Below are positions 1 to 64,000 of a stretch of DNA of 64,000 nt, one piece after another. How positions within the stretch are numbered: position 1 is the stretch's first letter; each line of letters starts with the position of its first letter. Below the pieces are notes generated by a model. That model was not told where the DNA came from and did not search any database. It saw only the letters and a list, made by a program, of their open reading frames with translations. The translations under genes were made by a program, and so were the position numbers. This DNA comes from an uncultured delta proteobacterium (lineage in GTDB: Bacteria > Desulfobacterota > Binatia > UBA9968): positions 128,001-192,000 of the forward strand of contig CAVUZH010000013.1 of assembly GCA_963745835.1 (NCBI GenBank). The letters are read 5' to 3'.

Positions 1-662
1 TTGATCGGCTTCCAGCTTTTGCCCGCGTCATCGGTCCGAAACGCGCCCGCCGCCGAGATGGCGATGTACATCCGATTCGGATCGTTCGAATCTAAAAGGA
101 TCGTGTGCAGGCACATCCCACCGGCGCCGGGCTGCCAGGAGGAGCCTGAGCCGTGGCCGCGCAATCCGGCAAGCTCGTGCCACGACTGACCGCCATTGAC
201 GGAGCGGAATAAGGCGGCGTCTTCAACACCCGCATATATGACGTCCCGATCGGTTAGCGACGGCTCGAGATGCCAGACGCGCTTGAACTCCCAAGGTCGC
301 GCTGTGCCGTCGTACCATTGGTGTGTGGTGAGCGGTTTGCCGCTGTCAGGCGATGAGTCATAAACGAAGTTGTTGCTCTCGCCCTTGGGCGTGCCGTCCG
401 GAGTGGTGGTCGGTTCGCCGGGCGGTGTTCCAGGTTGATGCCAGGTCTTGCCGCCGTCATCTGAGCGTTGAATGATCTGCCCGAACCAACTGCTGCATTG
501 CGATGCAAACAGCCGGTCCGGATCAGCCGGAGATCCCTTGACATGGTAGATCTCCCAGCCCGCAAAATGTGGACCGCTAATGTCCCATCGTTCGCGCTTC
601 GCGTCCGCCGTCAGGACGAACGCCCCTTTCCGTGTACCAACCAGCACTCGTACTTTGCTCAT
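1..662 (-). CDS. WD40/YVTN/BNR-repeat (exo-alpha-sialidase-like) protein, runs off the left edge
   Basis: Not in the ORF track. Manual translation from ATG 662: [17 protein letters not shown]...[16 protein letters not shown]...[10 protein letters not shown] (Asp-box). AAGGAG RBS upstream. Confidence 0.85.
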
Positions 663-950
663 TCCCTTACTCCTTTCTGAATTTCGCGCCTTTGCACGGA
701 ATTTCCACGACCAGCGCGTTTACGCGTGATTCTTACAATGACTTGCCTTGTTTCATTAATATGACGAATGAGCGCGTGCTCACAGGACAGCCGTTCTGAT
801 TTTTTTGGGTCTTCTATCAAATTTTGCAGGATTAAAAGAAAAATTAAAGGCACACGCAGGTGTTTTCCCACCGGATCAGGCGACTCGATGCATGGAGCAA
901 ACGCTTGGACTTCGGTCGTTTAACACTCCTTCTGGCGCGATGCAGCGCGT

Positions 951-1099
951 CTAGCATGGCTATTGAAAAGCTCATAGGCATCGTTGCGCCTAATTACCTG
1001 GAACATGTTCGTGTTCCTTCGGAATTCTCGATCACGTTTTCACGGCCATGATCACGAGGATTGCGCCTTGTGTTTGAAGTCGTTCTGAGCTGCCTGTAA
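951..1099. repeat. Degenerate MITE-like repeat, related to the copy at 63240-63368
   Basis: Shares GAATTCTCGATCACGTTTTCAC with ~63292-63313. Ends (CTAGCATGGCTATTGAAAA ... TTCTGAGCTGCCTGTAA) resemble the GCAGGCTGCTGAAAA-type TIR. Confidence 0.5.
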
Positions 1100-1215
1100 T
1101 CAGAGATTCAGCAACTGCTAAAGCGGCGCTCCCCCCGCAGTGAAGGGGCCGCCGAAATCTCTCTGTTCACTGCCTTATTGTTCGGTGCCGTTTATCAGTT
1201 AAACTAACAATAAAG

Positions 1216-3375
1216 ATGATTGTACCGGATGAAAATGAACTGCTGATAAACCGTGATCTATCGTGGCTCGAATTCAATCGCCGGGTATTGGAAGAAGCCA
1301 AAGATCCGCAGGTTCCGCTGCTCGAAAAACTTAAGTTTTTAGCGATCTTCAGTTCGAATCTCGATGAATTTTTCATGGTCCGCGTGGCAGGCCTTAGGCG
1401 CGAGGTCCAAAATGAAGAACCGAACCCGGATTCCGATACCGCCAATCCGGCGGCGGTATTGGCGGCAATCTCGGAAAAAGTCCATGAGCTAACTGAAGCT
1501 CAGCACGCCTGTTTCCTAGATAATATCCTGCCGCAGCTAACGACCGAAGGTATTCATCTCGTGCGTCCCGAAGAAGTGAACGGAGCGCAGCGTCAGTTTT
1601 TGGAGGAGTTCTTTCATAAGACGCTTTACCCTATTGTTACTCCCTTGGCTGTTGATCCGGGTCATCCGTTTCCATATCTCCCCAATCGGTCACTTTCTTT
1701 AGTGGTAGCGCTGCGGGCTAAAACGGTTTCCCCATTGCCTCATTCGGAAGTGTCGATTGTCCATATTCCCGGTCACGTAGTTCCGCGATTTATTCAACTG
1801 CCGGCAACCGAAGGACGGTACGCGTTTATTCTGCTCGAGCATGTGCTGCGCCGTTATCTGCCGCGTCTCTATCACGGTTTCGAAATTCTCTCCACACACG
1901 CGGTTCGCGTCACGCGCGATGCCGACTTCGGCGTCGTGCGAAAGCGTAACGAAGACCTGATGATGACTATCGAACAAGGCGTGCGAGAACGCAGGATGGG
2001 CGATGCCGTGAGACTGCAGTACGACCCGGATTTACCGAAGGAGCTATTAAGCCAGCTGGTCGAGGAACTCGAGCTGAGTGGCGCCGATCTATATCCCGGC
2101 AGAGGTTTCACCGCGTTTACCGACTTGTTTCAACTTTATCAAAGCGCGAACGTTCCCCGCCTGAAGGATCGCGTTCAGGTACCGGTATCGTTTTCCTGCT
2201 TTGGGCGAGATCATGATCTCTGGAATGCGATTCGAAGCGGAGACGTCATGATCTTTCATCCCTACCAGCCGTTCGATGCTGTAACTCATTTTGTTGAAGA
2301 AGCGGCAAAGGATCCCAAAGTCCTGGCCATCAAAATGACGCTTTATCGGGTAAGCGCCGATTCGCCCATCGCTCAAGCGCTTGCGCGGGCCGCCGAAGCC
2401 GGCAAGGAAGTATCCGTGCTCGTGGAACTGCAAGCGCGCTTTGATGAAGAAGCCAATATCGTTTGGGCGCGCGCCTTAGAAGAAGTCGGCGCTCACGTGG
2501 TCTACGGCTTGATAGGCTACAAGACCCACTGCAAACTCTGTTTGGTGGTACGCCAGGAATCCGACGGCATCCGGCGCTACTGCCACCTGTCCACGGGCAA
2601 TTACAATGTCCGTACCGGCGGCATCTATAGTGATCTTAGCTTATTTACCTGTCGAGAAGATTTTGGCGAGGATCTCACGGAGGTCTTTAACCTTCTCACC
2701 GGCTACACCCGTCCTCAAAGATTTCATCATGTGTTGATGGCGCCGATGAAACTGCGCGAGCGCTTCATTCGCATGATTGAACATGAGACCGAGCAGGCGC
2801 GTGCCGAACGTCCCGCGCGCATCGTTGCAAAAGTAAATAGCCTTATCGACCCTGCTGTTATAGAAAAGCTCTACCAAGCCAGTCAAGCGGGTGTGCAGAT
2901 CGACCTTATCGTCCGCGGAATGTGCAGCCTGCGGCCCGGCATCGCTGGGAGCTCCGAGCGCATTCGTGTGATTTCTATCGTCGATCGTTATCTCGAGCAC
3001 GCGCGAATTTTTTATTTCCAGAACGGCGACCCTCATTCTTTTTGGCTTGCGTCAGCGGACTGGATGCCGCGCAATTTTGACCGCCGTATAGAGATCGCTT
3101 TCCCGGTCATCGAGCCGCGACTGCAAACCAAGCTGAAGGAGATTTTGGAACTGCAACTGGCCGACAACGTTAAAAGCTGGTTGATGCAGCCTGATGGGAG
3201 TTACAGCCGAATCAAAAATAACGACAAACCCGCTTTTCGATTTCAAGAGCGGTTCTACGAGATGCTGCAAGCCGAGGAGCGATCATCGTCCGCGAGCGGC
3301 ATTGGCGGATCGAATTGGCACAACTGTCAAGCAGACGACCTTTCCTATGCGTTCGCGACAGCGGATTCTGATTAA
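1216..3375 (+). CDS. ppk1: Polyphosphate kinase 1
   Basis: NRDLSWLEFNRRVL, SNLDEFFMVRVAGL, HPFP, ARFDEEANI, KTHCK, DRYLEHARI, SADWMPRNFDRRIE motifs. Confidence 0.97.
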   Translation: MIVPDENELLINRDLSWLEFNRRVLEEAKDPQVPLLEKLKFLAIFSSNLDEFFMVRVAGLRREVQNEEPNPDSDTANPAAVLAAISEKVHELTEAQHACFLDNILPQLTTEGIHLVRPEEVNGAQRQFLEEFFHKTLYPIVTPLAVDPGHPFPYLPNRSLSLVVALRAKTVSPLPHSEVSIVHIPGHVVPRFIQLPATEGRYAFILLEHVLRRYLPRLYHGFEILSTHAVRVTRDADFGVVRKRNEDLMMTIEQGVRERRMGDAVRLQYDPDLPKELLSQLVEELELSGADLYPGRGFTAFTDLFQLYQSANVPRLKDRVQVPVSFSCFGRDHDLWNAIRSGDVMIFHPYQPFDAVTHFVEEAAKDPKVLAIKMTLYRVSADSPIAQALARAAEAGKEVSVLVELQARFDEEANIVWARALEEVGAHVVYGLIGYKTHCKLCLVVRQESDGIRRYCHLSTGNYNVRTGGIYSDLSLFTCREDFGEDLTEVFNLLTGYTRPQRFHHVLMAPMKLRERFIRMIEHETEQARAERPARIVAKVNSLIDPAVIEKLYQASQAGVQIDLIVRGMCSLRPGIAGSSERIRVISIVDRYLEHARIFYFQNGDPHSFWLASADWMPRNFDRRIEIAFPVIEPRLQTKLKEILELQLADNVKSWLMQPDGSYSRIKNNDKPAFRFQERFYEMLQAEERSSSASGIGGSNWHNCQADDLSYAFATADSD

Positions 3376-3386
3376 GGAGCCAGCCC

Positions 3387-4334
3387 ATCAAGATCACACT
3401 GATACATAACCCTGCAGCCGGCAAAGGAAAACAACCTTCGCGGGACGAGCTGCTTAAACTCCTACGCGCGGCTGGACACAAAGTAGAGTATCAATCGTCG
3501 AAGGAAAAAAAGTGGCATAAAATTCTAAAAAACCCAGGAGACGTGGTCGCGATTGCGGGAGGCGATGGCACGGTCAGCAAAGTCGCGAGACGGTTGATCG
3601 GCAACCCGACACCGTTGGCGATCTTGCCCTTGGGTACCGCTAATAACGTCGCCTGCACGCTCGGCATATCGGGCCGGACCTTGAAGGATCTTATCTCCGG
3701 ATGGAAATCCGCGCGCTGCGTGCATTTTGATGCGGGTGTGGCTAAAGGTCCTTGGGGTTCGAAACATTTCATCGAGGGATTTGGGTTGGGGTTGTTTGCC
3801 GAGACGATGTTTCAGATCGACGCCTCAAACGAAAAACAACTGGCGCACGCAGACGATCCCGAGGAAGAGATAAATTCCGTTCTCAAGATACTGAAAGGAC
3901 GACTCCGAGATTTCAGAGCCAACGAGTTGAATGTTCGACTTGACGGCGAAGAACTCTCCGGTCGATACGTGCTTTTGGAAGCGTTGAATGTCAGATTTAT
4001 CGGTCCGAACCTCAATTTCGCGCCGGAGGCGGATACCAAAGACGGGCTTCTGGACGTTATTACGGTTCCCCACGGCGAACGAGCTGAGCTGAGCCGATAC
4101 CTGTCTGGGCGAATCGATGGCACACAGTCTTTGCTCAAGTTGCCCCGTCGTCGAGGCTCTCATCTGCAGATTGAGTGGGAGAGCTCTCCGGTTCACATTG
4201 ACGACATGCGCTGGCCTGAAGATCATAAGGATGTGACGGTTAAATCGCACGCTATTACGATCAAAGTCGATGCCGGCGCACTGGTGTTTTTGATACCGCC
4301 GGTTAAGAGAGGCCGACCTAAGGACCTCGTATGA
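3387..4334 (+). CDS. Diacylglycerol/lipid kinase family protein (likely ATC start)
   Basis: GGDGT and PLGTANNVA motifs. The frame extends upstream of 3543 to IKITLIHNPAAG (family N-terminal NP motif), with AAGGAG 7 nt before ATC 3387. Confidence 0.88.
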   Translation: MKITLIHNPAAGKGKQPSRDELLKLLRAAGHKVEYQSSKEKKWHKILKNPGDVVAIAGGDGTVSKVARRLIGNPTPLAILPLGTANNVACTLGISGRTLKDLISGWKSARCVHFDAGVAKGPWGSKHFIEGFGLGLFAETMFQIDASNEKQLAHADDPEEEINSVLKILKGRLRDFRANELNVRLDGEELSGRYVLLEALNVRFIGPNLNFAPEADTKDGLLDVITVPHGERAELSRYLSGRIDGTQSLLKLPRRRGSHLQIEWESSPVHIDDMRWPEDHKDVTVKSHAITIKVDAGALVFLIPPVKRGRPKDLV

Positions 4335-4606
4335 ACGCGCGGGCTCCTCAAATTTCCACGCCCAATTATTGAACTAGAACCAGGCCACGCACGGCTCGCC
4401 GGGTGTGTGGTTTGGTTTGCCCGTGAAGTTCTTCTAGCCCGGCTTCCGTCGTTCAAAACAAGCGGCAAGCCCTCCGAGCGAAGACCAATAAGCCAAGTCC
4501 TTGCTGCGCTCGGACTCTCAAATTTCAGATCTCAGATTTCACCTTTGTCATTTGCGATTTGAGATGCCGCAGAGCGGCCCGCTCCTCCGGGCTCATCCCA
4601 CGATTA

Positions 4607-5572
4607 CTATATAGGTGGCCATACTCTGCTGCGGAATTCGGGCTTAATCGAGAGTATGCGACTCAATGCCTTGCTCGGCGGGCGATAGCTTTCTCCGAGC
4701 AGTTTTAGAAACGCTCTCATAGCGCCGTGAATGTATTTATCGCTTCTAAAAACCAGGCAGGAGTAAGCTTGAAGCTTTTCGCCCATGACGTGCAGACTCT
4801 TTAGGCTGCCTCGCCGGATTTCCTCGCTAACGAATCTTTGCGGTAGCAGAGAGATACCCAATCCCAGCTCAGCAAGCTTTTTGTGCAGTTCCAGTCCGAG
4901 AACCTCTACTTCTACTTTGATCGATTGACCGCGTTCTTTGAGCCGTCTCTCAACATAGCCGCGGTAGACGCATCCATGATGATTCAAAATCCATGGCGCC
5001 TCTTTGAGGTCGTCCCAAGTAAGTCTTTCTTTCTTGGTTAACGGGTTGTTGGCCGCTACAACAAACGCGAGATCCGTTGTTGCAAGCGGCACGAACGAAA
5101 GCCGCGGGAATCCATCGAGTTTCGGCGCAACCAGAATGAGCAAACCCAAATCCAGAGCATGAGATAAAACCCGCTGGGTGATCTCCGCCGACCAGGCCGA
5201 TTCGATTAGAAGATTAATTTTGGGGTAAGCCGCTCTATAGGCTTCAATCAGTTGCGGCAACTCGTAAGTAGCGATGCTATGTGCAGCGCCGATCGAAAGT
5301 CTTCCCTGACGAAGATCCCGCAGATCTGAAATCTCTTCTTTGGCGACGGTGACAATGCGCCTTAATTGTTCCACATGCTTGAGCAAAGCTGTTCCGGCCA
5401 ATGTGAGTTGCGCGGTTCGACCGCGTTCGAACAATCGCTGCTCGAGTTCCGTCTCCAGAGCTTGAATCTGTTTGCTGACAGCCGGCTGGGTTAGTGACAA
5501 CAGTTCCGCTGCGCGCCGAAAACTGTGGGTGGTCGCCACGGTTTGGAATGTGTGAAGCTGGTCCAGAGTCAT
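4607..5572 (-). CDS. LysR family transcriptional regulator
   Basis: N-terminal HTH SFRRAAELLSLTQPAVSKQIQALE plus substrate-binding domain. Confidence 0.95.
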   Translation of the reverse strand: MTLDQLHTFQTVATTHSFRRAAELLSLTQPAVSKQIQALETELEQRLFERGRTAQLTLAGTALLKHVEQLRRIVTVAKEEISDLRDLRQGRLSIGAAHSIATYELPQLIEAYRAAYPKINLLIESAWSAEITQRVLSHALDLGLLILVAPKLDGFPRLSFVPLATTDLAFVVAANNPLTKKERLTWDDLKEAPWILNHHGCVYRGYVERRLKERGQSIKVEVEVLGLELHKKLAELGLGISLLPQRFVSEEIRRGSLKSLHVMGEKLQAYSCLVFRSDKYIHGAMRAFLKLLGESYRPPSKALSRILSIKPEFRSRVWPPI

Positions 5573-5680
5573 GGGAAGTATTCCTATAAGTTATCAACCC
5601 GATAAGAAAATACCATTTGTGATTATAGAAACTACCACCCCATAATCGGTGCAAACAAGGATAAAATTCGAGAGGCCGAT

Positions 5681-6232
5681 ATGTTCAAATTCGAAACAAG
5701 CACTGCCAAACGCCTATCTCCAATCCTGTTGTCACGGGAAAGTCTTCGTCCACTGCGGTGGCGCACAGTGGGTTATTGGCTAGTGATACTGTTGTTTTTC
5801 ATGCTGATCATTGCCGCATGGTTGCGACCGGAGTTCAACCGCCCGAAGGTTGCCGATTGGAAGTCTATCCTCGCTCGCGCCGACCACGCTTGGGAAGCAG
5901 GCGATCTACAGCGCGCGAGACACCTCTACCTAAAAGTCGAAAGAATCGCATCTTGGAGCCGTGATTGGCAGGGCACAGTCGCTGCGGCGTGTCGGTTTAA
6001 GCAGCTCGATGGGGTGCCGGCCCGCTACTGGAAGGCTCACACATTACTGATACGGGCAGGGATTTTTGCGCAAGAGAAACAATCCCGTCAAGCTATGGCG
6101 ACGATTGCCGAGGCGTTTAATATGCTGGGGCAGCCCCAAACAGCCTCCTTGATTCTAGCTCATATCGGCGCCGATTGGCGCAGTGAGAGCTCGGAGCCGC
6201 TTGGATTTCTGTTACAAGCTTGCTCGGCGTGA
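5681..6232 (+). CDS. Hypothetical membrane-anchored helical (TPR-like) protein, divergent from LysR
   Basis: GAGG RBS, one TM segment, helical C-terminus. Confidence 0.6.
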   Translation: MFKFETSTAKRLSPILLSRESLRPLRWRTVGYWLVILLFFMLIIAAWLRPEFNRPKVADWKSILARADHAWEAGDLQRARHLYLKVERIASWSRDWQGTVAAACRFKQLDGVPARYWKAHTLLIRAGIFAQEKQSRQAMATIAEAFNMLGQPQTASLILAHIGADWRSESSEPLGFLLQACSA

Positions 6233-6332
6233 CGCAGATTACAGCCAGTACTCAGGCGGCCCAAGGGCGAAGAATCATGGTTTTTGCTCGATGAGCCCTG
6301 CGTCCAGTGACACGAAGATAAACAGTTGGGAG

Positions 6333-6488
6333 CTAGCAGAGTGCTGAAAAAAGCCTCTTGCAGGCTGCTCAAAAAGATCCAGAGGCGAGGCGGCGCGAAA
6401 ATCGACGAGCGAAGGCGTACTTACAGTACGTCGCAGCGAGGCGATCGAGCGGCAACGAAGCATATGGTTTTTTTCAGCAGCCTGCTAG
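6333..6488. mobile_element. ~155-bp MITE, copy 1 (IS5/IS1182-like TIRs, CTAG at both ends)
   Basis: CTAGCAGAGTGCTGAAAAAA ... TTTTTTCAGCAGCCTGCTAG. Internal sequence recurs at 51525-51682 and 61961-62115. Confidence 0.85.
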
Positions 6489-6682
6489 GGCACAATTTCG
6501 TCGGAACTCTGGCAATTCTTGCTTCTTTCCAGCTCCGCGCATTCGGCGCAGAGCCGTTCCGATGGCGGATTCACAGCGCTGCTGATCTCGTCGAAATCCT
6601 TGGCCGGCCAGTCTTTACAGTTCATACAGAAATGCCAGAATGCGCTGCCTCGTTCTTTGCGGTAAGTGGCTTGCGTCGGCAT
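6485..6682 (-). CDS. Small Cys-rich putative zinc-binding protein
   Basis: WHFCMNCxxWP ... LCAEC (two CxxC). GGAGG upstream. Stop codon coincides with the MITE end. Confidence 0.6.
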   Translation of the reverse strand: MPTQATYRKERGSAFWHFCMNCKDWPAKDFDEISSAVNPPSERLCAECAELERSKNCQSSDEIVP

Positions 6683-6807
6683 ACGAACATTTTACCTCCG
6701 GCAAGAAAAATTGTGATTTACGAGTCCTCTATTTTAGTCGTAAATAAACTTGACCGGCTTCAAAATCGAGCTTATGAAAGTGCAGCAGAGACGCTGGTAG
6801 GTGGAAA

Positions 6808-7308
6808 TTGATGGAGGCAGCGAACATGTTTAGAGTATCATGGCTGGCAGCGGCGATCATGATTAACTTCTTCATGCACGCAAGCGCCGGGGCGCAGACG
6901 CTTGAAGTCAAGCGTTATAATTATGCGGAATGGACCAAGGGGCGTTTCACTGAAGTGGTAACCGTCACCGGCCCGGGAAAAATGATCTTCCTCGCCGGAG
7001 TCGGCGCCGAAGACGAGGACAAGCCCCAGGGTTCGATCCGCCACCTTGGCAACCCCTACCTGCAGTGCAAATACGCCTACGATAAAATGAAGCGCCACTT
7101 GGCCAAGCACGGCGGCACCCTCGCCGATGTCGTAAAGCAGGTCGTGTATGTCACCGACATCAGATATCAGGCTGATGTCGGCAAATGCCGGCGCGAAGAG
7201 TACGGCGAAAAAGGTCCGATTCCCGCCAACACGTTTCTTGTCATCTCCGGACTTGCCATTCAGGGAATGCTACTAGAGATCGACATTACCGCAGTGGTGC
7301 CGCAGTAA
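6808..7308 (+). CDS. RidA/YjgF family protein with N-terminal signal peptide
   Basis: MIFLAGVG, GGTLADVVKQVVYVTD, PANTFLVISGLA, LLEIDITAVV. Hydrophobic leader ending ASAGA. Confidence 0.85.
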   Translation: MMEAANMFRVSWLAAAIMINFFMHASAGAQTLEVKRYNYAEWTKGRFTEVVTVTGPGKMIFLAGVGAEDEDKPQGSIRHLGNPYLQCKYAYDKMKRHLAKHGGTLADVVKQVVYVTDIRYQADVGKCRREEYGEKGPIPANTFLVISGLAIQGMLLEIDITAVVPQ

Positions 7309-7477
7309 AAGGCGACAGATTCTTAGCCGATCTAGGCACAACGATTCTGCCCATCCTGCGAATCCTACGGTTGGTATCAGCCTTACGACATTTCGTGCGA
7401 CAGCGATCGAACAAACCACTGTGAGTCTTTGGTATCTACAGCAGGCCTAAAGATAGAAGTCTGATATGCATTCGCGG

Positions 7478-7507
7478 GATCAAACTGATGAAAAATTAAA
7501 TGTAATT
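7478..7507. repeat. TGA-N8-TCA family palindrome (left end of unit 1)
   Basis: GATCAAACTGA TGAAAAAT TAAATGTAATT, 4 bp from the attC end. Confidence 0.65.
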
Positions 7508-7511
7508 ACAT

Positions 7512-7571
7512 GGATAACGCCGCGGTTCAGCCGCGCGAGGTACGAGCGTCGGCTGGAACCGCCAGTTATGC
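7512..7571 (-). mobile_element. Integron attC site (60 bp) of the GFA cassette
   Basis: Minus strand GCATAAC TGGCGGTTCCAGCCGAC...GCGGCTGAACCGCGGC GTTATCC: R''/L''/L'/R' imperfect palindrome just downstream of the stop. Confidence 0.88.
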
Positions 7572-7589
7572 AGCATGCGGACGCCCCCC

Positions 7590-8018
7590 TTATTCTGGAG
7601 CCGCTGAATACTCCGCGAATACCTCGGCTCCGGTCAGGTTCTTCGTTTGGTTTGCGAACGAATAGAACGACGGCTTTTCATCGATAAAAATCTGTTGATC
7701 AAAGACCCATTGTTCTCCGTCATCGAGTAGACCAACAGGAACCGCGTAGTGCCCTTCTTTCTTTAGGCGGTAGAAAAGATGGCTTCCACACTTACTACAG
7801 AAGCCACGCTCGGCCCAGTCGGAAGAACTGAAGACAGATATGCTGTCATTGCGATCAAAATGAACGTCGCTACCGCACTCAATGAAGAGCAAAGGCCCAC
7901 CTGTCCATTTCCTGCACATACTGCAATGGCAGGCACCCACACTCTTGCTGGTCGTCTTTATTGAAATACGGACTGCCCCGCAAAGACAGCTTCCATCTCG
8001 TTTGGTTTCGCCTGCCAT
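7590..8018 (-). CDS. GFA (glutathione-dependent formaldehyde-activating/CENP-V) family protein, gene cassette
   Basis: GSCLCGAV, CHCSMCRKWTG, RGFCSKCGSHL. GAGGAGG RBS. Bounded by GTTATGC (8042-8036) and the complementary GCATAAC attC. Confidence 0.93.
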   Translation of the reverse strand: MAGETKRDGSCLCGAVRISIKTTSKSVGACHCSMCRKWTGGPLLFIECGSDVHFDRNDSISVFSSSDWAERGFCSKCGSHLFYRLKKEGHYAVPVGLLDDGEQWVFDQQIFIDEKPSFYSFANQTKNLTGAEVFAEYSAAPE

Positions 8019-8035
8019 ATCGTCCTCCTCAAATT

Positions 8036-8223
8036 GCATAACTATTAAGTAAGCCGCCGTAGGAGGCGACAAAGGCCGATCGGCCTATCTCGGAACACAG
8101 CTCGGATTTCGAATTACAAACGGCTCGCAATCTCGTCCACTTGAACCAACTCATCAAGAAACATTTTGACCGCCAAACACCGCGCGGCATGGCGGCCTAT
8201 CTACTGGCTCGCAGCCTATTTCG
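8036..8223 (-). mobile_element. attI-like platform, copy 1
   Basis: Non-coding. 41/53 ungapped identity by hand count to 31803-31855, with patchy similarity for ~190 bp. Ends at the GTT where the cassette starts. Three GCCTAT(C/T)T repeats. Confidence 0.7.
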
Positions 8224-8260
8224 TGCGCTAGATTAGAGTCAAGCTCTGTAATCAACGTGA

Positions 8261-8299
8261 GATTGAATTTGATCGATTGATCCGTCAGTTCGATTCAGC
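8261..8299. repeat. TGA-N8-TCA family element, deleted form (right end of unit 1)
   Basis: GATTGAATTTGATCGA...TCAGTTCGATTCAGC. Terminal part is the inverted match of GCGGGATCAAACTGA at 7474-7488 (12/15). Confidence 0.6.
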
Positions 8300-8344
8300 T
8301 CGCCTTTAATGTAAAAGAAGATGACGGGATAGGTTGCAGAGGTG

Positions 8345-8773
8345 CTATTGGATCCGGAATACTGGATGTCGTGACGCTTCGGCAACAAAATCCGGCAGAT
8401 TCGACTTCGGTGTTACGTCAAAGAACGGCCGTACCACAGGCACTTGAGTCAGATACTTCTTTAGCACCGGGGCGGCGTCCTCCGCCGAGAGTTCTAGAAT
8501 TCTTACGTTCTCAAATCTCCGACCCCGTGTTAAGGTTATCTGCTCGGCTGCACGAGCGTTTCGCACCCAGCCCACCTCACCATACGGGGCCACTAGCCAG
8601 CGTTCGCCGGCCCGTTCCACCAGTGTCACGGGCGTTGAGTAGGCGTGACCGCTCTTTCTGCCTCGCACGGTCAGAAGATAGGTATGCGGAGGACTTACGC
8701 CAAGGCGCAGCAAGACACCAATCATCCAATTGATTAGTCGGCGCCACAATCCTAACCGATATGCTCGAGCCAT
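8345..8773 (-). CDS. Nitroreductase-family deazaflavin(F420)-dependent oxidoreductase
   Basis: LLTVRGRKSG...TPV, WVRNARAA, HPVFRI motifs. Confidence 0.9.
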   Translation of the reverse strand: MARAYRLGLWRRLINWMIGVLLRLGVSPPHTYLLTVRGRKSGHAYSTPVTLVERAGERWLVAPYGEVGWVRNARAAEQITLTRGRRFENVRILELSAEDAAPVLKKYLTQVPVVRPFFDVTPKSNLPDFVAEASRHPVFRIQ

Positions 8774-8821
8774 TGTGATCTTGTGTTTGCAGGAACCCGA
8801 AAACCTCAACCTCTTGCATCA

Positions 8822-8852
8822 AGAATTTGTGAAAGGAGAAATCAGTTCAACA
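8822..8852. repeat. TGA-N8-TCA family palindrome (B-type spacer) abutting attC
   Basis: ...TTTGTGAA AGGAGAAA TCAGTTCAACA, matches 41480-41509 and 32054-32083. Confidence 0.65.
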
Positions 8853-8855
8853 TAG

Positions 8856-8918
8856 GGTTAACGCTCCGGTTGAGTCGCGCGAGTTTTACGGCCGTTGGAC
8901 TTCAACCGGTTGTTGGGC
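8856..8918 (-). mobile_element. Integron attC site downstream of the sulfotransferase gene
   Basis: Minus strand GCCCAAC AACCGGTTGAAGTC...GCGACTCAACCGGAGC GTTAACC imperfect palindrome. Confidence 0.78.
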
Positions 8919-8980
8919 AACCGTGTCGATAACTCAAACTGGCTTATTGCGTTCCTTTTTTCTCTTCCGGACGAGTTTGT

Positions 8981-10090
8981 TCACAGAGCACCAGCCGTCG
9001 CTGTCGCTCTAGCGATCTCCTCTGCACTGTACCTGTAGGCGCGGAATACTCGATTGTGTTGCGCGTTTGACGGTCCGCCAAAATAGGGATTCACATATTC
9101 CCAAACCACTTCTCCATTTGACGTAACCTCAAAGAGTCGACCGAAATCGCCTTCGCAGATCAGTGTGTTGCCGTTGGCTAACCGCTGCGCATTGGAAATC
9201 CTCGGACTGAAAAAATCGCTTTCTCGTTTTTCCCTATATTCCCAGACGATTTGCTTGGTTGCGGGCTCGACCTCAATGACCCGCGAAAAAGGCATCGCAT
9301 GATCTAGCCGATGAGGCCCGTTGTCGAAGATGAGCAGGTTGCCACTGGGCAGCGGCGTGGGCGCATGTTGGCCGCATAGCGGCGGCGCGCCGAGTTTCCA
9401 GATAATCTTCCCGGTTTTTCGGTCGATAATGATGATGGTGGAGATCGTTCGAAAGCTCACGACGATGTCGCCATTAGGCAGCTCGGCCACGCCGTTGCCA
9501 TGCGCCCATTCTTCTCGCCGTTCTTGAACTGCCGTAATGCAATCAATCTCGGGATCGAGATGTTCCCAAGTGCGCCATTCCCAAACCACATCGCCTTGGG
9601 TCGTCATCTCGACCAAATAATCCGCGTACATCCCACCCTGGTGCTCCGTCCCGGGCATGCCCCCTCTAACTTTTGCGACCAGATGCTGCGGAAGGCGATC
9701 CAAGCAGAGCAGCAGAACGTTGCCGTTGCGCAATCGTATGCCATCGTGATGATGATCCGGATGACGTACTTCCCAGAGAACGCGTCCGTTCCAATCTGCT
9801 TCGAGCACGGCGCCGCCCTTCCACGGTTGCCCGCTGATGAAGCGTTCTGAATCCTCCGCGGTCTTTCCATTGTAGAAGAGCGTGCCTCTCTCAGTCAGAT
9901 AACCGTAATTACCTGGAGGATAAGGCATCTGCCAACTATGAATTGCCTTCCCATCGAGATCGATGAGGTAGACATTGCCCCCGCCGCTCATCGGCGCGAA
10001 CAAAGTCAAGCCCGGAAAGGCTCGGTCGTGATCTACCGCGCGCAAACCAGTACCAGCGCGCTTAAGCTTGTTCTGTTCCACGACCGGCAT
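8981..10090 (-). CDS. Aryl-sulfate sulfotransferase (ASST)-like beta-propeller protein
   Basis: HHHDG, WAHGNG, GQHAP, FDNG, SNAQRLANGNTLICEG, VWEYVNPY. Confidence 0.88.
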   Translation of the reverse strand: MPVVEQNKLKRAGTGLRAVDHDRAFPGLTLFAPMSGGGNVYLIDLDGKAIHSWQMPYPPGNYGYLTERGTLFYNGKTAEDSERFISGQPWKGGAVLEADWNGRVLWEVRHPDHHHDGIRLRNGNVLLLCLDRLPQHLVAKVRGGMPGTEHQGGMYADYLVEMTTQGDVVWEWRTWEHLDPEIDCITAVQERREEWAHGNGVAELPNGDIVVSFRTISTIIIIDRKTGKIIWKLGAPPLCGQHAPTPLPSGNLLIFDNGPHRLDHAMPFSRVIEVEPATKQIVWEYREKRESDFFSPRISNAQRLANGNTLICEGDFGRLFEVTSNGEVVWEYVNPYFGGPSNAQHNRVFRAYRYSAEEIARATATAGAL

Positions 10091-10265
10091 AAGTCCTTCC
10101 CTCCATCATTTGTCGATCCGATTACGTTGTGCTTCTGCGAATTAAACGTCTGCTGGTTTGCCAAACGCAAAACTCCAACGGTTTCCTTGGACGACCTCGG
10201 TAAGTTTTGCTTGCCGATTGCAGTTTCGGATATCGTCTTTCCTTCCAAGACCTCCAGCAATGATT

Positions 10266-10811
10266 CTACGATAACAGGCGCTTGCCGCCGGGCACCGGCG
10301 CGTCAAAGGCATTCAAGGTCATGGCTACCATGGTGTAGAACCCGGCTGCGGCAATTAGCTCGATTAGCAGGTCCAAGCCAAGCGCCGCGAGAGCGCGGTC
10401 ATAGGTTGGCTGGCTCAAGGTGCGCGTCTCATTCAGCTCGGTAATTGTTTCATAGACTACGCGTTCATCTTCGCGGGCGAACTCCGGCGTCGACCGCGTG
10501 CGGATCGCATCCACAACCTCCTCCGTGAGCCCAGCCTTCAATCCATTCTTTTCGTGCACGAACCACTCGTACTGCGCCGACCAGTGGCGCGCGACGACTA
10601 GCACCATCAGTTCAAAGAGCCGCTTGTCGAGCTTGCCGGATAGCCTGAATGCGTTGCCGAACTGATTGGCCCGGTCCGCGAGTTCAGGATTTCTGAGCCA
10701 TATGGCGAACGGACCGCGCACGACACCGCCGCGAGCGCCGCCGATTTCCTGGTAGACACGCCTTTGTTCCGCCGTCATTTCTTCTGAGGCTACATCAGGT
10801 ACACGCGCCAT
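10266..10811 (-). CDS. Carboxymuconolactone decarboxylase family protein
   Basis: RGPFAIWLRNPELA, ARHWSAQYEWFVH, GFYTMVAMTLNAF. AAGGAG RBS. Confidence 0.9.
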   Translation of the reverse strand: MARVPDVASEEMTAEQRRVYQEIGGARGGVVRGPFAIWLRNPELADRANQFGNAFRLSGKLDKRLFELMVLVVARHWSAQYEWFVHEKNGLKAGLTEEVVDAIRTRSTPEFAREDERVVYETITELNETRTLSQPTYDRALAALGLDLLIELIAAAGFYTMVAMTLNAFDAPVPGGKRLLS

Positions 10812-11148
10812 CGAATCTCCTTATCTCGTACTCCGTCCATATTCATCCGTTAAATAACCAGAGTCGTTTCTAACATGCCGTGCGGCTATGATGAAGATCG
10901 ATAACCGGAGAATCGCCGAGCTCCTGTTGATTCACATGTCTCTTACTGAAAGGCTGCGAGACATGCTCCGACACGATTAGCTCATCAAGCTAGCATGGTT
11001 GAGGCAATGACAAAAAGATGGGCATGCACATCGATCTTCATAGTAAGGCCCTCCAATAAACAAAAAGACTAGCAGTTTGATTTCCAGCCGGCACAACTGA
11101 AAAGCGATCAAAGAGGAGATTGGTATGAAGCAGCGGCGAGTATCTACT

Positions 11149-12726
11149 TTAAAAAGTTAACCAGGCCAGTTCTGAAAGCATTCGCTGCAACTCACGGAAA
11201 TCGACCGGCTTGACTAGGTGAGCGTCAAATCCCGCCGCTAATGCGCGTTGCTTGTCTTCCTCCTGGCCATAGCCGCTTGTGCTGATTAAATGAATTTCCG
11301 ACAACTCGGAGCATTGGCGTAGCCGTCGAGCGACTTCGTAGCCGTCAATTCCTGGCAAGCCAAGATCACAGAGCACCACTTCCGGCCGAAACTGCTGGAC
11401 AATAGCAATGCCTTGGATGCCATTGTGGGCAATTTCAGTTTGATGCCCAAGTTCATTCAGTAGCATTTGGGTGCTCCGGGCCGCTATGACATTGTCTTCG
11501 ATAATGACCATTCTGAAAGGACGAATTTTAGGTAAATACCCATGCTCCCGAGAAACCGGTGAGATGCTCGGAGCATCGAGCGGTAGCCGCAATGTAAACG
11601 TTGAGCCCTTACCAACGCCCTCACTTTCGGCCTTCACTTCCCCACCGTGCAGCTCAACTAATCCTTTTACTAGCGCAAGGCCGAGACCGAGTCCCCCTCG
11701 GTTACGGTCAACGGCCCGGTCGGCTTGAATGAACGTCTCGAATATCCGGGGCAGCGTGCCGGCATCTATTCCGATGCCGGTATCCCGTACGGTCAAGATG
11801 GCGCTCTTACCATCCGAAGTTGCACTAAGGCCTACCGTCACCTTGCCCCCGCTCTCCGTAAACTTGGTCGCGTTGTGCAGCAGATTGCCGATGACCTGTT
11901 CGATCCGCGTTCGATCGCCGGTAAAAAACAATGGCTGATCCGGAAGTCTGATTTCCAGCAACAATCCACTAGCTTTGAAACTCTCGTGGTAAGCAGTCAC
12001 AGTCTCTGAAATGATGCCCGAGAGCTCGCAGCGCTTCTTCTCCAGGTGAATCTTGCCCGTCGTTATACGGGTTACATCGAGCAAGTCATCAATCAAACGC
12101 CGCATATGCTGCACCTGCCCGTCGATCATGTCACGCAATTCGAGCGATGCGTCAGTCACGTCTCTGCAGCGCATAAGCTCAAGCGCAGTTGTGATGATTC
12201 CCAATGGATTTCTAAGTTCATGGCCTAGCATCGCCAGGAATTCGTCTTTATGCCGGTTAGCTTCCCGCACCGCTGTTTCTGCTTTCTTGCGCTCCGTTAT
12301 GTCGAGGTTGATTCCGCTGAAACGCATCGGCTGCCCTGTCGGGTTTCGTGAAAGTGTGCCGACACCCATCACCCACCTTTCGCCGCGTGCCGGATGCATA
12401 ATGCGAAACTCTATTCGATATTCGGATTCCGAGTTGAAAAACTCACGTCCATAATCATCGACTCGCTTACGGTCCTCTGGATGCACCAAATGGTTTAACC
12501 ATAAATCATAAGTGAGCCGAACATCCGGGGCGAGTCCATACAGCTCCCGATACTCCGGTGACACATAGACCACGTCCGAGGCCACATCCCAGTCCCAAAC
12601 TCCGGCACCCGCTGCGCGTTGGGCGAGCGATAGGCTCTCATTCGTCCGCCTTAACGCTTCCTCGACATTCGCGGACATGGTTTCAAAAGTTAATTTACAA
12701 TCTGAAGTATTTCCGCTCGTACTCAT
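11149..12726 (-). CDS. Hybrid sensor kinase PAS-HisKA-HATPase-REC
   Basis: PAS_3 (GVWDWD, VHPEDR), H-box LGHELRNPL, N/G boxes, receiver CDLGLPGIDG...KP. Confidence 0.95.
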   Translation of the reverse strand: MSTSGNTSDCKLTFETMSANVEEALRRTNESLSLAQRAAGAGVWDWDVASDVVYVSPEYRELYGLAPDVRLTYDLWLNHLVHPEDRKRVDDYGREFFNSESEYRIEFRIMHPARGERWVMGVGTLSRNPTGQPMRFSGINLDITERKKAETAVREANRHKDEFLAMLGHELRNPLGIITTALELMRCRDVTDASLELRDMIDGQVQHMRRLIDDLLDVTRITTGKIHLEKKRCELSGIISETVTAYHESFKASGLLLEIRLPDQPLFFTGDRTRIEQVIGNLLHNATKFTESGGKVTVGLSATSDGKSAILTVRDTGIGIDAGTLPRIFETFIQADRAVDRNRGGLGLGLALVKGLVELHGGEVKAESEGVGKGSTFTLRLPLDAPSISPVSREHGYLPKIRPFRMVIIEDNVIAARSTQMLLNELGHQTEIAHNGIQGIAIVQQFRPEVVLCDLGLPGIDGYEVARRLRQCSELSEIHLISTSGYGQEEDKQRALAAGFDAHLVKPVDFRELQRMLSELAWLTF

Positions 12727-13150
12727 GTTTGCGCCCCACGAAGAGAATCAACAGGCATGTTCATTTGTTGGATTCAATATAAAATGCGCCTCTGCAATAT
12801 CAAAGAAGGGCGATGGATTTTTCGGGGCTTAATCATGACGTGATTCATCGCCAAGTTCTCCGAGTCAATCGCAGCTAACGCTTCTAAAGCAGAGCAATTG
12901 TTCTTGGAGCAATGCAAAGGACAAGCATTCTCTCCCACGTCTCGTTCGAGAGCCAGATTAATCAACCCTGTCGTTGGTGAATGAACTAGGGTCTGGTATC
13001 TGTTAGTCGGACGAACTGGCGATCTTACCAAAATTGTTACAGGGGAAACTCAATTCCAACGAACCTATTCAAGATCACCATCGTGATTGGCCGGGAAAAG
13101 GATTGAACAGTGAACAGACCTCTGAAACAGAGTCTGGAGAGCGACTAAGA

Positions 13151-13939
13151 TTAATTTGATAATGCCACTTCATCACCGACGCGAATCTGGCCACCGGCGC
13201 CAGTTGGCAGCATCGCCACGGCGAAGGTTGGGTTCTCCTGGCCTAACTTCTGGGTCAAGGTCGTGAGAATTGGTAGATCCCGTTGGCCTGTTGTGGGATT
13301 CGCATGAGTGGCGAGGCACCTGGTTTTCGGTTTGACGACGTCAAAGTCGACGGCGCCGATGCGGACCTTTCGACCTATCCAGCTTTGCTCCTCCCAGGCT
13401 GTCAGCCCATCAATCGCAATGTTCGAGCGAAAGCGTAGCTCGCTAACCTCGTCCCCAACCGCAGCTTGTACTGCTTCAAGACTTGCCCGTCCGTGCAATG
13501 TGACCCGACCTGCCGGTTCGTCGTGGTATCGCGGTGAATGGCCGTCGCCGATCACGCGTAAAGGTAAACGCTCCGGGTGATCTGTGAGAGGATTCACGTC
13601 GAGTTCGATCACGTAGGCGGCCAACACTGCGGCGAGGCGCTGCCTGCCTTGCGAATTCAACTCTTCATCGAACAAGACCGAAGTTCCCAAGCTGACGTGC
13701 AACCGAAATGATTCTTGGTCAAACCTGACGTTGAGACGGGCTAAACCCGGCGTATTTATCAGCGCCACCATACCGGATTTTCTGCTCCAGGCATCATCGG
13801 CCGCTTCCGTATCGGCAAACCTTACACCGAGGACTCGATCGCCGGCGATTCTCCCTTCATCGAGTACCGTCAGAGTATCGCACGCTTCAGGCGTGAAACC
13901 CTTTACCGGATAGCGGTACAGCGCGACAACATGCGGCAT
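13151..13939 (-). CDS. MOSC domain-containing protein
   Basis: LYRYPVKG, GDR, RFRSNI, RCLATHANP, IRVGD. Confidence 0.9.
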   Translation of the reverse strand: MPHVVALYRYPVKGFTPEACDTLTVLDEGRIAGDRVLGVRFADTEAADDAWSRKSGMVALINTPGLARLNVRFDQESFRLHVSLGTSVLFDEELNSQGRQRLAAVLAAYVIELDVNPLTDHPERLPLRVIGDGHSPRYHDEPAGRVTLHGRASLEAVQAAVGDEVSELRFRSNIAIDGLTAWEEQSWIGRKVRIGAVDFDVVKPKTRCLATHANPTTGQRDLPILTTLTQKLGQENPTFAVAMLPTGAGGQIRVGDEVALSN

Positions 13940-14080
13940 CGGCAACTCCTTTTCTGAACTTCGTTCATGACACCTCACAAGCTATTGACGCAGTTATGTC
14001 CTCTGCCCACTCGCCTGTTGACGTAATACGCTGACACTCACAGTCGGATGGCTCAATCGCCGAGCAAATTATGCAATCCC

Positions 14081-14512
14081 TCACCCGATTTCGGCGACTA
14101 ATTGCTCAACCCTACATCGCACTTCTCGATAAACCTCGTCGGCAGATTCATCAGTCATGCCAACCGGGTCCTGAATATCCCAGAACAGGACTTTGTTACA
14201 TTCTTGCAAGTAACTTGGCCATCTCTCCTTCTCCGCGATGACGACGACTAGATCCGCTGTGGTAATCATTTCAGGGATCAGTTGTTGTTTTTCTTTCTCG
14301 CCGATGTCTCTACCTAACTCTCTTCTGACGTAGCGGAGTGAACTCTGGTTCGGATTGTCTTTGAGTTTTTTACTGGCTAGCTTCATTGCTGCGAGCCTTT
14401 CATTGACCGCGATTCCCGCGCTCTCGCAATCGTGCTTCGATAGTTTTTCGAAGTATGCATGAGCTACCTGACTTCGCCCGACATTGGCATAACAGATAAA
14501 TAGCACTTTCAT
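14081..14512 (-). CDS. Low-molecular-weight phosphatase / arsenate reductase family
   Basis: P-loop FICYANVGRSQ, SAG, WDIQDP. Confidence 0.88.
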   Translation of the reverse strand: MKVLFICYANVGRSQVAHAYFEKLSKHDCESAGIAVNERLAAMKLASKKLKDNPNQSSLRYVRRELGRDIGEKEKQQLIPEMITTADLVVVIAEKERWPSYLQECNKVLFWDIQDPVGMTDESADEVYREVRCRVEQLVAEIG

Positions 14513-14684
14513 AGTTTTTGCTGATTCTCGGAACGTTCGGGACAGTACTCGTGTATCGGTTCCCCCGGCTTCTATTATTGCGCCGCTTGTTCAGCGCTCC
14601 ACCTACCAGCGCTATCTTTGAGAGCCGATTTTGTAGCTCGCTGAGTATTTGTCATATTCGCTGCTAGTTTTTATCGGCGGGAGT

Positions 14685-15467
14685 TTAAGGCACCACGCCC
14701 CGCACGGCCCACGCTTTGGCCTTGAGCGAAAATGGCCCGTCGGAACCATTACCCAAGACCTTCTGTCGCAGCTTTTTTCTCAACGCCTCATGACCATCTG
14801 CCGATAGACGCTTCATGTACACACCCGAAGGACTGTCGCCATCCAAACAACGTTGCCAGAGTTCATCAAATGAAGAAAACTGGCACGCCATCGACAAGTC
14901 TGTAATCTCGATTTCGGTCAAACCAGCGCTATTCCAGAGCTGTGAAAGTGCTTCGGGAGAACCGTACGATTTCCGCCTCTCAGAGGGCCGTTTCGCTGTC
15001 GGATCGGTCGCTTCGGCGGCATCCCAAAAGCAGCCGTAAAGCTCATTATCGTGGCTACGGTCCCACATGGCGGTTGCGACGACACCCAGTGTTTTGGTAA
15101 CGCGGCGCATTTCTTTCGTGGCCTTCGGGGCATCCGGAATGTGATCAACCGCGAGCAGAGCCACGCATACGTCGAAAGTGTGGTCTGGGTAACGCAAATC
15201 TTGCGCGTCGGCGACTTCAAAGATTACCCGAGGATCGGCAACTTGCATTCGCGCATATTCAATGAACCCCTGAGAAGGATCTATGCCGACGATCTTTGAC
15301 GCTCCCGTGACTTTCGCCAAAGTCGCTGAAAGCGATCCCGTCCCACAGCCAGCATCGAGCACCTTCTCACCATCCCGAACACCGACAAAGTCCACAAATA
15401 AGGGCGCTAACTGGCGGCTCCATCGCCCCATCCTCTCTTCGTAAGCTTCAGCGACTTCAAACATCAT
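14685..15467 (-). CDS. Class I SAM-dependent methyltransferase
   Basis: YEERMGRWS, VLDAGCGTG motif I. Confidence 0.92.
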   Translation of the reverse strand: MMFEVAEAYEERMGRWSRQLAPLFVDFVGVRDGEKVLDAGCGTGSLSATLAKVTGASKIVGIDPSQGFIEYARMQVADPRVIFEVADAQDLRYPDHTFDVCVALLAVDHIPDAPKATKEMRRVTKTLGVVATAMWDRSHDNELYGCFWDAAEATDPTAKRPSERRKSYGSPEALSQLWNSAGLTEIEITDLSMACQFSSFDELWQRCLDGDSPSGVYMKRLSADGHEALRKKLRQKVLGNGSDGPFSLKAKAWAVRGVVP

Positions 15468-15561
15468 GTCCTCCGGTTGGCGGTTGCAGATTAATCATCA
15501 TCAAGTTCGTCGACTGTTCGACCAGAAGATCGACGTCCGAGTAACACATAAAGACGAGCAG

Positions 15562-16028
15562 CTAACGCGCCTTCACCGCGCGTTTTCCATGGCTATCCTG
15601 CGGTACGCCGCGGGCCAACGACATGTGCGAATGAACGCCAAGCCAGCGGCCGTCCGGCTGCCTCGCCAGAACTATTGTGGCCCGGCCCGGACGGTCGAAG
15701 GCTGTTCCATCTTCATGGAAACCCGTGCTCGTCCAGGGCGCGATCGCGACTGCCATCGCGCCGTCCGGCGCGGCCATGACCATGGTGTTTGCCAAGTCGA
15801 AGCGGAACTCCGCCGTGCGCGGCCAGACATTGTCCCATTGCCGTTCCGTCCAGGCCGATAGACTCTTCACCAGTTCCTGATACGTGCCGAAGATGACAAT
15901 GTCGGGGTGCCAGAACGGTCGCGCCGCCGCGTAGTCGACCTCCCGCACGCAAACGGCGAAATGATCGAGCCATTCTCGCGCACCGCGGCGGAAATCTCGG
16001 AATTAGCCTCTGGTAAGGGCAAGTTCAT
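15562..16028 (-). pseudogene. NTF2/SnoaL-like protein, frameshifted near 15975 (or sequencing error)
   Basis: ATG 16028 with GAGAGG RBS gives MNLPLPEANSEISAAVRE, 2 nt out of frame with WLDHFAVCVREVDYAAAR...WLGVHSHMS. Confidence 0.75.
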
Positions 16029-16157
16029 CTTGCACCTCTCGTCATCTGGCTGGTCATTAGCGAAACTTCTCCGGGTTACCTCCGAAGCGACTCAAAGGCC
16101 GATAAAAGCAACCAGAGAATAGCGCTATACCGAACTGAATAATTCTGTGACGAAGTC

Positions 16158-17123
16158 TCACTTGATCACCTTATCAGCACGGGCAAGGACAGTCGGCGGA
16201 ATCGTGAGGCCGATCTGCTTTGCGGTTTTCAGATTGATGACCAGCTCGAACTTTGTCGGTTGCTCGATGGGAAGGTCTGCTGGCTTGGTGCCCTTAAGAA
16301 TTTTGTCTACGTAATGTGCGACGCGGCGATACATAAAAATGTAATCTGCTCCGTAGGACATAAGTCCACCAGCTTCCACGAACTCCCTATCTGCGTACAG
16401 GGTTGGAAGGCGGTTCTTTACTGCAAGCTCTACGATCCGTTCGTGGTGATTAGCGGTAAGAGGGTTCCTTAGTAGGAGCACTGCTTGAGCGCGTCCCTTG
16501 CTTACGGCTTCAAACGCGGGTTCAATTTCCTTCGCGCTCTGTACCTCAAGGTATTGAAGCTGGAGTCCCAACGCCGCTGCCGCGAGTTCCGACTCTTTTA
16601 ACCCTTGTGCGTTGGCCGGAGCGGTCGAATTTCCGAAGAAAGCCACGCGGGAGAGTTTGGGGATAACCTCCTTCAGAAGCTCCAGCCTCTTCCCACTTAA
16701 CTCAGGGGAAAGAGTGGCCAGTCCGGTGATGTGTCCACCAGGCTTCGCAAGGCTGCTGACCAGCCCTAATGCTACAGGGTCGCCAACATTGGAGATGACG
16801 ATGGGAAGTGTTTTGGTAGCATTTTTAGCGTGCGGAACTGCTGGGCCAACTGCCCAGATGACGTCTACATTGAGACGCACTAACTCCTCCGCGAGTTTGG
16901 GCAAGCGGTCAACTTTTCCTTCGGCGTAGCGGTACTCGATGACGATATTCTTGCCTTCTAAGTAACCAAGATCGCGCAGTGCCTGCTGAAATGCCTCTAC
17001 CGAAGGATTCGGCGACGAATCGCCTCGCAGAACGCCTACCAGAGAAACCTTCGCTGATTGCTGCGCGTCAGCAAAATCGATATTCACCACGATAAAGCCG
17101 ATCAGCAAAAGAACAGTCTTCAT
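16158..17123 (-). CDS. ABC transporter substrate-binding protein (PF04392-like)
   Basis: LGYLEGKNIVIEYRYAEG, GGLMSYG, PADLPIEQPTKFELVINLKTAKQIG. Confidence 0.93.
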   Translation of the reverse strand: MKTVLLLIGFIVVNIDFADAQQSAKVSLVGVLRGDSSPNPSVEAFQQALRDLGYLEGKNIVIEYRYAEGKVDRLPKLAEELVRLNVDVIWAVGPAVPHAKNATKTLPIVISNVGDPVALGLVSSLAKPGGHITGLATLSPELSGKRLELLKEVIPKLSRVAFFGNSTAPANAQGLKESELAAAALGLQLQYLEVQSAKEIEPAFEAVSKGRAQAVLLLRNPLTANHHERIVELAVKNRLPTLYADREFVEAGGLMSYGADYIFMYRRVAHYVDKILKGTKPADLPIEQPTKFELVINLKTAKQIGLTIPPTVLARADKVIK

Positions 17124-17412
17124 GCGCCGATTCTTACCGCTGTTCGATGGGCTTTGTCCAGAAAGTTCTACCGGTGAGACCATTAGGGTCGATTACTTTT
17201 AACGTTCGTGAAGGGATCTTTTCAAAAAGCGCGTAGCGGCGTTACCTGAAGCGCCAAAACATTTGCCATGCTGATATCCTTTTTACCTAGTTTAAACTCT
17301 CTCGCGCTTCCGTGAGAATCGAAGGATCTGCCACTTCATTCAAGGCGGCGCAAAACTTCTACACCTGACGCTTGCACGGTTGATGCGCCATCGTCACAGC
17401 TCGTTCAGTGCG

Positions 17413-17808
17413 CTACGACGCGAGTAGTTCCATAATCCTGGACCTCAAAGCTTCGGATCGATCTTCGATGTCTCTGACAGCCAGGTCCGGTAGCTGCATA
17501 GAAAGCAACAACAAGACCGCACAACGAGCGTAGATAGCCTTTGACTTCACTGCCGCATGGGAGAGATGTTCGTCAATCCAACACCGACCACTGATGAAGC
17601 CGAAACACAACGCTTGCTCTTCAGTCTCGAAGCTCTGATTGAGGTTCTTCATTTCATGATAATAAAAGTTGTTCTGGTCACCATCGATGAAAACGTCCTG
17701 AACAACACTAGCGTAAGGCATCCAGCCTTCAAGCTCATCATCGTAGTATGGTCGAGAGAACAAAGTATGTTTTCTGTACATTGAGGCAGTCATGCGCGGA
17801 ACTCCCAT
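17413..17808 (-). CDS. Hypothetical protein
   Basis: 131-aa ORF with plausible composition, no recognisable motif. Confidence 0.4.
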   Translation of the reverse strand: MGVPRMTASMYRKHTLFSRPYYDDELEGWMPYASVVQDVFIDGDQNNFYYHEMKNLNQSFETEEQALCFGFISGRCWIDEHLSHAAVKSKAIYARCAVLLLLSMQLPDLAVRDIEDRSEALRSRIMELLAS

Positions 17809-18306
17809 GTTGAGGCTCTGGCTGGCCGATTAGAATAATGGTCCATAGGCTTTGTTCCCTCCACACACCACCCTGCGCCTACTCAATGATTGATTGCTGT
17901 CTAAGATTAGACACTTTCTAACGGCCTCCTTCTGTTTGCATCTGGGGGATCAAAAAGCACCGATGGGCTTCCGAGGTGGAAGTGAGCTGCTGGTTTAATC
18001 TGCTGCACTGCGCTCAGCAGTGTGTCTTCCGGACACTTGATTTCCACTCTCGGCAAAACTTCATAACAGACGCAGGATGATCTCGCACAAATCTGTTCTC
18101 GCGCTTAAACGGCCAGCCAGAACCGGTAGCTTGAAATAGGAGTCCTCGATGGCCAGTCTGCTCTACAAATCACCATATTGTCATTCTACAGCTCCTCAAT
18201 TCACAAACCGATGGGGCTGGTCGGTTGTCGCCTGATGGGTTGAGGATGATCGCCAGAAGTTGCGTCCGATCAAGAATTGGTTTCAGCAAGTTGAGTTGAT
18301 CAGCAG

Positions 18307-18972
18307 CTACTCAGGGTCGGACGCTCGCCAACCCTCACCGTAGCGAAGCTCGGTGAAAGCCAGTGGCTCAGCGCGACCTGGCTGCCGGAGCAGATGCCAG
18401 AGGTGGTCGTATTCAGTGCGCGGGTAGCAGCTATTATCAGTGCAGGGTACGCACATGCTGCCTGGAGTGCAGGACTGGCCATGCGACGCAACCGGGATGC
18501 CCAGTCGATTCAGAATTGCAAAAATATTTTCGCTGTTCAGCGCCGCAAGCGCGACGCTCCCGGGCGGAAGGTTAAGCAAGGCTGCTGAGATCGGCTCTAT
18601 CGGGGCTCGCCGTGAGGTTTGCTCTGTGACCGGTTGCGCGTCGAGGGTTGAGCCGGGCACCGGCAACTGGATCACCGCGAGGCCCTGCGCTGACGCAATG
18701 GCTTCGACCATCTGGCGAGCACGAGTGGTGTGGCTCGCGAAGATGTGCGTGAACTTTACGCCGCGTACCGTCTGAACCAATAACTCCGCTCTCTGGCGCC
18801 CTGCTGCGGTCAGCGGCAACGCCGGCAGCGAACCATCCGTCTCGGAGTGCCGAACAATGAAAATGGAAACAGGCTGCGCTTGAGCGTGCGGCTGATCTGG
18901 CGGCAAGAATTGCGCGGCGATAATGAGAAATGCGGTGACCAGAATATTGCGACCAATTTTGCGAATGCGCAT
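18307..18972 (-). CDS. Secreted histidine phosphatase (SixA/PGM-like) family protein
   Basis: GGAGG RBS before MRIRKIG, signal peptide, IFIVRHSET, LTAAGRQRA, IFASHTTRARQ. Confidence 0.8.
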   Translation of the reverse strand: MRIRKIGRNILVTAFLIIAAQFLPPDQPHAQAQPVSIFIVRHSETDGSLPALPLTAAGRQRAELLVQTVRGVKFTHIFASHTTRARQMVEAIASAQGLAVIQLPVPGSTLDAQPVTEQTSRRAPIEPISAALLNLPPGSVALAALNSENIFAILNRLGIPVASHGQSCTPGSMCVPCTDNSCYPRTEYDHLWHLLRQPGRAEPLAFTELRYGEGWRASDPE

Positions 18973-19335
18973 ATAGTACCTCCACTGTGTTGATGACTGC
19001 GTCGCGAAACGTTTCGGGTGAGCGGTGTCCGCGCGCCATCTAACCCGGTGGTTTGGCGTCCCGTTCAGTTCCGTCGTTATTTTCGGCCGATCTCGGGCTC
19101 CCACTAAACAGCTCGGCCTCGACCGATCCACGACGGGGAGCCAACGCAAATCCGAAGCGCCGAAAGTTTTGATGCGGATGAAGTTCTCAAGCAGCGCCTA
19201 AGAATGTTCACCATATAAGGCTCGGTAGCGAATGCTGTCTACTAATGGACAACTAGAAAGATTATCGTGGAAATCGATCTACTTACGTGCCGTGCATGCG
19301 GGCTTTACTGGAGCGCCCGACCGCTGATTTAAGAC

Positions 19336-19365
19336 GATTGCCCTGATGGATAATTCAATGCGATC
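19336..19365. repeat. TGA-N8-TCA family palindrome (B-type)
   Basis: GATTGCCCTGA TGGATAAT TCAATGCGATC. Confidence 0.75.
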
Positions 19366-19539
19366 TCGTGGCTAAAATAAAGCTAGAAACAATTTTATAC
19401 CTATGTTTACTGGAACAGTGCGGCACCAATCACGGAGATGACCCAACGATTGCGCCTCGTACGTGTCCAGCAGGTAAAAAGTCGCACCCAGTCACAGCAA
19501 TGCTGCCCCGCGGAATCTGCGCGCTCATATTCCCCGAAC

Positions 19540-22500
19540 CTACAACGCCGCGGTTATCGGCAGCGAAAAAGTAAAACTCGATCCCTTGCCAACCTCGCTC
19601 GTCAGCCAGATTTTGCCGCCGTGCAGCTCGACAAACTTCTTCGCCAAAGTTAATCCGAGTCCGGTCCCTTCGCTCTTGTGCTCGTAATCGGAGCCTACCT
19701 GGCGAAACTCCTCGAAGATCCTGGGCTGGTCCTCAGGCGCGATCCCGATGCCTGTGTCAGTTACCGAGATCTCCACAGCACCGTTACTTTGTATCGCGTT
19801 AATTTCGATCCGGCCTCCCTCCGGGGTGAACTTCACCGCGTTAGACAGCAGATTAAGAAGGATCTGCTTGATCTTTCGCTCGTCGCCGATGAAATCCCCG
19901 AGGCGCTCGTCAATCGCGACATCAACCGTGATGCCATGCCGTGTGGCGCGCTCGCGGACAAAGGTGCGCGCATTGTCTATGGCTAAAGGAAGATCGAATG
20001 TAGCCAGCTCCAGTTCCATGCGGCCGGCCTCGACCTTGGCGAGATCGAGTATCTCATTGATGAGAGATAAAAGATGGCGGCCGGAGGAAAGGATGTCTTC
20101 GGTGTACTCGGCCTGTTTTTCGTTTAATTCACCGAACAGTCTTTCGCCCAATACTTCGGAGAAGCCGATGATGGCATTGAGCGGCGTGCGTAGCTCGTGC
20201 GACATGTTGGCGAGGAATTCGGATTTGTGCCGGTTCGCCGCTTCGATCTGCCGGCTCTTGTCTTCGATCTCGCGGAATAGCCGGGCGTTTTGAATCGCCA
20301 ACACCGACTGCGTCGCAAAGGTTTTCAGAAGCTCGATGACTTCGGGGCGAAACTCGCCGGTCGATTTGCGCCGTACCACCAACCCGCCGATGATGCGGTC
20401 TTCACGCAGCAAGGGAACGGCCAGGCTGGCACGGAAACCGAATCGCTCGAGCAACTGCCGCATGCGCGGCGCGTAAGCGCGCTCTTCTAAGATATTGGGA
20501 ACTTGCACGGGTTCACGGCTCGCCGCGGCCCGTCCGACCACTCCGTCTCCTAACCGTGGTGGATGGGCGCGCAGCGCAGTGATGAGTTCCTCTTCCATAT
20601 GATCGGTGGCGCGCAGGAGAAACTCTTCCGAGGGCTCGTCGTATTCGTAAATCGCCCCGCCGTCGGTGCCGCTTAACTGAACCGCATGGGAAACGATTCT
20701 CGTCAGCACGGTTTCGAGATCTAGAGTCGAGCTTACCGCTTGACCGACTTCGCCGAGCGCTTTCAATTCGCCTACCGAGCGAGTCAATTCGTTGGTGCGT
20801 TCATCTAATTCTTTGAACAGTCGGACATTCTCGATGGCGATGACGGCTTGAGCAGCAAAAGTTTCGAGCAATTTGATTTGTTTGTCTGAGAAGGGTCGAA
20901 CCTCCATTCGCCTAATATTGATTGCGCCAATGGGAGTTCCCTCTCTGAGCATCGGCGCGCTAAGAAATGTCCGGACTCCCCGGCGTACGCCCTCGCTGTC
21001 AGGGAATTCCGTTTTAACTTCCTGGAGATCATGAATATGTAAGGTCTCCCGAGTAGAAATCGCTCGGCCCGTAGGGTTTCCCGGTATGGTGAGCCTAAAC
21101 TCCGGGGCTGGGAGAGTTCCAAACGATGCTGCTAATCGTGTTCCGTCACCCTCAATCAGACGAATCTGTGCATCAGTTGCTTCGCAGAGTCGGGCGGCAT
21201 TTACTGCCACGGTATCTAACACCGGCTGAATATCGGTCGGCGAACTGGCGATGACACTGAGGATCTCGCTCGTGGCAGTTTGCTGTTCCAGAGATTCCTT
21301 TAATTCGGTGAACAGCCGGACGTTCTCGATGGCGATGACCGCTTGATCGGCGAAAGTTTTGAGAAGAGCGATTTGCTTATCGGAGAACGGGCGGACTTCG
21401 GTTCGGCGAATCAAAATAGCTCCGATTGCAACCTCTTCGCGAAGCAATGGTGCAGCCAGGAGAGTACGAATACCGAGTGGTTTAGAGAAAGCATAGCCTT
21501 CGGGAAACTCGGCCTGAGCCTCAGGCGTCAACACGTCAGCTAGGTGTATAACCTCGCGGTCAATCATAGCTCTGCCTGGAGGTAGACCCCGGATGAGAGG
21601 TCTAGCTGAACCGCTTTGAGCAATAGGCATCGTTCCATGAGAGGCCACATGCCGATAGCCGCTGCCGTCAATACGGTAAATAATGGCATCGGTTGCATCA
21701 CAAACTCGCGCGGCATTTTCTGCAACCACATCAAGACAGGCTGAATATCCGTCGGCGAGCTGGCGATCACGCCCAAGATCTCGCTGTCGCAGTTTGCTGT
21801 TCCAGGATTCTTAGTTCGTGAACAGCCGGACGTTTTCGATGGCGATCACCGCTTGGTCGGCGAAGGTTTTAAGAAGAGCGATTTGCTTATCTGTGAACGG
21901 ACGAACTTCGGTTCGCCGGATCAAAATAACTCCGATTGCAACCTCTTCGCGAAGCAGTGGTGCAGCCAGGAGAGTATGAATACCGAGTGGTTTAGAGAAA
22001 GCATAGCCTTCGGGAAATTCGATCTGAGCCTCAGGCGCCAACACATCAGCTACGTGTATAACTTCGCGGTCAATCATAGCTCTGCCTGGAGGTAGACCCC
22101 GGATGAGAGGTCTAGCTGAACCGCTTTGGGCAATAGGCATCGGTTCCATAAGAGGCCACAGGCCGATAGTCACTATCGTCCATACGGTAAATAATGGCAT
22201 CGGTTGCATCACAAACTCGCGCGGCATTTTGTGCAACCACATCGAGCACGGGTTGAATATCGGTCGGTGAGCTGGCGATCACGCCGAGGATCTCGCTGGT
22301 CGCCGTCTGCTGTTCTAACGATTCTTTGAGTTCTTGAAACAACCGCACGTTCTCGATGGCGATGACCGCTTGGTCGGCGAAGGTTTCGAGAAGCTTGATC
22401 TGTGCCGGAGTGAAGGGGCGCACCTCAGTGCGGCGTGCGAACAATCCTCCAACGACTTTTCCATGCTGACGGAGGGGAGCGCCTAAGAACGTGCGCCATC

Positions 22501-25500
22501 CGCTGAGAGAAGGGACAGGTGGAAGATCGTTTTGAGCACGGACATCGGGCACGTGGAGCACGCCATGCTCGCCCATCCAGCGAATCCATGGTTCGTCATC
22601 ATGAATCTCGATGTGTACGACGGGTATGGACCCAATATGAGCTCGCGGAATCATGGTGTTTCCGTCCCTGCAGGCGCAGCAGCACGTCATCGATCCCACA
22701 AACCCGCGCCGCGCTTTCGACAATGGCGTCGAGGACCGGCTGCACGTCTGTCGGCGAGCGGCTGATGATGCCGAGCACCTCGGCGGTTGCGGTCTGATGC
22801 TCCAGGGCTTCGTGCAACTCTGCGTTGCGCTCCTGGAGTTCTTTGAACAGCCGCACGTTCTCAATAGCGATCACTGCCTGGTCGGCAAAAGTCTTGAGAA
22901 GCGCGATCTGTTTGTCTGTAAAGGCACCAGGGTACGATCGGTTTACCCCGATGGCTCCGATGGGCCGTCCTTCGCGGAGCAGCGGCGCGGCTAAGAGAGC
23001 TTTGACCTCTCCGGCATTCTCCGCGTGCAGTCGGAAATCAGGATCTTGTCGTACGTCGGGTATGTGGATCACCGTGGAATCCAGAACTGCACGTTCCATT
23101 GCGGATTCTCTGGTTGGATGGTGCGGGAATCTTCGCCGCATGGCATCGTGCGCTTCCGCCGAGACATTATGCTGGGCAGCTAAGTGGACCATCTCGCCAT
23201 CGAAGCGGACCACGCTGCATCCTGACCCCTCGCACAATCGAGCAGCGTTCTTGACGATAGTGTCGAATACTGGCTGAACATCCGTTGGCGAACTGCTGAT
23301 AACAGAAAGAATCTCACTCGTGGCGGTCTGTTGCTCCAACGATTCGGTGAGATCGCGGTTCCGAATTTCGAGTTCCTTGAACAAGCGGACGTTCTCGATA
23401 GCGATGACCGCTTGGTCGGCAAAGGTTTTGAGGAGCGCAATCTGCTTCTCGAGTAAAGGACGGACTTCGGTGCGGCGGATCATGATCGCTCCGATGGCGA
23501 TACCTTCGCGCAGTAACGGAGTAGCTAAGCATCGTGCGAATCGCCATACTGTGCGACGATACTCCAAGCTCGGAAATTCCTTCTACACGCTCAGCATCAT
23601 GTCTGCATGATGGACAATTTGCCGGTCCACAACCGCACGGCCGACTAACGGACATCCGATCTTAACGGTCGCGTCCCGCCGATGGCAAGATCGGCCACGG
23701 AATATGAACCATAGCTGCAGCTTCAAGACGGATCATTCGCCTTCGACACGGTCAGATTGTCGCATCGTTTGCGTCACACAGACGCGCGCCGCATTCTCGG
23801 CGACCGTATCCAGCACAGGCTGAATATCGGTCGGCGAGCTAGCTATGACGCCCAGGATCTCGCTGGTCGCTGTCTGCTGCTCCAATGCTTCTTTCAGTTC
23901 TCGGAATAATCGCGCGTTCTCGATCGCTATCACGGCCTGGTCGGCGAAGGTTTCGAGGAGCTTGATCTGCGCCGGGGTGAAGGGGCGGACCTCGGTGCGA
24001 CGTGCGAACAGTCCTCCAATCAGTTCGCTTTGCTGACGAAGGGGAACGACCAGGAAGGTCCGCCAGCCGCCGGTAACCGCCATCCGTGAATCGGTCTGGT
24101 CACTGGCGTCGGGAATGTGCAGCGTGCCATGCTCGCGCATCCAGCCAAACTGTGGCTCATCGATACTGATTTCGACGCGGTTGATAACTAAGGGACCAAA
24201 ATGAGCCCGACAAACCATGGCGTTGCCGTCTTGGAGTCGCAACACCACATCATCGATCCCGCAAACCCGCGCGGCGCTCTCGACGATCGCGTCGAGCACC
24301 GGCTGCACGTCCGTGGGCGAGCGGCTGATGATGCTGAGCACCTCGGCGGTGGCCGTCTGATGCTCCAGGGCTTCGCGCAATTCGGAGTTGCGCTCTTCTA
24401 GTTCCTTGAACAGGCGCACGTTCTCGATGGCGATGACCGCCTGGTCGGCGAAGGTTTTGAGGAGAGCGATCTGTTTTTCCGAAAAAGGACGTACTTCGGT
24501 TCGGCGAATATGAATTGCCCCGATCGCAAGTCCTTCGCGCAGTAATGGAGTAGTTAAGATAGTTCGGATCTTGCCGGTGTGAAAACTATCTGAAAATTCC
24601 GCTCTAAACTCCGGCACCAAAACGTCGTGGATGTGCACGGTTTCTTTGTCGATCATCGCTCGGCCGCTCGGAATCGAGCGAATCAGTGGCCGACGCTTCT
24701 CGGAATCGGCCACTGGAGTTGAACCATGCGCCGCGACAAGCCAAAATTCATCGCCGTCAGTACGCCAGATCGCCGCATCGCCCGCATCGCAGAGTCGCGC
24801 GGCGGTCTTGGCGACGATGTCGAGGACAGGCTGAAGGTCCGTCGGCGAGCTGGCGATGACGCCAAGAATCTCATTGGTGGCGGTCTGTTGTTCCAATGAC
24901 TCCTTGAGCTCGTTGAATAATCGTACGTTCTCAAGCGCGATAACAGCCTGATCGGCGAAGGTTTCAACAAGTTTGATTTGATTGTCGGTGAATGGCCGCA
25001 CTTCGTTGTAATGAGAAGTGACGATCACCCCGAGCAGCGTGTCTTCTTTGAGCAACGGCACGGCTAAAGTGCTGAGCCGGTTCTCCCTGCGATACGCATC
25101 GGTCTGGTAAGCATCGAAGCCAGCCGCGGCGACAACATCAGGCACGTGAATGGTTCGTCGCTCCAGAGCCGCGCGTCGGCTTGCAGTCTCTGTTCCGGGC
25201 CGGACCGAGTAGTTTTCCATACGCGCCATATTCTCAGGATCGAGATTGTGTCCCACGGCGAATCGCAGAAATTCGCCATCGAACCGGAATAACGCGGCGT
25301 TCTGTGTGCCGCACAGACGTGTAGCGTTGGCGAGGATCGTCTCGAAGACCGGCTGCAAGTCGGCCGGCGAACTGCTGATCGCGCCCAGAATCTCACTGGT
25401 CGCAGTTTGTTGCTCCAGCGCTTCGCTCAGATCGCGGTTGCGATCCTGCAATTCTTTGAACAGACGAACGTTTTCGATGGCGATGACCGCCTGGTCGGCG

Positions 25501-27848
25501 AAAGTTTTGAGAAGCGCGATTTGCTTGTCTGAGAATGGACGAACCTCAAGACGACGGAAATGAATAACTCCCGAGCGCGACGCCTTCGCGTATCAACGGG
25601 ACGGCAAGAAACGTTCGCGCGACAATCTGACGGCGAGTTTCAAGCATCTCTGGATATTCCGACTCAATCAGCTGATCCACATCCTCATGATGGATAATTG
25701 CCTGATCCATCACGGCTCGCCCTGGCGGTGATTGCCGGTTGATAGGGCGTTCTACCGCTACGTGGGGTATTGATCCGTAATGAGCTGCCAAGCGCAGCAC
25801 GTTTCCATCCACCAACCGCAACACGCCGTCTTTCGCGCCGCACACTCGCGTGGCACGCTCGGTGATGGTTTCTAAGGAGTAACGGCTTGCTGCATGGGTT
25901 CCGCGTGTTGAAATTCGTTTTCAATATCCGCGGCGAGCTCATGGATATGGATCGTTTGCCGATCGAGAATTGCTCGACCGGCGGGCCGTCCACGAGCGAT
26001 CGACATTCCACCCCGGCGAACTGATGGGCATGTAACCATAGACAGCCGCTACTCGAAGAAGGTTACCGTCAGACGATGGATGACGGCCTCTCTGGAATCA
26101 CACAGCTTCGCGGCGTTTTCAGCGACCACGTCCAAGCACCGGCTGGATGTCCGTCGGCGAGCTAGCGATGACGCCCAGGATCTCGACTGGTCGCTGTCTG
26201 CTGCTCCAATGCCTCTGTGAGTTCTTTGAACAGCCGCACGTTCTCGATCGCGATCACGGCCTGATCGGCAAAGGTCTCGAAAAGCTTGATCTGCGCCGGG
26301 GTGAAGGGACGAACTTCGGTGCGACGGGCGATCAGCAATCCAATGAATTCGCTTTGTAGTCGAAGCGGTGCGGCTAAGAAGCAGCGAAAGCCGCTGGCGA
26401 CACCAAACACTGAAAAGTCATCCTGCGCGGCGCGGGTGTCTGGAATGTGGAGCGTGCCATGCTCGCGTATCCAGCGAAAATGTGGGGTGCGGTCAATATT
26501 TAGCTCAACACGGCCACTGGCTATGGATACCGGACCAACATGAGCCCGCGCAACTACAACGTCACCCTCACGCAGTCGCAGCACCACGTCATCGATACCG
26601 CAAACCTTCGCGGCGCTCTCGACGATGGCGTCGAGCACCGGCTGCACGTCCGTCGGCGAGCGGCTGATGATGCCGAGCACCTCGGCGGTTGCGGTCTGAT
26701 GCTCCAGGGCCTCGCGCAATTCCCTGTTGCGCTCGCCGAGTTCCTTGAATAAGCGCACGTTCTCGATGGCGATAACTGCTTGATCGGCGAAGGTTTTAAG
26801 AAGAGCGATCTGTTTGTCCGTGAAGGGGCGAACTTCCGTGCGACGGATTACGACATTTCCAATCGCATCGCCCTCTCGCAGCAATGGCGTAGCCAGGATC
26901 GTGCGCACGCCGGTACGTTCGTAAAGTGTTCTGGCTCCCGGAAATTCAGTATCAAACCCTGCACTAATATCGTGGATGTGAATCGTCTGCCGATCGATAA
27001 TGGCTCGCCCGCCCACATGGCCTCGGTTGAAAACACTCGCTTCGTCGGGCGTAGCCATTGAGCCATAAGAAGCCACTCGACGAAGAAGATCACCCTCAAC
27101 CCGATTGATCTGGGCATCCGTTGCACCGCACAGCCGAGCGGCATTCTCCGCCACCACATCAACACTGGCTGGATATCCGTCGGCGAGCTGGCGATAACCT
27201 GGAGAATTTCGCTCGTGGCAGTCTGCTGCTCGAGATTCCGCATTCCGAGTTGGAGATTCACTCGATTTTTTTGCTGCGAGTTCTTCAAACAGCCGAGCAT
27301 TCTCAATCGCGATCACCGCCTGGTCCGCGAAGGTTTCCAGTAACTTGATCTGCCGCTCTGTAAAAGGTCGAGCCTCGATGCGGCGGAGCAGTATCGCTCC
27401 AATCGGAACACCCCGTCTAAGCAATGGCGTTGAGAGTACAGTCCTATTGCCGTGGCGCTGCGCAAGTTCCCGTGCCCGTGGATACTCCGATACTGGTGTA
27501 TTCAAGATGTCGTGAACGTGAATCGTTTGTCTGTCCAGCATCGATCGGCCCGCGACACTGCCCCGGTCGAGCGGCACACGTTCCTGGCGGGGAGTGACAG
27601 AAATCGGACCATAAGAAGCCACGGCCCGATGTCCCTCATCATCAAGACTCAAAATTTGCGCATCGATAGAATTGCACAACCGCGCTGCGCGCTCGGCAAT
27701 CGCGTCAAGCAAATGCTGAAGATCGCCTGTCGCCGTGGCGATCATCCGCAGGATGTCATTGGTGGCGTTCTCCCGCTGTAACGATTCCGCGAGTTCTCGC
27801 CGCACCTCGGCAATCGTTTGCGCTTTCTTAGATACTCGGCGCTTTCAC
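19540..27848 (-). pseudogene. Giant multi-GAF (~14-15 GAF) histidine kinase, split by many frameshifts
   Basis: [11 protein letters not shown]-type motif counted 14 times across ORFs 26162-27805, 25546-25845, 23733-25451, 22599-23567, 22112-22864, 21811-22242, 19540-21729. C-terminal MSHELRTPL and HATPase boxes intact. Confidence 0.85.
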
Positions 27849-28198
27849 TGCCGCACGGCGGGGTTTTACTTTATTGCTCTGAGAACCTTTTTTAATGTTC
27901 TTTGGCATAAGCAAAAGAGCGAAACTGAGATATCGATCGGGGAGAAAAAGTGCGTGGAGAGGATCGGGGTGCGCCGCGGAAAACAGCTCCCCAGCGGCTC
28001 AGCTAAGTCTTACTTCAGGTGGGCTGGTGGCGTCAATCAAGAAATCACCTCTGCGAGCATGGCGCACCGTCAGTTTGAGATCTGCGGTTTTTGCATCTTT
28101 GCGCCAGGATTTCGCATGGATCTTTGTTACCGCCAGACGCGCCTCACTCCGGTATGCTGTGGTATTGGTCCGTTGGAGAACTCATGCCTTTGAGGCTG

Positions 28199-29182
28199 TC
28201 ATTTAATTATCTGATCCGCCCGTGCAAGCAGGTTCGGCGGAATGGTGACGCCAATCTGTTGGGCAGTCTTGAGATTGATCGACAGATCGAATTTGGTCGG
28301 TTGCACCAGAGTTAAATCTTCCGGCTTGGCGCCTTTGAAAATCTGATCGACATATTCTGCGGCGCGCCGCGACAACTCCGCCAGGTTCGCCCCATAGCTC
28401 AGCAGTCCACCGGCTTCGACAAAAGCGCTTCGATCGTAGATCGCCGGCAGCCGGTGCTTGAGGGCTAGTTGGGCAATCCTCTCGAGATTACTGCTGAACA
28501 TGGCATCGGTGATGACCAAGAGAGCGCTTGCGCCTCCCTTGGAGGCTCTTCCGATGGCGCTGTCTAGCTCGCTGCTGTTACCGGCGCTCACCGATTGAAA
28601 AGTCAGCCCCGAAGAACGCGCTCCGAGTTCAGCATCCTTGAGGCTCCGGCGATGACCCGGATTATTTGGGTTTACCAAGGCATTGATTTGAGAAGCTTTG
28701 GGAAGAATTTGCTTGATCAGTTTCAATCGATCGTCAAAAAAGTCGGCGGACAATCGCGCCACCCCCGTGACGTTGCCGCCCGGATACATGAAACTTTTGA
28801 TGAGTCCCGTCTCCACCAGATCGCCGGCGCCGGCGACAACTATAGGAATGGTGCTCGTGGCTTTCTTGGCGGTGAGCGCAACCCGGGTGCCGCCAACCAC
28901 GATTACATCGACTTTGTCTTCGATCAGCTCGCGCGCGAGTTGTGGCAAGCGCTCGATCTTTCCTTCAGCGTATTTGTATTCGATGACGAGGTTTTGCCCC
29001 TCGACATAGCCGCGGCTCCTTAATCCCTGGCGCAGAGCTTCATCACGGTCCTCATTCATCGATGGTGAGCTTGAAGCCAAGACACCGACTTTCCAGATCT
29101 TCCCCGGCTGTTGTGCCTCTGCGAGTTGGAGCCAACCCAGAGCTAAGTTCAGGAATAGAAACAGCAAGATATTTTTCTTCAT
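28199..29182 (-). CDS. ABC transporter substrate-binding protein (PF04392-like)
   Basis: GYVEGQNLVIEYKYAEG, GGLLSYG, QPTKFDLSINLKTA. Signal peptide from MKKNILL. Confidence 0.92.
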   Translation of the reverse strand: MKKNILLFLFLNLALGWLQLAEAQQPGKIWKVGVLASSSPSMNEDRDEALRQGLRSRGYVEGQNLVIEYKYAEGKIERLPQLARELIEDKVDVIVVGGTRVALTAKKATSTIPIVVAGAGDLVETGLIKSFMYPGGNVTGVARLSADFFDDRLKLIKQILPKASQINALVNPNNPGHRRSLKDAELGARSSGLTFQSVSAGNSSELDSAIGRASKGGASALLVITDAMFSSNLERIAQLALKHRLPAIYDRSAFVEAGGLLSYGANLAELSRRAAEYVDQIFKGAKPEDLTLVQPTKFDLSINLKTAQQIGVTIPPNLLARADQIIK

Positions 29183-29303
29183 GTTCTTCTGGCTCTCGCC
29201 TCCATCACGTGCCTTTGCCTTCGTCATTTTGTTATTTCGCCGCAGGCTGCCTAACAAGAATATCGCCGTACATGCTTCGCCGGATTTCTGCATCTTCTCA
29301 CTC

Positions 29304-30338
29304 CTACTTCGACTCCAGAATCTGTTTAACTCGCTTGACGATCGAGGGCTCGATTTCATACAAGCCCTGCACCATCTTCTCTATGCCGGGTCCATCGATT
29401 GAGTCGATCTCGAGCTTCGCCTTTTCTGCCTCAGCCTTAAGCTGAGGATCCTTGAGAGTATCGATAAAGGCTTTCTGCAGTATTCGCACGCGCTCTTCGG
29501 GGACTTGTGGCGGAAGCGAATAGAGCCTTTGTTTGCCGTAAAGCTCGCTAGCGATCTGAAGGAGCTTTTTGCTTTCGTCGGTTTTGGCGTAATCGACAGC
29601 GAGAGGGACACCCTTCAGCTCGGGATGAGATTCAAGCATCGTCTGCAGCACAACGTGAACCTCTCTTGCCTTCAGCGCGTTGGCCCAAGTCACCTTCGCC
29701 GATTGCCATCCAAAGGCGCAGGTCCCATCGACTTCACCTGTTTCCGCGGCAATTCTGATATCGGCGGTACCCTTGTACCCCTCGATCAGCTGCAGGGGAA
29801 AACCTGTGGCGGCGGCGAGGAGCTTGGTATCATCGGTTCCGCTTGTGCCGGGGCCGATGGCCCCCAGCTTGACCGGTGTTTTAGCCTTGCGCCAATCCTC
29901 CGCCGTTTTTATTCCGCTGCGTTCGGTCGTGATGCATATGAGGGAATCCGCCGTCGGCATGCCGAGCCAGCCAAACTTGCGCCCGTCAAATTGCACCGCG
30001 GGGTTACCCATCAAGTGCTGCAGAATGAGAGGACCGGACCAATGCCCGATGACTGTTCCATCGCGAGGAGCGCTGTTGAAGACGAAATTGGCCGCAATCA
30101 GCATGGCTGCTCCAGGCATGTTTTGAACGACTGTGGAGGGTTTGCCGGGAACGTATTGAGAGAAGTAGCGCGCTATTAGCCGGGTGTAAGTATCATAACC
30201 TCCACCGGCGGATCCACCGACGATGAACTGAATTGCTTTGCCCTTGTAGAACTCCTCGACCGAGGCAGCAATCGCCGACGTGACCAGCGATCCCGAGATA
30301 AAGATAGCAAGCAAAAGTCCACAGAGTGCTTTGGTCAT
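29304..30338 (-). CDS. Tripartite tricarboxylate transporter substrate-binding protein (Bug/TctC)
   Basis: FYKGKAIQFIVGGSAGGGYDTYTR, QNMPGA, GYKG. Confidence 0.92.
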   Translation of the reverse strand: MTKALCGLLLAIFISGSLVTSAIAASVEEFYKGKAIQFIVGGSAGGGYDTYTRLIARYFSQYVPGKPSTVVQNMPGAAMLIAANFVFNSAPRDGTVIGHWSGPLILQHLMGNPAVQFDGRKFGWLGMPTADSLICITTERSGIKTAEDWRKAKTPVKLGAIGPGTSGTDDTKLLAAATGFPLQLIEGYKGTADIRIAAETGEVDGTCAFGWQSAKVTWANALKAREVHVVLQTMLESHPELKGVPLAVDYAKTDESKKLLQIASELYGKQRLYSLPPQVPEERVRILQKAFIDTLKDPQLKAEAEKAKLEIDSIDGPGIEKMVQGLYEIEPSIVKRVKQILESK

Positions 30339-30456
30339 GACCTACCTCCGGGTGATTTGTCTATTCTGGCCGGAGGCTAAGTTGCCCGCGGGGCTCATGT
30401 CAAGCGGTTTGAGAGAAGCTAATCAAAGAGACGCCATATGACACCGAAGCAATTAG

Positions 30457-30515
30457 ATTTGAATTGATCGACGCTTCAACTAAATTCAAGAGGTCTGATG
30501 ATAGGATCAGATGGT
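30457..30515. repeat. TGA-N8-TCA family palindrome (A-type) plus degenerate second site; left end of the TIR unit
   Basis: ATTTGAATTGA TCGACGCT TCAACTAAATT, then GGTCTGA TGATAGGA TCAGATGG. Confidence 0.75.
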
Positions 30516-30685
30516 CGGTTCTAACTTTGAATGCCCCCACCACTTTTGTTAACGTCCGCAAATTTCCGCGGCGAATGCGCTGCCTTAAAAACGTTAATGG
30601 AACTGTAGCTAAATAGTACTGCCTATTGGCAGCCTGCAGATGCAGCGAAATATGAAAACTTTCGACAAGACTACGGTCGGGGGAT

Positions 30686-30934
30686 TTACAGATTGGGATC
30701 AAAATCGATGACGATCTCAGAAGATGCTTCGGGGTAAAGTTTCTTCGCCCATGCGAGCAGATCTTCTGCGCTTCTACGCTCGCATTGAATGTTTACCACC
30801 GTATAGTCGCCTTCCGCATTGCTTACGTCTGTAATTACCCCGGCTTTCAAAAGTTGATACTCGTTGCTGACGCTTTTGCAACGGCTCAGAAGGCCATTGT
30901 AAAGCTCTATTGGGATTGTGACCAGAACGCTCAT
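30686..30934 (-). CDS. Small hypothetical protein
   Basis: 82-aa ORF, globular composition. Confidence 0.5.
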   Translation of the reverse strand: MSVLVTIPIELYNGLLSRCKSVSNEYQLLKAGVITDVSNAEGDYTVVNIQCERRSAEDLLAWAKKLYPEASSEIVIDFDPNL

Positions 30935-31025
30935 ATTTCACGACTTCCAGTTAGTCGACTGACCAAGCCGCGCCAGCTGTTACAGGTGCTAAAAAGTTAC
31001 TTCTCAAGCCGGTTGTTGGACGGCA

Positions 31026-31778
31026 TCAAACTTTAGCCTTCAACTTTGCTGCCCATTGTCGTCCGAGATCCGTTAGCGCAACTATATCTGCAATGTCATA
31101 CACCCCATCTGATTTGAGCTCTCCAATATTCCGGCCACTGTGCTTTCGAATCAGTCCTATCGAACGGAGATGTCGCAGTTCTGAACGGACAATACCACCG
31201 CCTTTGTAGCCCCTCGTCTTGCCATCTGCGATATTTAGGAGGTGCTTCTGCTCTGGTTCTGGGATCAAGACTGATAGCACTAAACCTATGTCTTGCGGGT
31301 TCGGCACCGCCGCGTCATGTAACACTGCGTGCTTACGAATTGTAGTACGAATATCGTGACACGCTGGGCCCAACGCGGCTTGAAGTCGATCGGGTCGAGA
31401 AGGCGGCTGGAACCTCGCGGTCGTAATGCCAAGCAAGTCAGTGGGCAGGTGGAAGTCCGCCGAATCTTTCGGCATCAATATGAAACTACGGTCTCGACCA
31501 AGACGTCCGATGAAAAGACCAAGTTCAAAAACAACATTGTCCCTGGCCGTCACCATTTCCATGCCACGTATTTTGATCAGGTCATCGGGACCGAAAATGA
31601 ACAAGCCGAATTCTGTGTCTTCGAGCGCCTCCAGTAACGATTCAAGATAGGACTTGGTCAGCTCAAAGATACCTTGCGTCCATACAATGACTTCCGCCAC
31701 GTCCTCAAGGTTTTTCTGAGCTGCGTATGCCACGTCGAGACTCTCAGACGAAGATCCAACAAAAAGGGCTGGTTTCAT
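31026..31778 (-). CDS. TIR-like nucleotide-binding protein (CAP12/Pycsar-effector TIR family), gene cassette
   Basis: LFVGSSSES, WTQGIF, FGPDD, ARDNVVFELGLFIGRLG, PTDLLGI. Flanked by GTTAGACGGC (31806-31797) and GCCGTCCAAC (31024-31015). Confidence 0.9.
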   Translation of the reverse strand: MKPALFVGSSSESLDVAYAAQKNLEDVAEVIVWTQGIFELTKSYLESLLEALEDTEFGLFIFGPDDLIKIRGMEMVTARDNVVFELGLFIGRLGRDRSFILMPKDSADFHLPTDLLGITTARFQPPSRPDRLQAALGPACHDIRTTIRKHAVLHDAAVPNPQDIGLVLSVLIPEPEQKHLLNIADGKTRGYKGGGIVRSELRHLRSIGLIRKHSGRNIGELKSDGVYDIADIVALTDLGRQWAAKLKAKV

Positions 31779-31796
31779 CGACAGTACCTTTCTGCT

Positions 31797-31990
31797 GCCG
31801 TCTAACTATTAGGTGAGCCGACGTAGGCAGCGAGAATTAGCGGTCAGCCTATCTCCGCGACGGCTCGGACAAAAATGGTCCAAATCATTCGCAATATCCA
31901 TCAGGTAACCGAGCTTTGTCAACGTAAGTCTCCGCGAAAAGCCGACCGGCACGGCGACATATCTACTTAACAATCGGCGGCTTATTTCGG
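31797..31990 (-). mobile_element. attI-like platform, copy 2
   Basis: Homologous to 8036-8223, ends at GTTAGAC just upstream of the TIR gene RBS. Confidence 0.7.
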
Positions 31991-32013
31991 CCAGACCATC
32001 GCGAAAGCCCGGG

Positions 32014-32086
32014 CAGGATTGAACTGAACGACGCTTCAATTTGATTTCACGCAGATTGGTTTGATGGAGAATTCAGTTCAATGCTG
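32014..32086. repeat. Complete double-palindrome element (A+B)
   Basis: GATTGAACTGA ACGACGCT TCAATTTGATT - 7 nt - GATTGGTTTGA TGGAGAAT TCAGTTCAATG. Outer CAGGATTGAACTGA/TCAGTTCAATGCTG inverted. Confidence 0.88.
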
Positions 32087-32821
32087 GCATCGCAGAACAC
32101 CGCCGCACCCGCTGATTAAGAGTTCTGCCGGCGTAATCAAGTGGCCCAAGAAGATCCAAGCAGGCCCAATGATTAGAGCGCTCCGATTGCTTGATCATTG
32201 AGTTTGTTTGGGTCTCTTGGGGGAGCAGTTCTCGGGCAAAACACGGACACTGTAAACTCTAAATGGTTCATCAATTTCGCGCGAAACCGACCGTCTTCCG
32301 CAGAGCTCTTGAATGCCTTCAAAAGCCGATCGTCACTAGAACCTAAACACGCCGTCAAAAGACAATAGAACCAAGCCCCGAGAGCTTTCTTTATTGGAAG
32401 GTCTTGGGGCTTGTTGTTTCTGCTGTACGGACAAAAGGCGGACAAGAACCGCTTTTATTAGGATTTGAAGGTTTCATGAAGCACCTCTGCAGTACAGTAA
32501 GCAGGGTACAGCTCTAGAGGAGACAACTAGCTATTATGATGATTAGCCTTCGCATCATCCTTCCGCTGATAGTGAGCTACCGAGAAAATTTCGTATTAAC
32601 TTCAGCTTCGCGTCGGTGCCAATGCGACAAAATCGGTGTAGCAGGAATAAGTCTGCGAAAAAGGATCGCCGTCTGATCCGAAAATAATAAAAGTCACGAG
32701 CGAACCCCCCCATATAGAGACTCTTGCTTCCGATAAAGATATTCCGAGTAGTTTTATTGACGTCTCCTCCTGCATTTCCCAGGAGCCCCTGGTCCATCTT
32801 GGACTTTGATTAATAAGTATA

Positions 32822-33754
32822 TTAACCCTCCTGCTCAATACTAAGTTCGAGCGTTACCTGCATCTGACTGCCGCCCCAGGTTCCTTCCGACAACGTTCGC
32901 GCGCCATCCGCCAGTTCCACGGAAGTTTCCTGTGGAAAATAGATACGCGAATTTTCAGTCAGGTGCATCCAAGGGCATCTTGTCGTGAGTGGGTACCTGT
33001 CGAAATCCATAAAGGCGATGATCAGGCTGTTTCGATCGGCCGAGTAGTAGGGGCTGAAGCTGATTCGGGATTGCGCGGAACCAGCGCAGGGAATTGGGAT
33101 TGTTTTCCATCGGACGGAAGCCGGAACTAGCACATCGGTACGCTCGTACCATAGATTCATAGTGAATCTCTCTTCCCCTTCCCAGGAATCCTCGTATACG
33201 ACATTACTGATTTTCGCTGTCACTTTCACTTTCAGGTGTCGTAAACACGGTGGCCCCATTTCATCCAACAGCTCTCGGACAGCCGAGCCGGCGGCAATTT
33301 TCAGAAGTTTTCCTCGATTAGGGTAGCGATCGAAGCGGTCTTCACGAACTTCACGCGTTATGTCACGACCCGCCAGGTTCGCTATCACTCTAATGCTCAT
33401 TTCGCCGCTTTGGTCTAGGCGAGGGGCTTCAAAGCTAACTACGAAGCGGATATTCGCTATATGAGCGAGCTCGTCGGCTGTCTGATTGATCGCGGGTTCA
33501 TCAAGCTGGGGTTTCTTAACGCAGTTCCATCCTGGCTTCGTCAGCTGATACTCGATCTTTGTGAACAACTCTTCGACGATCGGCTGACGCTCTGCGGCAG
33601 TTAGACGAAGAGCCTCTGAGTCTATTCGGATGGCGGATAACAACTGCTCTGCCGTAACAGGCCGCTCAAGAAAGATAAGAACTCCAAAGACAAGAACAAT
33701 CCGCGCGACGAATAATCTTGGCGGGCAAGAGTCGAATAAGGTTTTAATGTCCAT
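32822..33754 (-). CDS. Hypothetical exported protein
   Basis: 310-aa ORF, GGAG RBS, N-terminal hydrophobic segment. Confidence 0.65.
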   Translation of the reverse strand: MDIKTLFDSCPPRLFVARIVLVFGVLIFLERPVTAEQLLSAIRIDSEALRLTAAERQPIVEELFTKIEYQLTKPGWNCVKKPQLDEPAINQTADELAHIANIRFVVSFEAPRLDQSGEMSIRVIANLAGRDITREVREDRFDRYPNRGKLLKIAAGSAVRELLDEMGPPCLRHLKVKVTAKISNVVYEDSWEGEERFTMNLWYERTDVLVPASVRWKTIPIPCAGSAQSRISFSPYYSADRNSLIIAFMDFDRYPLTTRCPWMHLTENSRIYFPQETSVELADGARTLSEGTWGGSQMQVTLELSIEQEG

Positions 33755-33820
33755 TGTTTAACTCCCATAAAAGATTGCTTTGCCGCTGACATTTAGAGCA
33801 TCGTTTTTTCTTCTGCGTTA

Positions 33821-33854
33821 GCTGGGTGGAACAAGAAAAATTGTTCCACCCAGC
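33821..33854. terminator. Perfect 14-bp hairpin (terminator or mRNA-stabilising)
   Basis: GCTGGGTGGAACAA gaaaaa TTGTTCCACCCAGC, just downstream of the 33870 stop. Confidence 0.6.
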
Positions 33855-33869
33855 GCTCGGGTTATGGCA

Positions 33870-34622
33870 TTACTGTTCGACACGTTTGGGATCCGAACTC
33901 GTCGTCATTTCAAGAGCCAGCTTGAGCTGAGCTGACGTCCCTTTTGCATTGCGGTAATGGATTATCAGAGCTCGAGGTTGCGGAGTAATAGGGAAAAACA
34001 GAGCGCCGTCAAGAGCAGCATTGCCACCTAACCTGAGCGGTGTCGTCAAGCGTCGCCTCTTGAACTCTGCTTCGATTGCTTGGCGATCTTTTACTTCTCC
34101 GTTGTCTCCATTTTGGCCCATGATCGAGACCAATGGTCCCAGCTGGCTCAATCCTCCGAGTATCGGGATCATTCCCGCCCCAGTGCTACCTGCCATGGCT
34201 CCTGACATCGCTAGTGCGGATCCAGCGGCTGTCACTGCCGCGGCTGTCATAGGTGCCGCATAGCTTTTTGCCAGAGAATCGCTCGTTGACTCTAACTGAC
34301 TTAGCGACGCATAGTCCGATCCCAGATAGACACCTCGATGGTCAATCAGTTCAAACTTTTCGAGTGTCATGTCCGAATCCATAAGCGTTCTCAGACTCAC
34401 CTTCATCTCAATCCACTTGGCGCCCTTGACCCATGACCCTGGTCCGTCCGGCTGAACGATATAGTTTACTTTAGTCTCAAGATCCTGATTGGCTGCCTTC
34501 CAGCCCATGTCGGTCGGAGCCTCAGCCGGGGCGCTAACAAGCCGGCTGCCTGCGCACCCAACTAACATGAGTCCGGCGATAGCCAATGCTGAAGTCGTTT
34601 GCGTAGCGTGTTTGCGAAACAT
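33870..34622 (-). CDS. Hypothetical lipoprotein
   Basis: Lipobox LVGC, AAGGAG RBS, central Gly/Ala-rich hydrophobic stretch. Confidence 0.75.
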   Translation of the reverse strand: MFRKHATQTTSALAIAGLMLVGCAGSRLVSAPAEAPTDMGWKAANQDLETKVNYIVQPDGPGSWVKGAKWIEMKVSLRTLMDSDMTLEKFELIDHRGVYLGSDYASLSQLESTSDSLAKSYAAPMTAAAVTAAGSALAMSGAMAGSTGAGMIPILGGLSQLGPLVSIMGQNGDNGEVKDRQAIEAEFKRRRLTTPLRLGGNAALDGALFFPITPQPRALIIHYRNAKGTSAQLKLALEMTTSSDPKRVEQ

Positions 34623-34779
34623 TGTTGATCTCCTTTATTCTATTGTTGCTCTCACAAATTTTAGTTTGCGTCTTAACAGACACACCGCTTCCTCATCTCA
34701 TCTGTCCGCTTCACTAGCCTGTGATCACTATCAAGTTAGCTTGAATACTTTGTCGTTCATGAACTGTGCACCTGAAAGA

Positions 34780-34794
34780 GCAAACAACGTTCCA
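34780..34794 (-). promoter_or_regulatory. Putative sigma-54 -24/-12 promoter
   Basis: TGGAAC-N5-TTGC, 160 bp upstream of the lipoprotein gene. Confidence 0.45.
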
Positions 34795-35375
34795 GTGGCG
34801 CGATCAGTATTAAGTGGCGCGCTCAGTATTATTGGAGGGGCTGAACCTGAGACAAGGAAAAAAAGGCAGATGAGAATGGGACCAACTGGGTTGGTGCGGC
34901 TTTTAGAGGATTGTTAAAGATCCTTTACGCATTGAAATCGGTGGGGGCTCGAGCGACGCACTCTGGTGCATGAGGAGATCGCGCTTATCAGGGAAACTCT
35001 TTATTATCGGCCAGCGTCTATGCGGCAAAGAAAAACCTCTAACGTGTGCACATCACGTTTACTCATTCTTTACTGTATCTATTGGATGCGACGCTTGTCA
35101 CCTTTGGATACAGCAATGCAACTTTGGTTGTTTAAGCACAATATACTCCCAGCGAGCGAAGCGAGGAGATTCAGTGCGTATTCGGGCTTAAGATTTTCGC
35201 AACGCCAAAGTCGAGATTTCCACTTGGCGACCGATCTCCGCCCTATCCCCTAACTTTTCCGCGAGGCGGCGAACGATCTTCGTTCAACCAGGTTATCTCA
35301 AACAACACTGAGCTCGTGAGAACCTGATCTGTTCGATTTCAGTGTCTGTGCGTCTGTTCGATAGGTATAAAACGC

Positions 35376-35390
35376 TGGCACAGCATTTGC
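35376..35390 (+). promoter_or_regulatory. Putative sigma-54 -24/-12 promoter
   Basis: TGGCAC-AGCAT-TTGC upstream of the DUF3574 gene. Confidence 0.6.
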
Positions 35391-35458
35391 CGGTACTAAT
35401 AGATTGTTGGCAGGCTCAATCATATTGGCGTGCGCATTTTCTTGGATCGGGAAAAACA

Positions 35459-35938
35459 GTGGAAAAGGACGTAGGTCGCAGCCTCATCGGATCAATCCTA
35501 ATCATGGCCTGTGCGGCGAGTATTCTTTCTAGTCCCCTAGAGCCCGCAGCTGTTACCCCCGTCCAACAAGGTAATGCGGTAATTCGCGGCGGATGCATAG
35601 ATAGAGACCAAGGCCAGCTGTTGGCGCGAACCGAACTCTACTTTGGACGGGGCAAACCGGATGGCTCGTCGGTGACCGATGATGAATTCCGCACCTTCCT
35701 CGATGACATCATCACGCCCCGATTTCCCAACGGATTGACGGTATTGTCTGGCGCCGGACAATACCGCGGCTCCAGTGGGATAATTCGGCGTGAACGATCT
35801 ATGTTTGTCATACTGCTCTACCCTGCCGGCGAAAAAAGCAGCAGCGCGCGCATCGACGAAATCCGAGACAGCTACAGAAAAACCTTCGCACAGGAATCGG
35901 TGCTGCGCGTCGATGACGAGTCTTGCGTAAATTTCTGA
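35459..35938 (+). CDS. DUF3574 domain protein
   Basis: RTELYFG, ITPRFPNGLTV, GQYRG, FAQESVLRVD. Start uncertain. Confidence 0.85.
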   Translation: MEKDVGRSLIGSILIMACAASILSSPLEPAAVTPVQQGNAVIRGGCIDRDQGQLLARTELYFGRGKPDGSSVTDDEFRTFLDDIITPRFPNGLTVLSGAGQYRGSSGIIRRERSMFVILLYPAGEKSSSARIDEIRDSYRKTFAQESVLRVDDESCVNF

Positions 35939-36254
35939 GCCGCCGTATAGCCCCGTTTCCTATATTCCAACATTAGCGGCCATCCCTCCAACACGACGGA
36001 AACCCGTGTGTCAGAGTGCCAACTCGACTACTGACGGAAGAAGGGATCAGGAGAAAGCGTAAGGTTGAAAACGGTCAAGCTTCGAGTACGGTGGTGGTTG
36101 AGCACACGATGAATCGAGTTTGTGTATCCAAACAGCAGCCGGGGAAGAGAACGATTGATTGGCCATCAAGTGGTCCGCTCTAAGGTGATTCGGGGCGAGC
36201 GATTTTGCACAGCTGTCCGGGAAATGCGCGAGCCGTGATTGCAAATTTCCATTC

Positions 36255-36287
36255 CAGGATTGAACTGAACGACGCTTCAGTGCGATC
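36255..36287. repeat. TGA-N8-TCA family palindrome (A-type); left end of the methyltransferase unit
   Basis: CAG GATTGAACTGA ACGACGCT TCAGTGCGATC; first 25 nt identical to 32014-32038. Confidence 0.85.
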
Positions 36288-36308
36288 TCAATTCCAAACA
36301 GCTTCGTT

Positions 36309-37244
36309 TCAGATCAGCCCCGAGATTCCTTTACCGCGATAGATCACCAGATGATCCTGCAGCTGTACCAATGGCAGGCCGCGGCTCCACAGCTCCCCAT
36401 ACACCCACTCGATCACTTCGCGCTGCTGCGCCTCGCTGAACTGGTGAACGTTCGGATGCAGTAAGATCATCCACACCACCGCCATAAAGATCTCGAAGTC
36501 TTCGACGAAGAAGTCGACCCGGCTCGACCTGCTCAATACCTGCGCGTCGGCAAAGCGCGGGTCGGCGCTCAGTTCCTCGGCGCACGCCTTGAGATCCTGA
36601 TCGTTGTGGCAGCCGAAGAACCGGTCAGCGAAATGGTTATACAGCCATGTCGTGCTCGCTGGGTCGTCGCTGCGACTTGCCATCAGCACGGCGTGGATCG
36701 CCCCGGACGGCCCTGGAGCTGGCTCGGTCGCCAGCAGGTGCTCGTAGAGATTTGCAAGCAGATCGCCCCAGGAGGTTCTGGGGCTGTAGTAGAGCGAGTG
36801 ATGGAGCGTGATCAGCGTCATGCGCCGGCCATCGAGATGCTCCCCACGGAAGCACAGCACCGACTCCGCATCGCGCAGTGCCTCGTGGTAGTTGCCGTGG
36901 ATGACCCGGACCTGGTGGGTGTTCTGTCGCTGGACGCGCTCCTCGACCACGGCCAGTGCGGCGTCTTCGATGTCGAGCAGGTAGAGCCCGCCGCGGAAGG
37001 CCGATTCCAAGATGCGGAACTGCGGCTCGTTACTGGAGCCGATCGACAGCGCTCTCAGCGGCTCATCTAGCGGCAGCGCCTTGTTAAGCGTGCGGAGTAC
37101 GCGAGCCAGGGCGCCAGCGATATCCACTTTATCGTTGCTGTAGCGCGACCAGATCTTGTCCTGCTGGTACATGTGGCTGCCCGCAGCGCGCAGACCGAGC
37201 CGAGTTCGTTCCTCGACCGACAGAACGGGCATCGCTCGAAGCAT
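36309..37244 (-). CDS. SAM-dependent methyltransferase-like protein
   Basis: ALSIGSSNEP (motif I-like), YLLDIE, ITLHHSLYY. GAGGAGG RBS. Confidence 0.7.
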   Translation of the reverse strand: MLRAMPVLSVEERTRLGLRAAGSHMYQQDKIWSRYSNDKVDIAGALARVLRTLNKALPLDEPLRALSIGSSNEPQFRILESAFRGGLYLLDIEDAALAVVEERVQRQNTHQVRVIHGNYHEALRDAESVLCFRGEHLDGRRMTLITLHHSLYYSPRTSWGDLLANLYEHLLATEPAPGPSGAIHAVLMASRSDDPASTTWLYNHFADRFFGCHNDQDLKACAEELSADPRFADAQVLSRSSRVDFFVEDFEIFMAVVWMILLHPNVHQFSEAQQREVIEWVYGELWSRGLPLVQLQDHLVIYRGKGISGLI

Positions 37245-37432
37245 GGGATTCCTCCTCTCAGAAGCTGTTTGAAATCCGGGCGTAAGATTAATTCGTTGGA
37301 GAAGGCTGAGAAGCGCGAAGCGGCTTTGTCTAGCCGTTGGTTAAGCATTGTCAACTAGTCTGGTCGGCAGTATATCCCACATCGGCGGTGGCGTATATTC
37401 AATATACCGTCACGAAACGCCCTTCTCCTCCG

Positions 37433-37507
37433 CAGGATTGAATTGATTCGACGCTTCAATGTGATGTGACGCGAAATCGCGCTGAAGGAGAATTCAGTTC
37501 GATCTCG
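37433..37507. repeat. Complete double-palindrome element (A+B)
   Basis: GATTGAATTGA TTCGACGCT TCAATGTGATG - 8 nt - AATCGCGCTGA AGGAGAAT TCAGTTCGATC. Confidence 0.85.
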
Positions 37508-37698
37508 GCGGGTAACGCATCACTCGGCCTTTATCAGCAGATCAGTCTAAAGGGTGAAGTTAAGACGACCTTCTGCGTAATATTTGATTCCTTCGAGGCA
37601 TACATTTCGATTACACTTACACCCATCACAGATCTCGCCTAACCGCCCAGCGGCTCTCCGGAAGCTTGGGCGGTCCACGCTTTATTTGCTGAATTAGA

Positions 37699-38322
37699 AT
37701 GGCGATAAAAACTCAAAGGCAGCGTAATAAAGCCAGACAAGAGCGTCGAGCGTTAGAAAAGCGCCAACGAGAGCTACGAGAGAATCGAAGATATACCATC
37801 GCCAAAATCCGAAAGCGGTTAGCTCAAATACTTTCTGGCGGAGCATTTATTTTGGGTATTTATGTTGGTGTTTTATTCCTAGTGCCAAAGTATCGCCATA
37901 TCGCCATCTGCTTCAGTAAGCTCGGACGATCCCTTTGCACTCATTTCTCATTAAGAATGAGGGCTATTCTCGCTTTAGTATTATAGTATGACTGCGCCTT
38001 ATATGATTTTAAGTTTAAGGATTCGGCATTTAAGCGTTGGGCAAGAAAGAATGTCCTTTTTTCCACAAAGCCAAAGTTAGCCACACCGAAACTAAAACCT
38101 AACGAATCGACAACAATCCTTTGCGATTTCCGTGCTTTTAGCATGCAGGCGTGTCTGTTGTTCCGATGAATGATGGGGACATGGCGATTGTTGCTTTCTT
38201 TCGTCCCCATTTCTATTTGGGCGACGAGAATACCGACAAAGGTTTACTACGACGATGAAATCGGCAAATGGAATATTGTACTGGTACCCACAGGCAGATT
38301 GAGTTTCAAACGGAGCCGTTAA
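37699..38322 (+). pseudogene. AT-rich hypothetical membrane protein, apparently fragmented
   Basis: 95-aa ORF with basic N-terminus and TM; coding-like sequence continues in other frames. Confidence 0.35.
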
Positions 38323-38756
38323 TCTAGCTCTGGCCCTCTCACGGGCGCGCTTGTCTCGGGCTTACAGGCACTGCGCGCCGAATGACGGCGCTGTTCCGTT
38401 GCGTTTGATTTTGTTCTGTCTTCGACTGCTTTTGATACAGTCCTATACACTACGATCAATAATTTTGACGGCATTGTCTTTGCCGGTGCAAAAGGCCATA
38501 TGGGGACTTAGTTGACGTTTATGGCTCAGCGGGCTATGCTTTTATTGATTTCCTATGACTACCGCCAAAGACACCCTTCTCCGGCGGGGCCCAAAGGAGG
38601 CGATTTGGCACGCATCAAACGATTAGTTATTCGTATCGTTGGGTCGAGGGCTTTTAATCTGAGGGTTGTCGGCGCTCTTGATGCTGGCGGTCCCGATGAC
38701 ATAGCTTCTCCGAAGCCGGTGCTTCATAGATTGGGAAGATAGTCCAAAACAAATTG

Positions 38757-38771
38757 TGGCATGAGAGTTGC
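38757..38771 (+). promoter_or_regulatory. Putative sigma-54 -24/-12 promoter
   Basis: TGGCAT-GAGAG-TTGC upstream of the PG-binding gene. A second match CGGCAT-N5-TTGC lies at 38469-38483. Confidence 0.5.
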
Positions 38772-39067
38772 TTAACAGCGACGCCGTTTTGAGAAGCGAT
38801 CGTTGAACCGTGTCGTTTGTTAACTCTCGATGAGACGGCTGAGTTTCTGCAGGTTTTTAAGCGAACAGTACGGCGTATGGTCGATCAGAAAGAATTTCCG
38901 GCATTTAAGGTCGGCGGACATTGGCGTGTCCGTGTAAGCGAAATCTCTGATTGGATTCAAGGACTCTCTTATATATAGATGCGAAACGCGCTCACGCCGT
39001 TGATGCTCTAAACCACCATGGAATGATCTTGAATGGTGTGCCTAGACATTCCCCAATCCGGCTGCAC

Positions 39068-40030
39068 ATGCACGCTAGTCAAACGACGATTCGTCAATAT
39101 GCCACGAGTGTATTTTTCATTCTCGGTTGCGCTCATTGTTAAGCTCACCGTTAACGGTGGCCAAATTTGATCAAATGCCCTAATCTGTTTCGTAGCAGAT
39201 ACGGGCTGCGGCTTTTGCGATCTCAGAAGACTGCCAACTAGAGACGTTGTCAGTTCCTGTCCTGGAAAACAAACAGCTTCTTCCGCAAAATATCGTTGAA
39301 ATCCATAGACCCACTGAAGATGCACCGTCGATTGTACGACCGTGTGCTTTGACGAATGATGACGTGCGCCGGCTTCAGAGAGGTTTACACGAAATTGGCT
39401 TTGAGCCAGGTACAGTAGATGGCGTCGCCGGTGCAAGAACGAAAGCGGCTTACGTTCGACTGGAGAGCGGCTGTTCGAAGTTCGGTCCACGGCTTGAAGA
39501 ATTAAACCTGCACACTGCAGAAGGCCATTTAACTGCGGGAGCTGCGGCTGGGTACAAGTTCCAAGCCGTCGGGAGACACAAGAAATTCAGGGGCAACTTC
39601 GTGAGGCTGGATTTTATCCCGGTCCAGTGGACGGGGTCTTCGGCAGCAGGATGCAATTGGCGCTGCGGAAGTTCAAAGCCGGCTGCCTCATGGCCAACGA
39701 ATTTAAAGAAATCTTACACGAAACTTCGCCGGCGATGTTTCCGGAACTGCTGATATCCGGCCAGAGAAAACCTCCATTTCCTCGTCGAAAGCAGAAGCTC
39801 ACCCGACGCGCAGCGCTCACGATCAGCAATCCTCGACTGTACAAGCGGTGCGAGCTCGCGAGCGGGTTCGCATTCTTCAGTTGCGTTTACGCGACGCGGG
39901 ATTCGATCCCGGAGAGGTTGATGGGCTCATGGGGCCGAAAACGCAATCAGCATTGGCGCAGTACGAGGCGAGTCGAGGCAGCGAAAAGACGAAGGCAAAT
40001 TTAAGGCATCAGACGGTCCGCGACTATTAG
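39068..40030 (+). pseudogene. Peptidoglycan-binding (PG_binding_1 x3) protein, frameshifted
   Basis: LQRGLHEIGFEPGTVDGVAGARTKAA, GFYPGPVDGVFGSRMQLAL, LQLRLRDAGFDPGEVDGLMGPKTQSAL in successive frames. Confidence 0.75.
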
Positions 40031-40144
40031 GCATTTGAGATTTACTAGATAGATGCGCGTTGCTTATACTCGCCGGAGGCGTTTATTTAACTACGCTGCT
40101 ATCGCCGGTCTTGAAGCCAGTTGCTTCTAAATTGAGAACAATCA

Positions 40145-41171
40145 ATGAACTGGAACCTATCTCGTTGGCAACTGGGTAACGGTTGCAACAGTTTCACCGG
40201 AGAGTCGATCCTCGCCTGCGCGCCGCCCACTTCGGGCGTCTATGGTATCTTCAACGGCGCTCGCACAATTTTCATCGGTGAGTCGGCAAATATGAGGGAG
40301 GCACTTCTATGCCACGAACAGTGTGCTCGATTTTCGCCACTTAAAACCGATGGCTTTCACTTTTGAACTTTGCGTGCCCGAATTACGCAAGCTCTGGGTG
40401 GCGGAGCTCATCACAACATTTCGTCCCTTGGCAAAATCAGAGGCAGCCTTGAGAGAACTCCGCTGGCTGTCAGATCGGCCGGCACTAAATGAACCTGACC
40501 GGGGTGGTTGGGAACTGGGAACATACACCGACCGTCCGGAATTCCCGGTGCACGAGAGTGAAGAGCGCCCGAGATTTCGTAAGCCATTACCCGTAAAACG
40601 AAACTTGGCTTTAGCGTTAGTGGAGGTGTTCGTGGTCACGACAGCGGCTTGGTTTTATTTTGGCCTGCCCGCCCAATTTGTCATTTATAAGGACATTAAT
40701 GGAGTGAATTCCGCCTTGGCCCAAACGGAGATCGCTTTGGGACCTTCTAACACACAGTTGAATGACACGGCTGGCCGATCCACGAACCAAAATGCTGGGG
40801 CGATTTCAGTAACGCCGCCCATCCCACCCTGGAATGATACGGCGCAACTTTCCGAGGTACATTCGGCCGCAACCGAAGGTGTTGTTCAATTGGAAAAAGG
40901 TCCAGGCATCGGCGCTGCGACAAGATCTGAGTTTCGGAAAGACTGGTCGGTCCAGATTTCTGCGGCACCTGCAAAAGAGATTGCCGATGGCTTAGTGCAA
41001 CAACTGAAAGCCAAAGGCTACGATGGCTATATCGTGCAAGCAACGGTAAAAGGACAAAACTACTACCGCGTGCGCGTTGGACGTTTCAACACGCGAGAAC
41101 ACGCGGAATCTATGCGTCGGTCGTTGGCGCGCCACGAAGGCTATCACGACGCATATCTCGCCTCCGATTGA
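40145..41171 (+). CDS. SPOR domain protein with GIY-YIG-like N-terminus (one frameshift near 40330)
   Basis: APPTSGVYGIF...IFIGES N-terminus, TM, C-terminal WSVQISA...YYRVRVGRF...A SPOR. Confidence 0.75.
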
Positions 41172-41479
41172 GCGACTGCAAAGCTAATTCGCGTTGTATT
41201 CGCCTCAGCGTGTCCTTTCGGTCATTCTGTCTGACCTTGACAGAACACTGCCAGCAGTGATCAAGCGCCCGTCCTAGCTACATGCTGAAACCTCATCCAC
41301 GCCTGATTTCGATAACGGAAATCGCCAATGAAAAAGCCCAGGCAAGCAGCTCGGCAGTTGAAAGCCGGCGCCCAAGGCACGTCGTCCGTGATGCGGGCAC
41401 GGACAAACCCCGCCAGGAGGAGGCAGCCTCGCTACAAGGGCTCGGCTATTCAGTCGAGGGTTAGTTCGATGGCCGGGAA

Positions 41480-41513
41480 GATTGGGTTGAAGGAGAAATC
41501 AATTCAATCCTGG
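41480..41513. repeat. TGA-N8-TCA family palindrome (B-type), degenerate A site just upstream
   Basis: GATTGGGTTGA AGGAGAAA TCAATTCAATC CTGG. Confidence 0.82.
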
Positions 41514-41680
41514 GGTTTCAGACCCTAAGAAATAATCCTCAAAAATCGTCTCTGCAAAGCAATTTTTCTGATTGCTTCTTCCGCTCTCGCTAGCATTTCC
41601 AGCGCGGAGCGGTCCATCGTATATTAATCGTGGAGATCGGATTTTATCATCTCAGTAGAGGTAACTTCGACTACAATTGC

Positions 41681-42891
41681 TCAGCGACTACCATAGGCGA
41701 TAAGACGCCGCTCGCGCTCGATTTGGTGAAGCACGGCAGGATCGTTCGCCCATAAGTGACCGTGCCCACGGTTGAACGATTGCCCGAGATCCACGCTCGC
41801 CTTTAGGTAATGCGGCAGAAATTCCTTCGCGTTCGTGCCCTCGACGTGACGGTTGTCGTAGTTCAGTTCGAAGAAAACTCCCTCATTGCTTAGGAGCTCC
41901 GATATCTTACGGGCGTAATAGCGGATCTGCACTTCGGACATCTCGGACAGCGACATCGTGTTGACGACCAGAACGACCTTGCGCCCCTTGGCGCTGAATT
42001 CCTCGAAACGGTAATTCGGCAGCCCAAAGATACCCTCTCCGGAACAGGACCGGGAACATTCCGGGTGAATCCCTCGCCACAGTTCCGGTCGGGTTACCGA
42101 GAGATACATCGCGGCGACGATCAGGGACTCGGGCAGGTCGCACGCCCAGTAGCTCGCCGTCGGCAGTATCTCCGAGAAGAAATAGGTAAATCCCCCGTAA
42201 CCGCTGCCGATCTCCAGCACGGTGACCGGCTTCCCGGAAGTGGCTCGGTTTTCCAGCCAGGGAAGCACACCAGCCTGATACAGAATCGCGATGATGTCCT
42301 GGTATGCAGTGAGGTCGCGGTTCACCACATAACCATCTACGTCCCAGCCGATCTCGCCCATGATACGCGGCACTTTGACCAAATACTTGTTCGGGATCTC
42401 TCTCGGATTTTTTTGAAAGCCGCAACACTTATGTCGGGCGGAGCGCCGCGATGCTTGGCGTCGTACTCCGCAGCGGACACGACCTCGGGCGCCGGGGGAT
42501 GCTTCCTAGGATAATCGAAGTTATAGAGGTCCCATCCCGTGAAGACCTCCATGTGGAATCGAAGCTGATCCACCTTTTCGCGAGTGGGCTTGTTCGCTAG
42601 GAACGCCCTAAACGGATTGGACGGATTGACCACGTCCTTCCACCCCTGGCCTGGAAGGAACGTCGCTTCGTCGAGTCCATTGGATTTCATATATGTCGCA
42701 CGCTCTTCGTCCGCCTTCTTTCCCTGGACCCAGGCGGCCGTGGCTCGCTCGTATTCGGCGTCCGTCAAAGGTCGTTGCTGCTGCAACAGAACGATATCAT
42801 GGGCGGGTTTGTTGCAGCCGAGAAAAAGGAACAGCGCCAGAGCGAGAACCGTCCGTGTTGCCGTACCAGTAGCTTGGGGCCGTGTACGCAT
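41681..42891 (-). CDS. Putative sugar O-methyltransferase with lipoprotein-type leader (one frameshift near 42395)
   Basis: VLEIGSGYGGF, CDLPESL, VVNTMSLSEMSEVQI. Upstream frame has lipobox FLGC. Confidence 0.75.
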
Positions 42892-42967
42892 AGGCAGTTC
42901 CTTTCGAGCATCATTAATCGCGCAGAACGAAAAGATTTGTCAAATACGCTGTGCTAGTGCACCCTAA

Positions 42968-43032
42968 GATTGAATTGATCGACGCATCAGTTCAAACATC
43001 GAGAGATTGCGGTGCTGGAACCCAGTCAAATT
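42968..43032. repeat. Double-palindrome element (A intact, B degenerate)
   Basis: GATTGAATTGA TCGACGCA TCAGTTCAAAC - 7 nt - GATTGCGGTGC TGGAACC CAGTCAAATT. Confidence 0.8.
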
Positions 43033-43146
43033 GTCTCTATGCTTCTATTCGCAAAAGCCTCCTTGCGGCTCTTCCAGCATTATCAACAAACTGCGGGAGC
43101 ACGGTCTTGTTAATGAATGACTGGCTAACCACCTACACCCAGACTG

Positions 43147-43977
43147 ATGTATAACCAACGAAAGCTTATGCTGGTAAAAATATTTCTCGCCCTAAGTAGT
43201 ATCTCACCACACCTTAAGAAATTGCTGTGGAAGCAATGGTATCAGTTTTTAGCCAGTCACTATCCGACCAAAGACTGGTCGTTCATGAATTACGGCTACA
43301 CGCCAATAGACGATCACTCCGAGATGCTGAGGTTGAATGAAGCAGATGAGCCTGACCGTTATGCCATCCAGTTATATCACCACGTGACGGGTACGGTCGA
43401 TTTAACGAATCTAGACGTATTGGAAATCGGCAGCGGGCGCGGTGGGGGCGCATCGTACGTTGCACGATACTTGAAACCCAAAACGTTGACCGGCATGGAT
43501 TTTTCAGACAGAACCATTGAGTTCTGTAAGCACATTCATGCCGTTGACGGACTCTCATTCATCAAGGGCGACGCTGAAGCATTGGCTTTTGATGCAGGAA
43601 GTTTTGACGCGATAATCAATATTGAATCGTCGCATTGTTATGGTTCGATGGAAACTTTTCTTGCAAATGTGAAAAGAGTGCTTCGTCAAAATGGATATTT
43701 TTTCTACGCGGATTTTCGCAACAAAAATGATCTCGCGGTTTTACACAGTCAGATGGAGAAATCGGGCATGAAGATTCTCAAACGAGAAGATATTACAGCG
43801 AACGTTCTCAGGTCATTGGATCTGGACGATCAACGGAAACTGATACTTATACGAGATCTGTTTCGGAAAGGGCTACTGAAGCCATTTCAAGAATTCGCCG
43901 GCGTAAAAGGTTCGAAGATCCATTCCGGCTTTCAGAGTGGCAAAATGATTTATTTGCATTATGTTCTGCAGAAATAA
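43147..43977 (+). CDS. Class I SAM-dependent methyltransferase (fatty-acid/phthiotriol O-methyltransferase-like)
   Basis: FMNYGY, IQLYHHV, VLEIGSGRGGG, NIESSHCY. Confidence 0.9.
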   Translation: MYNQRKLMLVKIFLALSSISPHLKKLLWKQWYQFLASHYPTKDWSFMNYGYTPIDDHSEMLRLNEADEPDRYAIQLYHHVTGTVDLTNLDVLEIGSGRGGGASYVARYLKPKTLTGMDFSDRTIEFCKHIHAVDGLSFIKGDAEALAFDAGSFDAIINIESSHCYGSMETFLANVKRVLRQNGYFFYADFRNKNDLAVLHSQMEKSGMKILKREDITANVLRSLDLDDQRKLILIRDLFRKGLLKPFQEFAGVKGSKIHSGFQSGKMIYLHYVLQK

Positions 43978-44280
43978 CCGGCAGACAGGAAACAAGAAAC
44001 CGTGGCATATCACACCTCCGGGAAGGTGTAGTTCGATAATTATAAACTATAAGCACGCCGCCCGTCGATTTTACGCGGGCCTCGCCTATGATCTTTGAGC
44101 AGTTCGCTTTGAGCAGTCTCGTCTCCTTCTGAGAGTATTTCAGCGGAATACTAAGTAAGTGATTGACCCCGACCCATTGCTGTTTTTGAATTTGCACGGA
44201 ATTGGTGTTCGTCGTATCGTTGAGGCAAACGATTGACGCGGACCAGGTTCGGTTCGGACTTCAGTAGAAGAGAAAATTTC

Positions 44281-45390
44281 ATGGAGGCGCATTTGGAACA
44301 GAAGCTCATCGATGCTGATGGTCACGTGCTCGAAGACGAGACTCTCCTGGATTTCCTTGAGGAACCCTATCGCAGCTGCAAAGCCCAGGGTGGAATCATC
44401 GGACCGATACGTAACGTCCTGGGCAATGTATTTCCGACTCTGGATTTTCTTCACCTGGCCACGTTCAAGCGCAGCGAGCGGGCCTTTGGCGGCGGTAAGC
44501 GTGTCGGTCCAGATCAGTGGCTCGAGTTTCTCGATGTGGCGAAGTTTGAATATGCGTTTCTTTATCCGACCGTCGGACTCGCCATGGGCAATATCGTCCA
44601 TCCGGACTGGGCGTGCGTGGTGGCGCGTGCTTACAACAACTGGATTCACGACCGCTACATGAAACGCAGCCCGCGGCTTCAGGGCATGGCGCTTCTTCCC
44701 ATGCAAGACGTGAGCGAGGCGGTCAACGAGTTGCGCCGCGCGGTCAAGGAGCTTGGCATGCCTGGAGCGATGCTGCCGTCCCGCGGCTTGCCTTTCGATC
44801 TTGGCCATCGGACCTACTGGCCAGTCTATGCGGAAGCCGAGAAGTTGGGTTGCGCGCTCGCCGTCCACGGCGGCTGTCATCACGGAATGGGTCTTGACAC
44901 CTTTGAGACCTTCGTGCCGATCCACGGACTAGGCCATCCGCTTTCCTTGATCATCGCCTTCTCGGGTATGGTCTATCACGGCGTGTTCAATGAATATCCG
45001 CGGCTGCGAGTCGGTTTTCTCGAGGGTGGCGCCGCCTGGGCGACTTTCTGGATGGATCGAATCGATCGTTCGCATCACTACTTTGGCGAGTTGAATAGGC
45101 AGGGGAGATACAAGGGGCCGTCCATGCAGCAAAAGCCCAGCGAATATCTCAAGAGCGATAATGTTTTCATCGGCTGTGAGGGTGGTGAGGAGGGGCTGGA
45201 TTATCAAATCAAGCGGACGGGAAACTCCCACTTCCTTTTTGCCAGCGACTTTCCCCACGAGATCGGGCCTGAAGATATCCTGCACGAAATTGAAGAGGTG
45301 CAAGAATACCCGGGTCTCAGCGAGGAGGACAAGGCGGCTATTCTCGGCGGCAACGCAAGACGATTCTACCAGGTCCCTCAGGGGCAATAA
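44281..45390 (+). CDS. Amidohydrolase_2 family protein
   Basis: IDADGHVLE, VHGG, FLEGG, FASDFPHE, ILGGNARRFY. Confidence 0.92.
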   Translation: MEAHLEQKLIDADGHVLEDETLLDFLEEPYRSCKAQGGIIGPIRNVLGNVFPTLDFLHLATFKRSERAFGGGKRVGPDQWLEFLDVAKFEYAFLYPTVGLAMGNIVHPDWACVVARAYNNWIHDRYMKRSPRLQGMALLPMQDVSEAVNELRRAVKELGMPGAMLPSRGLPFDLGHRTYWPVYAEAEKLGCALAVHGGCHHGMGLDTFETFVPIHGLGHPLSLIIAFSGMVYHGVFNEYPRLRVGFLEGGAAWATFWMDRIDRSHHYFGELNRQGRYKGPSMQQKPSEYLKSDNVFIGCEGGEEGLDYQIKRTGNSHFLFASDFPHEIGPEDILHEIEEVQEYPGLSEEDKAAILGGNARRFYQVPQGQ

Positions 45391-45564
45391 CGGTGCGATC
45401 AATAAAAGATCCACGGTGGAGTTTCCGTTTGCGGCGCGCTCGGCGGTTGCCGCCGTCATCCAGTCAAGAAGTCGTGCTGAGACAGGGATGCGGGTTTATG
45501 GGAGTGCATGTACGGATCGAAAGAGACTCAATCATCGAGGAAACCGCACTGAATAGGAGGGCGT

Positions 45565-46605
45565 ATGGAAAAACGAAATATCCGCTTCCGGACAGCGTTC
45601 ATCTTATGGGCATTGTTTTCGTTCTGTCTTGCGGGACCAGTCAGCGGAGCCAAGATCGACTGCGGGCCGGTGACCAATACCAGTAACGACCTCCCGCGCA
45701 CAGCCGCTATAGGAACGAACCCTGCCGGTACCGGAGCGCACTCGGTCGGGAGCGGTCTTGCCGCGGTCGGCAGCAACACGACGCCTATCTCCGTGCGGGT
45801 CCAGCCGTATAACGGTCCCAATGCCTGGATGCCGGTCCTGCAGGGCGGCGAGATCGAGTTCGGCATCATGAACATCCTTGACGCCAAGATGGCGCAAACC
45901 GGCACCGGCAATTACAAGAGACCAAACCCGGAGCTCCGTGTGGTATCCGGCGGCGTATTCCCATTTACCGTAGGTTGGTTTGTCCGTGATAAGTCAGACA
46001 TAAAAGAGACTAAAGATCTGAAGGGCAAACGCATGGCCTGGGATTACGGCGGCCATGCCATCACACAGTCATTGCAGCTAATCTTCCTGGAGGCCGGAGG
46101 CGTCAAGCCAACGGATCTCATCCAGGTGCGGGTTTCGAACATCAACGACGGCGCCAGGGGTGTCGCCGAGGGAAAGATCGACATAGCTGAAACAGGAATC
46201 GGAATTGGACTGGTGGAGGAAGTGAATGCCGCGGAGCCGGTTCGGTTTCTCAGCTTGCCCAATACCGATCAGGCCAAGGCCATTCTGGCGAAATCCGGAG
46301 TTAGCTTAGTCAAGTCCGACCCGGTAACCGGAATCAAAGGCGATACTTACGTGATTGGTTATCCGCTTCATCTTGTGGGTTCCACAAAGGTCAGCGAGAA
46401 AACCGTATATAGCCTGGTGAAAGCCTGGTGGGAAAACTTGAGCGAGCTACAAACCAAGCATCCATTGTTTAAGAAGTGGACAAAGGAAATGCAGGCGCTA
46501 ACGAACTTTACGGTCCCCTATCATCCGGGCGCCATCAAGTTTTATAAAGAAGTAGGGGTCTGGACCCCTGTGCATGAATCTCGTACGAAGGAAATCTGCC
46601 AGTAA
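45565..46605 (+). CDS. TAXI family TRAP transporter solute-binding subunit
   Basis: IGTNPAGTG, DLKGKR, VPYHPGAIKFYKEVGVW. AGGAGG RBS. Confidence 0.9.
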   Translation: MEKRNIRFRTAFILWALFSFCLAGPVSGAKIDCGPVTNTSNDLPRTAAIGTNPAGTGAHSVGSGLAAVGSNTTPISVRVQPYNGPNAWMPVLQGGEIEFGIMNILDAKMAQTGTGNYKRPNPELRVVSGGVFPFTVGWFVRDKSDIKETKDLKGKRMAWDYGGHAITQSLQLIFLEAGGVKPTDLIQVRVSNINDGARGVAEGKIDIAETGIGIGLVEEVNAAEPVRFLSLPNTDQAKAILAKSGVSLVKSDPVTGIKGDTYVIGYPLHLVGSTKVSEKTVYSLVKAWWENLSELQTKHPLFKKWTKEMQALTNFTVPYHPGAIKFYKEVGVWTPVHESRTKEICQ

Positions 46606-47166
46606 AAGCGGTCGTGCTACATAGCAAAAAACTCTTCGAAAATTTCGGGCGGAAGGAAATGCGAGTGGGAAGCCTTGGCCGGATTATTGGAATAGCACGA
46701 TGATTTACCTACATTATGTTCTGCAGAAGTGAATACCAGCCAGAGATCTTTTTGTGATAGAGCATCCGACTTTAAAGCTGAACGCCTTGACAGCTCTCCA
46801 ATCCGCCAAGCAAAGTCGCCTCGAAATCTTACTAATAGGCAAGCCCGATAAGTGATCGCGGCCGGCATGGCCGCTCGGCAGTACGCCTCAGCAACTCGTG
46901 CGCGGTCTGCCAGACCGGAATCTAAAAAACCTATAGCCCGTCGTGGATGCAGCCGATGATGCGTCAGCTGTGGATGCTAAGCCCCTGGTGGCAGCCAAAT
47001 CACCTGGAGATGCAGAGTTCCAGTTGCGGTCGACTGTATACGATCGGATAGCTGCGTAAACGGAAGGAACACCGGTCGAGCTATTTTCTTGGCCTCTTGG
47101 TTCCAGGCGCAAAGATAACCTCGCGAAATCAGACTTGATACGGATCGCACACCCCGCTCGCCAAAA

Positions 47167-47181
47167 CGGCACGTAGCTTGC
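47167..47181 (+). promoter_or_regulatory. Putative sigma-54 promoter
   Basis: CGGCAC-GTAGC-TTGC, ~77 bp upstream of 47258. Confidence 0.45.
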
Positions 47182-47257
47182 GCTAGAGTTCGGTCATCGA
47201 AGACCGTGTAAACCCGGCACGCACTCCTCGATACGACCTGAACTCAAGGAGGGCAAA

Positions 47258-47743
47258 ATGGCGGACTCTATTCTAGTCGCTCTTGACGAAACCCAGCACA
47301 TCCACCGCTTCATGCCCCATCTGAAATCGACCGCTCGGCCGGGAGAGACTATTATCTTTCTCATACGCACGGCGACATCAACCTGGGGTGACGTGGAAAC
47401 TCATCTGCCCATGGTCGAAACCGGCAACATAACCTCGCGGGAATACCGGGGTAGCGCATGGCGATTCAACGTCGACCAAGAAAAACAGAAAGCAGAACGC
47501 AACTTAGAGTTGATCTGCGAAGCGCTCCGGCGCAAGGGGATTAACGCAGAAGTTAAGATGTATGCAGGCGGGTTGAGCAAAGCAGTGCGAGAATGCGCAA
47601 AAACAGGCGCTACTCGCTTAATTATGATGCCGGCGAATTACCCAAGGATCCAGGTGGTAAAGGCTTTTTTAGCTGCTCTGAAATTATTTAGCCATCACAT
47701 GCCCGCGGTAGCGTTGCTGCCTCCCAGTTATATCGAGCGATGA
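47258..47743 (+). CDS. Universal-stress-protein-like hypothetical protein
   Basis: ILVALD N-terminal strand, USP-like length and pattern. AAGGAGG RBS. Confidence 0.6.
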   Translation: MADSILVALDETQHIHRFMPHLKSTARPGETIIFLIRTATSTWGDVETHLPMVETGNITSREYRGSAWRFNVDQEKQKAERNLELICEALRRKGINAEVKMYAGGLSKAVRECAKTGATRLIMMPANYPRIQVVKAFLAALKLFSHHMPAVALLPPSYIER

Positions 47744-47876
47744 TCTCTGACAGTTGCTTGGATGAAAGCTGGTGCCTGGGCGAAACCTAGTTCCGGACAC
47801 CTCTCCTTACCAGGTGTGGGCCGAGCCAATCTCGCATAACATTCGCGTGCTCTCGGGTAGTGACTTCTCGGTCGAT

Positions 47877-49280
47877 TTAAATTTTCAAAGCCAACTGCGA
47901 TGCGCTTTCTCCGGCCAAGATTCCCGTCACCAGCGCTTGCATCAAACCGCCGGTGTAGCCGCCGCGATAGCCGCCCATCAGCCCGCCTATGGCGTCCCCG
48001 GCAGCGTAGAGGCCGTGAATCGGCTTCTCGTCTTCGTTCAGAACTTCGGCGCGTCCATTCACCAGGATGCCGCCCATGGTGAAAGTAATCCCGGGAACGA
48101 CTCGCAGACCATAGAATGGCGCGCGCAGCGGTCTCGGCTTGCCGGTGCGCGGGATACTCAACGCGCTGAGGTTATTCGAACGGATGGCGCGATTATAATC
48201 GTCGAGCGTCCGAGCAAGTCGCTGATCATCGACACCGAGGATTTTCGCCAATCCCTCGATCGATGAATCCTTGTAAATCTCACCCTCTTTATCGAGAAGC
48301 CAGGGATTCGGCGCGGGCGTATTCACTGAATTCGAGACGGCATCGGCTTTTGCCGCGTCCCAGCTTTGCTGATCGAAGATGAGAACCGCCCCAGTCACGT
48401 CATCCACTCGCGCCAACTCATTTGCCAGCGCGACATCGCCCCGTCCCTCATCGATAAAGCGTTGACCTTCGCGGTCAATGAGAATTCCTTCATCAACGAA
48501 CGAGTCCAAACGGGGGTAAGGCCAAAACCGGTCATCCGTGAGAGCCTTTCGCGACAACAAATGGCCGTAAAAATACTTGAGATTGACCGCCTTAGCACCA
48601 ACGTCGATGGCCATGCGCAAGCCGTCGCCCGTGCATTGCTTGGAGCCCCGCAGCTTACATTCGTTCGGCGTGAGGTCCGATATATTTCTTCACCAGTTCC
48701 TTATTTGCGCTGAAGCCGCCTGTACAGAGCACGGTTGCGCCAGCCCGCAGTTCAATCTGTTCGCCCGCCCGTGAGCCGATAACTCCGCAGATCCGACCGC
48801 TTTCATAGATCAATTTTTCTCCTTTGACGCCGCTTACGTAGCTTCCGCCAAGTTGGTTCAGACTTTTTTGAGACTCGCGAGCGCGTGCGTGCCGACATCT
48901 TTCTTGTAAACCGGCGCGAGCGAGACCTCCCCCGCCTGATCCAGCCAAACTCTGCCGGCCGCGCTTTCATTGACGTTAACCCCGCTGCTGATCAACCAGT
49001 CGACCGCGCGTCCGCAGGTCAGCGACCAGGCTTTGACAAGGTCGGGGTAACCGACGCCTTCCGACATGACAGATTCATACAATTCCCTCGAACTCGTCCG
49101 CGGACTCTTGCCGCCTGCGCGCAAACTCCCGGAAGCCATCAGAATATTGCCATCGCCGAGCGGGCCATTGCTTTTATCGGTCAAGATGACTTTTGCGCCT
49201 TTCTCAGCGGCGCGAACGGCGGCCGTGAAGCCGGCTAGTCCGGCACCGACGACAAGAATATCAGTCGATAAAATTTCCAT
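47877..49280 (-). CDS. FAD-dependent oxidoreductase (FAD_binding_2, flavocytochrome-c flavin-subunit-like); two frameshifts
   Basis: DILVVGAGLAG, LCTGGFSAN, TGDG, TFTMGGILVN, GLYAAGD across three consecutive frames (shifts ~48865, ~48660). Confidence 0.85.
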
Positions 49281-49285
49281 TGGCG

Positions 49286-50299
49286 TTACGGCAATTTGTA
49301 TCCCAATTCTTTGGCTACTTCGGTTGCGAGTCGTTCATCCGCGACATCGTTTAAAGCAACTCTCCGATCGGTGAACCGCCCTTGAGCTTGGAGCGAGCGC
49401 ACCAGATTGTCCATACCCGCTCGATTGGGAATACCGGTCGGATTAAGCGTAGCTTGAAACGCATCGTAGGTTTCCGAGGCGGTTTCTTTGTCCATTTTCA
49501 AAAGACGAATGATCAACTCCACCGTCTTCGGCTTGGACTTGCGTACCTCGTCCTTGGCCGCCTGCAGAGCATGGATGACTCGCTTCACCTCAGCCGGCCT
49601 GGATTGAATGGTTTTGATCAGCGTGGTCAAGCCGCCTCCAGGCATTTCTACCATGGCACCGACATCCAAAAGTTTGTTGAAGCCTTTTCTCGCGGCGCTG
49701 AACGTATGCGGTGGCGACAGCAACGCGGCCTCGACAAAACCGGATTCCATCGAATAAAGAACTTGGAGCTGTTGTCCCGGGATGCCGACCATTACGTAGT
49801 CTTTTGGATTAACGGCTGACTTCTCCAAGGCAATTGACAGTGCCACATGGTTTGTGCCGCCCACTCCTCCCGATATCGCAATCTTTTTGCCTTTGAGTTC
49901 CTGGATCGTCTTATACTGCGGCGCAGACTGCAGCCAGTACGATACCCTGTCCGAAGAAAACCAAATCGCGCGCGATGGCAAACCGGTAAGCGTCGCCGCA
50001 ACCGAAGCGGGTCCGACACCGGCAACATAATCGATGTCGCCTTGCGCGATCGCCGCGGCGGCAAGGGTTGGACTCATGACGATCAATTCCACGTCAAGTC
50101 CATTGGCGCTAAACACACCCCAATCCTTAGCCGCGAGGAGCGGAAGTGCCGTGATCGTGAATCCGGCATTGGAAATCCGAACTTTGACGCGGCGGTCCTG
50201 GCTGGCAGCGTCCTGTGACAACAGGACGATCAGTCCCACTGCCATGATCCAACCAACGCACGTCAACGAGTACAGCCGCAAAAATTTCTTTTGCCTCAT
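49286..50299 (-). CDS. ABC substrate-binding protein (NMT1/SsuA-like), paralog 1
   Basis: ELKGKKIAIS, GLDVELI; strongly similar to 50409-51410 and 57650-58651. Confidence 0.9.
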   Translation of the reverse strand: MRQKKFLRLYSLTCVGWIMAVGLIVLLSQDAASQDRRVKVRISNAGFTITALPLLAAKDWGVFSANGLDVELIVMSPTLAAAAIAQGDIDYVAGVGPASVAATLTGLPSRAIWFSSDRVSYWLQSAPQYKTIQELKGKKIAISGGVGGTNHVALSIALEKSAVNPKDYVMVGIPGQQLQVLYSMESGFVEAALLSPPHTFSAARKGFNKLLDVGAMVEMPGGGLTTLIKTIQSRPAEVKRVIHALQAAKDEVRKSKPKTVELIIRLLKMDKETASETYDAFQATLNPTGIPNRAGMDNLVRSLQAQGRFTDRRVALNDVADERLATEVAKELGYKLP

Positions 50300-50408
50300 C
50301 GACTCTCCTGGCGCCTTCCCCTTACCTCAGGCGGACGAAAGATGTTAGAAGAATGCATTCGCGCAAAACCCATCCCGCTACCTTCGACGCACGCCCGTGT
50401 TCGGCAAG

Positions 50409-51410
50409 CTATGGGATCTTGTAACCGAGCTCTTTTGCCACTTCGGTTGCGAGCCGGTCGTCGGCGATCTCATTAAACGCTACTTTGCGCTCGCCGTGCC
50501 GGCCCTGTGACTGTACCGCCTTGACGAGTGTCTCCATACCGATGCGGCTGGGAACTCCCGTCGGGCTTAGGGTGGTTAAAAATTGGTCGTAAGTTTCGCT
50601 GGCTGCTTCCTTGTCCATTTTAAGAAGTTTGGTTATCAATTCGACGGTTTTCGGCTTGGATTTTTTGATCTCGTCTTTAGCCTGCTGCAACGAGCGGATA
50701 ACTCGTTTTGTTTCGGCCGGCCGTTCCTGAATCGTCTTTACCAGGGCCGTCAAACCGCCGCCTGGCATCTCCACCATGGCGCCGACATCGAGCAGTTTGT
50801 TGAAACCTTTTTTCTGCGCGCCAAATGTCACCGGCGGCGACATCATCGCGCCATCGACGAATCCCGATTCCAGCGAATAGAGAATTTGGATCTGCTGTCC
50901 TGGAATGGATACTAGAACGAAATCCTTCGGATTGGCTCCGGCCTTTTCCAGAGCCATGTTCATCGCCACATGGATGGTGCCGCCCAAGCCGCTGACCGCA
51001 ATCTTTTTTCCCTTGAGGCTGTCGATGGTTTTAAATGGCGGTTTGGACATCAGCCAATAGGAGATACGGTCGGAAGAGAACCAGATCGCCCGCGTCGGAA
51101 AGCCGCTCAAAGTGGCATTAACCGATGCAGGCCCCACCCCCGCCTGATAATCGATATCCCCTTGGCTCAGCGCCGCCGGTACGATCGATGACTGCATCAG
51201 AATGAGTTCCATATCGAGCCCGTTGGCGGTGAAAAATCCCCATTCCTTGGCGGCGAGCAGCGGCAAAGCGGTGATCGTATAGCCGGCGTTGGATATCCGC
51301 GCCTTGGTGCGTTGTTCTTGCGCGCTAAAGGCGGGAGTGGCTACAGCAATCCCGGCAAGAATTGCCAGCCAAGAAAACCATGAGTTGAGTATGATCGATG
51401 GGTTGCTCAT
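50409..51410 (-). CDS. ABC substrate-binding protein (NMT1/SsuA-like), paralog 2
   Basis: RISNAG, GVGPAS, VEMPGGGLT shared with paralogs. Confidence 0.9.
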   Translation of the reverse strand: MSNPSIILNSWFSWLAILAGIAVATPAFSAQEQRTKARISNAGYTITALPLLAAKEWGFFTANGLDMELILMQSSIVPAALSQGDIDYQAGVGPASVNATLSGFPTRAIWFSSDRISYWLMSKPPFKTIDSLKGKKIAVSGLGGTIHVAMNMALEKAGANPKDFVLVSIPGQQIQILYSLESGFVDGAMMSPPVTFGAQKKGFNKLLDVGAMVEMPGGGLTALVKTIQERPAETKRVIRSLQQAKDEIKKSKPKTVELITKLLKMDKEAASETYDQFLTTLSPTGVPSRIGMETLVKAVQSQGRHGERKVAFNEIADDRLATEVAKELGYKIP

Positions 51411-51524
51411 CGGATATCTCCTCCGTCTGCCAGAATCGCCGGTTAAACTCTTACGTCAACGCCTCTTGCTTGACAAGGTTTTGGTTCCTTGAAAGGATCG
51501 CAAATTGTCATGGCAAGGAATCTA

Positions 51525-51682
51525 TTAGAAGTTTGTGAAGAACTCTCTTTGCAGGCTGCTCAAAAAGATCTCAGAGGCAAGACGCGCGAAGAATCGAAGA
51601 GCGTAGACGTACATAGCGAGTACGTTGCAGTGAGGCGATCGAGCGCAACGAAGCCTATGAGGCTTTTTCAGCAGTCTGCTAG
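51525..51682. mobile_element. ~155-bp MITE, copy 2
   Basis: TGCAGGCTGCTCAAAAAGATC...GAGGCGATCGAGCGCAACGAAGC...TTTTTCAGCAGTCTGCTAG. Confidence 0.82.
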
Positions 51683-53440
51683 ATGAAACCGATGAGTATG
51701 CCGGTCACTGCTCAACCAGCAATCGATCCAATCACCCTCGAAGTTATTCGCCACGGCATCATTTCCATTTGCGATCAGATCGACGCGAACATGACGCGCA
51801 CGGCATTTAGCCCCTATATCTACGAATACAAGGACTACGCCGTGGGATTTGTCGGCGCCGGCGGCGAACTATTGGCGCAATCCACCGGCGGCATGCCCGT
51901 ATTTGTCGCCGACTCAGTCGGTATGGCGGTAAAAGATGGTTTGGCGATCTATGGGCGCGACAATTTACAAAATGGCGACGTCATCGTCTGCAATCATGCG
52001 GCGGTGCAGGGGCAGCATCTTAACAATACGGTTATGTACACGCCGGTTTTCGCTGGCGCGCACAGCAAGGAGTTGATTGGTTTCTTCGCGGTTAACTGCC
52101 ACTGGATCGATATCGGCGGTTCGGCCATCGGTTCGGTATCGTACTCGTCCACCGACATCTTTATGGAAGGCTTACAGCTGCGCTCGATCAAGATCTGGTC
52201 CAAGGGCGAGCCCATGGAAGAGGTTTATCGCATCATTGAAAACAACACCCGCTTTCCCTTGGAGTTGCTGGGTGACATCGAAGCGCAACTGGGTGGCTGT
52301 CTATTGGGCCGCGATCTTACCCAGACGATGGCGGACAAAGTAGGCGCCGGCGTATTTCTGCACGCGCTCGATATCATTCTCGACCAGTGCGAAGCCGCCA
52401 CCAGGGCAAAGATTCGGGCCATCCCGGACGGCGTCTACCGACATGAAGCGTTCTTGGACAACGACGGCGTGCGCGATGAGAAGATTCCGATCAAAGTAAA
52501 AATCATCGTCGCCGGCGATGAGCTTACCATCGATTATTCCGAGATGTCGCCGCAGGTGCGGGGTTGTATCAATTCAGGATACTACGGCGGCGGCCGCACC
52601 ACGGCGCGGGTGGCGTTCAAGTATTTAATCGCCACCGACGAGCCCGCCAACGAGGGCACCTTCCGGCCGCTCAAGATGATTTTGCCCGAAGGAAAATTGA
52701 TCAGCGCCGAGCCGACCGCGGCGATGGGACTGTACAGCATTCCGTTTCCAACGATCATCGATTGCATTATCAAAGCGTTGGAACCGGCCTTGCCCGAGCG
52801 GGTGACCGGCGCTCACTTCGGCACTTTTTCGTCATTGAGTTTTTCCGGCAAACGCACTGACACCGGCGCTGTGTTCAAGGCGAACGACAGCGGACATGGC
52901 GGTTGGGGCGCGTGCGCGACACATGATGGCGCGGGACCCTTTCGCACCATGGCGCATGGCGACACGCGGTTGATTCCCATCGAGCTGCAAGAGTCGATGT
53001 ATCCGTACCGGGTCGAGGAGTTTTGTTTGCGGCAGGATTCAGGCGGGCCCGGCAAATGGCGCGGCGGCCTTGGATTCGACAAGCAGTATATTCTCCTTGC
53101 GCCCTGCGAACTGTGGGCAAACTTCGACCGCATCGGCTGCCCGCCATGGGGCGTGCAAGGCGCCAAAGCCGCGAAGTCCGGTCAGGTGTTGATCTTCAAA
53201 AACGGCAACCAGGAACCCGAGCGGCTTTACAAGACCGAGAATTGCCCGTTAGAAGCAGGCGATCGCGTGCGCATGTCCACCGGTGGGGGCGGCGGCTACG
53301 GCGACCCCGGCGAACGCCCCATCGAACGGGTCAAACAAGATGTTATCCGCGGCTTCGTTTCTCTCCAAAGCGCGCGCGACGATTACGGCGTCGCGATCGA
53401 TGCGAACGGGAGAGCGGCACGGATGAAAGCGGAAGGATGA
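51683..53440 (+). CDS. Hydantoinase B/oxoprolinase family protein
   Basis: IDPITLEVI, RTAFSP, HWIDIGG, MEGLQL, DSGGPGKWRGG, TGGGGGYGDP. Confidence 0.95.
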   Translation: MKPMSMPVTAQPAIDPITLEVIRHGIISICDQIDANMTRTAFSPYIYEYKDYAVGFVGAGGELLAQSTGGMPVFVADSVGMAVKDGLAIYGRDNLQNGDVIVCNHAAVQGQHLNNTVMYTPVFAGAHSKELIGFFAVNCHWIDIGGSAIGSVSYSSTDIFMEGLQLRSIKIWSKGEPMEEVYRIIENNTRFPLELLGDIEAQLGGCLLGRDLTQTMADKVGAGVFLHALDIILDQCEAATRAKIRAIPDGVYRHEAFLDNDGVRDEKIPIKVKIIVAGDELTIDYSEMSPQVRGCINSGYYGGGRTTARVAFKYLIATDEPANEGTFRPLKMILPEGKLISAEPTAAMGLYSIPFPTIIDCIIKALEPALPERVTGAHFGTFSSLSFSGKRTDTGAVFKANDSGHGGWGACATHDGAGPFRTMAHGDTRLIPIELQESMYPYRVEEFCLRQDSGGPGKWRGGLGFDKQYILLAPCELWANFDRIGCPPWGVQGAKAAKSGQVLIFKNGNQEPERLYKTENCPLEAGDRVRMSTGGGGGYGDPGERPIERVKQDVIRGFVSLQSARDDYGVAIDANGRAARMKAEG

Positions 53441-53606
53441 AAGCGGCAAACAGAAATAACAACGTTCGGCTTTCCATTTTCAGCTTTCGTGCTCTCATAC
53501 CGTGCCATCAAGAAGAAACGAACATTTGATCAAGCCAAAGGTAGAAGATTGCGTTGTTCTTCGACCGAGGCGTGATTTCCGCTTTCAGTTTTCAGCTTTC
53601 ATATTT
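53420..53606. repeat. Heptamer-type (TTTCAGC/GCTGAAA) short inverted tandem repeats
   Basis: GGATGAAAGCGGAAGGATGAAAGCGG ... TTTCCGCTTTCAGTTTTCAGCTTTCAT; similar at 55659-55732. Confidence 0.55.
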
Positions 53607-53615
53607 GGAGATTAA

Positions 53616-55670
53616 ATGTCCTACGCCATCGCCGTCGATATCGGCGGCACGTTTACTGATTTAGTTGCTTTCGATCATCAAACTCAAAAAGTGACGTACG
53701 CCAAAAGCCCGACCAACTACGACAACTTGGTTGAAGGCATCCTCGATTGTTTCAATAAAGCCGCTATCAGGCCCGCGGAAGCTTCCCTGGTCAATCACGG
53801 CACGACCTTGGTGATTAATTCCTTGATACAACGTAAGGGCGCGAAGACCGCACTGGTGACCAGCAAAGGGTTTCGCGACATTCTGGAAATTGCCCGCGGC
53901 AACCGGCCCGATCCGTTCGATTTGCATTACCAGCGCGACGAGCCCTTGATTCCGCGGGAGCTTCGCCTGGAAGTTCCGGAGCGAATGAGCAGCAAAGGGG
54001 AAGTTATCACGCCCCTCGATTCAAAGACGCTGGAGAAACTTGCCGCCGAAATCAAGACGCTCGATATCGAGTCGCTGGCGATCTTCTTCATGAACTCGTA
54101 TATCAATCCGGCGCATGAGGAAGCCGCAGCCGCGAAGCTGAAAGAACTGTTGCCTGACACTTACGTGACCTTCAGCACTGATTTGACACGCGAGTGGTAC
54201 GAGTACGAGCGCTGTTCGACGGTCGCCGCCAACGCCTATGTCGGACCGCAAGTCAGCAGTTACATCGGACAACTCGATCAAGATCTCAAAAGTCAGGGCT
54301 TCAACGGCGCGCTCTTCATGATGGGCTCCAACGGCGGACTGCTGTCTGCCGAACGCACCTGCCGCCAACCCATTGGCTTGGTGGAATCCGGTCCCATCGG
54401 CGGTTGCATCGGCGCCAGCGCCTATGCGGAGAAGCTGGGCTTCAACAATGTCGTCGCCTTCGATATGGGCGGCACCACTGCCAAATGCGCTCTGGTTGAA
54501 AACGGCCGCTTTTCGGTCAATTCCGTTTACTACGCCAACGGCTATGTAAAAGGGTTCCCTATTAAATCGGCGGTCATCGATATCGTCGAAGTCGGCTCCG
54601 GCGGCGGCTCCATTGCTTGGATCGATTCGCAAAATCGCCTGCATGTCGGTCCGCAAAGCGCCGGCTCAACACCCGGTCCGGTCTGTTACGGCCGCGGCGG
54701 CACCGAGCCGACGGTCACGGATGCCAACTTAATTCTTGGGCGCTTGAACGCCGGCAACTTTCTCGGCGGCGAAATGGCGCTCGATGCAAAAGCCGCTGAG
54801 GCGGCGATCGAAGAGCGTGTCGCCAAGCCATTGGGGTACGCCGGACAAAGCGGCGCAATCCAGATGGCTGACGGCATTATCTCGATTGCGACGGTGATCA
54901 TGGCCGGCGCGATACGGAAGGTTTCCGTCGAGCATGGCCTCGACCCGCGCGATTTTATTCTCTTCAGCTATGGCGGCGGCGGACCGCTGCATGCTTGCGC
55001 CCTGGCGCATGAGCTTTACATACCGGAAGTAGTAATACCTCCGGAACCCGGAAACTTTTCCGCCATCGGTATGTTATTGGCCGATGCCCGTATCGATACA
55101 TCGAAAACTTTCGTTGGAATTTTAGACGATAAGACCATCACGACCATGGCGGAGATTTTCGCGGCCTTGGAAAAAGATGCGGCGGTGGCGCTTGCCGCTG
55201 AGTTTAGCAGCAGCGAAACATTTTTCGAACATCACGCCGAGATGCGCTTCCGCGGCCAACGACATAACATCAAGGTTCCGGTTTCGGGTCTTAAGGACGT
55301 TCAGCAGATCCGCGCCGCCTTCGAACGCGACTATAAGCGCCGCTATGGCCACGCTGACGCCAAAGCGCCGGCGGAATTTCAAGCGTTGCATCTCTCTGCC
55401 TTCGCAAGGTTGAAGCAACCGCAGATTGCTCGGCTACCCCGCGCGGCAATCAAAGCCCAGCCGGCGCAGAAGCGGCGCGTCTATATAGGAAGCGCCGGCG
55501 GCTGGGCCGATGCGCAGATTTATAGCCGCGATGCGCTGGAACCGGGCTTCAGCGGCACAGGCCCAGCGGTAATCGAAGAGTACGGCTCGACCACGCTGGT
55601 CTGGCCCGGCGATAACTTTGAGATTGGCGAACTGCATGAGATCAGAATCAAAATCAAAGCTGAAAGATGA
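53616..55670 (+). CDS. Hydantoinase A/oxoprolinase family protein
   Basis: VDIGGTFTDL, HGTT, ESGP, DMGGTT, GSGGGSIA, SAGSTPGPVCYGRGG, PTVTDAN. Confidence 0.96.
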   Translation: MSYAIAVDIGGTFTDLVAFDHQTQKVTYAKSPTNYDNLVEGILDCFNKAAIRPAEASLVNHGTTLVINSLIQRKGAKTALVTSKGFRDILEIARGNRPDPFDLHYQRDEPLIPRELRLEVPERMSSKGEVITPLDSKTLEKLAAEIKTLDIESLAIFFMNSYINPAHEEAAAAKLKELLPDTYVTFSTDLTREWYEYERCSTVAANAYVGPQVSSYIGQLDQDLKSQGFNGALFMMGSNGGLLSAERTCRQPIGLVESGPIGGCIGASAYAEKLGFNNVVAFDMGGTTAKCALVENGRFSVNSVYYANGYVKGFPIKSAVIDIVEVGSGGGSIAWIDSQNRLHVGPQSAGSTPGPVCYGRGGTEPTVTDANLILGRLNAGNFLGGEMALDAKAAEAAIEERVAKPLGYAGQSGAIQMADGIISIATVIMAGAIRKVSVEHGLDPRDFILFSYGGGGPLHACALAHELYIPEVVIPPEPGNFSAIGMLLADARIDTSKTFVGILDDKTITTMAEIFAALEKDAAVALAAEFSSSETFFEHHAEMRFRGQRHNIKVPVSGLKDVQQIRAAFERDYKRRYGHADAKAPAEFQALHLSAFARLKQPQIARLPRAAIKAQPAQKRRVYIGSAGGWADAQIYSRDALEPGFSGTGPAVIEEYGSTTLVWPGDNFEIGELHEIRIKIKAER

Positions 55671-55732
55671 AAGCGGAAATGGCTCAAAAACGACCGGCTT
55701 TCTTTCAGCTTTCCGCTTTCAGCTTTCATCCT
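55659..55732. repeat. Heptamer-type inverted tandem repeats
   Basis: GCTGAAAGATGAAAGCGGAAA ... TTTCAGCTTTCCGCTTTCAGCTTTCATCC. Confidence 0.55.
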
Positions 55733-55750
55733 TAAGCTCTTATCGGTGAT

Positions 55751-57466
55751 ATGCTGATGAAAGCAAAGGCAGAGCTCACAGCACCGCAGCCACCCGTCGA
55801 TCCCATCACCCTCGAAGTCATCCGTCACGGCATCGTTTCGATCACCGACCAAATCGACGCGAACATCGCCCGCACGGCCTTTAGCCCTTACATATACGAG
55901 TACAAAGATTTCGCCGTTGGGCTGGTAAGTGCGGATGGTGATCTCATCGCCCAATGCACCGGCGGTATGCCGGTCTTCGTTGCCGACTCGGTCGGCATGG
56001 CGGTGCGCGATGGCCTTGCCGTCTATGGCCGTGAACGCTTGCAGCATGGTGATGTGCTCTTGTGCAATCACGCGGCGATTCAAGGACAGCACTTGAACAA
56101 CACCGTTATGTATACGCCTATTTACGCCGGTGCCGGCAGTGGCAGCCTGATTGGCTTTTTCGCCATCAATGTCCATTGGATCGATATCGGCGGCGTCACG
56201 CCGCGCTCCAGCGATATTTTCATGGAAGGTTTGCAGTTGCGCTCGATCAAACTGTGGTCGGAGGGCGAACCGATTCAAGAGGTGTATCGGATCATCGAAA
56301 ACAACACGCGCTTTCCAGTGGAGCTTCTAGGCGACATCGCGGCGCAGCATGCAGGTTGTATTCTCGGTCGCGATCTAACGCAAAGCTTGGCCGAGAAGTA
56401 CGGCGTCGAGACTTTCTTAACAGTGGTAAAAGCCATGCTCGATCAGAGCGAAGCCGCGGCGCGTGAGCGCATCCGCCGCATACCGGACGGCCAATACAGC
56501 TATGAAACATTTTTCGATAATGACGGCGAAACCGATGATGCGCTGCCGATTCGAGTCAAAGTAATTATTGAAGGCGACGAGATCACCGTCGACTATTCGG
56601 GGATTGCCGAGCAGGTGCGCGGCTGCATCAATTCGGGATATTACGGCGGCGGGCGCACCACGGCGCGGGTTGCGTTCAAGTATCTAATCGCCAACGATGA
56701 GCCCGCCAACGAAGGCACTTTTCGGCCGCTCAAACTGATTCTTCCCGAGGGCAAAATCTTGAGCGCCCATCCAACGGCGCCGATGGGAAATTATTCGCAG
56801 CCGTTTCCAACGGTGATCGATGCGATTATCAAAGCTTTGGAGCATGCCCTGCCCGAGCGGGTCACCGGCGCGCATTTCGGAACTTTCTCGGGCGTACGTT
56901 TTCGTGGCAAGCGCGACAACGGCGCTCCGTTCGATTGTCATGACAGCGGTCACGGCGGCTGGGGCGCCTGCGCGACTCACGACGGCGCCGGCCCGTTTCG
57001 CACGATGGCGCACGGCGACACGCGCATCATTCCCGTGGAACTTCAGGAGTCAATGTATCCTTATCGCATCGTCGAGTTCTCACTACGTGAAAATTCGGGC
57101 GGGCCCGGCAGATTTCGCGGCGGCCTTGGCTATCGCAAACGATACGAAATCCTCGGCCACTGCGACCTCCAGGCGATGTTCGATCGGGTCAAGTATCCGC
57201 CATGGGGAGTGCATGGCGGCAAAGCAGGCCAATCAGGGCAGATCACCGTGATCAAAAAATCCGGCGATCAGGAAATCCTCTACAAGAGTAAAGCTTATCC
57301 GTTGGAACCTGGCGATTCGATCATCGTTGAGACCGGCGGCGGCGGCGGCTACGGCTCGCCCCATGAACGCAAGCGCGAATTGCTTGAACGCGATCTGCGG
57401 CGCGGTTATGTATCCGTAGAAGCCGCTCGGCGCGATTACGGAATTGCCATCGAGCGGACTCGCTAG
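55751..57466 (+). CDS. Hydantoinase B/oxoprolinase family protein (second paralog)
   Basis: Same motifs as 51683-53440, with long identical peptide stretches. Confidence 0.95.
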   Translation: MLMKAKAELTAPQPPVDPITLEVIRHGIVSITDQIDANIARTAFSPYIYEYKDFAVGLVSADGDLIAQCTGGMPVFVADSVGMAVRDGLAVYGRERLQHGDVLLCNHAAIQGQHLNNTVMYTPIYAGAGSGSLIGFFAINVHWIDIGGVTPRSSDIFMEGLQLRSIKLWSEGEPIQEVYRIIENNTRFPVELLGDIAAQHAGCILGRDLTQSLAEKYGVETFLTVVKAMLDQSEAAARERIRRIPDGQYSYETFFDNDGETDDALPIRVKVIIEGDEITVDYSGIAEQVRGCINSGYYGGGRTTARVAFKYLIANDEPANEGTFRPLKLILPEGKILSAHPTAPMGNYSQPFPTVIDAIIKALEHALPERVTGAHFGTFSGVRFRGKRDNGAPFDCHDSGHGGWGACATHDGAGPFRTMAHGDTRIIPVELQESMYPYRIVEFSLRENSGGPGRFRGGLGYRKRYEILGHCDLQAMFDRVKYPPWGVHGGKAGQSGQITVIKKSGDQEILYKSKAYPLEPGDSIIVETGGGGGYGSPHERKRELLERDLRRGYVSVEAARRDYGIAIERTR

Positions 57467-57649
57467 TTCCGATCGACCCGCTGTCACCAATCAGGAATGA
57501 AACACCGAACCGATCGAATATCTTCAGCTCGCCGGTGCCCCGGTAACTACCGAGTAAGACGTGAACTTCCTCAGTTTGATCTCTTCGACCTTACCTTGCG
57601 CACCGACTGTCCACACAATCTCGGCTAAGCAGTGAATTAAGGATTCGCC

Positions 57650-58651
57650 ATGAAACGAGAAAGAATATCAACTAACTTGATTATGATTTCCTTCTTCAGC
57701 GGAACTTTATTACTGGTTAATTTCCATCGGACCGCGTCCGCCCAAGAACCGCCGACGAAAATACGCATTTCCAACTCCGCACTGAGCGTAACCGCTTTGC
57801 CGCTGGTCGCCGCGCGCGAATGGAACTTTTTTCGTGAACAGGGATTGCAGTCCGAGATCATCATGATGAACCCCGCGATTTCGAACCCGGCGATTGCGGC
57901 CGGCGAGATCGACTATGTCGCCGGCGTCGGGCCCGGCTCCGTGGCAGCTACTTTGGCGGGACTGCCGCTGCGAGCGGTGTGGTTTTCTTCCAATCGGATA
58001 TCCTATTTTGTAACGACTTCGCCGCAAAACAAGTCTCTTCAAGATCTAAAAGGAAAAAAAATCGGCATCACCGGCGGCATAGGCGGGACCAATCACGTCG
58101 CGTTGGTCGTCGCCCTCGAGAAGCTGGGATTCAATCCCAAGGATTTCATCATTCTGACGACGCCCACGCCCGAGCTGCTCCGGTCTTTGGAGTCGGGATT
58201 TGTCGACGCTGCCTCGCTCAATCCACCAACGGTGTTTTTTGCCCAGCGAAAGGGGTTTCACCGGGTGCTGGATATCGGCTCTTTAGTAGAGATGCCAGGC
58301 GGCGGTTTAACGACCTTGATCAAAACCATTACGAGCAAACCGGATGAAGTCAGAAAAGTGATTCGCGCACTGCAAACGGCTAAGGACGCAATCCGAAAAT
58401 CAAAAGATAAAACCCTCGAGCTCATGGTTCGTGCACTGAAGATGGATCGCGACATCGCCTCCTCGACTTACGATGTTTATCTCACCAGCCTGAGCATCGA
58501 TGGGGTGCCTGCGCGCGAAGGCATGAACAACCTGGTTCGGTCCGTCAAATCACAGGCACGCTTTGCCGACCGAAACGTATCCTTCGAAGAGGTCGCTGAC
58601 GACAGTCTGGCCAAGGAAGTGGCAAAGGAGCTTGGGTACAAAGTGAAGTAA
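57650..58651 (+). CDS. ABC substrate-binding protein (NMT1/SsuA-like), paralog 3
   Basis: RISNSA, GVGPGS, VEMPGGGLTTLIKTI, AKELGYK. Confidence 0.9.
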   Translation: MKRERISTNLIMISFFSGTLLLVNFHRTASAQEPPTKIRISNSALSVTALPLVAAREWNFFREQGLQSEIIMMNPAISNPAIAAGEIDYVAGVGPGSVAATLAGLPLRAVWFSSNRISYFVTTSPQNKSLQDLKGKKIGITGGIGGTNHVALVVALEKLGFNPKDFIILTTPTPELLRSLESGFVDAASLNPPTVFFAQRKGFHRVLDIGSLVEMPGGGLTTLIKTITSKPDEVRKVIRALQTAKDAIRKSKDKTLELMVRALKMDRDIASSTYDVYLTSLSIDGVPAREGMNNLVRSVKSQARFADRNVSFEEVADDSLAKEVAKELGYKVK

Positions 58652-59056
58652 TATGAGAATGATTACTGCACACGCTTTCCAAGCACGAGGACTCGCATCA
58701 GGAATGCCATCTTTCTAAGTACGTTTGCCTGCTCTGTTTAGTTTGAGCAGGCGCTAATACTCAGGGGATGAAGAAGATTCGCATAGGCTCTCGATGTATT
58801 GGCATTCGCAGGCCATAGCTTGGTTGCTAGAAGCGAAGGTTTTAATGAACATTCAGGCAATCCAAAGATTAGACGAGCACAACCGAAAACCACGATTTGG
58901 TTACACTTATGCCAAGATCAACGAGATCCATCAAGAACATTAAGGGCGAATAAGACCCGACCATACCCTTTCTTGTTACCTTTCCAAAGCGGAACCGGCA
59001 CAGTCCCCTTCCTTTTACCTTGACTCTGATCTCTCATTATCGATATAGCAGCGGCC

Positions 59057-59602
59057 ATGGCTGCTTATGAGGCGGGGCTAGCGTCTTTGATAGGAGGGTT
59101 AGTGGGCGGTTGGGTTGCTTACCTGTTCAGTCTCCGCAAGCTCATGGTCGAGCGGAAGAGTGAGTTCGTAAAACGACAGCTATCGGAACTGTATTCGCCA
59201 CTTGCCGCCACTCAAAAACACATCCGTGGTAAAAGCGCACTTCGATTTAAAATTTCCGGAGAGCTGGACAAGATGGAAGAAGGACCGGTTCGGTTTGAGG
59301 CGCGGAAGACTTCTGTCAGCTACAACAATAAGGAGCTCTCCGAAGAACTGATACCGCTCTATCAGAAAATGCTCGACGTTTTTACGGAGAAGTACTGGTT
59401 AGCCGATGCCGACACCCGTTCTTTCTACCAAGAGTTTTTGGAGTACGTTGAACTTTGGAAGCGGCCAATCCCGCCGGACATCGGTGAGGCTATCGGGCAC
59501 GATGAGAGCCAGCTTGAGGCCTTCTACCAACACCTAGAGATCAAATTAAGTGACCTCCAGAACCAGATCAAAGACGAATACTTTTGGCGACAGAACATCT
59601 AA
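59057..59602 (+). CDS. Hypothetical protein with N-terminal TM and helical domain
   Basis: TM 5-27, QLSELYSPL motif, 181 aa. Confidence 0.65.
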   Translation: MAAYEAGLASLIGGLVGGWVAYLFSLRKLMVERKSEFVKRQLSELYSPLAATQKHIRGKSALRFKISGELDKMEEGPVRFEARKTSVSYNNKELSEELIPLYQKMLDVFTEKYWLADADTRSFYQEFLEYVELWKRPIPPDIGEAIGHDESQLEAFYQHLEIKLSDLQNQIKDEYFWRQNI

Positions 59603-59805
59603 ATGGAGGAGTATGTCATAGATTGTTCCGGTTGGACTAGGTTGCCGAATCTTCGCCAGTCGCCTGGTAAAACTGTGAAATAGATTTGGGCTTTTCCCGA
59701 CGATCACAATATTTTTTCTTGATGCCGGCACCCGCTCGCGATAATTTTGCGGCTGCTGTTTGACAGATTTTTCGAGCTATCGACGCGGCGAGACCGGGAG
59801 GCGAC

Positions 59806-60804
59806 ATGACTTTTACATTGAGCAAAATCGACACACTCTTGCTTGCGCTGGTGGCGTTTCTCTGCTCATTTTTCGCCACCCAACCAATTTTCGGCGCAGA
59901 CAAGATACGCATCGCCTATACTTCGCCGGGCCCACAGCATGGTGTTCTCTGGATCGGTGATGTCGCTGGAGTGTTTAAGAAAAACAATCTGGACCTCGAG
60001 ATCATTTACATGCCGGGAAACATCTCGATGGGATCGCTGATATCCGGCGAGCTCAATTTCGGGCAGATGACCGGCGCGCTCATGTCACCGGCCCGGCTGC
60101 AAGGAAGCGATGTCGTAATGCTGGTCAGCATCCAAGAGTTGCTTGACGATCGCTTGGTGGTCCGGCCCAACATCAAGACGCCGGAAGAGCTTAAGGGCAA
60201 ACGCATCGCGGTTTCCCGTTTTGGCGCCGCTTCGCATATGCGCGTGCTCAATATGTTGCCGCGCTTCGGCTTGACCGATAAAGACATTACCTTTTTGCAG
60301 ATCGGTGACACGCCGGCGCGGATCATCGCTATGGTGGGAAACTCAGCGGACGCATCGAGCTTCTCACCCCCCGATCATCTCGCCGCAGTTCAATCCGGCA
60401 TGCGGGTCCTGCTCAACATGGCCGAGCTGAACATTTATTATCAAGGCACCGGATTGGTGGCATCGCAGCGTTACATTGCGAAGAATCGCGACATCGCCAA
60501 GCGCATGGTGAAAAGCTATGTGGACACAATTCATATCGTGAAAACCAACCCGGAGCTGGCCAAGCGGGCATTCGTCAAATACCGCAAGACCAAAGACGAG
60601 AAGCAGCTGGAAGATGCCTATCAGACCTTGCTAGAAATCGTTAAACCCAAACCTTATCCCAACCTGGAATCGTTCAAGACCATCTTCAAAGATGTCAGCG
60701 ATCGGCTGCCGGCCGCCAGGACGGCAAATGCGAAGGAATTCGTTGACACGAGCTTTCTCGAAGAGCTGGATAAATCCGGGTATATCGACGGGCTCTACCG
60801 CTGA
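59806..60804 (+). CDS. ABC substrate-binding protein (NMT1/SsuA-like)
   Basis: ELKGKRIAVSRFG, FVDTSFLEELDKSGYID. GGAGG RBS. Confidence 0.92.
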   Translation: MTFTLSKIDTLLLALVAFLCSFFATQPIFGADKIRIAYTSPGPQHGVLWIGDVAGVFKKNNLDLEIIYMPGNISMGSLISGELNFGQMTGALMSPARLQGSDVVMLVSIQELLDDRLVVRPNIKTPEELKGKRIAVSRFGAASHMRVLNMLPRFGLTDKDITFLQIGDTPARIIAMVGNSADASSFSPPDHLAAVQSGMRVLLNMAELNIYYQGTGLVASQRYIAKNRDIAKRMVKSYVDTIHIVKTNPELAKRAFVKYRKTKDEKQLEDAYQTLLEIVKPKPYPNLESFKTIFKDVSDRLPAARTANAKEFVDTSFLEELDKSGYIDGLYR

Positions 60805-60819
60805 GCTTGGCGCGAACGC

Positions 60820-60856
60820 AAAAAAGCCGCCGTGCATTTTACGCACGGCGGCTTTT
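60820..60856. terminator. Bidirectional rho-independent terminator
   Basis: AAAAAAGCCGCCGTGC attttac GCACGGCGGCTTTT between convergent genes. Confidence 0.88.
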
Positions 60857-60873
60857 CGAAATACATCGTTTGT

Positions 60874-61929
60874 CTATTGACCCAGCAACTTTTTGATCCG
60901 CGCGATGATTTCAGGCGGCTGGTTCATCGCATCTTTGACGATTTTTTCCAGCTCTTCGCCCGGCGATGGATCGAGCTCGAACTTTCGTTTTTCCAACTCG
61001 GCTAGGAATTCCTTATCCTCCATCGTCTTGTTGAAAGCATCGCGCAAAATTTTCACGCGATCCGCCGGAACCCCCGGCGTGGCCAGCATCGGCCGGCCTA
61101 GCGCGCCGGATGCCAACATCACAGTGGCGAGACGCCGGCTCGCTTCCGGCGTTTTATACTTGTCCATGAGCTCCCATATGGTCTCGGTATCGGGCAGCTT
61201 GCTATCGCGCTTCTTGCCGGTTTGGATAATGTTGCGAACAAAACCCTTCTTGCGCCAGGTATGATAGGGCTCGCGTGAAAAAAACGCCTCAATGGTAAAA
61301 GCGCGGCACTGGATTTCGCCTCTCTCCACCGCCAAATCGATTTCCGGCCCCCCGGGATAACCCTGCACCAGGTTGAACTTTGTGCCGATCACTTCCTCAA
61401 ACAGCTTCGGCACGTAGTAGGCCGTGTCCGATGTTCCCTGCGCTCCGCAGCGTGGCGGTTCCTTGGCGTTGCGCACATCATCCATCGTTTTGTAGGGAGT
61501 GTCGGCGCGCATATACATCTGCAACTCTCCCTGCACCGGGGAACCGATCCAGACAAATTTGGCCCAATCGTATTGGGCTTCCTTGCGCCCGACCAGTTGG
61601 TCGAAATACAACGTCGGCACGATCGAACCGATTAAGCTCAAGCCATCCGGCTTGGTTGTTTTATAAACATAGTTCGCTGCGATCATATGGCCAGCGCCAG
61701 GCATATTCTGCACGATCACGTTCGGGTTGCCGGGAATGTGCTTGACCATATGGGTTGCGAGAATGCGTCCCCATTGATCATAGAGCGCACCCGCGGTCGT
61801 GCCGATGTATACGGTGATGGTTTTGCCTTTATAAAAATCACTCTGCGCCAATGCTGGAGCAGCCGATAACAAACTCGCGAGCAAGGCGCCGGCCAAGGAA
61901 GCCAAAACAGAACGCTTGACTGAATTCAT
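60874..61929 (-). CDS. Tripartite tricarboxylate transporter substrate-binding protein (Bug/TctC)
   Basis: FYKGKTITVYIG, HIPGNPNVIVQNMPGAG, GYPGG, LAVERGE. Confidence 0.92.
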   Translation of the reverse strand: MNSVKRSVLASLAGALLASLLSAAPALAQSDFYKGKTITVYIGTTAGALYDQWGRILATHMVKHIPGNPNVIVQNMPGAGHMIAANYVYKTTKPDGLSLIGSIVPTLYFDQLVGRKEAQYDWAKFVWIGSPVQGELQMYMRADTPYKTMDDVRNAKEPPRCGAQGTSDTAYYVPKLFEEVIGTKFNLVQGYPGGPEIDLAVERGEIQCRAFTIEAFFSREPYHTWRKKGFVRNIIQTGKKRDSKLPDTETIWELMDKYKTPEASRRLATVMLASGALGRPMLATPGVPADRVKILRDAFNKTMEDKEFLAELEKRKFELDPSPGEELEKIVKDAMNQPPEIIARIKKLLGQ

Positions 61930-61960
61930 CGCAGATCCTCCTGAAGCGGAACTAACTAAC

Positions 61961-62115
61961 CTAACAGTTTGCTGAAAACTCTGGTTGCAGGCTGCTCAAA
62001 AAGATCCTAAGGCGAGGCGCGCGAGAAATCGACGAGCTAAGGCGTACTTAGAGTACGTTGCAGCGAGGCGATTGAGCGCAACGAAGCATATGGGTCCTTT
62101 TCAGCAGCCTGCTAA
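61961..62115. mobile_element. ~155-bp MITE, copy 3
   Basis: CTAACAGTTTGCTGAAAA...TGCAGGCTGCTCAAAAAGATCC...TTTTCAGCAGCCTGCTAA. Confidence 0.85.
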
Positions 62116-62374
62116 ACTAAATTGATGACGGTGTACGTTAACATGGACGACAAACCTGTCAAGGATCGGATATCACCGCCTCAAGGCATCGTCGAACTGA
62201 ATGACATTCAATACGCCTCCCGAACCTCGAGACGAACAACGCGCAATAATGACTGTAATTTTTCCGGTGCAGAAAGTTTTTTTCCTCATCGCCGTCACGT
62301 CAATCGAATATTTTTTATAGACGAAATTTACTTTCGATATTAACATACGGCCAAAAATTTAAACGGAGGAATTC

Positions 62375-63190
62375 ATGGCGAAATTCGCATTGTGCATTGG
62401 TATTAATGATTATCCAGGAACAGGAAGCGATCTGTCCGGCTGTGTCAACGATGTTCGAGACTGGAGCGTCCTGCTTCAGAAGAAGGGATTTGCCGTTCTG
62501 CAGATCATTGATAAGAAGGCAACCGGCAAAAATATTCGAAGCGCCATCGAATCGACGATCGGCGGAGCAAAAAGCGGCGATGCCGTCATCATTCAATACT
62601 CCGGACATGGATCGTATGTGCCGGATGAAAACGGCGACGAACCGGATGGCACCGACGAATGTATCTGCCCCTATGACATCAATTCAAAAGGTCCGATTAC
62701 CGATGACGAGCTCTTCGAACTCTATAGCAGCAAGAAGACCGGCGTTAAGCTCCTGGTAATTTCAGATTCCTGCCATTCGGGAACCGTCGCGAAGTTCGCG
62801 CCCATCACCACCCCGCCGACGATTAAAGGAAGGGGCGCGCCCACTCGCAAAGTGCGCTTCTTGCCGCCGGCAACTTTCTTATCAAAACGCGACATCGGCA
62901 AACTCGGCATCGGCCGCGGCTTACGCCGTTCCGCTCCTCCAGGACGTTATGCAGCGCTCCTGATGGCTGGTTGCCAGGATACCGAATATAGCTATGACGC
63001 TTCCTTTCAGGGGCGTCCCAACGGCGCCTTCACATTCGTCGCGATCCGCGCGCTCTCCGGTCTCTCGCCCAAGGCGAGCTACAAGCAATGGTATCAGGCC
63101 ATTCGCAAAGCGCTTCCTTCACAGCAATATCCGCAGTCGCCCAATCTCTATGGCACTTCGCGTATGAAGGCATGGAAGATATTGGCGTAG
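62375..63190 (+). CDS. Metacaspase (peptidase C14)
   Basis: ALCIGINDYP, LSGCVND, catalytic YSGHG and SDSCHSG, QSPNL. GGAGG RBS. Confidence 0.95.
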   Translation: MAKFALCIGINDYPGTGSDLSGCVNDVRDWSVLLQKKGFAVLQIIDKKATGKNIRSAIESTIGGAKSGDAVIIQYSGHGSYVPDENGDEPDGTDECICPYDINSKGPITDDELFELYSSKKTGVKLLVISDSCHSGTVAKFAPITTPPTIKGRGAPTRKVRFLPPATFLSKRDIGKLGIGRGLRRSAPPGRYAALLMAGCQDTEYSYDASFQGRPNGAFTFVAIRALSGLSPKASYKQWYQAIRKALPSQQYPQSPNLYGTSRMKAWKILA

Positions 63191-63239
63191 AGCTTCTGGC
63201 AACACTCGGATGCCGATTGCCGTGAGATCTAACGGTGCG

Positions 63240-63368
63240 CTCAATCGCATTGGCACATTCGTGTTCGTGTTTTCGTGTTCGTGCTCGTTCAGAATTCTCG
63301 ATCACGTTTTCACTGACACGAGCACGACGTTCCGTGTCGCCTTTGAGGCTTTTTGAGCAGCGTGTGAT
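63240..63368. repeat. Hexamer (TTCGTG/CACGAG) repeat-bearing MITE-like element
   Basis: TTCGTGTTCGTGTTTTCGTGTTCGTGCTCG...CACGAGCACGAC; core shared with ~1008-1043. Confidence 0.5.
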
Positions 63369-63414
63369 CAGAATAAACTGTTAGTCAACTCTGATCGACA
63401 GAAGGATTTAAAAG

Positions 63415-64000
63415 ATGCCGACGAAAACCATCGAGATTGCCGGCCGGCCAATTACGCTGGATGCGCGACCGGATCGTCTTGACCTGCGCGACTTACCTTA
63501 TCGCCCATCGGTCGTCTCCTTGGCGCCGATTTATCCGGGCGAAAAGGACATTTCGAAGCTTTTGCCGCGCTATCTCGCCGCCGGTCTCGTTCTCGATCAA
63601 GAATCAGAAGGCGCCTGCACCGGATTTGGTTTGGCGGCAGTGATCAACTATTTGTTGTGGCGCAGATCCGACCTGAAGCTTAAAAGTAAGGACAAGGTTA
63701 GTCCGCGAATGCTTTATCACTTGGCGCGTTTCTACGATGAATGGCCTGGGGAAGGTTATGAAGGGTCGAGCTGCCGGGGAGCGCTCAAAGGTTGGCACCG
63801 CCACGGCGTATGCAGCGACATTCTTTGGCCCTACAGAGATGAAAATGGGGCTCATTTCATTCCCCCGACCGAGGGATGGCACACCGATGCGATTGGGCGA
63901 CCGCTGGGGGTCTACTATCGGGTCGACCGTCAATCGGTGGTCGATATTCAAGCCGCGATCTATGACACAGGGGCAGTCTACGTGTCGGCCAACGTGCATG
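63415..64000 (+). CDS. Papain-like C1 family cysteine peptidase, runs off the right edge
   Basis: Not in the ORF track. Manual translation: MPTKTIE...LDARPDRLDLRD...LDQESEGACTGFGLAAVINYL...SPRMLYHLARFYDEWPGEGYEGSSCRGALKGW. Confidence 0.9.
   Translation, partial: MPTKTIEIAGRPITLDARPDRLDLRDLPYRPSVVSLAPIYPGEKDISKLLPRYLAAGLVLDQESEGACTGFGLAAVINYLLWRRSDLKLKSKDKVSPRMLYHLARFYDEWPGEGYEGSSCRGALKGWHRHGVCSDILWPYRDENGAHFIPPTEGWHTDAIGRPLGVYYRVDRQSVVDIQAAIYDTGAVYVSANVH

Follow-up and report, generated by a model that had tools for sequence, protein, structure and literature searches.

We propose that the locus described here, on the minus strand of a 64-kb window (the whole stretch of DNA that was analysed), is probably a piece of an integron without an integrase, in which an attI site of a recognisable family (8223-8042) is followed by a single GFA cassette (8041-7518), with a second attC site lying upstream. 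A cluster of attC sites lacking an integron integrase is termed a CALIN, as defined for IntegronFinder (PMC4889954), and we place the region in this class as a remnant in which a recognisable attI and one intact cassette survive, an assignment for which the attC sites were called by box layout, fold and likeness (the upstream site without support from its fold) and not by IntegronFinder.

The GFA cassette and the attC sites

The GFA gene cassette is 524 nt long (7518..8041, minus strand), its first bases being TTATGC (8041-8036) and its last the G of R' (7518). In minus-strand order, CTTAATAG|TTATGC is followed by a ribosome-binding site GAGGAGG (8030-8024), an ORF of the GFA family encoding 142 aa (7590..8018, ATG at 8018; Pfam PF04828, 8.2e-19) and the site GCATAAC...G|TTATCC (7571-7512), after which comes ATGTAATTACAT; the end of a convergent RidA-like gene lies ~200 nt beyond this attC. 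Counting both strands, there are exactly two occurrences of the 9-mer AGTTATGCA in the window, one at 7564-7572 on the plus strand, where it is the complement of R'', and one at 8035-8043 on the minus strand, where it forms the 5' boundary of the cassette. Because these are its only two places in the window, the boundary is supported above chance, and such pairing is what marks a cassette that took its first bases from its own attC. The preliminary description had put the two ends of the cassette at G(8042)|T(8041) and at G(7518)|T(7517), and had also stated that the cassette start TTATGC complements its own R'' while the end TTATCC does not. Both statements agree with the 524-nt length and with the junction 9-mer, as G|TTATGC (8042-8036) is complementary to R'' GCATAAC at 7/7 positions while the present R' GTTATCC is off by one base.

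The attC of the cassette (attC#1, 60 nt, 7512..7571, minus strand), recognised by its box layout and fold, consists of a 7-nt R'' (7571-7565), a 5-nt spacer, an 8-nt L'', the loop, a 7-nt L', a 6-nt spacer and a 7-nt R' (7518-7512), with one extra base in L'' relative to L' and single-base bulges on the R''-L'' arm. When compared with the consensus boxes, length range (57-141 nt) and architecture set out for attC sites in PMC12901181, its length is within the range, R'' GCATAAC fits RYYYAAC at 6/7 positions and R' GTTATCC fits GTTRRRY at 5/7, with AAC and GTT both exact. The plus (bottom) strand folds at -20.7 kcal/mol (z -2.54), which only 2/200 shuffles equalled, and the top strand folds more weakly (z -1.69; 11/200 shuffles as good). 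The earlier claim of an intact GFA cassette with a canonical attC is thus upheld by the Pfam match, the box layout and the fold. At E<=1e-10 a search with the GFA protein yields 6391 relatives, of which the closest is 94% identical, and named matches at 77-84% identity are found in a Gammaproteobacteria MAG, a Scytonema strain and a Beijerinckiaceae MAG. This spread, seen in protein matches taken without genomic context, fits a gene that travels, and nothing unusual is implied about the GFA gene itself.

The second site (attC#2, 63 nt, 8856..8918, minus strand; R'' GCCCAAC, R' G|TTAACC) was recognised by its likeness to attC#1 and its box architecture. It lies upstream of the GFA cassette in the same orientation, 1345 nt from attC#1, and the two are identical at 48/68 positions, loop included; its fold is no better than that of shuffles (z -0.18 and -0.55). 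A covariance model of both sites finds only these two in the window, and the same model (R1) detects the attC of another genome (locus L011) at E 0.038. Upstream of attC#2 is an arylsulfotransferase-like ORF (10090-8981, minus strand), and between attC#2 and the attI site is an ORF resembling deazaflavin-dependent nitroreductases or F420H2 quinone reductases (8345..8809, minus strand; Pfam PF04075, 4.2e-07), which reaches 45.9 bits with NCBIfam TIGR00026, just below the cut-off of 46.35. No 5' boundary was found for a cassette that ends in attC#2, since the arylsulfotransferase-like ORF has no GTTGGGC upstream of it. The nitroreductase-like ORF is separated from the GFA cassette by about 300 nt that contain no credible ORF, and no attC fold is present in this interval (8035-8345; z -0.59 to +0.36). 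Generic scans for attC-like hairpins proved too unspecific to identify sites, with 12 matches in the window compared to 0-14 in five shuffles, and attC#1 alone stood out. A MAFFT and RNAalifold consensus of six attC sites predicted zero pairs, the alignment not being a structural one.

The preliminary description had further assigned the cassette and the attI-like site to a discrete ~825-bp unit with inverted ends. Such a unit would be an autonomous, MITE-like 'mini-integron' bounded by 7474-7488 and 8285-8299, carrying its own attI and one cassette and able to move as a whole. An inverted match of 12/15 does exist between GCGGGATCAAACTGA (7474-7488, plus strand), a stretch with no assignable feature, and TCAGTTCGATTCAGC (8285-8299), which is held in a short imperfect hairpin (8262..8299, minus strand) just upstream of the attI site. 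However, inverted matches of at least 12/15 between a 100-nt and a 304-nt zone arose in 29/200 shuffles (14.5%) and in 37/200 equally spaced pairs of real zones in the window (18.5%), so that the match itself stands but is at chance level. Neither a target-site duplication nor a flanking direct repeat was found around 7474-8299, and neither terminus has a further copy in the window. That the termini might be halves of a hairpin repeat present in the window was ruled out, since neither scores with the profile of that repeat at E<=20. The 825-bp unit is unsupported because its termini are at chance level, lack a target duplication and are unrepeated. In addition, the second copy of the attI site and ten external copies, described below, share nothing with the locus outside the attI on either side, the sequence 3' of attC#1 included, and conservation begins at 8223 and not at 8299. 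The mini-integron reading is therefore already largely refuted, and we regard it as highly improbable.

The attI family in the window and in other genomes

The element upstream of the GFA cassette (attI-a, 182 nt, 8042..8223, minus strand, crossover G at 8042) is a member of an attI family with a second copy in the window. This copy was detected at ~31806-31967 by a BLAST search of the window with the 304 nt upstream of the cassette, and its full extent (attI-b) is 31806..31991 on the minus strand, with the crossover G at 31806. An nhmmer profile of 191 positions, built solely from ten external loci with the window copies left out, gives exactly two strong full-length matches in the window, at 8223-8040 (profile positions 4-191/191, E 3.6e-28) and 31991-31804 (positions 2-191/191, E 1e-38), the next having an E of 0.21. 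The two copies can be aligned up to a shared TAATAG|TTA, beyond which attI-a runs into the GFA cassette and attI-b into a TIR-domain (Cap12/PycTIR-like) gene (31778-31026, minus strand) that begins after G|TTAGAC within a cassette region of 31000..31805. The TIR cassette has only the 5' half of an attC, with an R''-like GTCCAAC (31021-31015) that differs at one position from the complement of the cassette start; no attC hairpin forms behind the TIR gene, and an 11-mer, CCAACAACCGG, is common to this half attC and to attC#2. A version of the site with alternative cargo, a check named beforehand, is therefore present at 31991-31806. A blastn search with attI-b against plasmids (E 1e-3) gave no match.

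When the junction pattern CCTACGNCGGCTNACNTAATAG was scanned across genome contigs, 11 loci were found, mostly in MAGs labelled Candidatus Binatia or "uncultured delta proteobacterium", with one each labelled Syntrophobacter sp. SbD2, Anaerolineales, Omnitrophota and BD1-7; the pattern was an exact one, so diverged copies are missed, and the source genome of the window is not among these loci. In 8/11 loci the alignment with the window copies covers the upstream ~190 nt, as far as each contig extends, and at L005 and L007 it is limited to the last ~60 nt. One further locus (L010) was rejected as an unrelated chance match to the pattern. Judged by sequence similarity, the attI family is one common to other soil and sediment bacteria. 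The neighbourhoods of the element differ among loci. There are two sites in the window and different surroundings at L003, L004 and L001/L006. At L003 the element follows a GAF histidine kinase, and the ortholog of this kinase in the window (20957-19557; 80% identity over 1405 nt) does not have the element behind it.

The functional assignment of the element comes from L008, where it starts ~20 nt after an integron-integrase gene of the same orientation. The integrase is frameshifted in the record, with two pieces in different frames, and with TIGR02249 the C-terminal piece scores 299.8 bits (cut-off 265) and the N-terminal piece 150.6 bits. Among the seven external loci with enough upstream sequence (L002-L008) this is the only one at which an integrase adjoins the element. 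The remaining six (L002-L007) have other genes and no integrase within ~1.8 kb, and no integrase relic upstream of the element is detected by tblastn; the attI reading hence leans on one genome. The place of the element beside an integrase in L008, together with the different cassettes that follow it in other genomes, supports the earlier identification of an attI-like site at the locus.

The junction itself was compared in 12 copies, the ten external loci and the two in the window. Similarity stops at TAATAG| in all of them, and 11/12 continue with TT, the starts after the G being TTAGGC (three copies), TTATGC and TTGAAC (two each) and TTAGAT, TTAGAC, TTGATC and TTGGGT (one each). In most of the external loci this G|TT is where some other cassette begins. 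A complement of the first 7 nt is present within 2 kb downstream in 6/12 copies, compared to 18/122 mismatched pairs used as the null. Five of these complements end in AAC and are of the R'' type (L001, L003, L008, L011 and attI-a), while the sixth, at L005, is not attC-like; for 5/12 versus the null our own binomial estimate from the counts is P ~0.02, which is of modest significance. Clear attC hairpins of 51-69 nt are found at L001, L006 (with one mismatch), L008 and L011 and in the window.

Upstream of the junction, TTGACA and GATATT separated by 17 or 18 nt are located 87-88 nt before it in 8/9 of the copies that span this region. In attI-b the promoter scan gives TTGACA-18-GATATT at 31922-31893. 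The exception is attI-a, in which the scan found no consensus and the hexamers are degenerate (TTGATG at 8157-8152 and GAGATT at 8134-8129, with a 17-nt spacing). A second set of motifs consists of GAGATARGCYGAC at -50 in 7/12 copies and GAGATA..CCGCC at ~-160 in 5/12, against a background of 6 matches in the whole window on both strands; near -50, attI-a has a repeat-like motif that does not satisfy the strict pattern. By analogy with DR1 and DR2 of attI1, as these are described in PMC12901181, the repeated GAGATA..CCG.C motifs may be putative integrase-binding sites.

The well kept promoter hexamers, together with the lack of intI at 6/7 of the evaluable external loci, are what might be expected if the ~190-nt element were a mobile or duplicated promoter or leader, such as a regulatory RNA or an operator, with the attC of the GFA gene a mere leftover. 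We consider this unlikely, as all copies lose their similarity precisely at G|TT, the 6 nt that follow are TTRRRY-like and find their complement in the R'' of a downstream attC in the five copies mentioned above, and the element closely follows intI in L008. Moreover, a promoter inside or near attI is usual for integrons (PMC4889954). No Rfam family matches either: the window yields no match at gathering thresholds, 7400-9000 none at E<=5, and 30300-32500 a chance miRNA match only. Off-target insertion of the cassette, into ordinary chromosomal DNA at a secondary (attG-type, G|TT) site and without any attI, would account for there being no integrase nearby, and such insertion is a proposed origin of CALINs (PMC4889954, PMC8618304; for the attG route, 10.1101/2022.09.11.507474). 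Such a target would not be expected to be a 182-nt, full-length member of a family that abuts intI in one genome and precedes cassettes in others, and this origin seems distinctly improbable for the GFA cassette.

Integrase, recombination and transcription

The window contains neither an integrase gene nor a relic of one. No tyrosine recombinase was found by a Pfam scan of its 63 ORFs, and when the L008 integrase was searched against the 64 kb by tblastn, the best match (E 0.059) fell within an unrelated gene and no intI remnant appeared next to either attI-a or attI-b. A hairpin repeat of the window (TTGAAGCGTCG...TTCAATCC) was considered as a relic of the 3' end of intI and rejected, there being no tblastn support for it and the repeat also occurring away from attI.

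In the integron reading that we favour, an IntI enzyme encoded elsewhere, or at one time beside the site, would have joined the folded bottom-strand attC to attI. Recombination would have taken place between G(8042) and T(8041) using a circular form of the cassette, leaving TTATGC at the start of the cassette and moving the old right side of the target, TTATCC, to the end of the attC. The reverse reaction, an attI x attC excision, would free the cassette as a 524-nt circle, with ...TAATAG|TTATCC... left behind. This is the empty site that the preliminary description had said could be reconstructed, and it can indeed be written out, but no empty copy was seen. The cassette is promoterless and would be transcribed from the promoter position of the element, ~87 nt upstream of the crossover. 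Because the promoter is degenerate in attI-a, though well kept in the family and in attI-b, the cassette may instead be transcribed by read-through from the same-strand gene that lies upstream.

Whether such a site might still be used bears on another explanation, in which the locus is a dead relic, a complete integron from which intI was deleted and in which nothing is active now. The degenerate promoter hexamers of attI-a, the TIR cassette behind attI-b with only half of its attC, and the lack of intI in the window are all consistent with decay of this kind. On the other hand, no remnant of intI is found beside either copy, the GFA ORF and attC#1 are intact, as are the last ~70 nt of attI-a, and related genomes show what looks like cassette replacement at an attI that has no integrase within 2 kb, as seen by comparing L006 with L001. 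We consider a dead relic possible but doubtful. In these two genomes the flanks that follow the single cassettes are 94.9% identical over 1036 nt while the cassettes are unrelated, one being a toxin-antitoxin-like pair (as judged from its ORFs) and the other a frameshifted set of ORFs. On sequence comparison this looks like replacement of a cassette at an orphan attI, and the same flank with unrelated cassettes suggests an integrase acting in trans. A tentative extension, which we would not put forward as the probable one, is a 'distributed integron', in which, among relatives of the Binatia-labelled MAGs, a module of attI plus promoter has become uncoupled from intI, is scattered over several chromosomal places, and would still capture and exchange single cassettes by means of a trans-acting integrase.

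Relation to known integron systems

The locus resembles a CALIN in having two attC sites of the same orientation 1345 nt apart, with genes of cassette size in the interval and neither intI nor an intI pseudogene close by. It differs in that a recognisable attI is retained between the two attC sites. CALINs are usually described by their attC sites alone, because the attI is unknown for most integrons, and their origin is debated (PMC4889954, PMC8618304). An attI family that can be recognised in several genomes shows that this CALIN has kept its docking site and the position of its putative promoter. The 190-nt profile is hence a handle for finding integrase-less platforms elsewhere, and the L001/L006 pair makes the activity of an orphan attI with an integrase in trans testable. 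CALINs and their proposed origins (PMC4889954, PMC8618304) and attC-ORF-delta-attI architectures (PMC12901181) are already in print, while no report of this attI family, or of integrons in Binatia, was found in a search of an open-access library. The preprint 10.64898/2026.03.17.712381 deals with engineered attI1 and has no bearing here.

The direction of transcription provides a further comparison. An intI gene transcribed toward attI and the cassettes is atypical and has been described for Treponema (PMC3607928), and at L008 the integrase, the element and the cassettes likewise all have the same direction, whereas the window itself has no integrase. As described in the same paper, attI sites are poorly conserved (PMC3607928), whereas the family reported here can be aligned across MAGs that are labelled as four phyla. 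With attI1 the element shares a crossover after a G that precedes TTRRRY, candidate upstream direct repeats and a putative cassette promoter near the site (features per PMC12901181), but attI1 is 65 bp and the element is about three times longer, and the two are compared here by such features.

The order attC#2, nitroreductase-like ORF, attI-a is the same as that of the attC-ORF-delta-attI cassettes (PMC12901181). In that source these carry short remnants of attI1 or attI2 and occur in clinical class 1 and class 2 arrays with intI adjacent, whereas the attI described here is full length (~182 nt), belongs to another family and has no integrase. Within the tentative 'distributed integron' reading, the same order suggests that the attI module may itself be travelling as an attI-type cassette.

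Genes behind attI sites as candidate cassette cargo

The first gene after attI-b, the second full-length copy of the attI family in the window (31991-31806, minus strand, with the crossover G at 31806), encodes a TIR-domain protein (31026-31778, minus strand), which matches CAP12-PCTIR_TIR in Pfam (5.3e-29) and a TIR effector in PADLOC (2.3e-45) and which scores 119.7 bits against the NCBIfam Cap12 model, under its cut-off of 450. Only the 5' half of the attC of this cassette remains, with an R''-like GTCCAAC at 31021-31015. Judged from sequence, the TIR gene is a candidate anti-phage gene borne as an integron cassette. Among the loci in other genomes that match the attI junction pattern, L001 has a sole cassette behind attI (146-675, plus strand), in which, by our own reading of the ORFs, a 74-aa antitoxin-like ORF is followed in a different frame by a ParE/RelE-like C-terminus, and this single cassette looks like a putative toxin-antitoxin pair.

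Recombinase and maturase genes at the attI crossover

Past the attI crossover, L004 and L009, which are MAGs labeled as different phyla, carry almost identical sequence, TAATAG|TTGAACTAAACCGCTGCGCGGTGG... (native 493-1859 and 71-1075, respectively, both minus strand). This sequence codes for a tyrosine recombinase with Phage_integrase and SAM-like domains and, in L004, additionally for an IS91-type zinc-binding transposase domain, and it looks like a mobile element whose insertion point is exactly the attI crossover. At a further locus, L002, a GIIM group II intron maturase domain (2e-12; native 2110-2631, minus strand) lies directly downstream of the crossover (junction at 2022) on the strand opposite to that of the cassettes, an arrangement reminiscent of the link already known between group II introns and integron sites (PMC7923331).

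A hairpin repeat family within the window

An imperfect hairpin repeat of ~40 nt, with the core TTGAAGCGTCG-TCA-TTCAATCC, is present in five copies in the window, all of which are intergenic and in a single orientation (30489-30452, 32050-32009, 36290-36249, 37470-37427, and 42997-42959, minus strand), and by our reading of the ORF list four of the five are upstream of minus-strand genes. Two of these copies extend into longer hairpins of ~75 nt, at 32010-32100 and 37425-37515, which have AAC...GTT/ATT ends and give fold z values of −2.68 and −1.15, respectively. One copy sits immediately in front of attI-b, with a weak counterpart (E 0.0085) at the equivalent place before the attI element of L002. 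The box layout rules out the repeats as canonical attC sites.

Other features of the window

The minus strand from 19540 to 27805 carries a series of five or six ORFs with GAF domains (729, 143, 322, 572, and 547 aa). They have repeated segments in common with one another and with L003, another attI-pattern locus (many BLAST pieces). Short stretches at 21678-21731 and 22189-22242 are nearly identical. The series may represent a sensor kinase gene that was duplicated in tandem and is partly broken. The adjacent minus-strand ORFs at 47877-48620 and 48858-49280 match the C-terminal and N-terminal parts of FAD_binding_2, respectively, and may be a single oxidoreductase gene that is split or frameshifted. 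Immediately past the R' box of the GFA cassette attC (7571-7512, minus strand) is a perfect 12-nt palindrome, ATGTAATTACAT (7500-7511), within AT-rich DNA that would form the right-hand flank of attI in its empty state.

Follow-up and report, generated by a model that had tools for sequence, protein, structure and literature searches.

In engineered cassette exchange, a unit is framed by heterospecific lox or FRT sites, whose arms are the same but whose 8-nt cores differ between the two unit ends. REP sequences, in turn, are known to be targeted by insertion sequences. As described in the cited reports, the pdif modules of Acinetobacter plasmids are served by XerC/XerD (PMC6449649, PMC7399989, PMC13141974), and the REPIN concept is laid out in two further ones (PMC3116915, PMC3337134). 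Here, we compare with these systems and with integrons a family of palindromes found in a stretch of 64,000 nucleotides from an uncultured delta proteobacterium, termed the window, whose first-pass annotation had read them as the borders of "mini-integrons", a reading that our analysis supports in part. The palindromes and the reshuffled DNA at their flanks suggest an undescribed way of exchanging genes, for which no enzyme was found.

The 30-base palindromes are real and not a product of chance. Searching with the annotated consensus and allowing up to 3 mismatches yielded 11 pattern matches at 6 places (19336, 32017, 32054, 36258, 41480 and 42968), and the same search gave no match in any of 100 dinucleotide shuffles. 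A whole-genome profile scan, which the annotation had proposed, was performed with nhmmer and added 30457/30459, 37436 (an A copy with a 1-nt insertion, E 0.03), 37475/37476 and, weakly, 8822/8833, with 14 A and 12 B matches in the genome, of which the window, comprising 0.9% of the genome, contains 5 each. Ten of the 13 annotated copies were thus recovered, whereas those at 7478 and 43005 are degenerate and were missed by both pattern search and nhmmer, and at 8261, annotated as a deleted copy, no search detected any palindrome. Among relatives, G006 carries the same degenerate copy at the 7478 place and G004 a better B copy at the 43005 place.

The sites fall into two types with identical 11-nt arms and different cores, ACGACGCT in type A and WGGAGAAW in type B; the single consensus drawn up before had captured the common arms but missed this distinction. 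The cores are of two discrete kinds, are conserved as strongly as the arms and are all oriented alike in the window. This 11-8-11 geometry, with inverted arms around an asymmetric conserved core, is that of tyrosine-recombinase core sites. Across 40 doublets the outer arms and cores were near-invariant and the inner arms variable. In agreement with the annotation, no target-site duplication, as expected of a MITE or a transposon with terminal inverted repeats, was seen at the ends, as the bases adjoining the outer arms prolong the palindrome as inverted and not as direct repeats.

Table 1. Palindromes, attC sites and associated genes in the window (coordinates from its first nucleotide; R1, local attC model; G006, a related genome).
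Feature	Coordinates	Strand	Details
Degenerate B-type palindrome	7478-7507		Read by eye; low-coordinate end of region, 4 nt from attC
attC	7512-7571	-	Just 3' of GFA gene; R1 64.9 bits (training sequence); hairpin seen
GFA gene	7590-8072	-	Pfam-supported
ORF	8345-8809	-	Start adjoins B at 8822
B palindrome	8822-8851		Partial nhmmer match, E 0.15; regex, 2 mismatches; conserved in G006; flanked by an attC and the 5' end of ORF 8345-8809
attC	8856-8918	-	3' of arylsulfotransferase-like gene; R1 55 bits (training sequence); conserved in G006
Arylsulfotransferase-like gene	8981-10090	-	
B palindrome	19336-19365		Pattern search, 3 mismatches; nhmmer E 2.4e-4; downstream of operon stop (19540, minus strand)
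Multi-PAS kinase operon	30338-19540	-	~11 kb
A palindrome	30457-30486		nhmmer E 1.3e-4; left border of 12.5-kb variable block; upstream (minus strand) of leader and operon 30338-19540
attC remnant, 5' half only	30961-31021	-	Directly after TIR gene; R1 13 bits, E 0.76; weak
TIR-domain gene	31026-31778	-	Pfam-supported
A-B doublet	32017-32083		A 32017-32046, 7-nt spacer, B 32054-32083; pattern search and nhmmer
A palindrome	36258-36287		Pattern search, 1 mismatch; nhmmer; 21 nt past stop of methyltransferase-like gene
Horizontally shared unit	36295-37303	-	ORF 36309-37244 and its ribosome-binding region
B half-site (left arm and core)	37286-37303		Core/arm border joined to attC remnant
attC remnant without 3' core site	37304-37346	-	R1 11.2 bits for 37286-37346
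A-B doublet	37436-37504		A with 1-nt insertion (E 0.03), 9-nt spacer, B 37475-37504 (E 6e-6)
B palindrome	41480-41509		Pattern search and nhmmer, E 2.4e-6; 3' end of unit 42891-41681 (minus)
A and degenerate B	42968-43034		A 42968-42997 (pattern search and nhmmer), B 43005-43034; right border of variable block

As the annotation had held, the palindromes bound gene units (Table 1). Read on the minus strand, a unit consists of A', a promoter-like leader, the gene or genes, sometimes an attC, and B'. It starts with the outer half of A', comprising the core AGCGTCGT and the arm TCAGTTCAATC, followed by a leader of ~110-240 nt carrying promoter-like hexamers and by one or a few genes, and it ends with the outer half of B', comprising the arm GATTGAACTGA and the core ATTCTCCW, which in some units is preceded by a classical attC. 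Where units abut, the plus strand shows an A-B doublet of 63-71 nt, made up of both sites plus an inner hairpin that varies, and in lone B...gene...A units the gene-side arm is the conserved one, based on the nhmmer hits. The statement that the cargo lies on the minus strand in every unit held for the Pfam-supported site neighbours (GFA, F420H2-like, His phosphatase and TIR) but not throughout, as plus-strand SPOR, PG_binding and DUF3574 genes are located in 37505-41480 and 35342-35938; ORF 36309-37244, annotated as a methyltransferase, gave no Pfam match. Likewise, the annotated His-phosphatase unit has moved between species, yet its ends do not coincide with a palindrome, the B at 19336 lying 55 nt outside, and G006 showed no counterpart of this B at the corresponding locus.

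Members of the family occur widely across Binatia-like genomes and soil metagenomes, and at least 20 of the family's genomes carry the leader together with the doublet at 32017, at 73-85% identity. A search of 72,556 plasmid records for A and B gave no match. Related genomes differ widely in copy number, ranging from 0 to 54 A sites. The strongest context of the sites, missed in the first-pass annotation, is that of PF04392 binding-protein genes: 35 of 84 metagenomic A sites have a minus-strand PF04392 gene to their left at a constant distance, and at 16 of the 84 the 3' end of such a gene lies 56-70 nt to the right.

Comparison with relatives confirmed that the flanking DNA differs at the sites. 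In place of the 12.5-kb block 30487-42967, G006 has 4 kb of other DNA, and the exchange starts and stops within A sites: homology with its contig C27 stops at 30488, where the arms of the A at 30457 match in 10/11 (A-left) and 7/11 (A-right) positions, and G006 resumes after the A at 42968. Homology with contig C396 of G004 begins exactly at 42968, and the unusual A-right arm ending at this A is common to all three genomes. In metagenome run X1, a contig joins 37435 to 42968 through A, skipping 5.5 kb (shorter side 90 letters), and in run X7 a contig departs from the window immediately to the left of the A at 36258. Furthermore, one unit moved between genera, as 36295-37303 recurs with 96% identity in G051 and 94% in G086, both from other genera, and is covered with 7-8 differences in contigs of all four runs, from four studies. 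At 37286-37303, G051 has an intact B, beyond which lies the 3' end of a PF04392 gene, and the window and G086 part after ...TGGAGAA, the break falling between core and arm of B.

When 253 A and 150 B contexts were compared, the two flanks proved to assort independently of each other. For A, 37 pairs had only the left flank in common and differed in the A-right arm by 4.57 mismatches, equal to the unrelated baseline of 4.58, and 56 pairs with only the right flank in common differed there by 1.50; for B, 88 and 60 one-flank-only pairs were obtained, in which the B-left arm goes with the inner side, all these being pair counts and not independent events. The sequences to the left and right of A, and likewise of B, have been reshuffled against each other on many occasions, the joint lying within the palindrome. 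Concerning the position of strand exchange, the two arms of a single site go with different flanks, and one joint as well as four IS insertions map to the core/arm border; all four type-1 copies of IS91-family elements are inserted at this border of A' or B. According to the cited report, such elements employ single-stranded intermediates and target a tetranucleotide adjoining oriIS (PMC13181058). Homologous recombination within the ~20 identical bases of the A-left arm and core fits as well and would yield the same joints. In a congener with 91-95% identity, several sites keep their orthologous positions, and the 13-kb variable block on contig C16 and the C8 unit hold A/B sites but do not end in palindromes. 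The annotation had also suggested looking for empty sites at orthologous loci, and such comparisons revealed the joints described above but no presence or absence of a bare doublet in the 5 loci compared with congeners, a survey that was not systematic.

Tentatively, and with slightly less than even confidence, we read A and B as hairpin-forming exchange or boundary sites of a cassette-like gene-unit system in Binatia-like soil bacteria, non-autonomous in this genome. We count in its favour the two conserved core types, the fixed layout, the joints between species and within populations, the unit that moved between genera, the independent assortment of flanks, the better folding of the plus strand, the IS91-family insertions and the attC sites abutting B', and against it the lack of an enzyme, the fit of plain homologous recombination, the variable segments that end elsewhere, the sites that are stable in a congener and the many PF04392 genes in arrays without A/B. 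The exchange would be made by a site-specific enzyme that, in the manner of integron integrases or HUH enzymes, recognises the single strand in its folded form, and the two different cores would stop unit start and unit end from recombining with each other. Such an enzyme may be encoded elsewhere, in which case the copies in this genome would be non-autonomous and partly decayed. A more far-reaching proposal, which we regard as rather unlikely, is a natural cassette exchange distinct from integrons and Xer modules, in which promoter-bearing units with heterospecific A/B hairpins are swapped between chromosomes in an orientation-preserving manner by a putative single-strand-recognising recombinase, spreading solitary PF04392 sensor-binding-protein genes.

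The best-surviving rival, which we place on the unlikely side, takes the whole A-B doublet as a REPIN- or BIME-like selfish repeat (PMC3116915, PMC3337134; as far as these reports set out the concept), a small non-autonomous hairpin copied into intergenic places by an HUH-type (RAYT-like) or other enzyme, with lone A or B sites as decayed halves and the joints as products of IS targeting and of ordinary recombination among the scattered copies. In its favour, the two related palindromes form one long hairpin, as seen for the doublet 32017-32083 folded as a single strand and for 28 of 40 doublets, whose full-length minimum-energy fold uses the outer stem. The internal loop measures 8 x 8 nt and no consistent bulged bases were seen in the doublets, and the covariation of the inner arms is weak (-1.94 vs -1.57 +/- 0.16 kcal/mol), which counts against the cassette-like reading. 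Also in favour of a repeat, the plus strand, opposite to the genes, folds better, with G.T exceeding A.C on this strand both in B (62 vs 20) and in the inner stem (95 vs 29), an asymmetry that points to the folding of one strand and argues against a lox/FRT-like double-strand site. Moreover, 178 doublet pairs from 100 contexts have the inner part in common and both flanks different, fitting the spreading of the doublet as a unit equally well, and the variable copy number, the IS insertions and the 12 Y1_Tnp matches of the genome are in line with a selfish repeat. None of these 12 genes, however, is flanked by A/B within 3 kb, single chance arms aside, and in G042 only 2 of 18 Y1_Tnp genes lie within 1.5 kb of an A. 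The different, conserved cores of the two halves, the orientation fixed relative to the genes, the fixed distance of A' from PF04392 start codons, the conserved gene-side arm of lone units and the lack of bare-doublet presence/absence at the loci compared likewise speak against it.

Decidedly unlikely, in our estimate, is that the sites punctuate the transcription of a spreading gene family, with B' as terminator or insulator and A' as operator or upstream element of self-promoted units, foremost those of PF04392, bound by a DNA- or RNA-binding factor, and with reassortment as a by-product of recombination between conserved 20-mers. The positions of the sites would suit this role: in several leader families, promoter-like hexamers and start codons follow A' at a constant distance (start codon ~110 nt from A in an alignment of 26 leaders), B' lies 15-35 nt beyond stop codons, A' at 30457 and B' at 19336 bracket an 11-kb operon, and some copies are stable between species. 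However, the better-folding strand is opposite to the genes, and the hairpins would thus be worse in mRNA; B' is not followed by a T-run; most of the 113 PF04392 matches in the genome lie in arrays without A/B and few carry sites. Conservation of the two discrete cores at the level of the arms, adjacency to attC and unrelated genes, and joints inside the sites also argue against punctuation.

The integron side of the original proposal was assessed with an attC model, R1, a small local model built from 7 local attC sites rather than the published one and run with filters off. The attC sites 7512-7571 and 8856-8918, each ending 4 nt from a palindrome as annotated, gave the top R1 scores but are both among the training sequences; the model is backed by four untrained attC matches elsewhere in the genome. 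The former site has a bulged base on the minus-strand 5' arm, by our reading. The attC sites directly abut B' in the same orientation. Only 2 of the 6 genome attC matches adjoin B', and up to an E of 10 none of the A, B or doublet positions in the window was matched by R1. With no more than 2 strong attC sites and 2 remnants in the window, the claimed capture and dispersal of integron cassettes is not demonstrated.

No recombinase lies in the window, as had been noted, and none is evident in the genome, where all IntI-model and Y1_Tnp matches lie outside the window, no IntI match reaches the cut-off, and no close homologue of the IS-borne integrase occurs, only Xer-like proteins at 34-37% identity. 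An autonomous parent beside a recombinase, IntI or transposase, as envisaged earlier, did not emerge: neither IntI nor the IS-borne integrase tracks the sites, with IntI-model matches in 4/12 genomes with A vs 8/29 without (the 8 including the unpublished G012) and the IS-borne integrase in 2/12 vs 5/29. As attC sites without an integrase are known, co-occurrence with IntI is a weak test. Regarded as dif-type sites, A and B have arms unlike those of the genome's top dif-like candidate (C3:1067398, located through a degenerate consensus) and a spacer of 8 nt, not 6. The annotated version, in which A and B are double-strand core sites of lox/FRT/dif type, a Xer-like or integron integrase of the host acts on them in trans and the units capture attC cassettes, is highly doubtful, as the dif comparison, the IntI counts, the silence of R1, the few attC next to B', the strand-specific wobble pattern unexpected for a duplex site and the leaders unlike typical cassettes outweigh for us the geometry, the uniform core orientation, the joints between arms, the attC abutting B' and the bona fide IntI above cut-off in 10/41 genomes of the family.

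Set beside REP/REPIN-RAYT elements as the cited reports portray them (PMC3116915, PMC3337134), A and B resemble these in being extragenic palindromes paired into a longer hairpin, with singlets too, and lineage-specific repeats targeted by insertion sequences. In contrast, they flank no RAYT-type gene, are low in copy here (14 A, 12 B), have halves differing in the conserved core and a polarity fixed to genes, and separate whole gene units that differ on either side. With pdif modules, again going by what the cited reports say of them, they have in common gene modules whose borders are short palindromes that resemble recombination sites and have 11-nt arms, no dedicated adjoining recombinase, and shuffling between replicons or genomes. 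Unlike pdif, they are chromosomal, with none in the plasmid collection, have an 8-nt spacer and arms unlike the dif-like candidate of the genome, stand in direct rather than alternating (inverted) orientation, and show two core types and signs of single-strand folding.

Integron attC sites share several features with A and B: short imperfect palindromes at the 3' side of genes in one orientation, better folding of the strand opposite to the genes, a doublet with conserved outer boxes, unpaired middle and variable inner stem and loop, different gene content at the same locus in close relatives, and occurrence without an integrase in the genome, as in attC clusters without integrase; true attC sites, moreover, adjoin B'. 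They differ in that the A-B doublets are missed by the model from local attC sites, that their 8-nt unpaired parts are conserved in sequence and come in two kinds, that each half is itself palindromic, occurs alone and serves as a joint, that the units bring promoter-like leaders and that IntI is not associated. Heterospecific lox/FRT sites are a laboratory design, whereas A and B are natural, no recombinase was found for them and the single strand seems to matter; like them, the A/B layout would permit swaps of units that keep their orientation.

The 30-nt palindrome pattern described in the first-pass annotation was borne out by our search, with 11 matches at 6 places in the window at up to 3 mismatches and 0 in 100 shuffles. 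From the 13 copies listed there, 10 were recovered, whereas the copy at 8261 was not confirmed and those at 7478 and 43005 proved degenerate, with counterparts in relatives. The sites fall into two types, A and B (A′ and B′ in minus-strand reading), whose common 11-nt arms, read from the listed places, are GATTGAAYTGA / TCARTTCAATC and whose cores are ACGACGCT or TCGACGCW in A and WGGAGAAW in B. A profile search of the whole assembly (7.28 Mb, 25 contigs; window at C13:128001–192000) yielded 14 A (E up to 0.03) and 12 B (E up to 0.15), with 5 of each in the window. Doublets run A then B with a spacer of 2–8 nt by count and 7–9 nt in the window, and four further doublets lie elsewhere in the same genome. 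A 107-nt stretch (7372–7478) that adjoins the degenerate B copy at 7478 on its left is missing at the orthologous place in the congener G006.

Pfam-supported genes adjoining the sites are encoded on the minus strand, and reading along that strand gives the order gene, sometimes an attC site, 4–8 nt, B′, spacer, A′, a leader of about 110–240 nt and the next gene. When 26 leaders of one family are aligned, a PF04392 (ABC_sub_bind) gene begins, with start codon and signal peptide, some 110 nt away from A. Such a gene was found in 48 of 80 metagenome loci and, across 84 A sites, stood at a fixed distance left of A in 35 and had its 3′ end 56–70 nt right of A, just past B, in 16. The window's genome holds 113 PF04392 matches, mostly in very long tight tandem arrays without A or B, which is why we assign the sites to solitary, self-promoted units rather than to the PF04392 family as such. 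Searching the same genome for paralogous whole units returned leader fragments only. A short GGCYTATTTCG-like motif occurs about 25–42 nt from A in several otherwise unlike leader families (for example window 31975–32016 and loci L009, L075, L076 and L080), and twice, as a direct repeat, in the leader at 32017. In the unit headed by A′ at 32017, the first gene is a possible anti-phage defence gene with a CAP12/Pycsar-effector-type TIR domain (PF10137, E 5e-29). The multi-PAS sensor kinase region, with open reading frames in different frames, is either broken or mis-assembled in its repeats; the G006 contig terminates within it.

Coordinates of features at and around the palindromes (window positions unless a contig or locus is named)
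Feature	Location	Strand	Remarks
A–B doublet	32017–32083		
A–B doublet	37436–37504		
11-kb operon	A′ 30457 to B′ 19336	minus	hypothetical gene, PF04392 gene, multi-PAS kinase
Two small genes	bracketed by A′ 42968 and B′ 41480		
Type-1 IS91 copies	locus L134 (G042:C23:250000–268966) 1690–4218 and 9581–12108; loci L136 and L143		
attC sites adjoining B′	7512–7571; 8856–8918		
attC remnants	30961–31021; 37304–37346		
Multi-PAS sensor kinase region	19540–27805	minus	~13 tandem repeats, ~510 nt each
Open reading frames of the multi-PAS region	19540–21729; 21811–22242; 22112–22864; 22599–23567; 23733–25451; 26162–27805		
TIR-domain gene	31026–31778	minus	
PF04392 arrays	C19:380–425 kb; C3:1405–1429 kb; C22:230–252 kb		several matches with internal stops
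~157-nt repeat	6333–6490; 51530–51695; 61966–62128		
Paralogous genes	51683–53440 (585 aa); 55751–57466 (571 aa)	plus	DNA 72–78% identical, 4.06 kb apart

Comparison with relatives placed several breaks of homology inside the sites. G006 is collinear with the window except that block 30487–42967 (12.5 kb) is replaced by 4 kb on its contig C27. At the left border, the A-left arm agrees with G006 in 10 of 11 positions and the A-right arm in 7 of 11. At the right border, homology to the relative G004 begins exactly at 42968, and the unusual A-right arm ending there is common to the window genome, G004 and G006. Population data came from contigs of four runs in four studies and are informative only for the window parts with contig cover. 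A contig of metagenome run X1 joins 37435 to 42968 through A, with 90 letters on its shorter side and 12 letters that fit both sides, a form without the 5.5 kb between the two positions; a contig of run X7 retains 36258–37343 and diverges left of A 36258. Other contig joints were discounted, being mostly from other organisms with doublets mapping to different A and B copies, and the X1 joint alone was counted. The unit at 36295–37303 recurs at 96% identity in G051 and 94% in G086, both of other genera. In G051 its upstream side carries an intact B and then a PF04392 3′ end; the window and G086 have the B-left arm with the core, and an attC remnant takes over exactly at the core/arm border.

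The same was seen across larger sets of contexts, in which the pairs counted are non-independent events: for 253 distinct A contexts, the A-right arm differed by 4.57 mismatches in the 37 pairs with the left flank alone in common (unrelated pairs, 4.58) and by 1.50 in the 56 pairs with the right flank alone in common; for 150 B contexts, with 88 pairs sharing the inner side alone and 60 the right flank alone, the B-left arm tracked the inner side (2.40 versus 4.48 mismatches, baseline 4.25); and 100 doublet contexts gave 178 pairs with the inner part in common and both flanks different. Not every rearrangement or site behaved in this way. The His-phosphatase segment 17389–19279 is placed elsewhere in G006 with ends that are not at a palindrome, no break was found within the sites of a 13-kb block on C16 holding three of them or of a B...A unit on C8, and G006 stably retains two copies, B 8822 with its attC site and the one at 7478. 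Together, the data show that the paired palindromes mark unit borders and that flanks have been exchanged there many times. Under any reading, plain homologous recombination within the ~20 identical bases may have caused the joints.

Our preferred reading, a tentative one to which we give slightly less than an even chance, is that A and B serve a cassette-like system as points of hairpin-dependent, site-specific exchange, with the enzyme encoded outside the window's genome. We favour it because of the two conserved kinds of core, the fixed polarity, the joints inside sites, the moved unit and the association with attC. The strongest competitor is a REPIN-like doublet spreading as a whole, which accounts equally well for the 178 pairs with a common inner part. 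It is disfavoured by the fixed polarity, by the constant spacing from start codons and by the absence of a RAYT, and we consider it rather unlikely.

Folding bears on both the exchange-site reading and a further alternative. Across 40 doublets there is hardly any variation in the outer arms and the two cores, and the inner arms vary. As single-stranded DNA, the doublet is predicted to fold more stably into a single long hairpin (−9.9 kcal/mol) than into a pair of local ones (sum −5.0 kcal/mol), with the outer stem used in the folds of 28 of the 40. Covariation between the inner arms was weak (−1.94 versus −1.57 ± 0.16 kcal/mol with swapped partners), and their pairing in a fixed register showed no gain (72% versus 71 ± 1% with shuffled partners). 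On the plus strand, G·T outnumbered A·C pairs in B (62 versus 20, p 4e-6) and in the inner stem (95 versus 29, p 2e-9), both p values overstating significance as the copies are related, and the outer stem leans the opposite way (11 versus 28). Even so, the strand that folds better is the one opposite the genes, which speaks for a single-strand DNA form and against terminators in the mRNA. Transcription punctuation, which the positions of the sites fit, is for this mismatch of the folding strand improbable.

Insertions of IS91-family elements bear on the same form. The related genome G042 carries a 2.53-kb element in which the gene for a 299-aa tyrosine recombinase lies upstream of that for a 396-aa IS91-type Y2 transposase; BLAST at 1e-10 did not find this element in the window's genome. 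Two type-1 copies, 99.7% identical, each occupy a separate B site, at the border of its core with the TCAGTTCAATC arm, and relatives in G041 and on contig C18 of G042 occupy the equivalent border of A′, so that 4 of 4 type-1 copies and 0 of 5 type-2 copies (loci L135 and L144–L147) lie within palindromes. The right flanks of the type-2 copies resemble attC 3′ core sites. According to PMC13181058, elements of the IS91 family insert from a single-stranded circle at a tetranucleotide target adjoining oriIS and leave no target duplication. This agrees with the flanks seen here and suggests that the palindromes are exposed as hairpins.

Both attC sites that adjoin B′ are training sequences of our attC covariance model. 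Its structure was written by hand for 7 sequences, because RNAalifold on a MAFFT alignment of 12 attC sites found none (loops misaligned). The model is supported by four untrained matches elsewhere in the genome, 0 of 4 with B′, from a whole-genome scan in which 150 of 1550 candidates were scored; it is narrow, missing the attC-like hairpin at 37510–37566. A first, RNAfold-based attC finder was discarded for returning mostly false matches in coding DNA.

Co-occurrence tests for an enzyme covered IntI, an IS-borne integrase and, loosely, Y1_Tnp. IntI is frequent in the family (above cut-off in 10 of 41 genomes), had no hit above cut-off in the window's genome (best 86 of 265 bits) and showed no link to A, being present in 4 of 12 genomes with A versus 8 of 29 lacking it (the unpublished G012 among the 8); neither A nor B was found within 17 kb (G041) and 12 kb (G043) of IntI-like genes. 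Likewise, the IS-borne integrase was not linked to A (2 of 12 versus 5 of 29, one of the 5 being the unpublished G018), and its nearest relatives in the window's genome are Xer-like at 34–37% identity. The Xer route was assessed through C3:1067398, which from a degenerate consensus we take to be this genome's dif-like candidate, and its arms are unlike those of A and B. Y1_Tnp genes were not flanked by A or B sites. A separate repeat of ~157 nt, found throughout the genus with dozens of copies per genome and 80–96% identity, may be the lineage's real high-copy REP/MITE family and the partner of the many Y1_Tnp genes. The first-pass proposal of 'mini-integron' units bounded by lox/dif-type sites is very improbable, given the unlike dif-like arms, a failed attC-model test and an IntI distribution that does not track A. 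If A and B are instead exchange sites, they would work as hairpins, the enzyme would be encoded outside the window's genome, and the two-core design would preserve unit orientation.

The A 20-mer (up to 1 mismatch) was detected in 12 of 41 related genomes, the window's own counted; among the 40 relatives, it occurs in 10 of 24 of the same family, 1 of 5 of a second and 0 of 11 of a third, and the reversed 20-mer gave 0 matches in the 41 genomes. A-site number (up to 2 mismatches) varies, with 54 in G042 and 12 in G041. The exact 20-mer was found at 60 loci of a species-representative collection, mostly in Candidatus Binatia or 'delta proteobacterium' MAGs, and one scan found the 20-mer in at least 120 metagenome contigs; viral contigs and plasmids gave no matches to the sites. 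Among the bins containing this 20-mer are some labelled as Acidobacteriota, Nitrospinota and others. We do not claim cross-phylum spread, because by our own estimate ~9 of the 60 matches are expected by chance and identical contigs appear in bins of different phyla. These contigs (L055 = L091 = L017 and L066 = L069; Pyrinomonadaceae versus Binatia) point to mis-binning in public MAGs.

A search of a paper library by topic found no paper combining 'Binatia' and 'integron'. If the palindromes are true exchange points, the system would belong to an uncultured, abundant soil lineage, provide a simple sequence marker for locating hotspots of accessory genes in metagenomes (one scan gave at least 120 contigs), set a clear target in the hunt for a new recombinase and offer a natural case of IS91-family elements homing to hairpin sites. 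In the single-strand DNA form favoured for them, A and B resemble attC sites and REP elements, and we rate them among short-site gene-module systems or REP-like doublets. As REP-like repeats only, they would be more ordinary, yet still a repeat family structuring the gene content of these genomes; as exchange points, they would join integrons and dif modules as the third kind of gene-module system based on short sites.

Follow-up and report, generated by a model that had tools for sequence, protein, structure and literature searches.

Probable attI/Pc relics of reverse-orientation integrons without an integrase gene in a soil Binatia-type genome

In class 1 integrons intI is oriented divergently, Pc lies inside intI, and the attI1 site of ~65 nt combines the direct repeats DR1 and DR2 with a simple site, L-R, that ends in GTTRRRY. 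The platforms described here, two of which (A and B) lie in the 64-kb window (the whole stretch of DNA that was analysed), resemble attI1 in showing, by eye, accessory direct repeats upstream of an inverted pair, in being non-palindromic and in their G|TT crossover. Unlike attI1, with its ~65 nt and divergent intI, the platform extends over ~190 nt and shows no sequence similarity to that site.

A different order, intI-Pc-attI-cassettes, is described for reverse integrons (PMC4909258), and putative attIs immediately downstream of intI are described for archaeal integrons (PMC9668308). As in the passages drawn on here from these two papers, on Treponema denticola-type reverse integrons and on archaeal attIs, the platform of relatives of our genome lies just 3' of intI on the same strand; by eye its inverted boxes are of L/R type, the crossover falls on the GTT of the first cassette, and a promoter-like sequence points into the cassettes. 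In contrast to the attIs of those passages, the window copies are without intI and unrelated in sequence, the promoter sits between accessory repeats, and four sequence types occur in one genome. According to the sections used from Cury et al. 2016 (PMC4889954), attI is unknown for most integrons and hence not searched for, a CALIN by definition comprises two or more attC sites, and intI pseudogenes also occur. Like CALINs and intI pseudogenes, the platforms are integron parts that outlast the loss of the integrase, with an insertion sequence (IS) involved in one copy (on contig C14); unlike a CALIN (at least two attC sites within 4 kb, no intI), the window holds one canonical attC by a crude scan. 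The delta-attI-type cassettes of PMC12901181, in the part of that paper used here, likewise place attI sequence in arrays away from intI and end in GTTRRRY. They are mostly 14-18-nt stubs replacing attC in resistance integrons, with fragments of up to 244 nt, whereas the copies described here are nearly whole, promoter-bearing platforms in a chromosomal, non-clinical genome. A narrow literature search returned no title or abstract with this box-promoter layout, a point on which the archaeal attIs in fig. S2 of PMC9668308 may bear. Reverse integrons are a known kind of gene-capture element, and the platforms are present many times in one soil Binatia-type genome. From sequence comparison, we consider it probable that A and B are attI/Pc relics of reverse-orientation chromosomal integrons whose integrase gene has been lost.

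The original prediction started from the resemblance between two segments of the window, and its measurements were reproduced. Segments 8039-8091 (A) and 31803-31855 (B) match at 41/53 bases without gaps, as claimed (binomial P 2e-15; ~1e-5 once every position pair in the window is counted), and in a MAFFT alignment the patchy similarity again spans ~190 nt. About three GCCTAT(C/T)T repeats per copy had been reported; on the plus strand, repeats of this type are found at 8083, 8195 and 8214 in A, and at 31847 and 31980 in B, with a degenerate one near 31957. Since both segments lie directly upstream of minus-strand genes, the platform is read on the minus strand. The direct repeats of the earlier inventory stand, but this minus-strand reading and a fourth, inverted repeat had been missed. 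The platforms fold no better than shuffled sequences (z -0.53 to +0.35) in contrast to the true attC behind platform A (z -2.5), in agreement with the statement that they are not palindromic like attC.

On the sense (minus) strand, two direct repeats of the platform come first; a sigma-70-like promoter is next, followed by the third repeat, an inverted repeat and, last, AATAGTTA (Table 1). In type 1, DR1 and DR2 read (G/T)A(A/G)ATA(A/G)GCCGCC, the promoter block reads TTGACA-N17/18-GATATTGC, the inverted repeat copy CGGCGGCTYAC runs into TTAATAGTTA, and the conserved platform end, which is the probable cassette joining point, is ACTYAATRG|TTR. The repeat boxes were annotated by eye. Their sequence varies by locus, yet all boxes within one locus change together (ATAAGCCGCC with GGCGGCTTAC, ATACACTGCC with GGCAGTAT, TATACTGACC with GGTCAGTATA). 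A repeated-10-mer score over 71 intI 3' flanks was no better than the internal control. A spaced four-box test was positive in 10/80 flanks versus 17/400 shuffles and 7/80 reverse complements; it was too crude, missing copies that are clear by eye. Searching the genome with a regular expression that combined promoter and end motif gave 13 matches, three of which are real platforms. The TTGAC block is kept in a 12-copy platform alignment. As to the Pc module of the original prediction, the promoter sequence is well formed in B and not in A: a promoter scan scored TTGACA-18-GATATT of B, directed into the downstream gene, as 10/12 sigma-70-like, and found no site at threshold in A (hexamers TTGATG and GAGATT).

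Table 1. Positions of platforms, cassette, genes and hairpin repeats in the 64-kb window.
Feature	Position	Strand	Details	Basis
Platform A (probable attI/Pc relic, type 1)	8036..8223	minus		Alignments, junction analysis
Platform A DR1	8210-8223	minus		
Platform A DR2	8191-8204	minus		
Platform A DR3	8080-8091	minus		
Platform A inverted repeat	8049-8059	minus		
Platform A decayed -35	8152-8157	minus	TTGATG	
Platform A decayed -10	8129-8134	minus	GAGATT	
Platform A R box/crossover	8042 to 8036	minus	GTTATGC	
Cassette A	7518..8041	minus	~524 nt; starts at the TT behind the platform's G, ends at the G of the R' box in its own attC	R''/junction complementarity
GFA-family gene of cassette A	7590..8018	minus	142 aa; ATG at 8018; GGAGGA RBS	Pfam PF04828, E 8e-19
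Canonical attC of cassette A	7512..7571	minus	60 nt; R'' GCATAAC, R' GTTATCC	attC-architecture scan
Divergent hairpin copy	8260..8300	minus	~35 nt 5' of platform A; kept in G006 orthologue	E 0.008
Platform B (probable attI/Pc relic, type 1)	31800..31989	minus		Alignments, promoter scan, metagenome contigs
Platform B DR1	31975-31989	minus		
Platform B DR2	31953-31966	minus		
Platform B DR3	31842-31855	minus		
Platform B inverted repeat	31813-31823	minus		
Platform B -35	31922 to 31917	minus	TTGACA	
Platform B -10	31898 to 31893	minus	GATATT	
Platform B R box	31806 to 31800	minus	GTTAGAC	
TIR-domain protein gene	31026..31778	minus	250 aa; behind platform B	Pfam PF10137, E 5e-29
82-aa ORF, no known family	30686..30934	minus	Between TIR gene and next hairpin	
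Full two-module hairpin	32012..32082	minus	~33 nt 5' of platform B	nhmmer E 2e-19; 17-copy alignment
Half hairpin copy	30459..30492	minus	3' of genes behind platform B	Profile search
Other hairpin copies	36254-36290, 37430-37504, 41463-41510, 42962-43031	minus		

The similarity between copies had been said to stop at a GTT, and this was confirmed with nine non-orthologous type-1 copies from the genome itself, the genus and other relatives: averaged over their 36 pairs, 56% of positions are identical in the 30 nt that precede the G of GTT (8042 in A, 31806 in B), against 25% beyond GTTN. The type-1 platform matches in G001, G005 and G006 all end at the junction, and both in its own genome and in the genus the copies give way to unrelated sequence at GTT. 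The crossover heptamer of B is GTTAGAC; that of A, GTTATGC, has RYRY instead of RRRY. The traits on which an attI-like segment had been proposed, namely a non-palindromic sequence, repeats and an end that coincides with the GTT of a cassette, are thus all present.

Behind platform A, the canonical attC is the sole strong match of the crude attC-architecture scan in the window, and its DNA fold reaches -18.8 kcal/mol. Its R'' exactly complements the first 7 nt past the platform (7/7); this complementarity is a hallmark, from which we conclude that the GFA cassette was inserted at the end of platform A. The TIR protein encoded behind platform B matches a PADLOC TIR effector (E 2e-45), NCBIfam Cap12 staying under its cut-off, and its first 150 aa match the TIR domains of CBASS Cap12 and Pycsar effectors; no cyclase gene was found among the scanned neighbours of this stand-alone TIR gene. 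No canonical attC lies within 1.8 kb of platform B, and no R'' there matches GTTAGAC. A search for GTCTAAC, as expected in the attC of a cassette B, gave three occurrences in the window, none correctly placed.

Three further kinds of repeat were observed in the window. Positions 20785-27709 hold ~13 tandem units of ~510 bp, 60-90% identical, inside large minus-strand ORFs (19540-27805) that make up one long repetitive gene or a series of genes. Two paralogous stretches of ~1.5 kb (51713-53158 and 55787-57214), 72-78% identical and ~4.06 kb apart, sit in the plus-strand ORFs 51683-53440 and 55751-57466. A 78-nt repeat at 6424-6501, 51618-51695 and 62051-62128 (64-85% identical) carries a short GC hairpin ahead of a T run; it could represent a small RNA or a repeat that bears a terminator.

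The window's own genome (G000; 7.28 Mb in 25 contigs, 97% complete, 9% contamination) contains at least eight full and two partial platforms of four sequence types. A search with a profile of the two window copies found full copies at C18:528.9k and C3:605.1k, a divergent copy at C19:42.1k and partial copies at C8:117.7k and C13:670.0k; the C8 platform is truncated, and the platforms at C14:588k and C3:391k bear two further box types. A 3' remnant of intI precedes five of the eight full platforms (C18, C14:9.7k, C14:588k, C3:391k and C3:605k), the remaining three, A, B and C19, being without such a stub. Ahead of the C18 platform stand the final, frameshifted codons of a tyrosine recombinase that ends in LGHRDVSTTMIYTHVLKE, and the remnant at C3:605k is recognisable solely by eye. 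On C18, C14, C3 and C19, the platforms have canonical attCs behind them. The match between junction and R'' is exact at C19 (GTTAGCC and GGCTAAC, 7/7), and is 7/7 at C3 if one T is taken as lost from GTTAGAC, which is intact in the G006 orthologue; C18 and C14 have two canonical attCs each behind the platform, with a first R'' that matches at 5/7.

Two of these loci are altered. The type-2 platform at C14:9.7k is split by an IS (C14:8105-9665) with a 413-aa transposase gene (C14:8293-9534) and the target duplication CAGGAATGAATGTTTC; it separates the intI stub from the promoter half of the platform. Outside the window, at C13:669935-670037, a platform is reduced to its 5' half (two repeats and TTGACA..GATATT), which lacks a GTT end and is fused straight to an RBS and gene; here the promoter half appears to be reused by itself.

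No IntI-like match was found within the window, in line with the earlier observation that neither copy has an integrase beside it. The accompanying suggestion, that the platforms are served by an IntI elsewhere, was not supported: every IntI-specific match in the genome is a C-terminal fragment of 37-60 aa, and neither TIGR02249 over its cut-off nor the other IntI searches gave an intact intI in this 97% complete assembly with 9% contamination.

Intact intI genes were found in relatives. A TIGR02249 match over the cut-off was present in 16 of 61 relatives' genomes (a tally that takes in the unpublished G012, whose sequence was set aside), all of the same family and one of the same genus (G002), and the intact IntI proteins score 457-483 bits (cut-off 265). 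Twelve intact intI loci were read, one of which was too short; the other 11 have at least 239 nt of 3' flank. In 11/11 of these, by eye, the platform layout starts 20-40 nt past the intI stop and proceeds from two repeats through a TTGACA-type promoter and the third repeat to an inverted repeat ending in ACTYAATRGTTR. This position directly past the intI stop marks the layout as the probable attI/Pc platform of reverse-orientation integrons. The same layout past intI is visible in contigs of metagenome-assembled genomes (MAGs) titled Nitrospiraceae, Nitrospira, Pirellulales and Bacteroidota. The attI-like reading put forward in the original prediction is thereby upheld, but its account of the context missed that intI and platform share one orientation, intI being on the upstream side, as in a reverse integron.

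The reading of A and B as attI/Pc relics draws together the co-variation of boxes, the intI stubs, the GTT edge, the R'' signature, the turnover of cassettes described below, the promoter of B and the non-coding character of the platform. A reverse integron would be ordered intI, attI/Pc and cassettes on one strand. The repeats are most likely IntI-binding boxes, and the promoter would transcribe the first cassette. In the window intI would have been lost, with A keeping one true cassette (GFA gene and attC) and B preceding the TIR-domain gene, so that today A and B would serve as promoters at most, and could dock cassettes only with a cognate IntI supplied from outside. Evidence against this reading is that the two automated repeat tests did not set intI flanks apart from controls, that B has no canonical attC within 1.8 kb, that the promoter of A is decayed, that the R'' matches at C18 and C14 are 5/7, that the intI stub at C3:605k is recognisable by eye alone, that a hairpin recurs at the 5' edge of A, B and C8, and that the search for intI covered a 97% complete assembly with 9% contamination.

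The element on the 5' side of both platforms had been described as a palindrome ~210-220 bp from the GTT; measured from its end to the G of GTT, the distance is ~218 nt in A (near 8260) and ~207 nt in B (near 32012). It had been taken as attC-like, but it is a genus-specific repeat of ~75 nt made of two hairpin modules, and fails the test for a canonical attC. Module 1 is GATTGAAyTGA-ATTCTCC-wTCAA..CAATC and module 2 is GAAyTGAw-GCGTCG-wTCArTTC, then AATCC; the loops ATTCTCC and GCGTCG are conserved. The profile has 17 matches in the genome, six of them in the window and all of these on the minus strand; further copies lie at C22:259.4k (two) and on C16, C8, C9, C5, C14 and C15. Copies are present in 6/7 other genomes of the genus, and in soil metagenome contigs the hairpin is high-copy with many different flanks. 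At locus B, the variable region ends at the half hairpin copy, past which the sequence is conserved across the genus. Two identities were rejected for the hairpin. As a canonical attC, it was not flagged by the scan, folded no better than shuffles, had lost AAC/GTT in several of the 17 copies and gave an alifold stem almost without covariation. An intI tail relic was an idea that arose by eye from a resemblance to codons for LNRGGRGVQSPAD; the profile misses 13 intI tails even at E 1000, with shuffles behaving alike.

On their 5' side, platforms A, B, C8, G001:C200 and G005:C253 directly adjoin the hairpin, a position that may have arisen when intI was deleted from between the platform and an array farther upstream. 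A more far-reaching picture, which is speculative and rather unlikely, is that attI/Pc platforms are self-standing, reusable modules that outlive intI. Their 5' edge would be joined time and again to the hairpin as a boundary of shuffled gene modules and possible non-canonical recombination site, hairpin-platform-gene units would be spreading within and between genomes (B, C8, G001:C200, G005:C253), and the four box types would be orthogonal IntI-attI specificities that an incoming cognate integrase could re-arm.

It is improbable that the platform is itself part of a mobile unit, in which the hairpin would be a non-canonical attC-like site and hairpin-platform-gene units would be shuffled. 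Delta-attI-type cassettes of class 1 and 2 integrons offer a parallel, with attI fragments of up to 244 nt within arrays on record in the part of PMC12901181 used here. Hairpin and platform occur together at two or more loci of the genome (B and C8, 93% identical) and also in G001 and G005, and hairpins lie 40-70 nt past co-oriented ORFs, in same-strand arrays spaced 0.5-1.3 kb. Some hairpin pairs share the right flank but not the left; a flank comparison of the 17 hairpins gave one ungapped one-sided pair only. Set against such units are the loss of AAC/GTT from the putative R boxes and the shuffle-like fold noted above, local hairpins that by eye covary better than the long-range stem, a spacer at A that is unrelated to that at B, and the finding of no hairpin near the examined intact intI loci.

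G006 has an orthologue of locus A whose hairpin and 5' platform half match those of our genome at 95% identity; its 3' platform half has been replaced, and the same GFA cassette is preceded there by one additional cassette that brings its own attC. In G004, the chromosomal site of locus A carries different cassettes with canonical attCs, and the array stops at the shared GTTAYCCATGTAAT boundary. The outer array boundary is thus common to G004 and G006 and the contents differ, from which we conclude that cassette content has turned over within the genus. The G004 locus (L132; G004:C571, 1700-3060) carries different genes with two or three canonical attCs; it lacks a type-1 platform, and a stretch ending in ATATTACTGGTTAGGGG may be the end of another platform type. 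The junction of B is unchanged in contigs from three metagenome studies. One further metagenome contig starts to match at 31804, consistent with a platform of this kind that carries another cassette.

The variation at locus A would also be expected of working attI sites served by an integrase in trans, encoded in the unassembled 3%, on a plasmid or arriving by transfer. IntI does work in trans in standard assays, with intI1 and attI1 on separate plasmids in the methods passage of PMC9668308; moreover, boxes and R box are intact, as is the promoter in B, and the genus holds an intact intI of the cognate type (G002). We nevertheless think this has a low probability, given the C-terminal fragments that make up all IntI-specific matches of the assembly, the identical B junction across the three metagenome studies, the decayed promoter of A and the several other platforms that are decayed, truncated or split by an IS.

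Direct and inverted repeats around a promoter-like site could also belong to a shared regulatory region without any integron role, either a promoter with ordinary TF operators or a structured 5' leader RNA. This is very unlikely: in relatives the platform is tied to the 3' end of intI, it stops on its 3' side at a cassette boundary to which R'' is complementary, there is no fold signal, and Rfam gave no match for the whole window at the gathering threshold nor for 30300-32300 at E 1. Hardly credible at all is a decayed coding sequence or an IS or transposon end, either of which the original prediction had named as speaking against it: short ORFs overlap both copies and an IS lies inside one C14 platform, but coding sequence is ruled out by the lack of a conserved frame (stops in all six frames in 7/12 aligned copies, and no frame open throughout all copies), the C14 IS interrupts the platform and bears its own target duplication, and the remaining copies have no partner end and no transposase beside them.

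With A and B read as probable attI/Pc relics, comparisons directly reveal how attI/Pc is laid out in a widespread soil clade of reverse integrons, and the co-change of boxes between lineages provides natural data on how an integrase recognizes its own attI. Integron decay is on view in this genome, where intI is cut to its last 40-60 codons or gone and the platform, promoter and first cassette stay. Annotating such relics would account for some isolated attC sites and for some promoters of cassette-borne genes, including the defence-like TIR gene.
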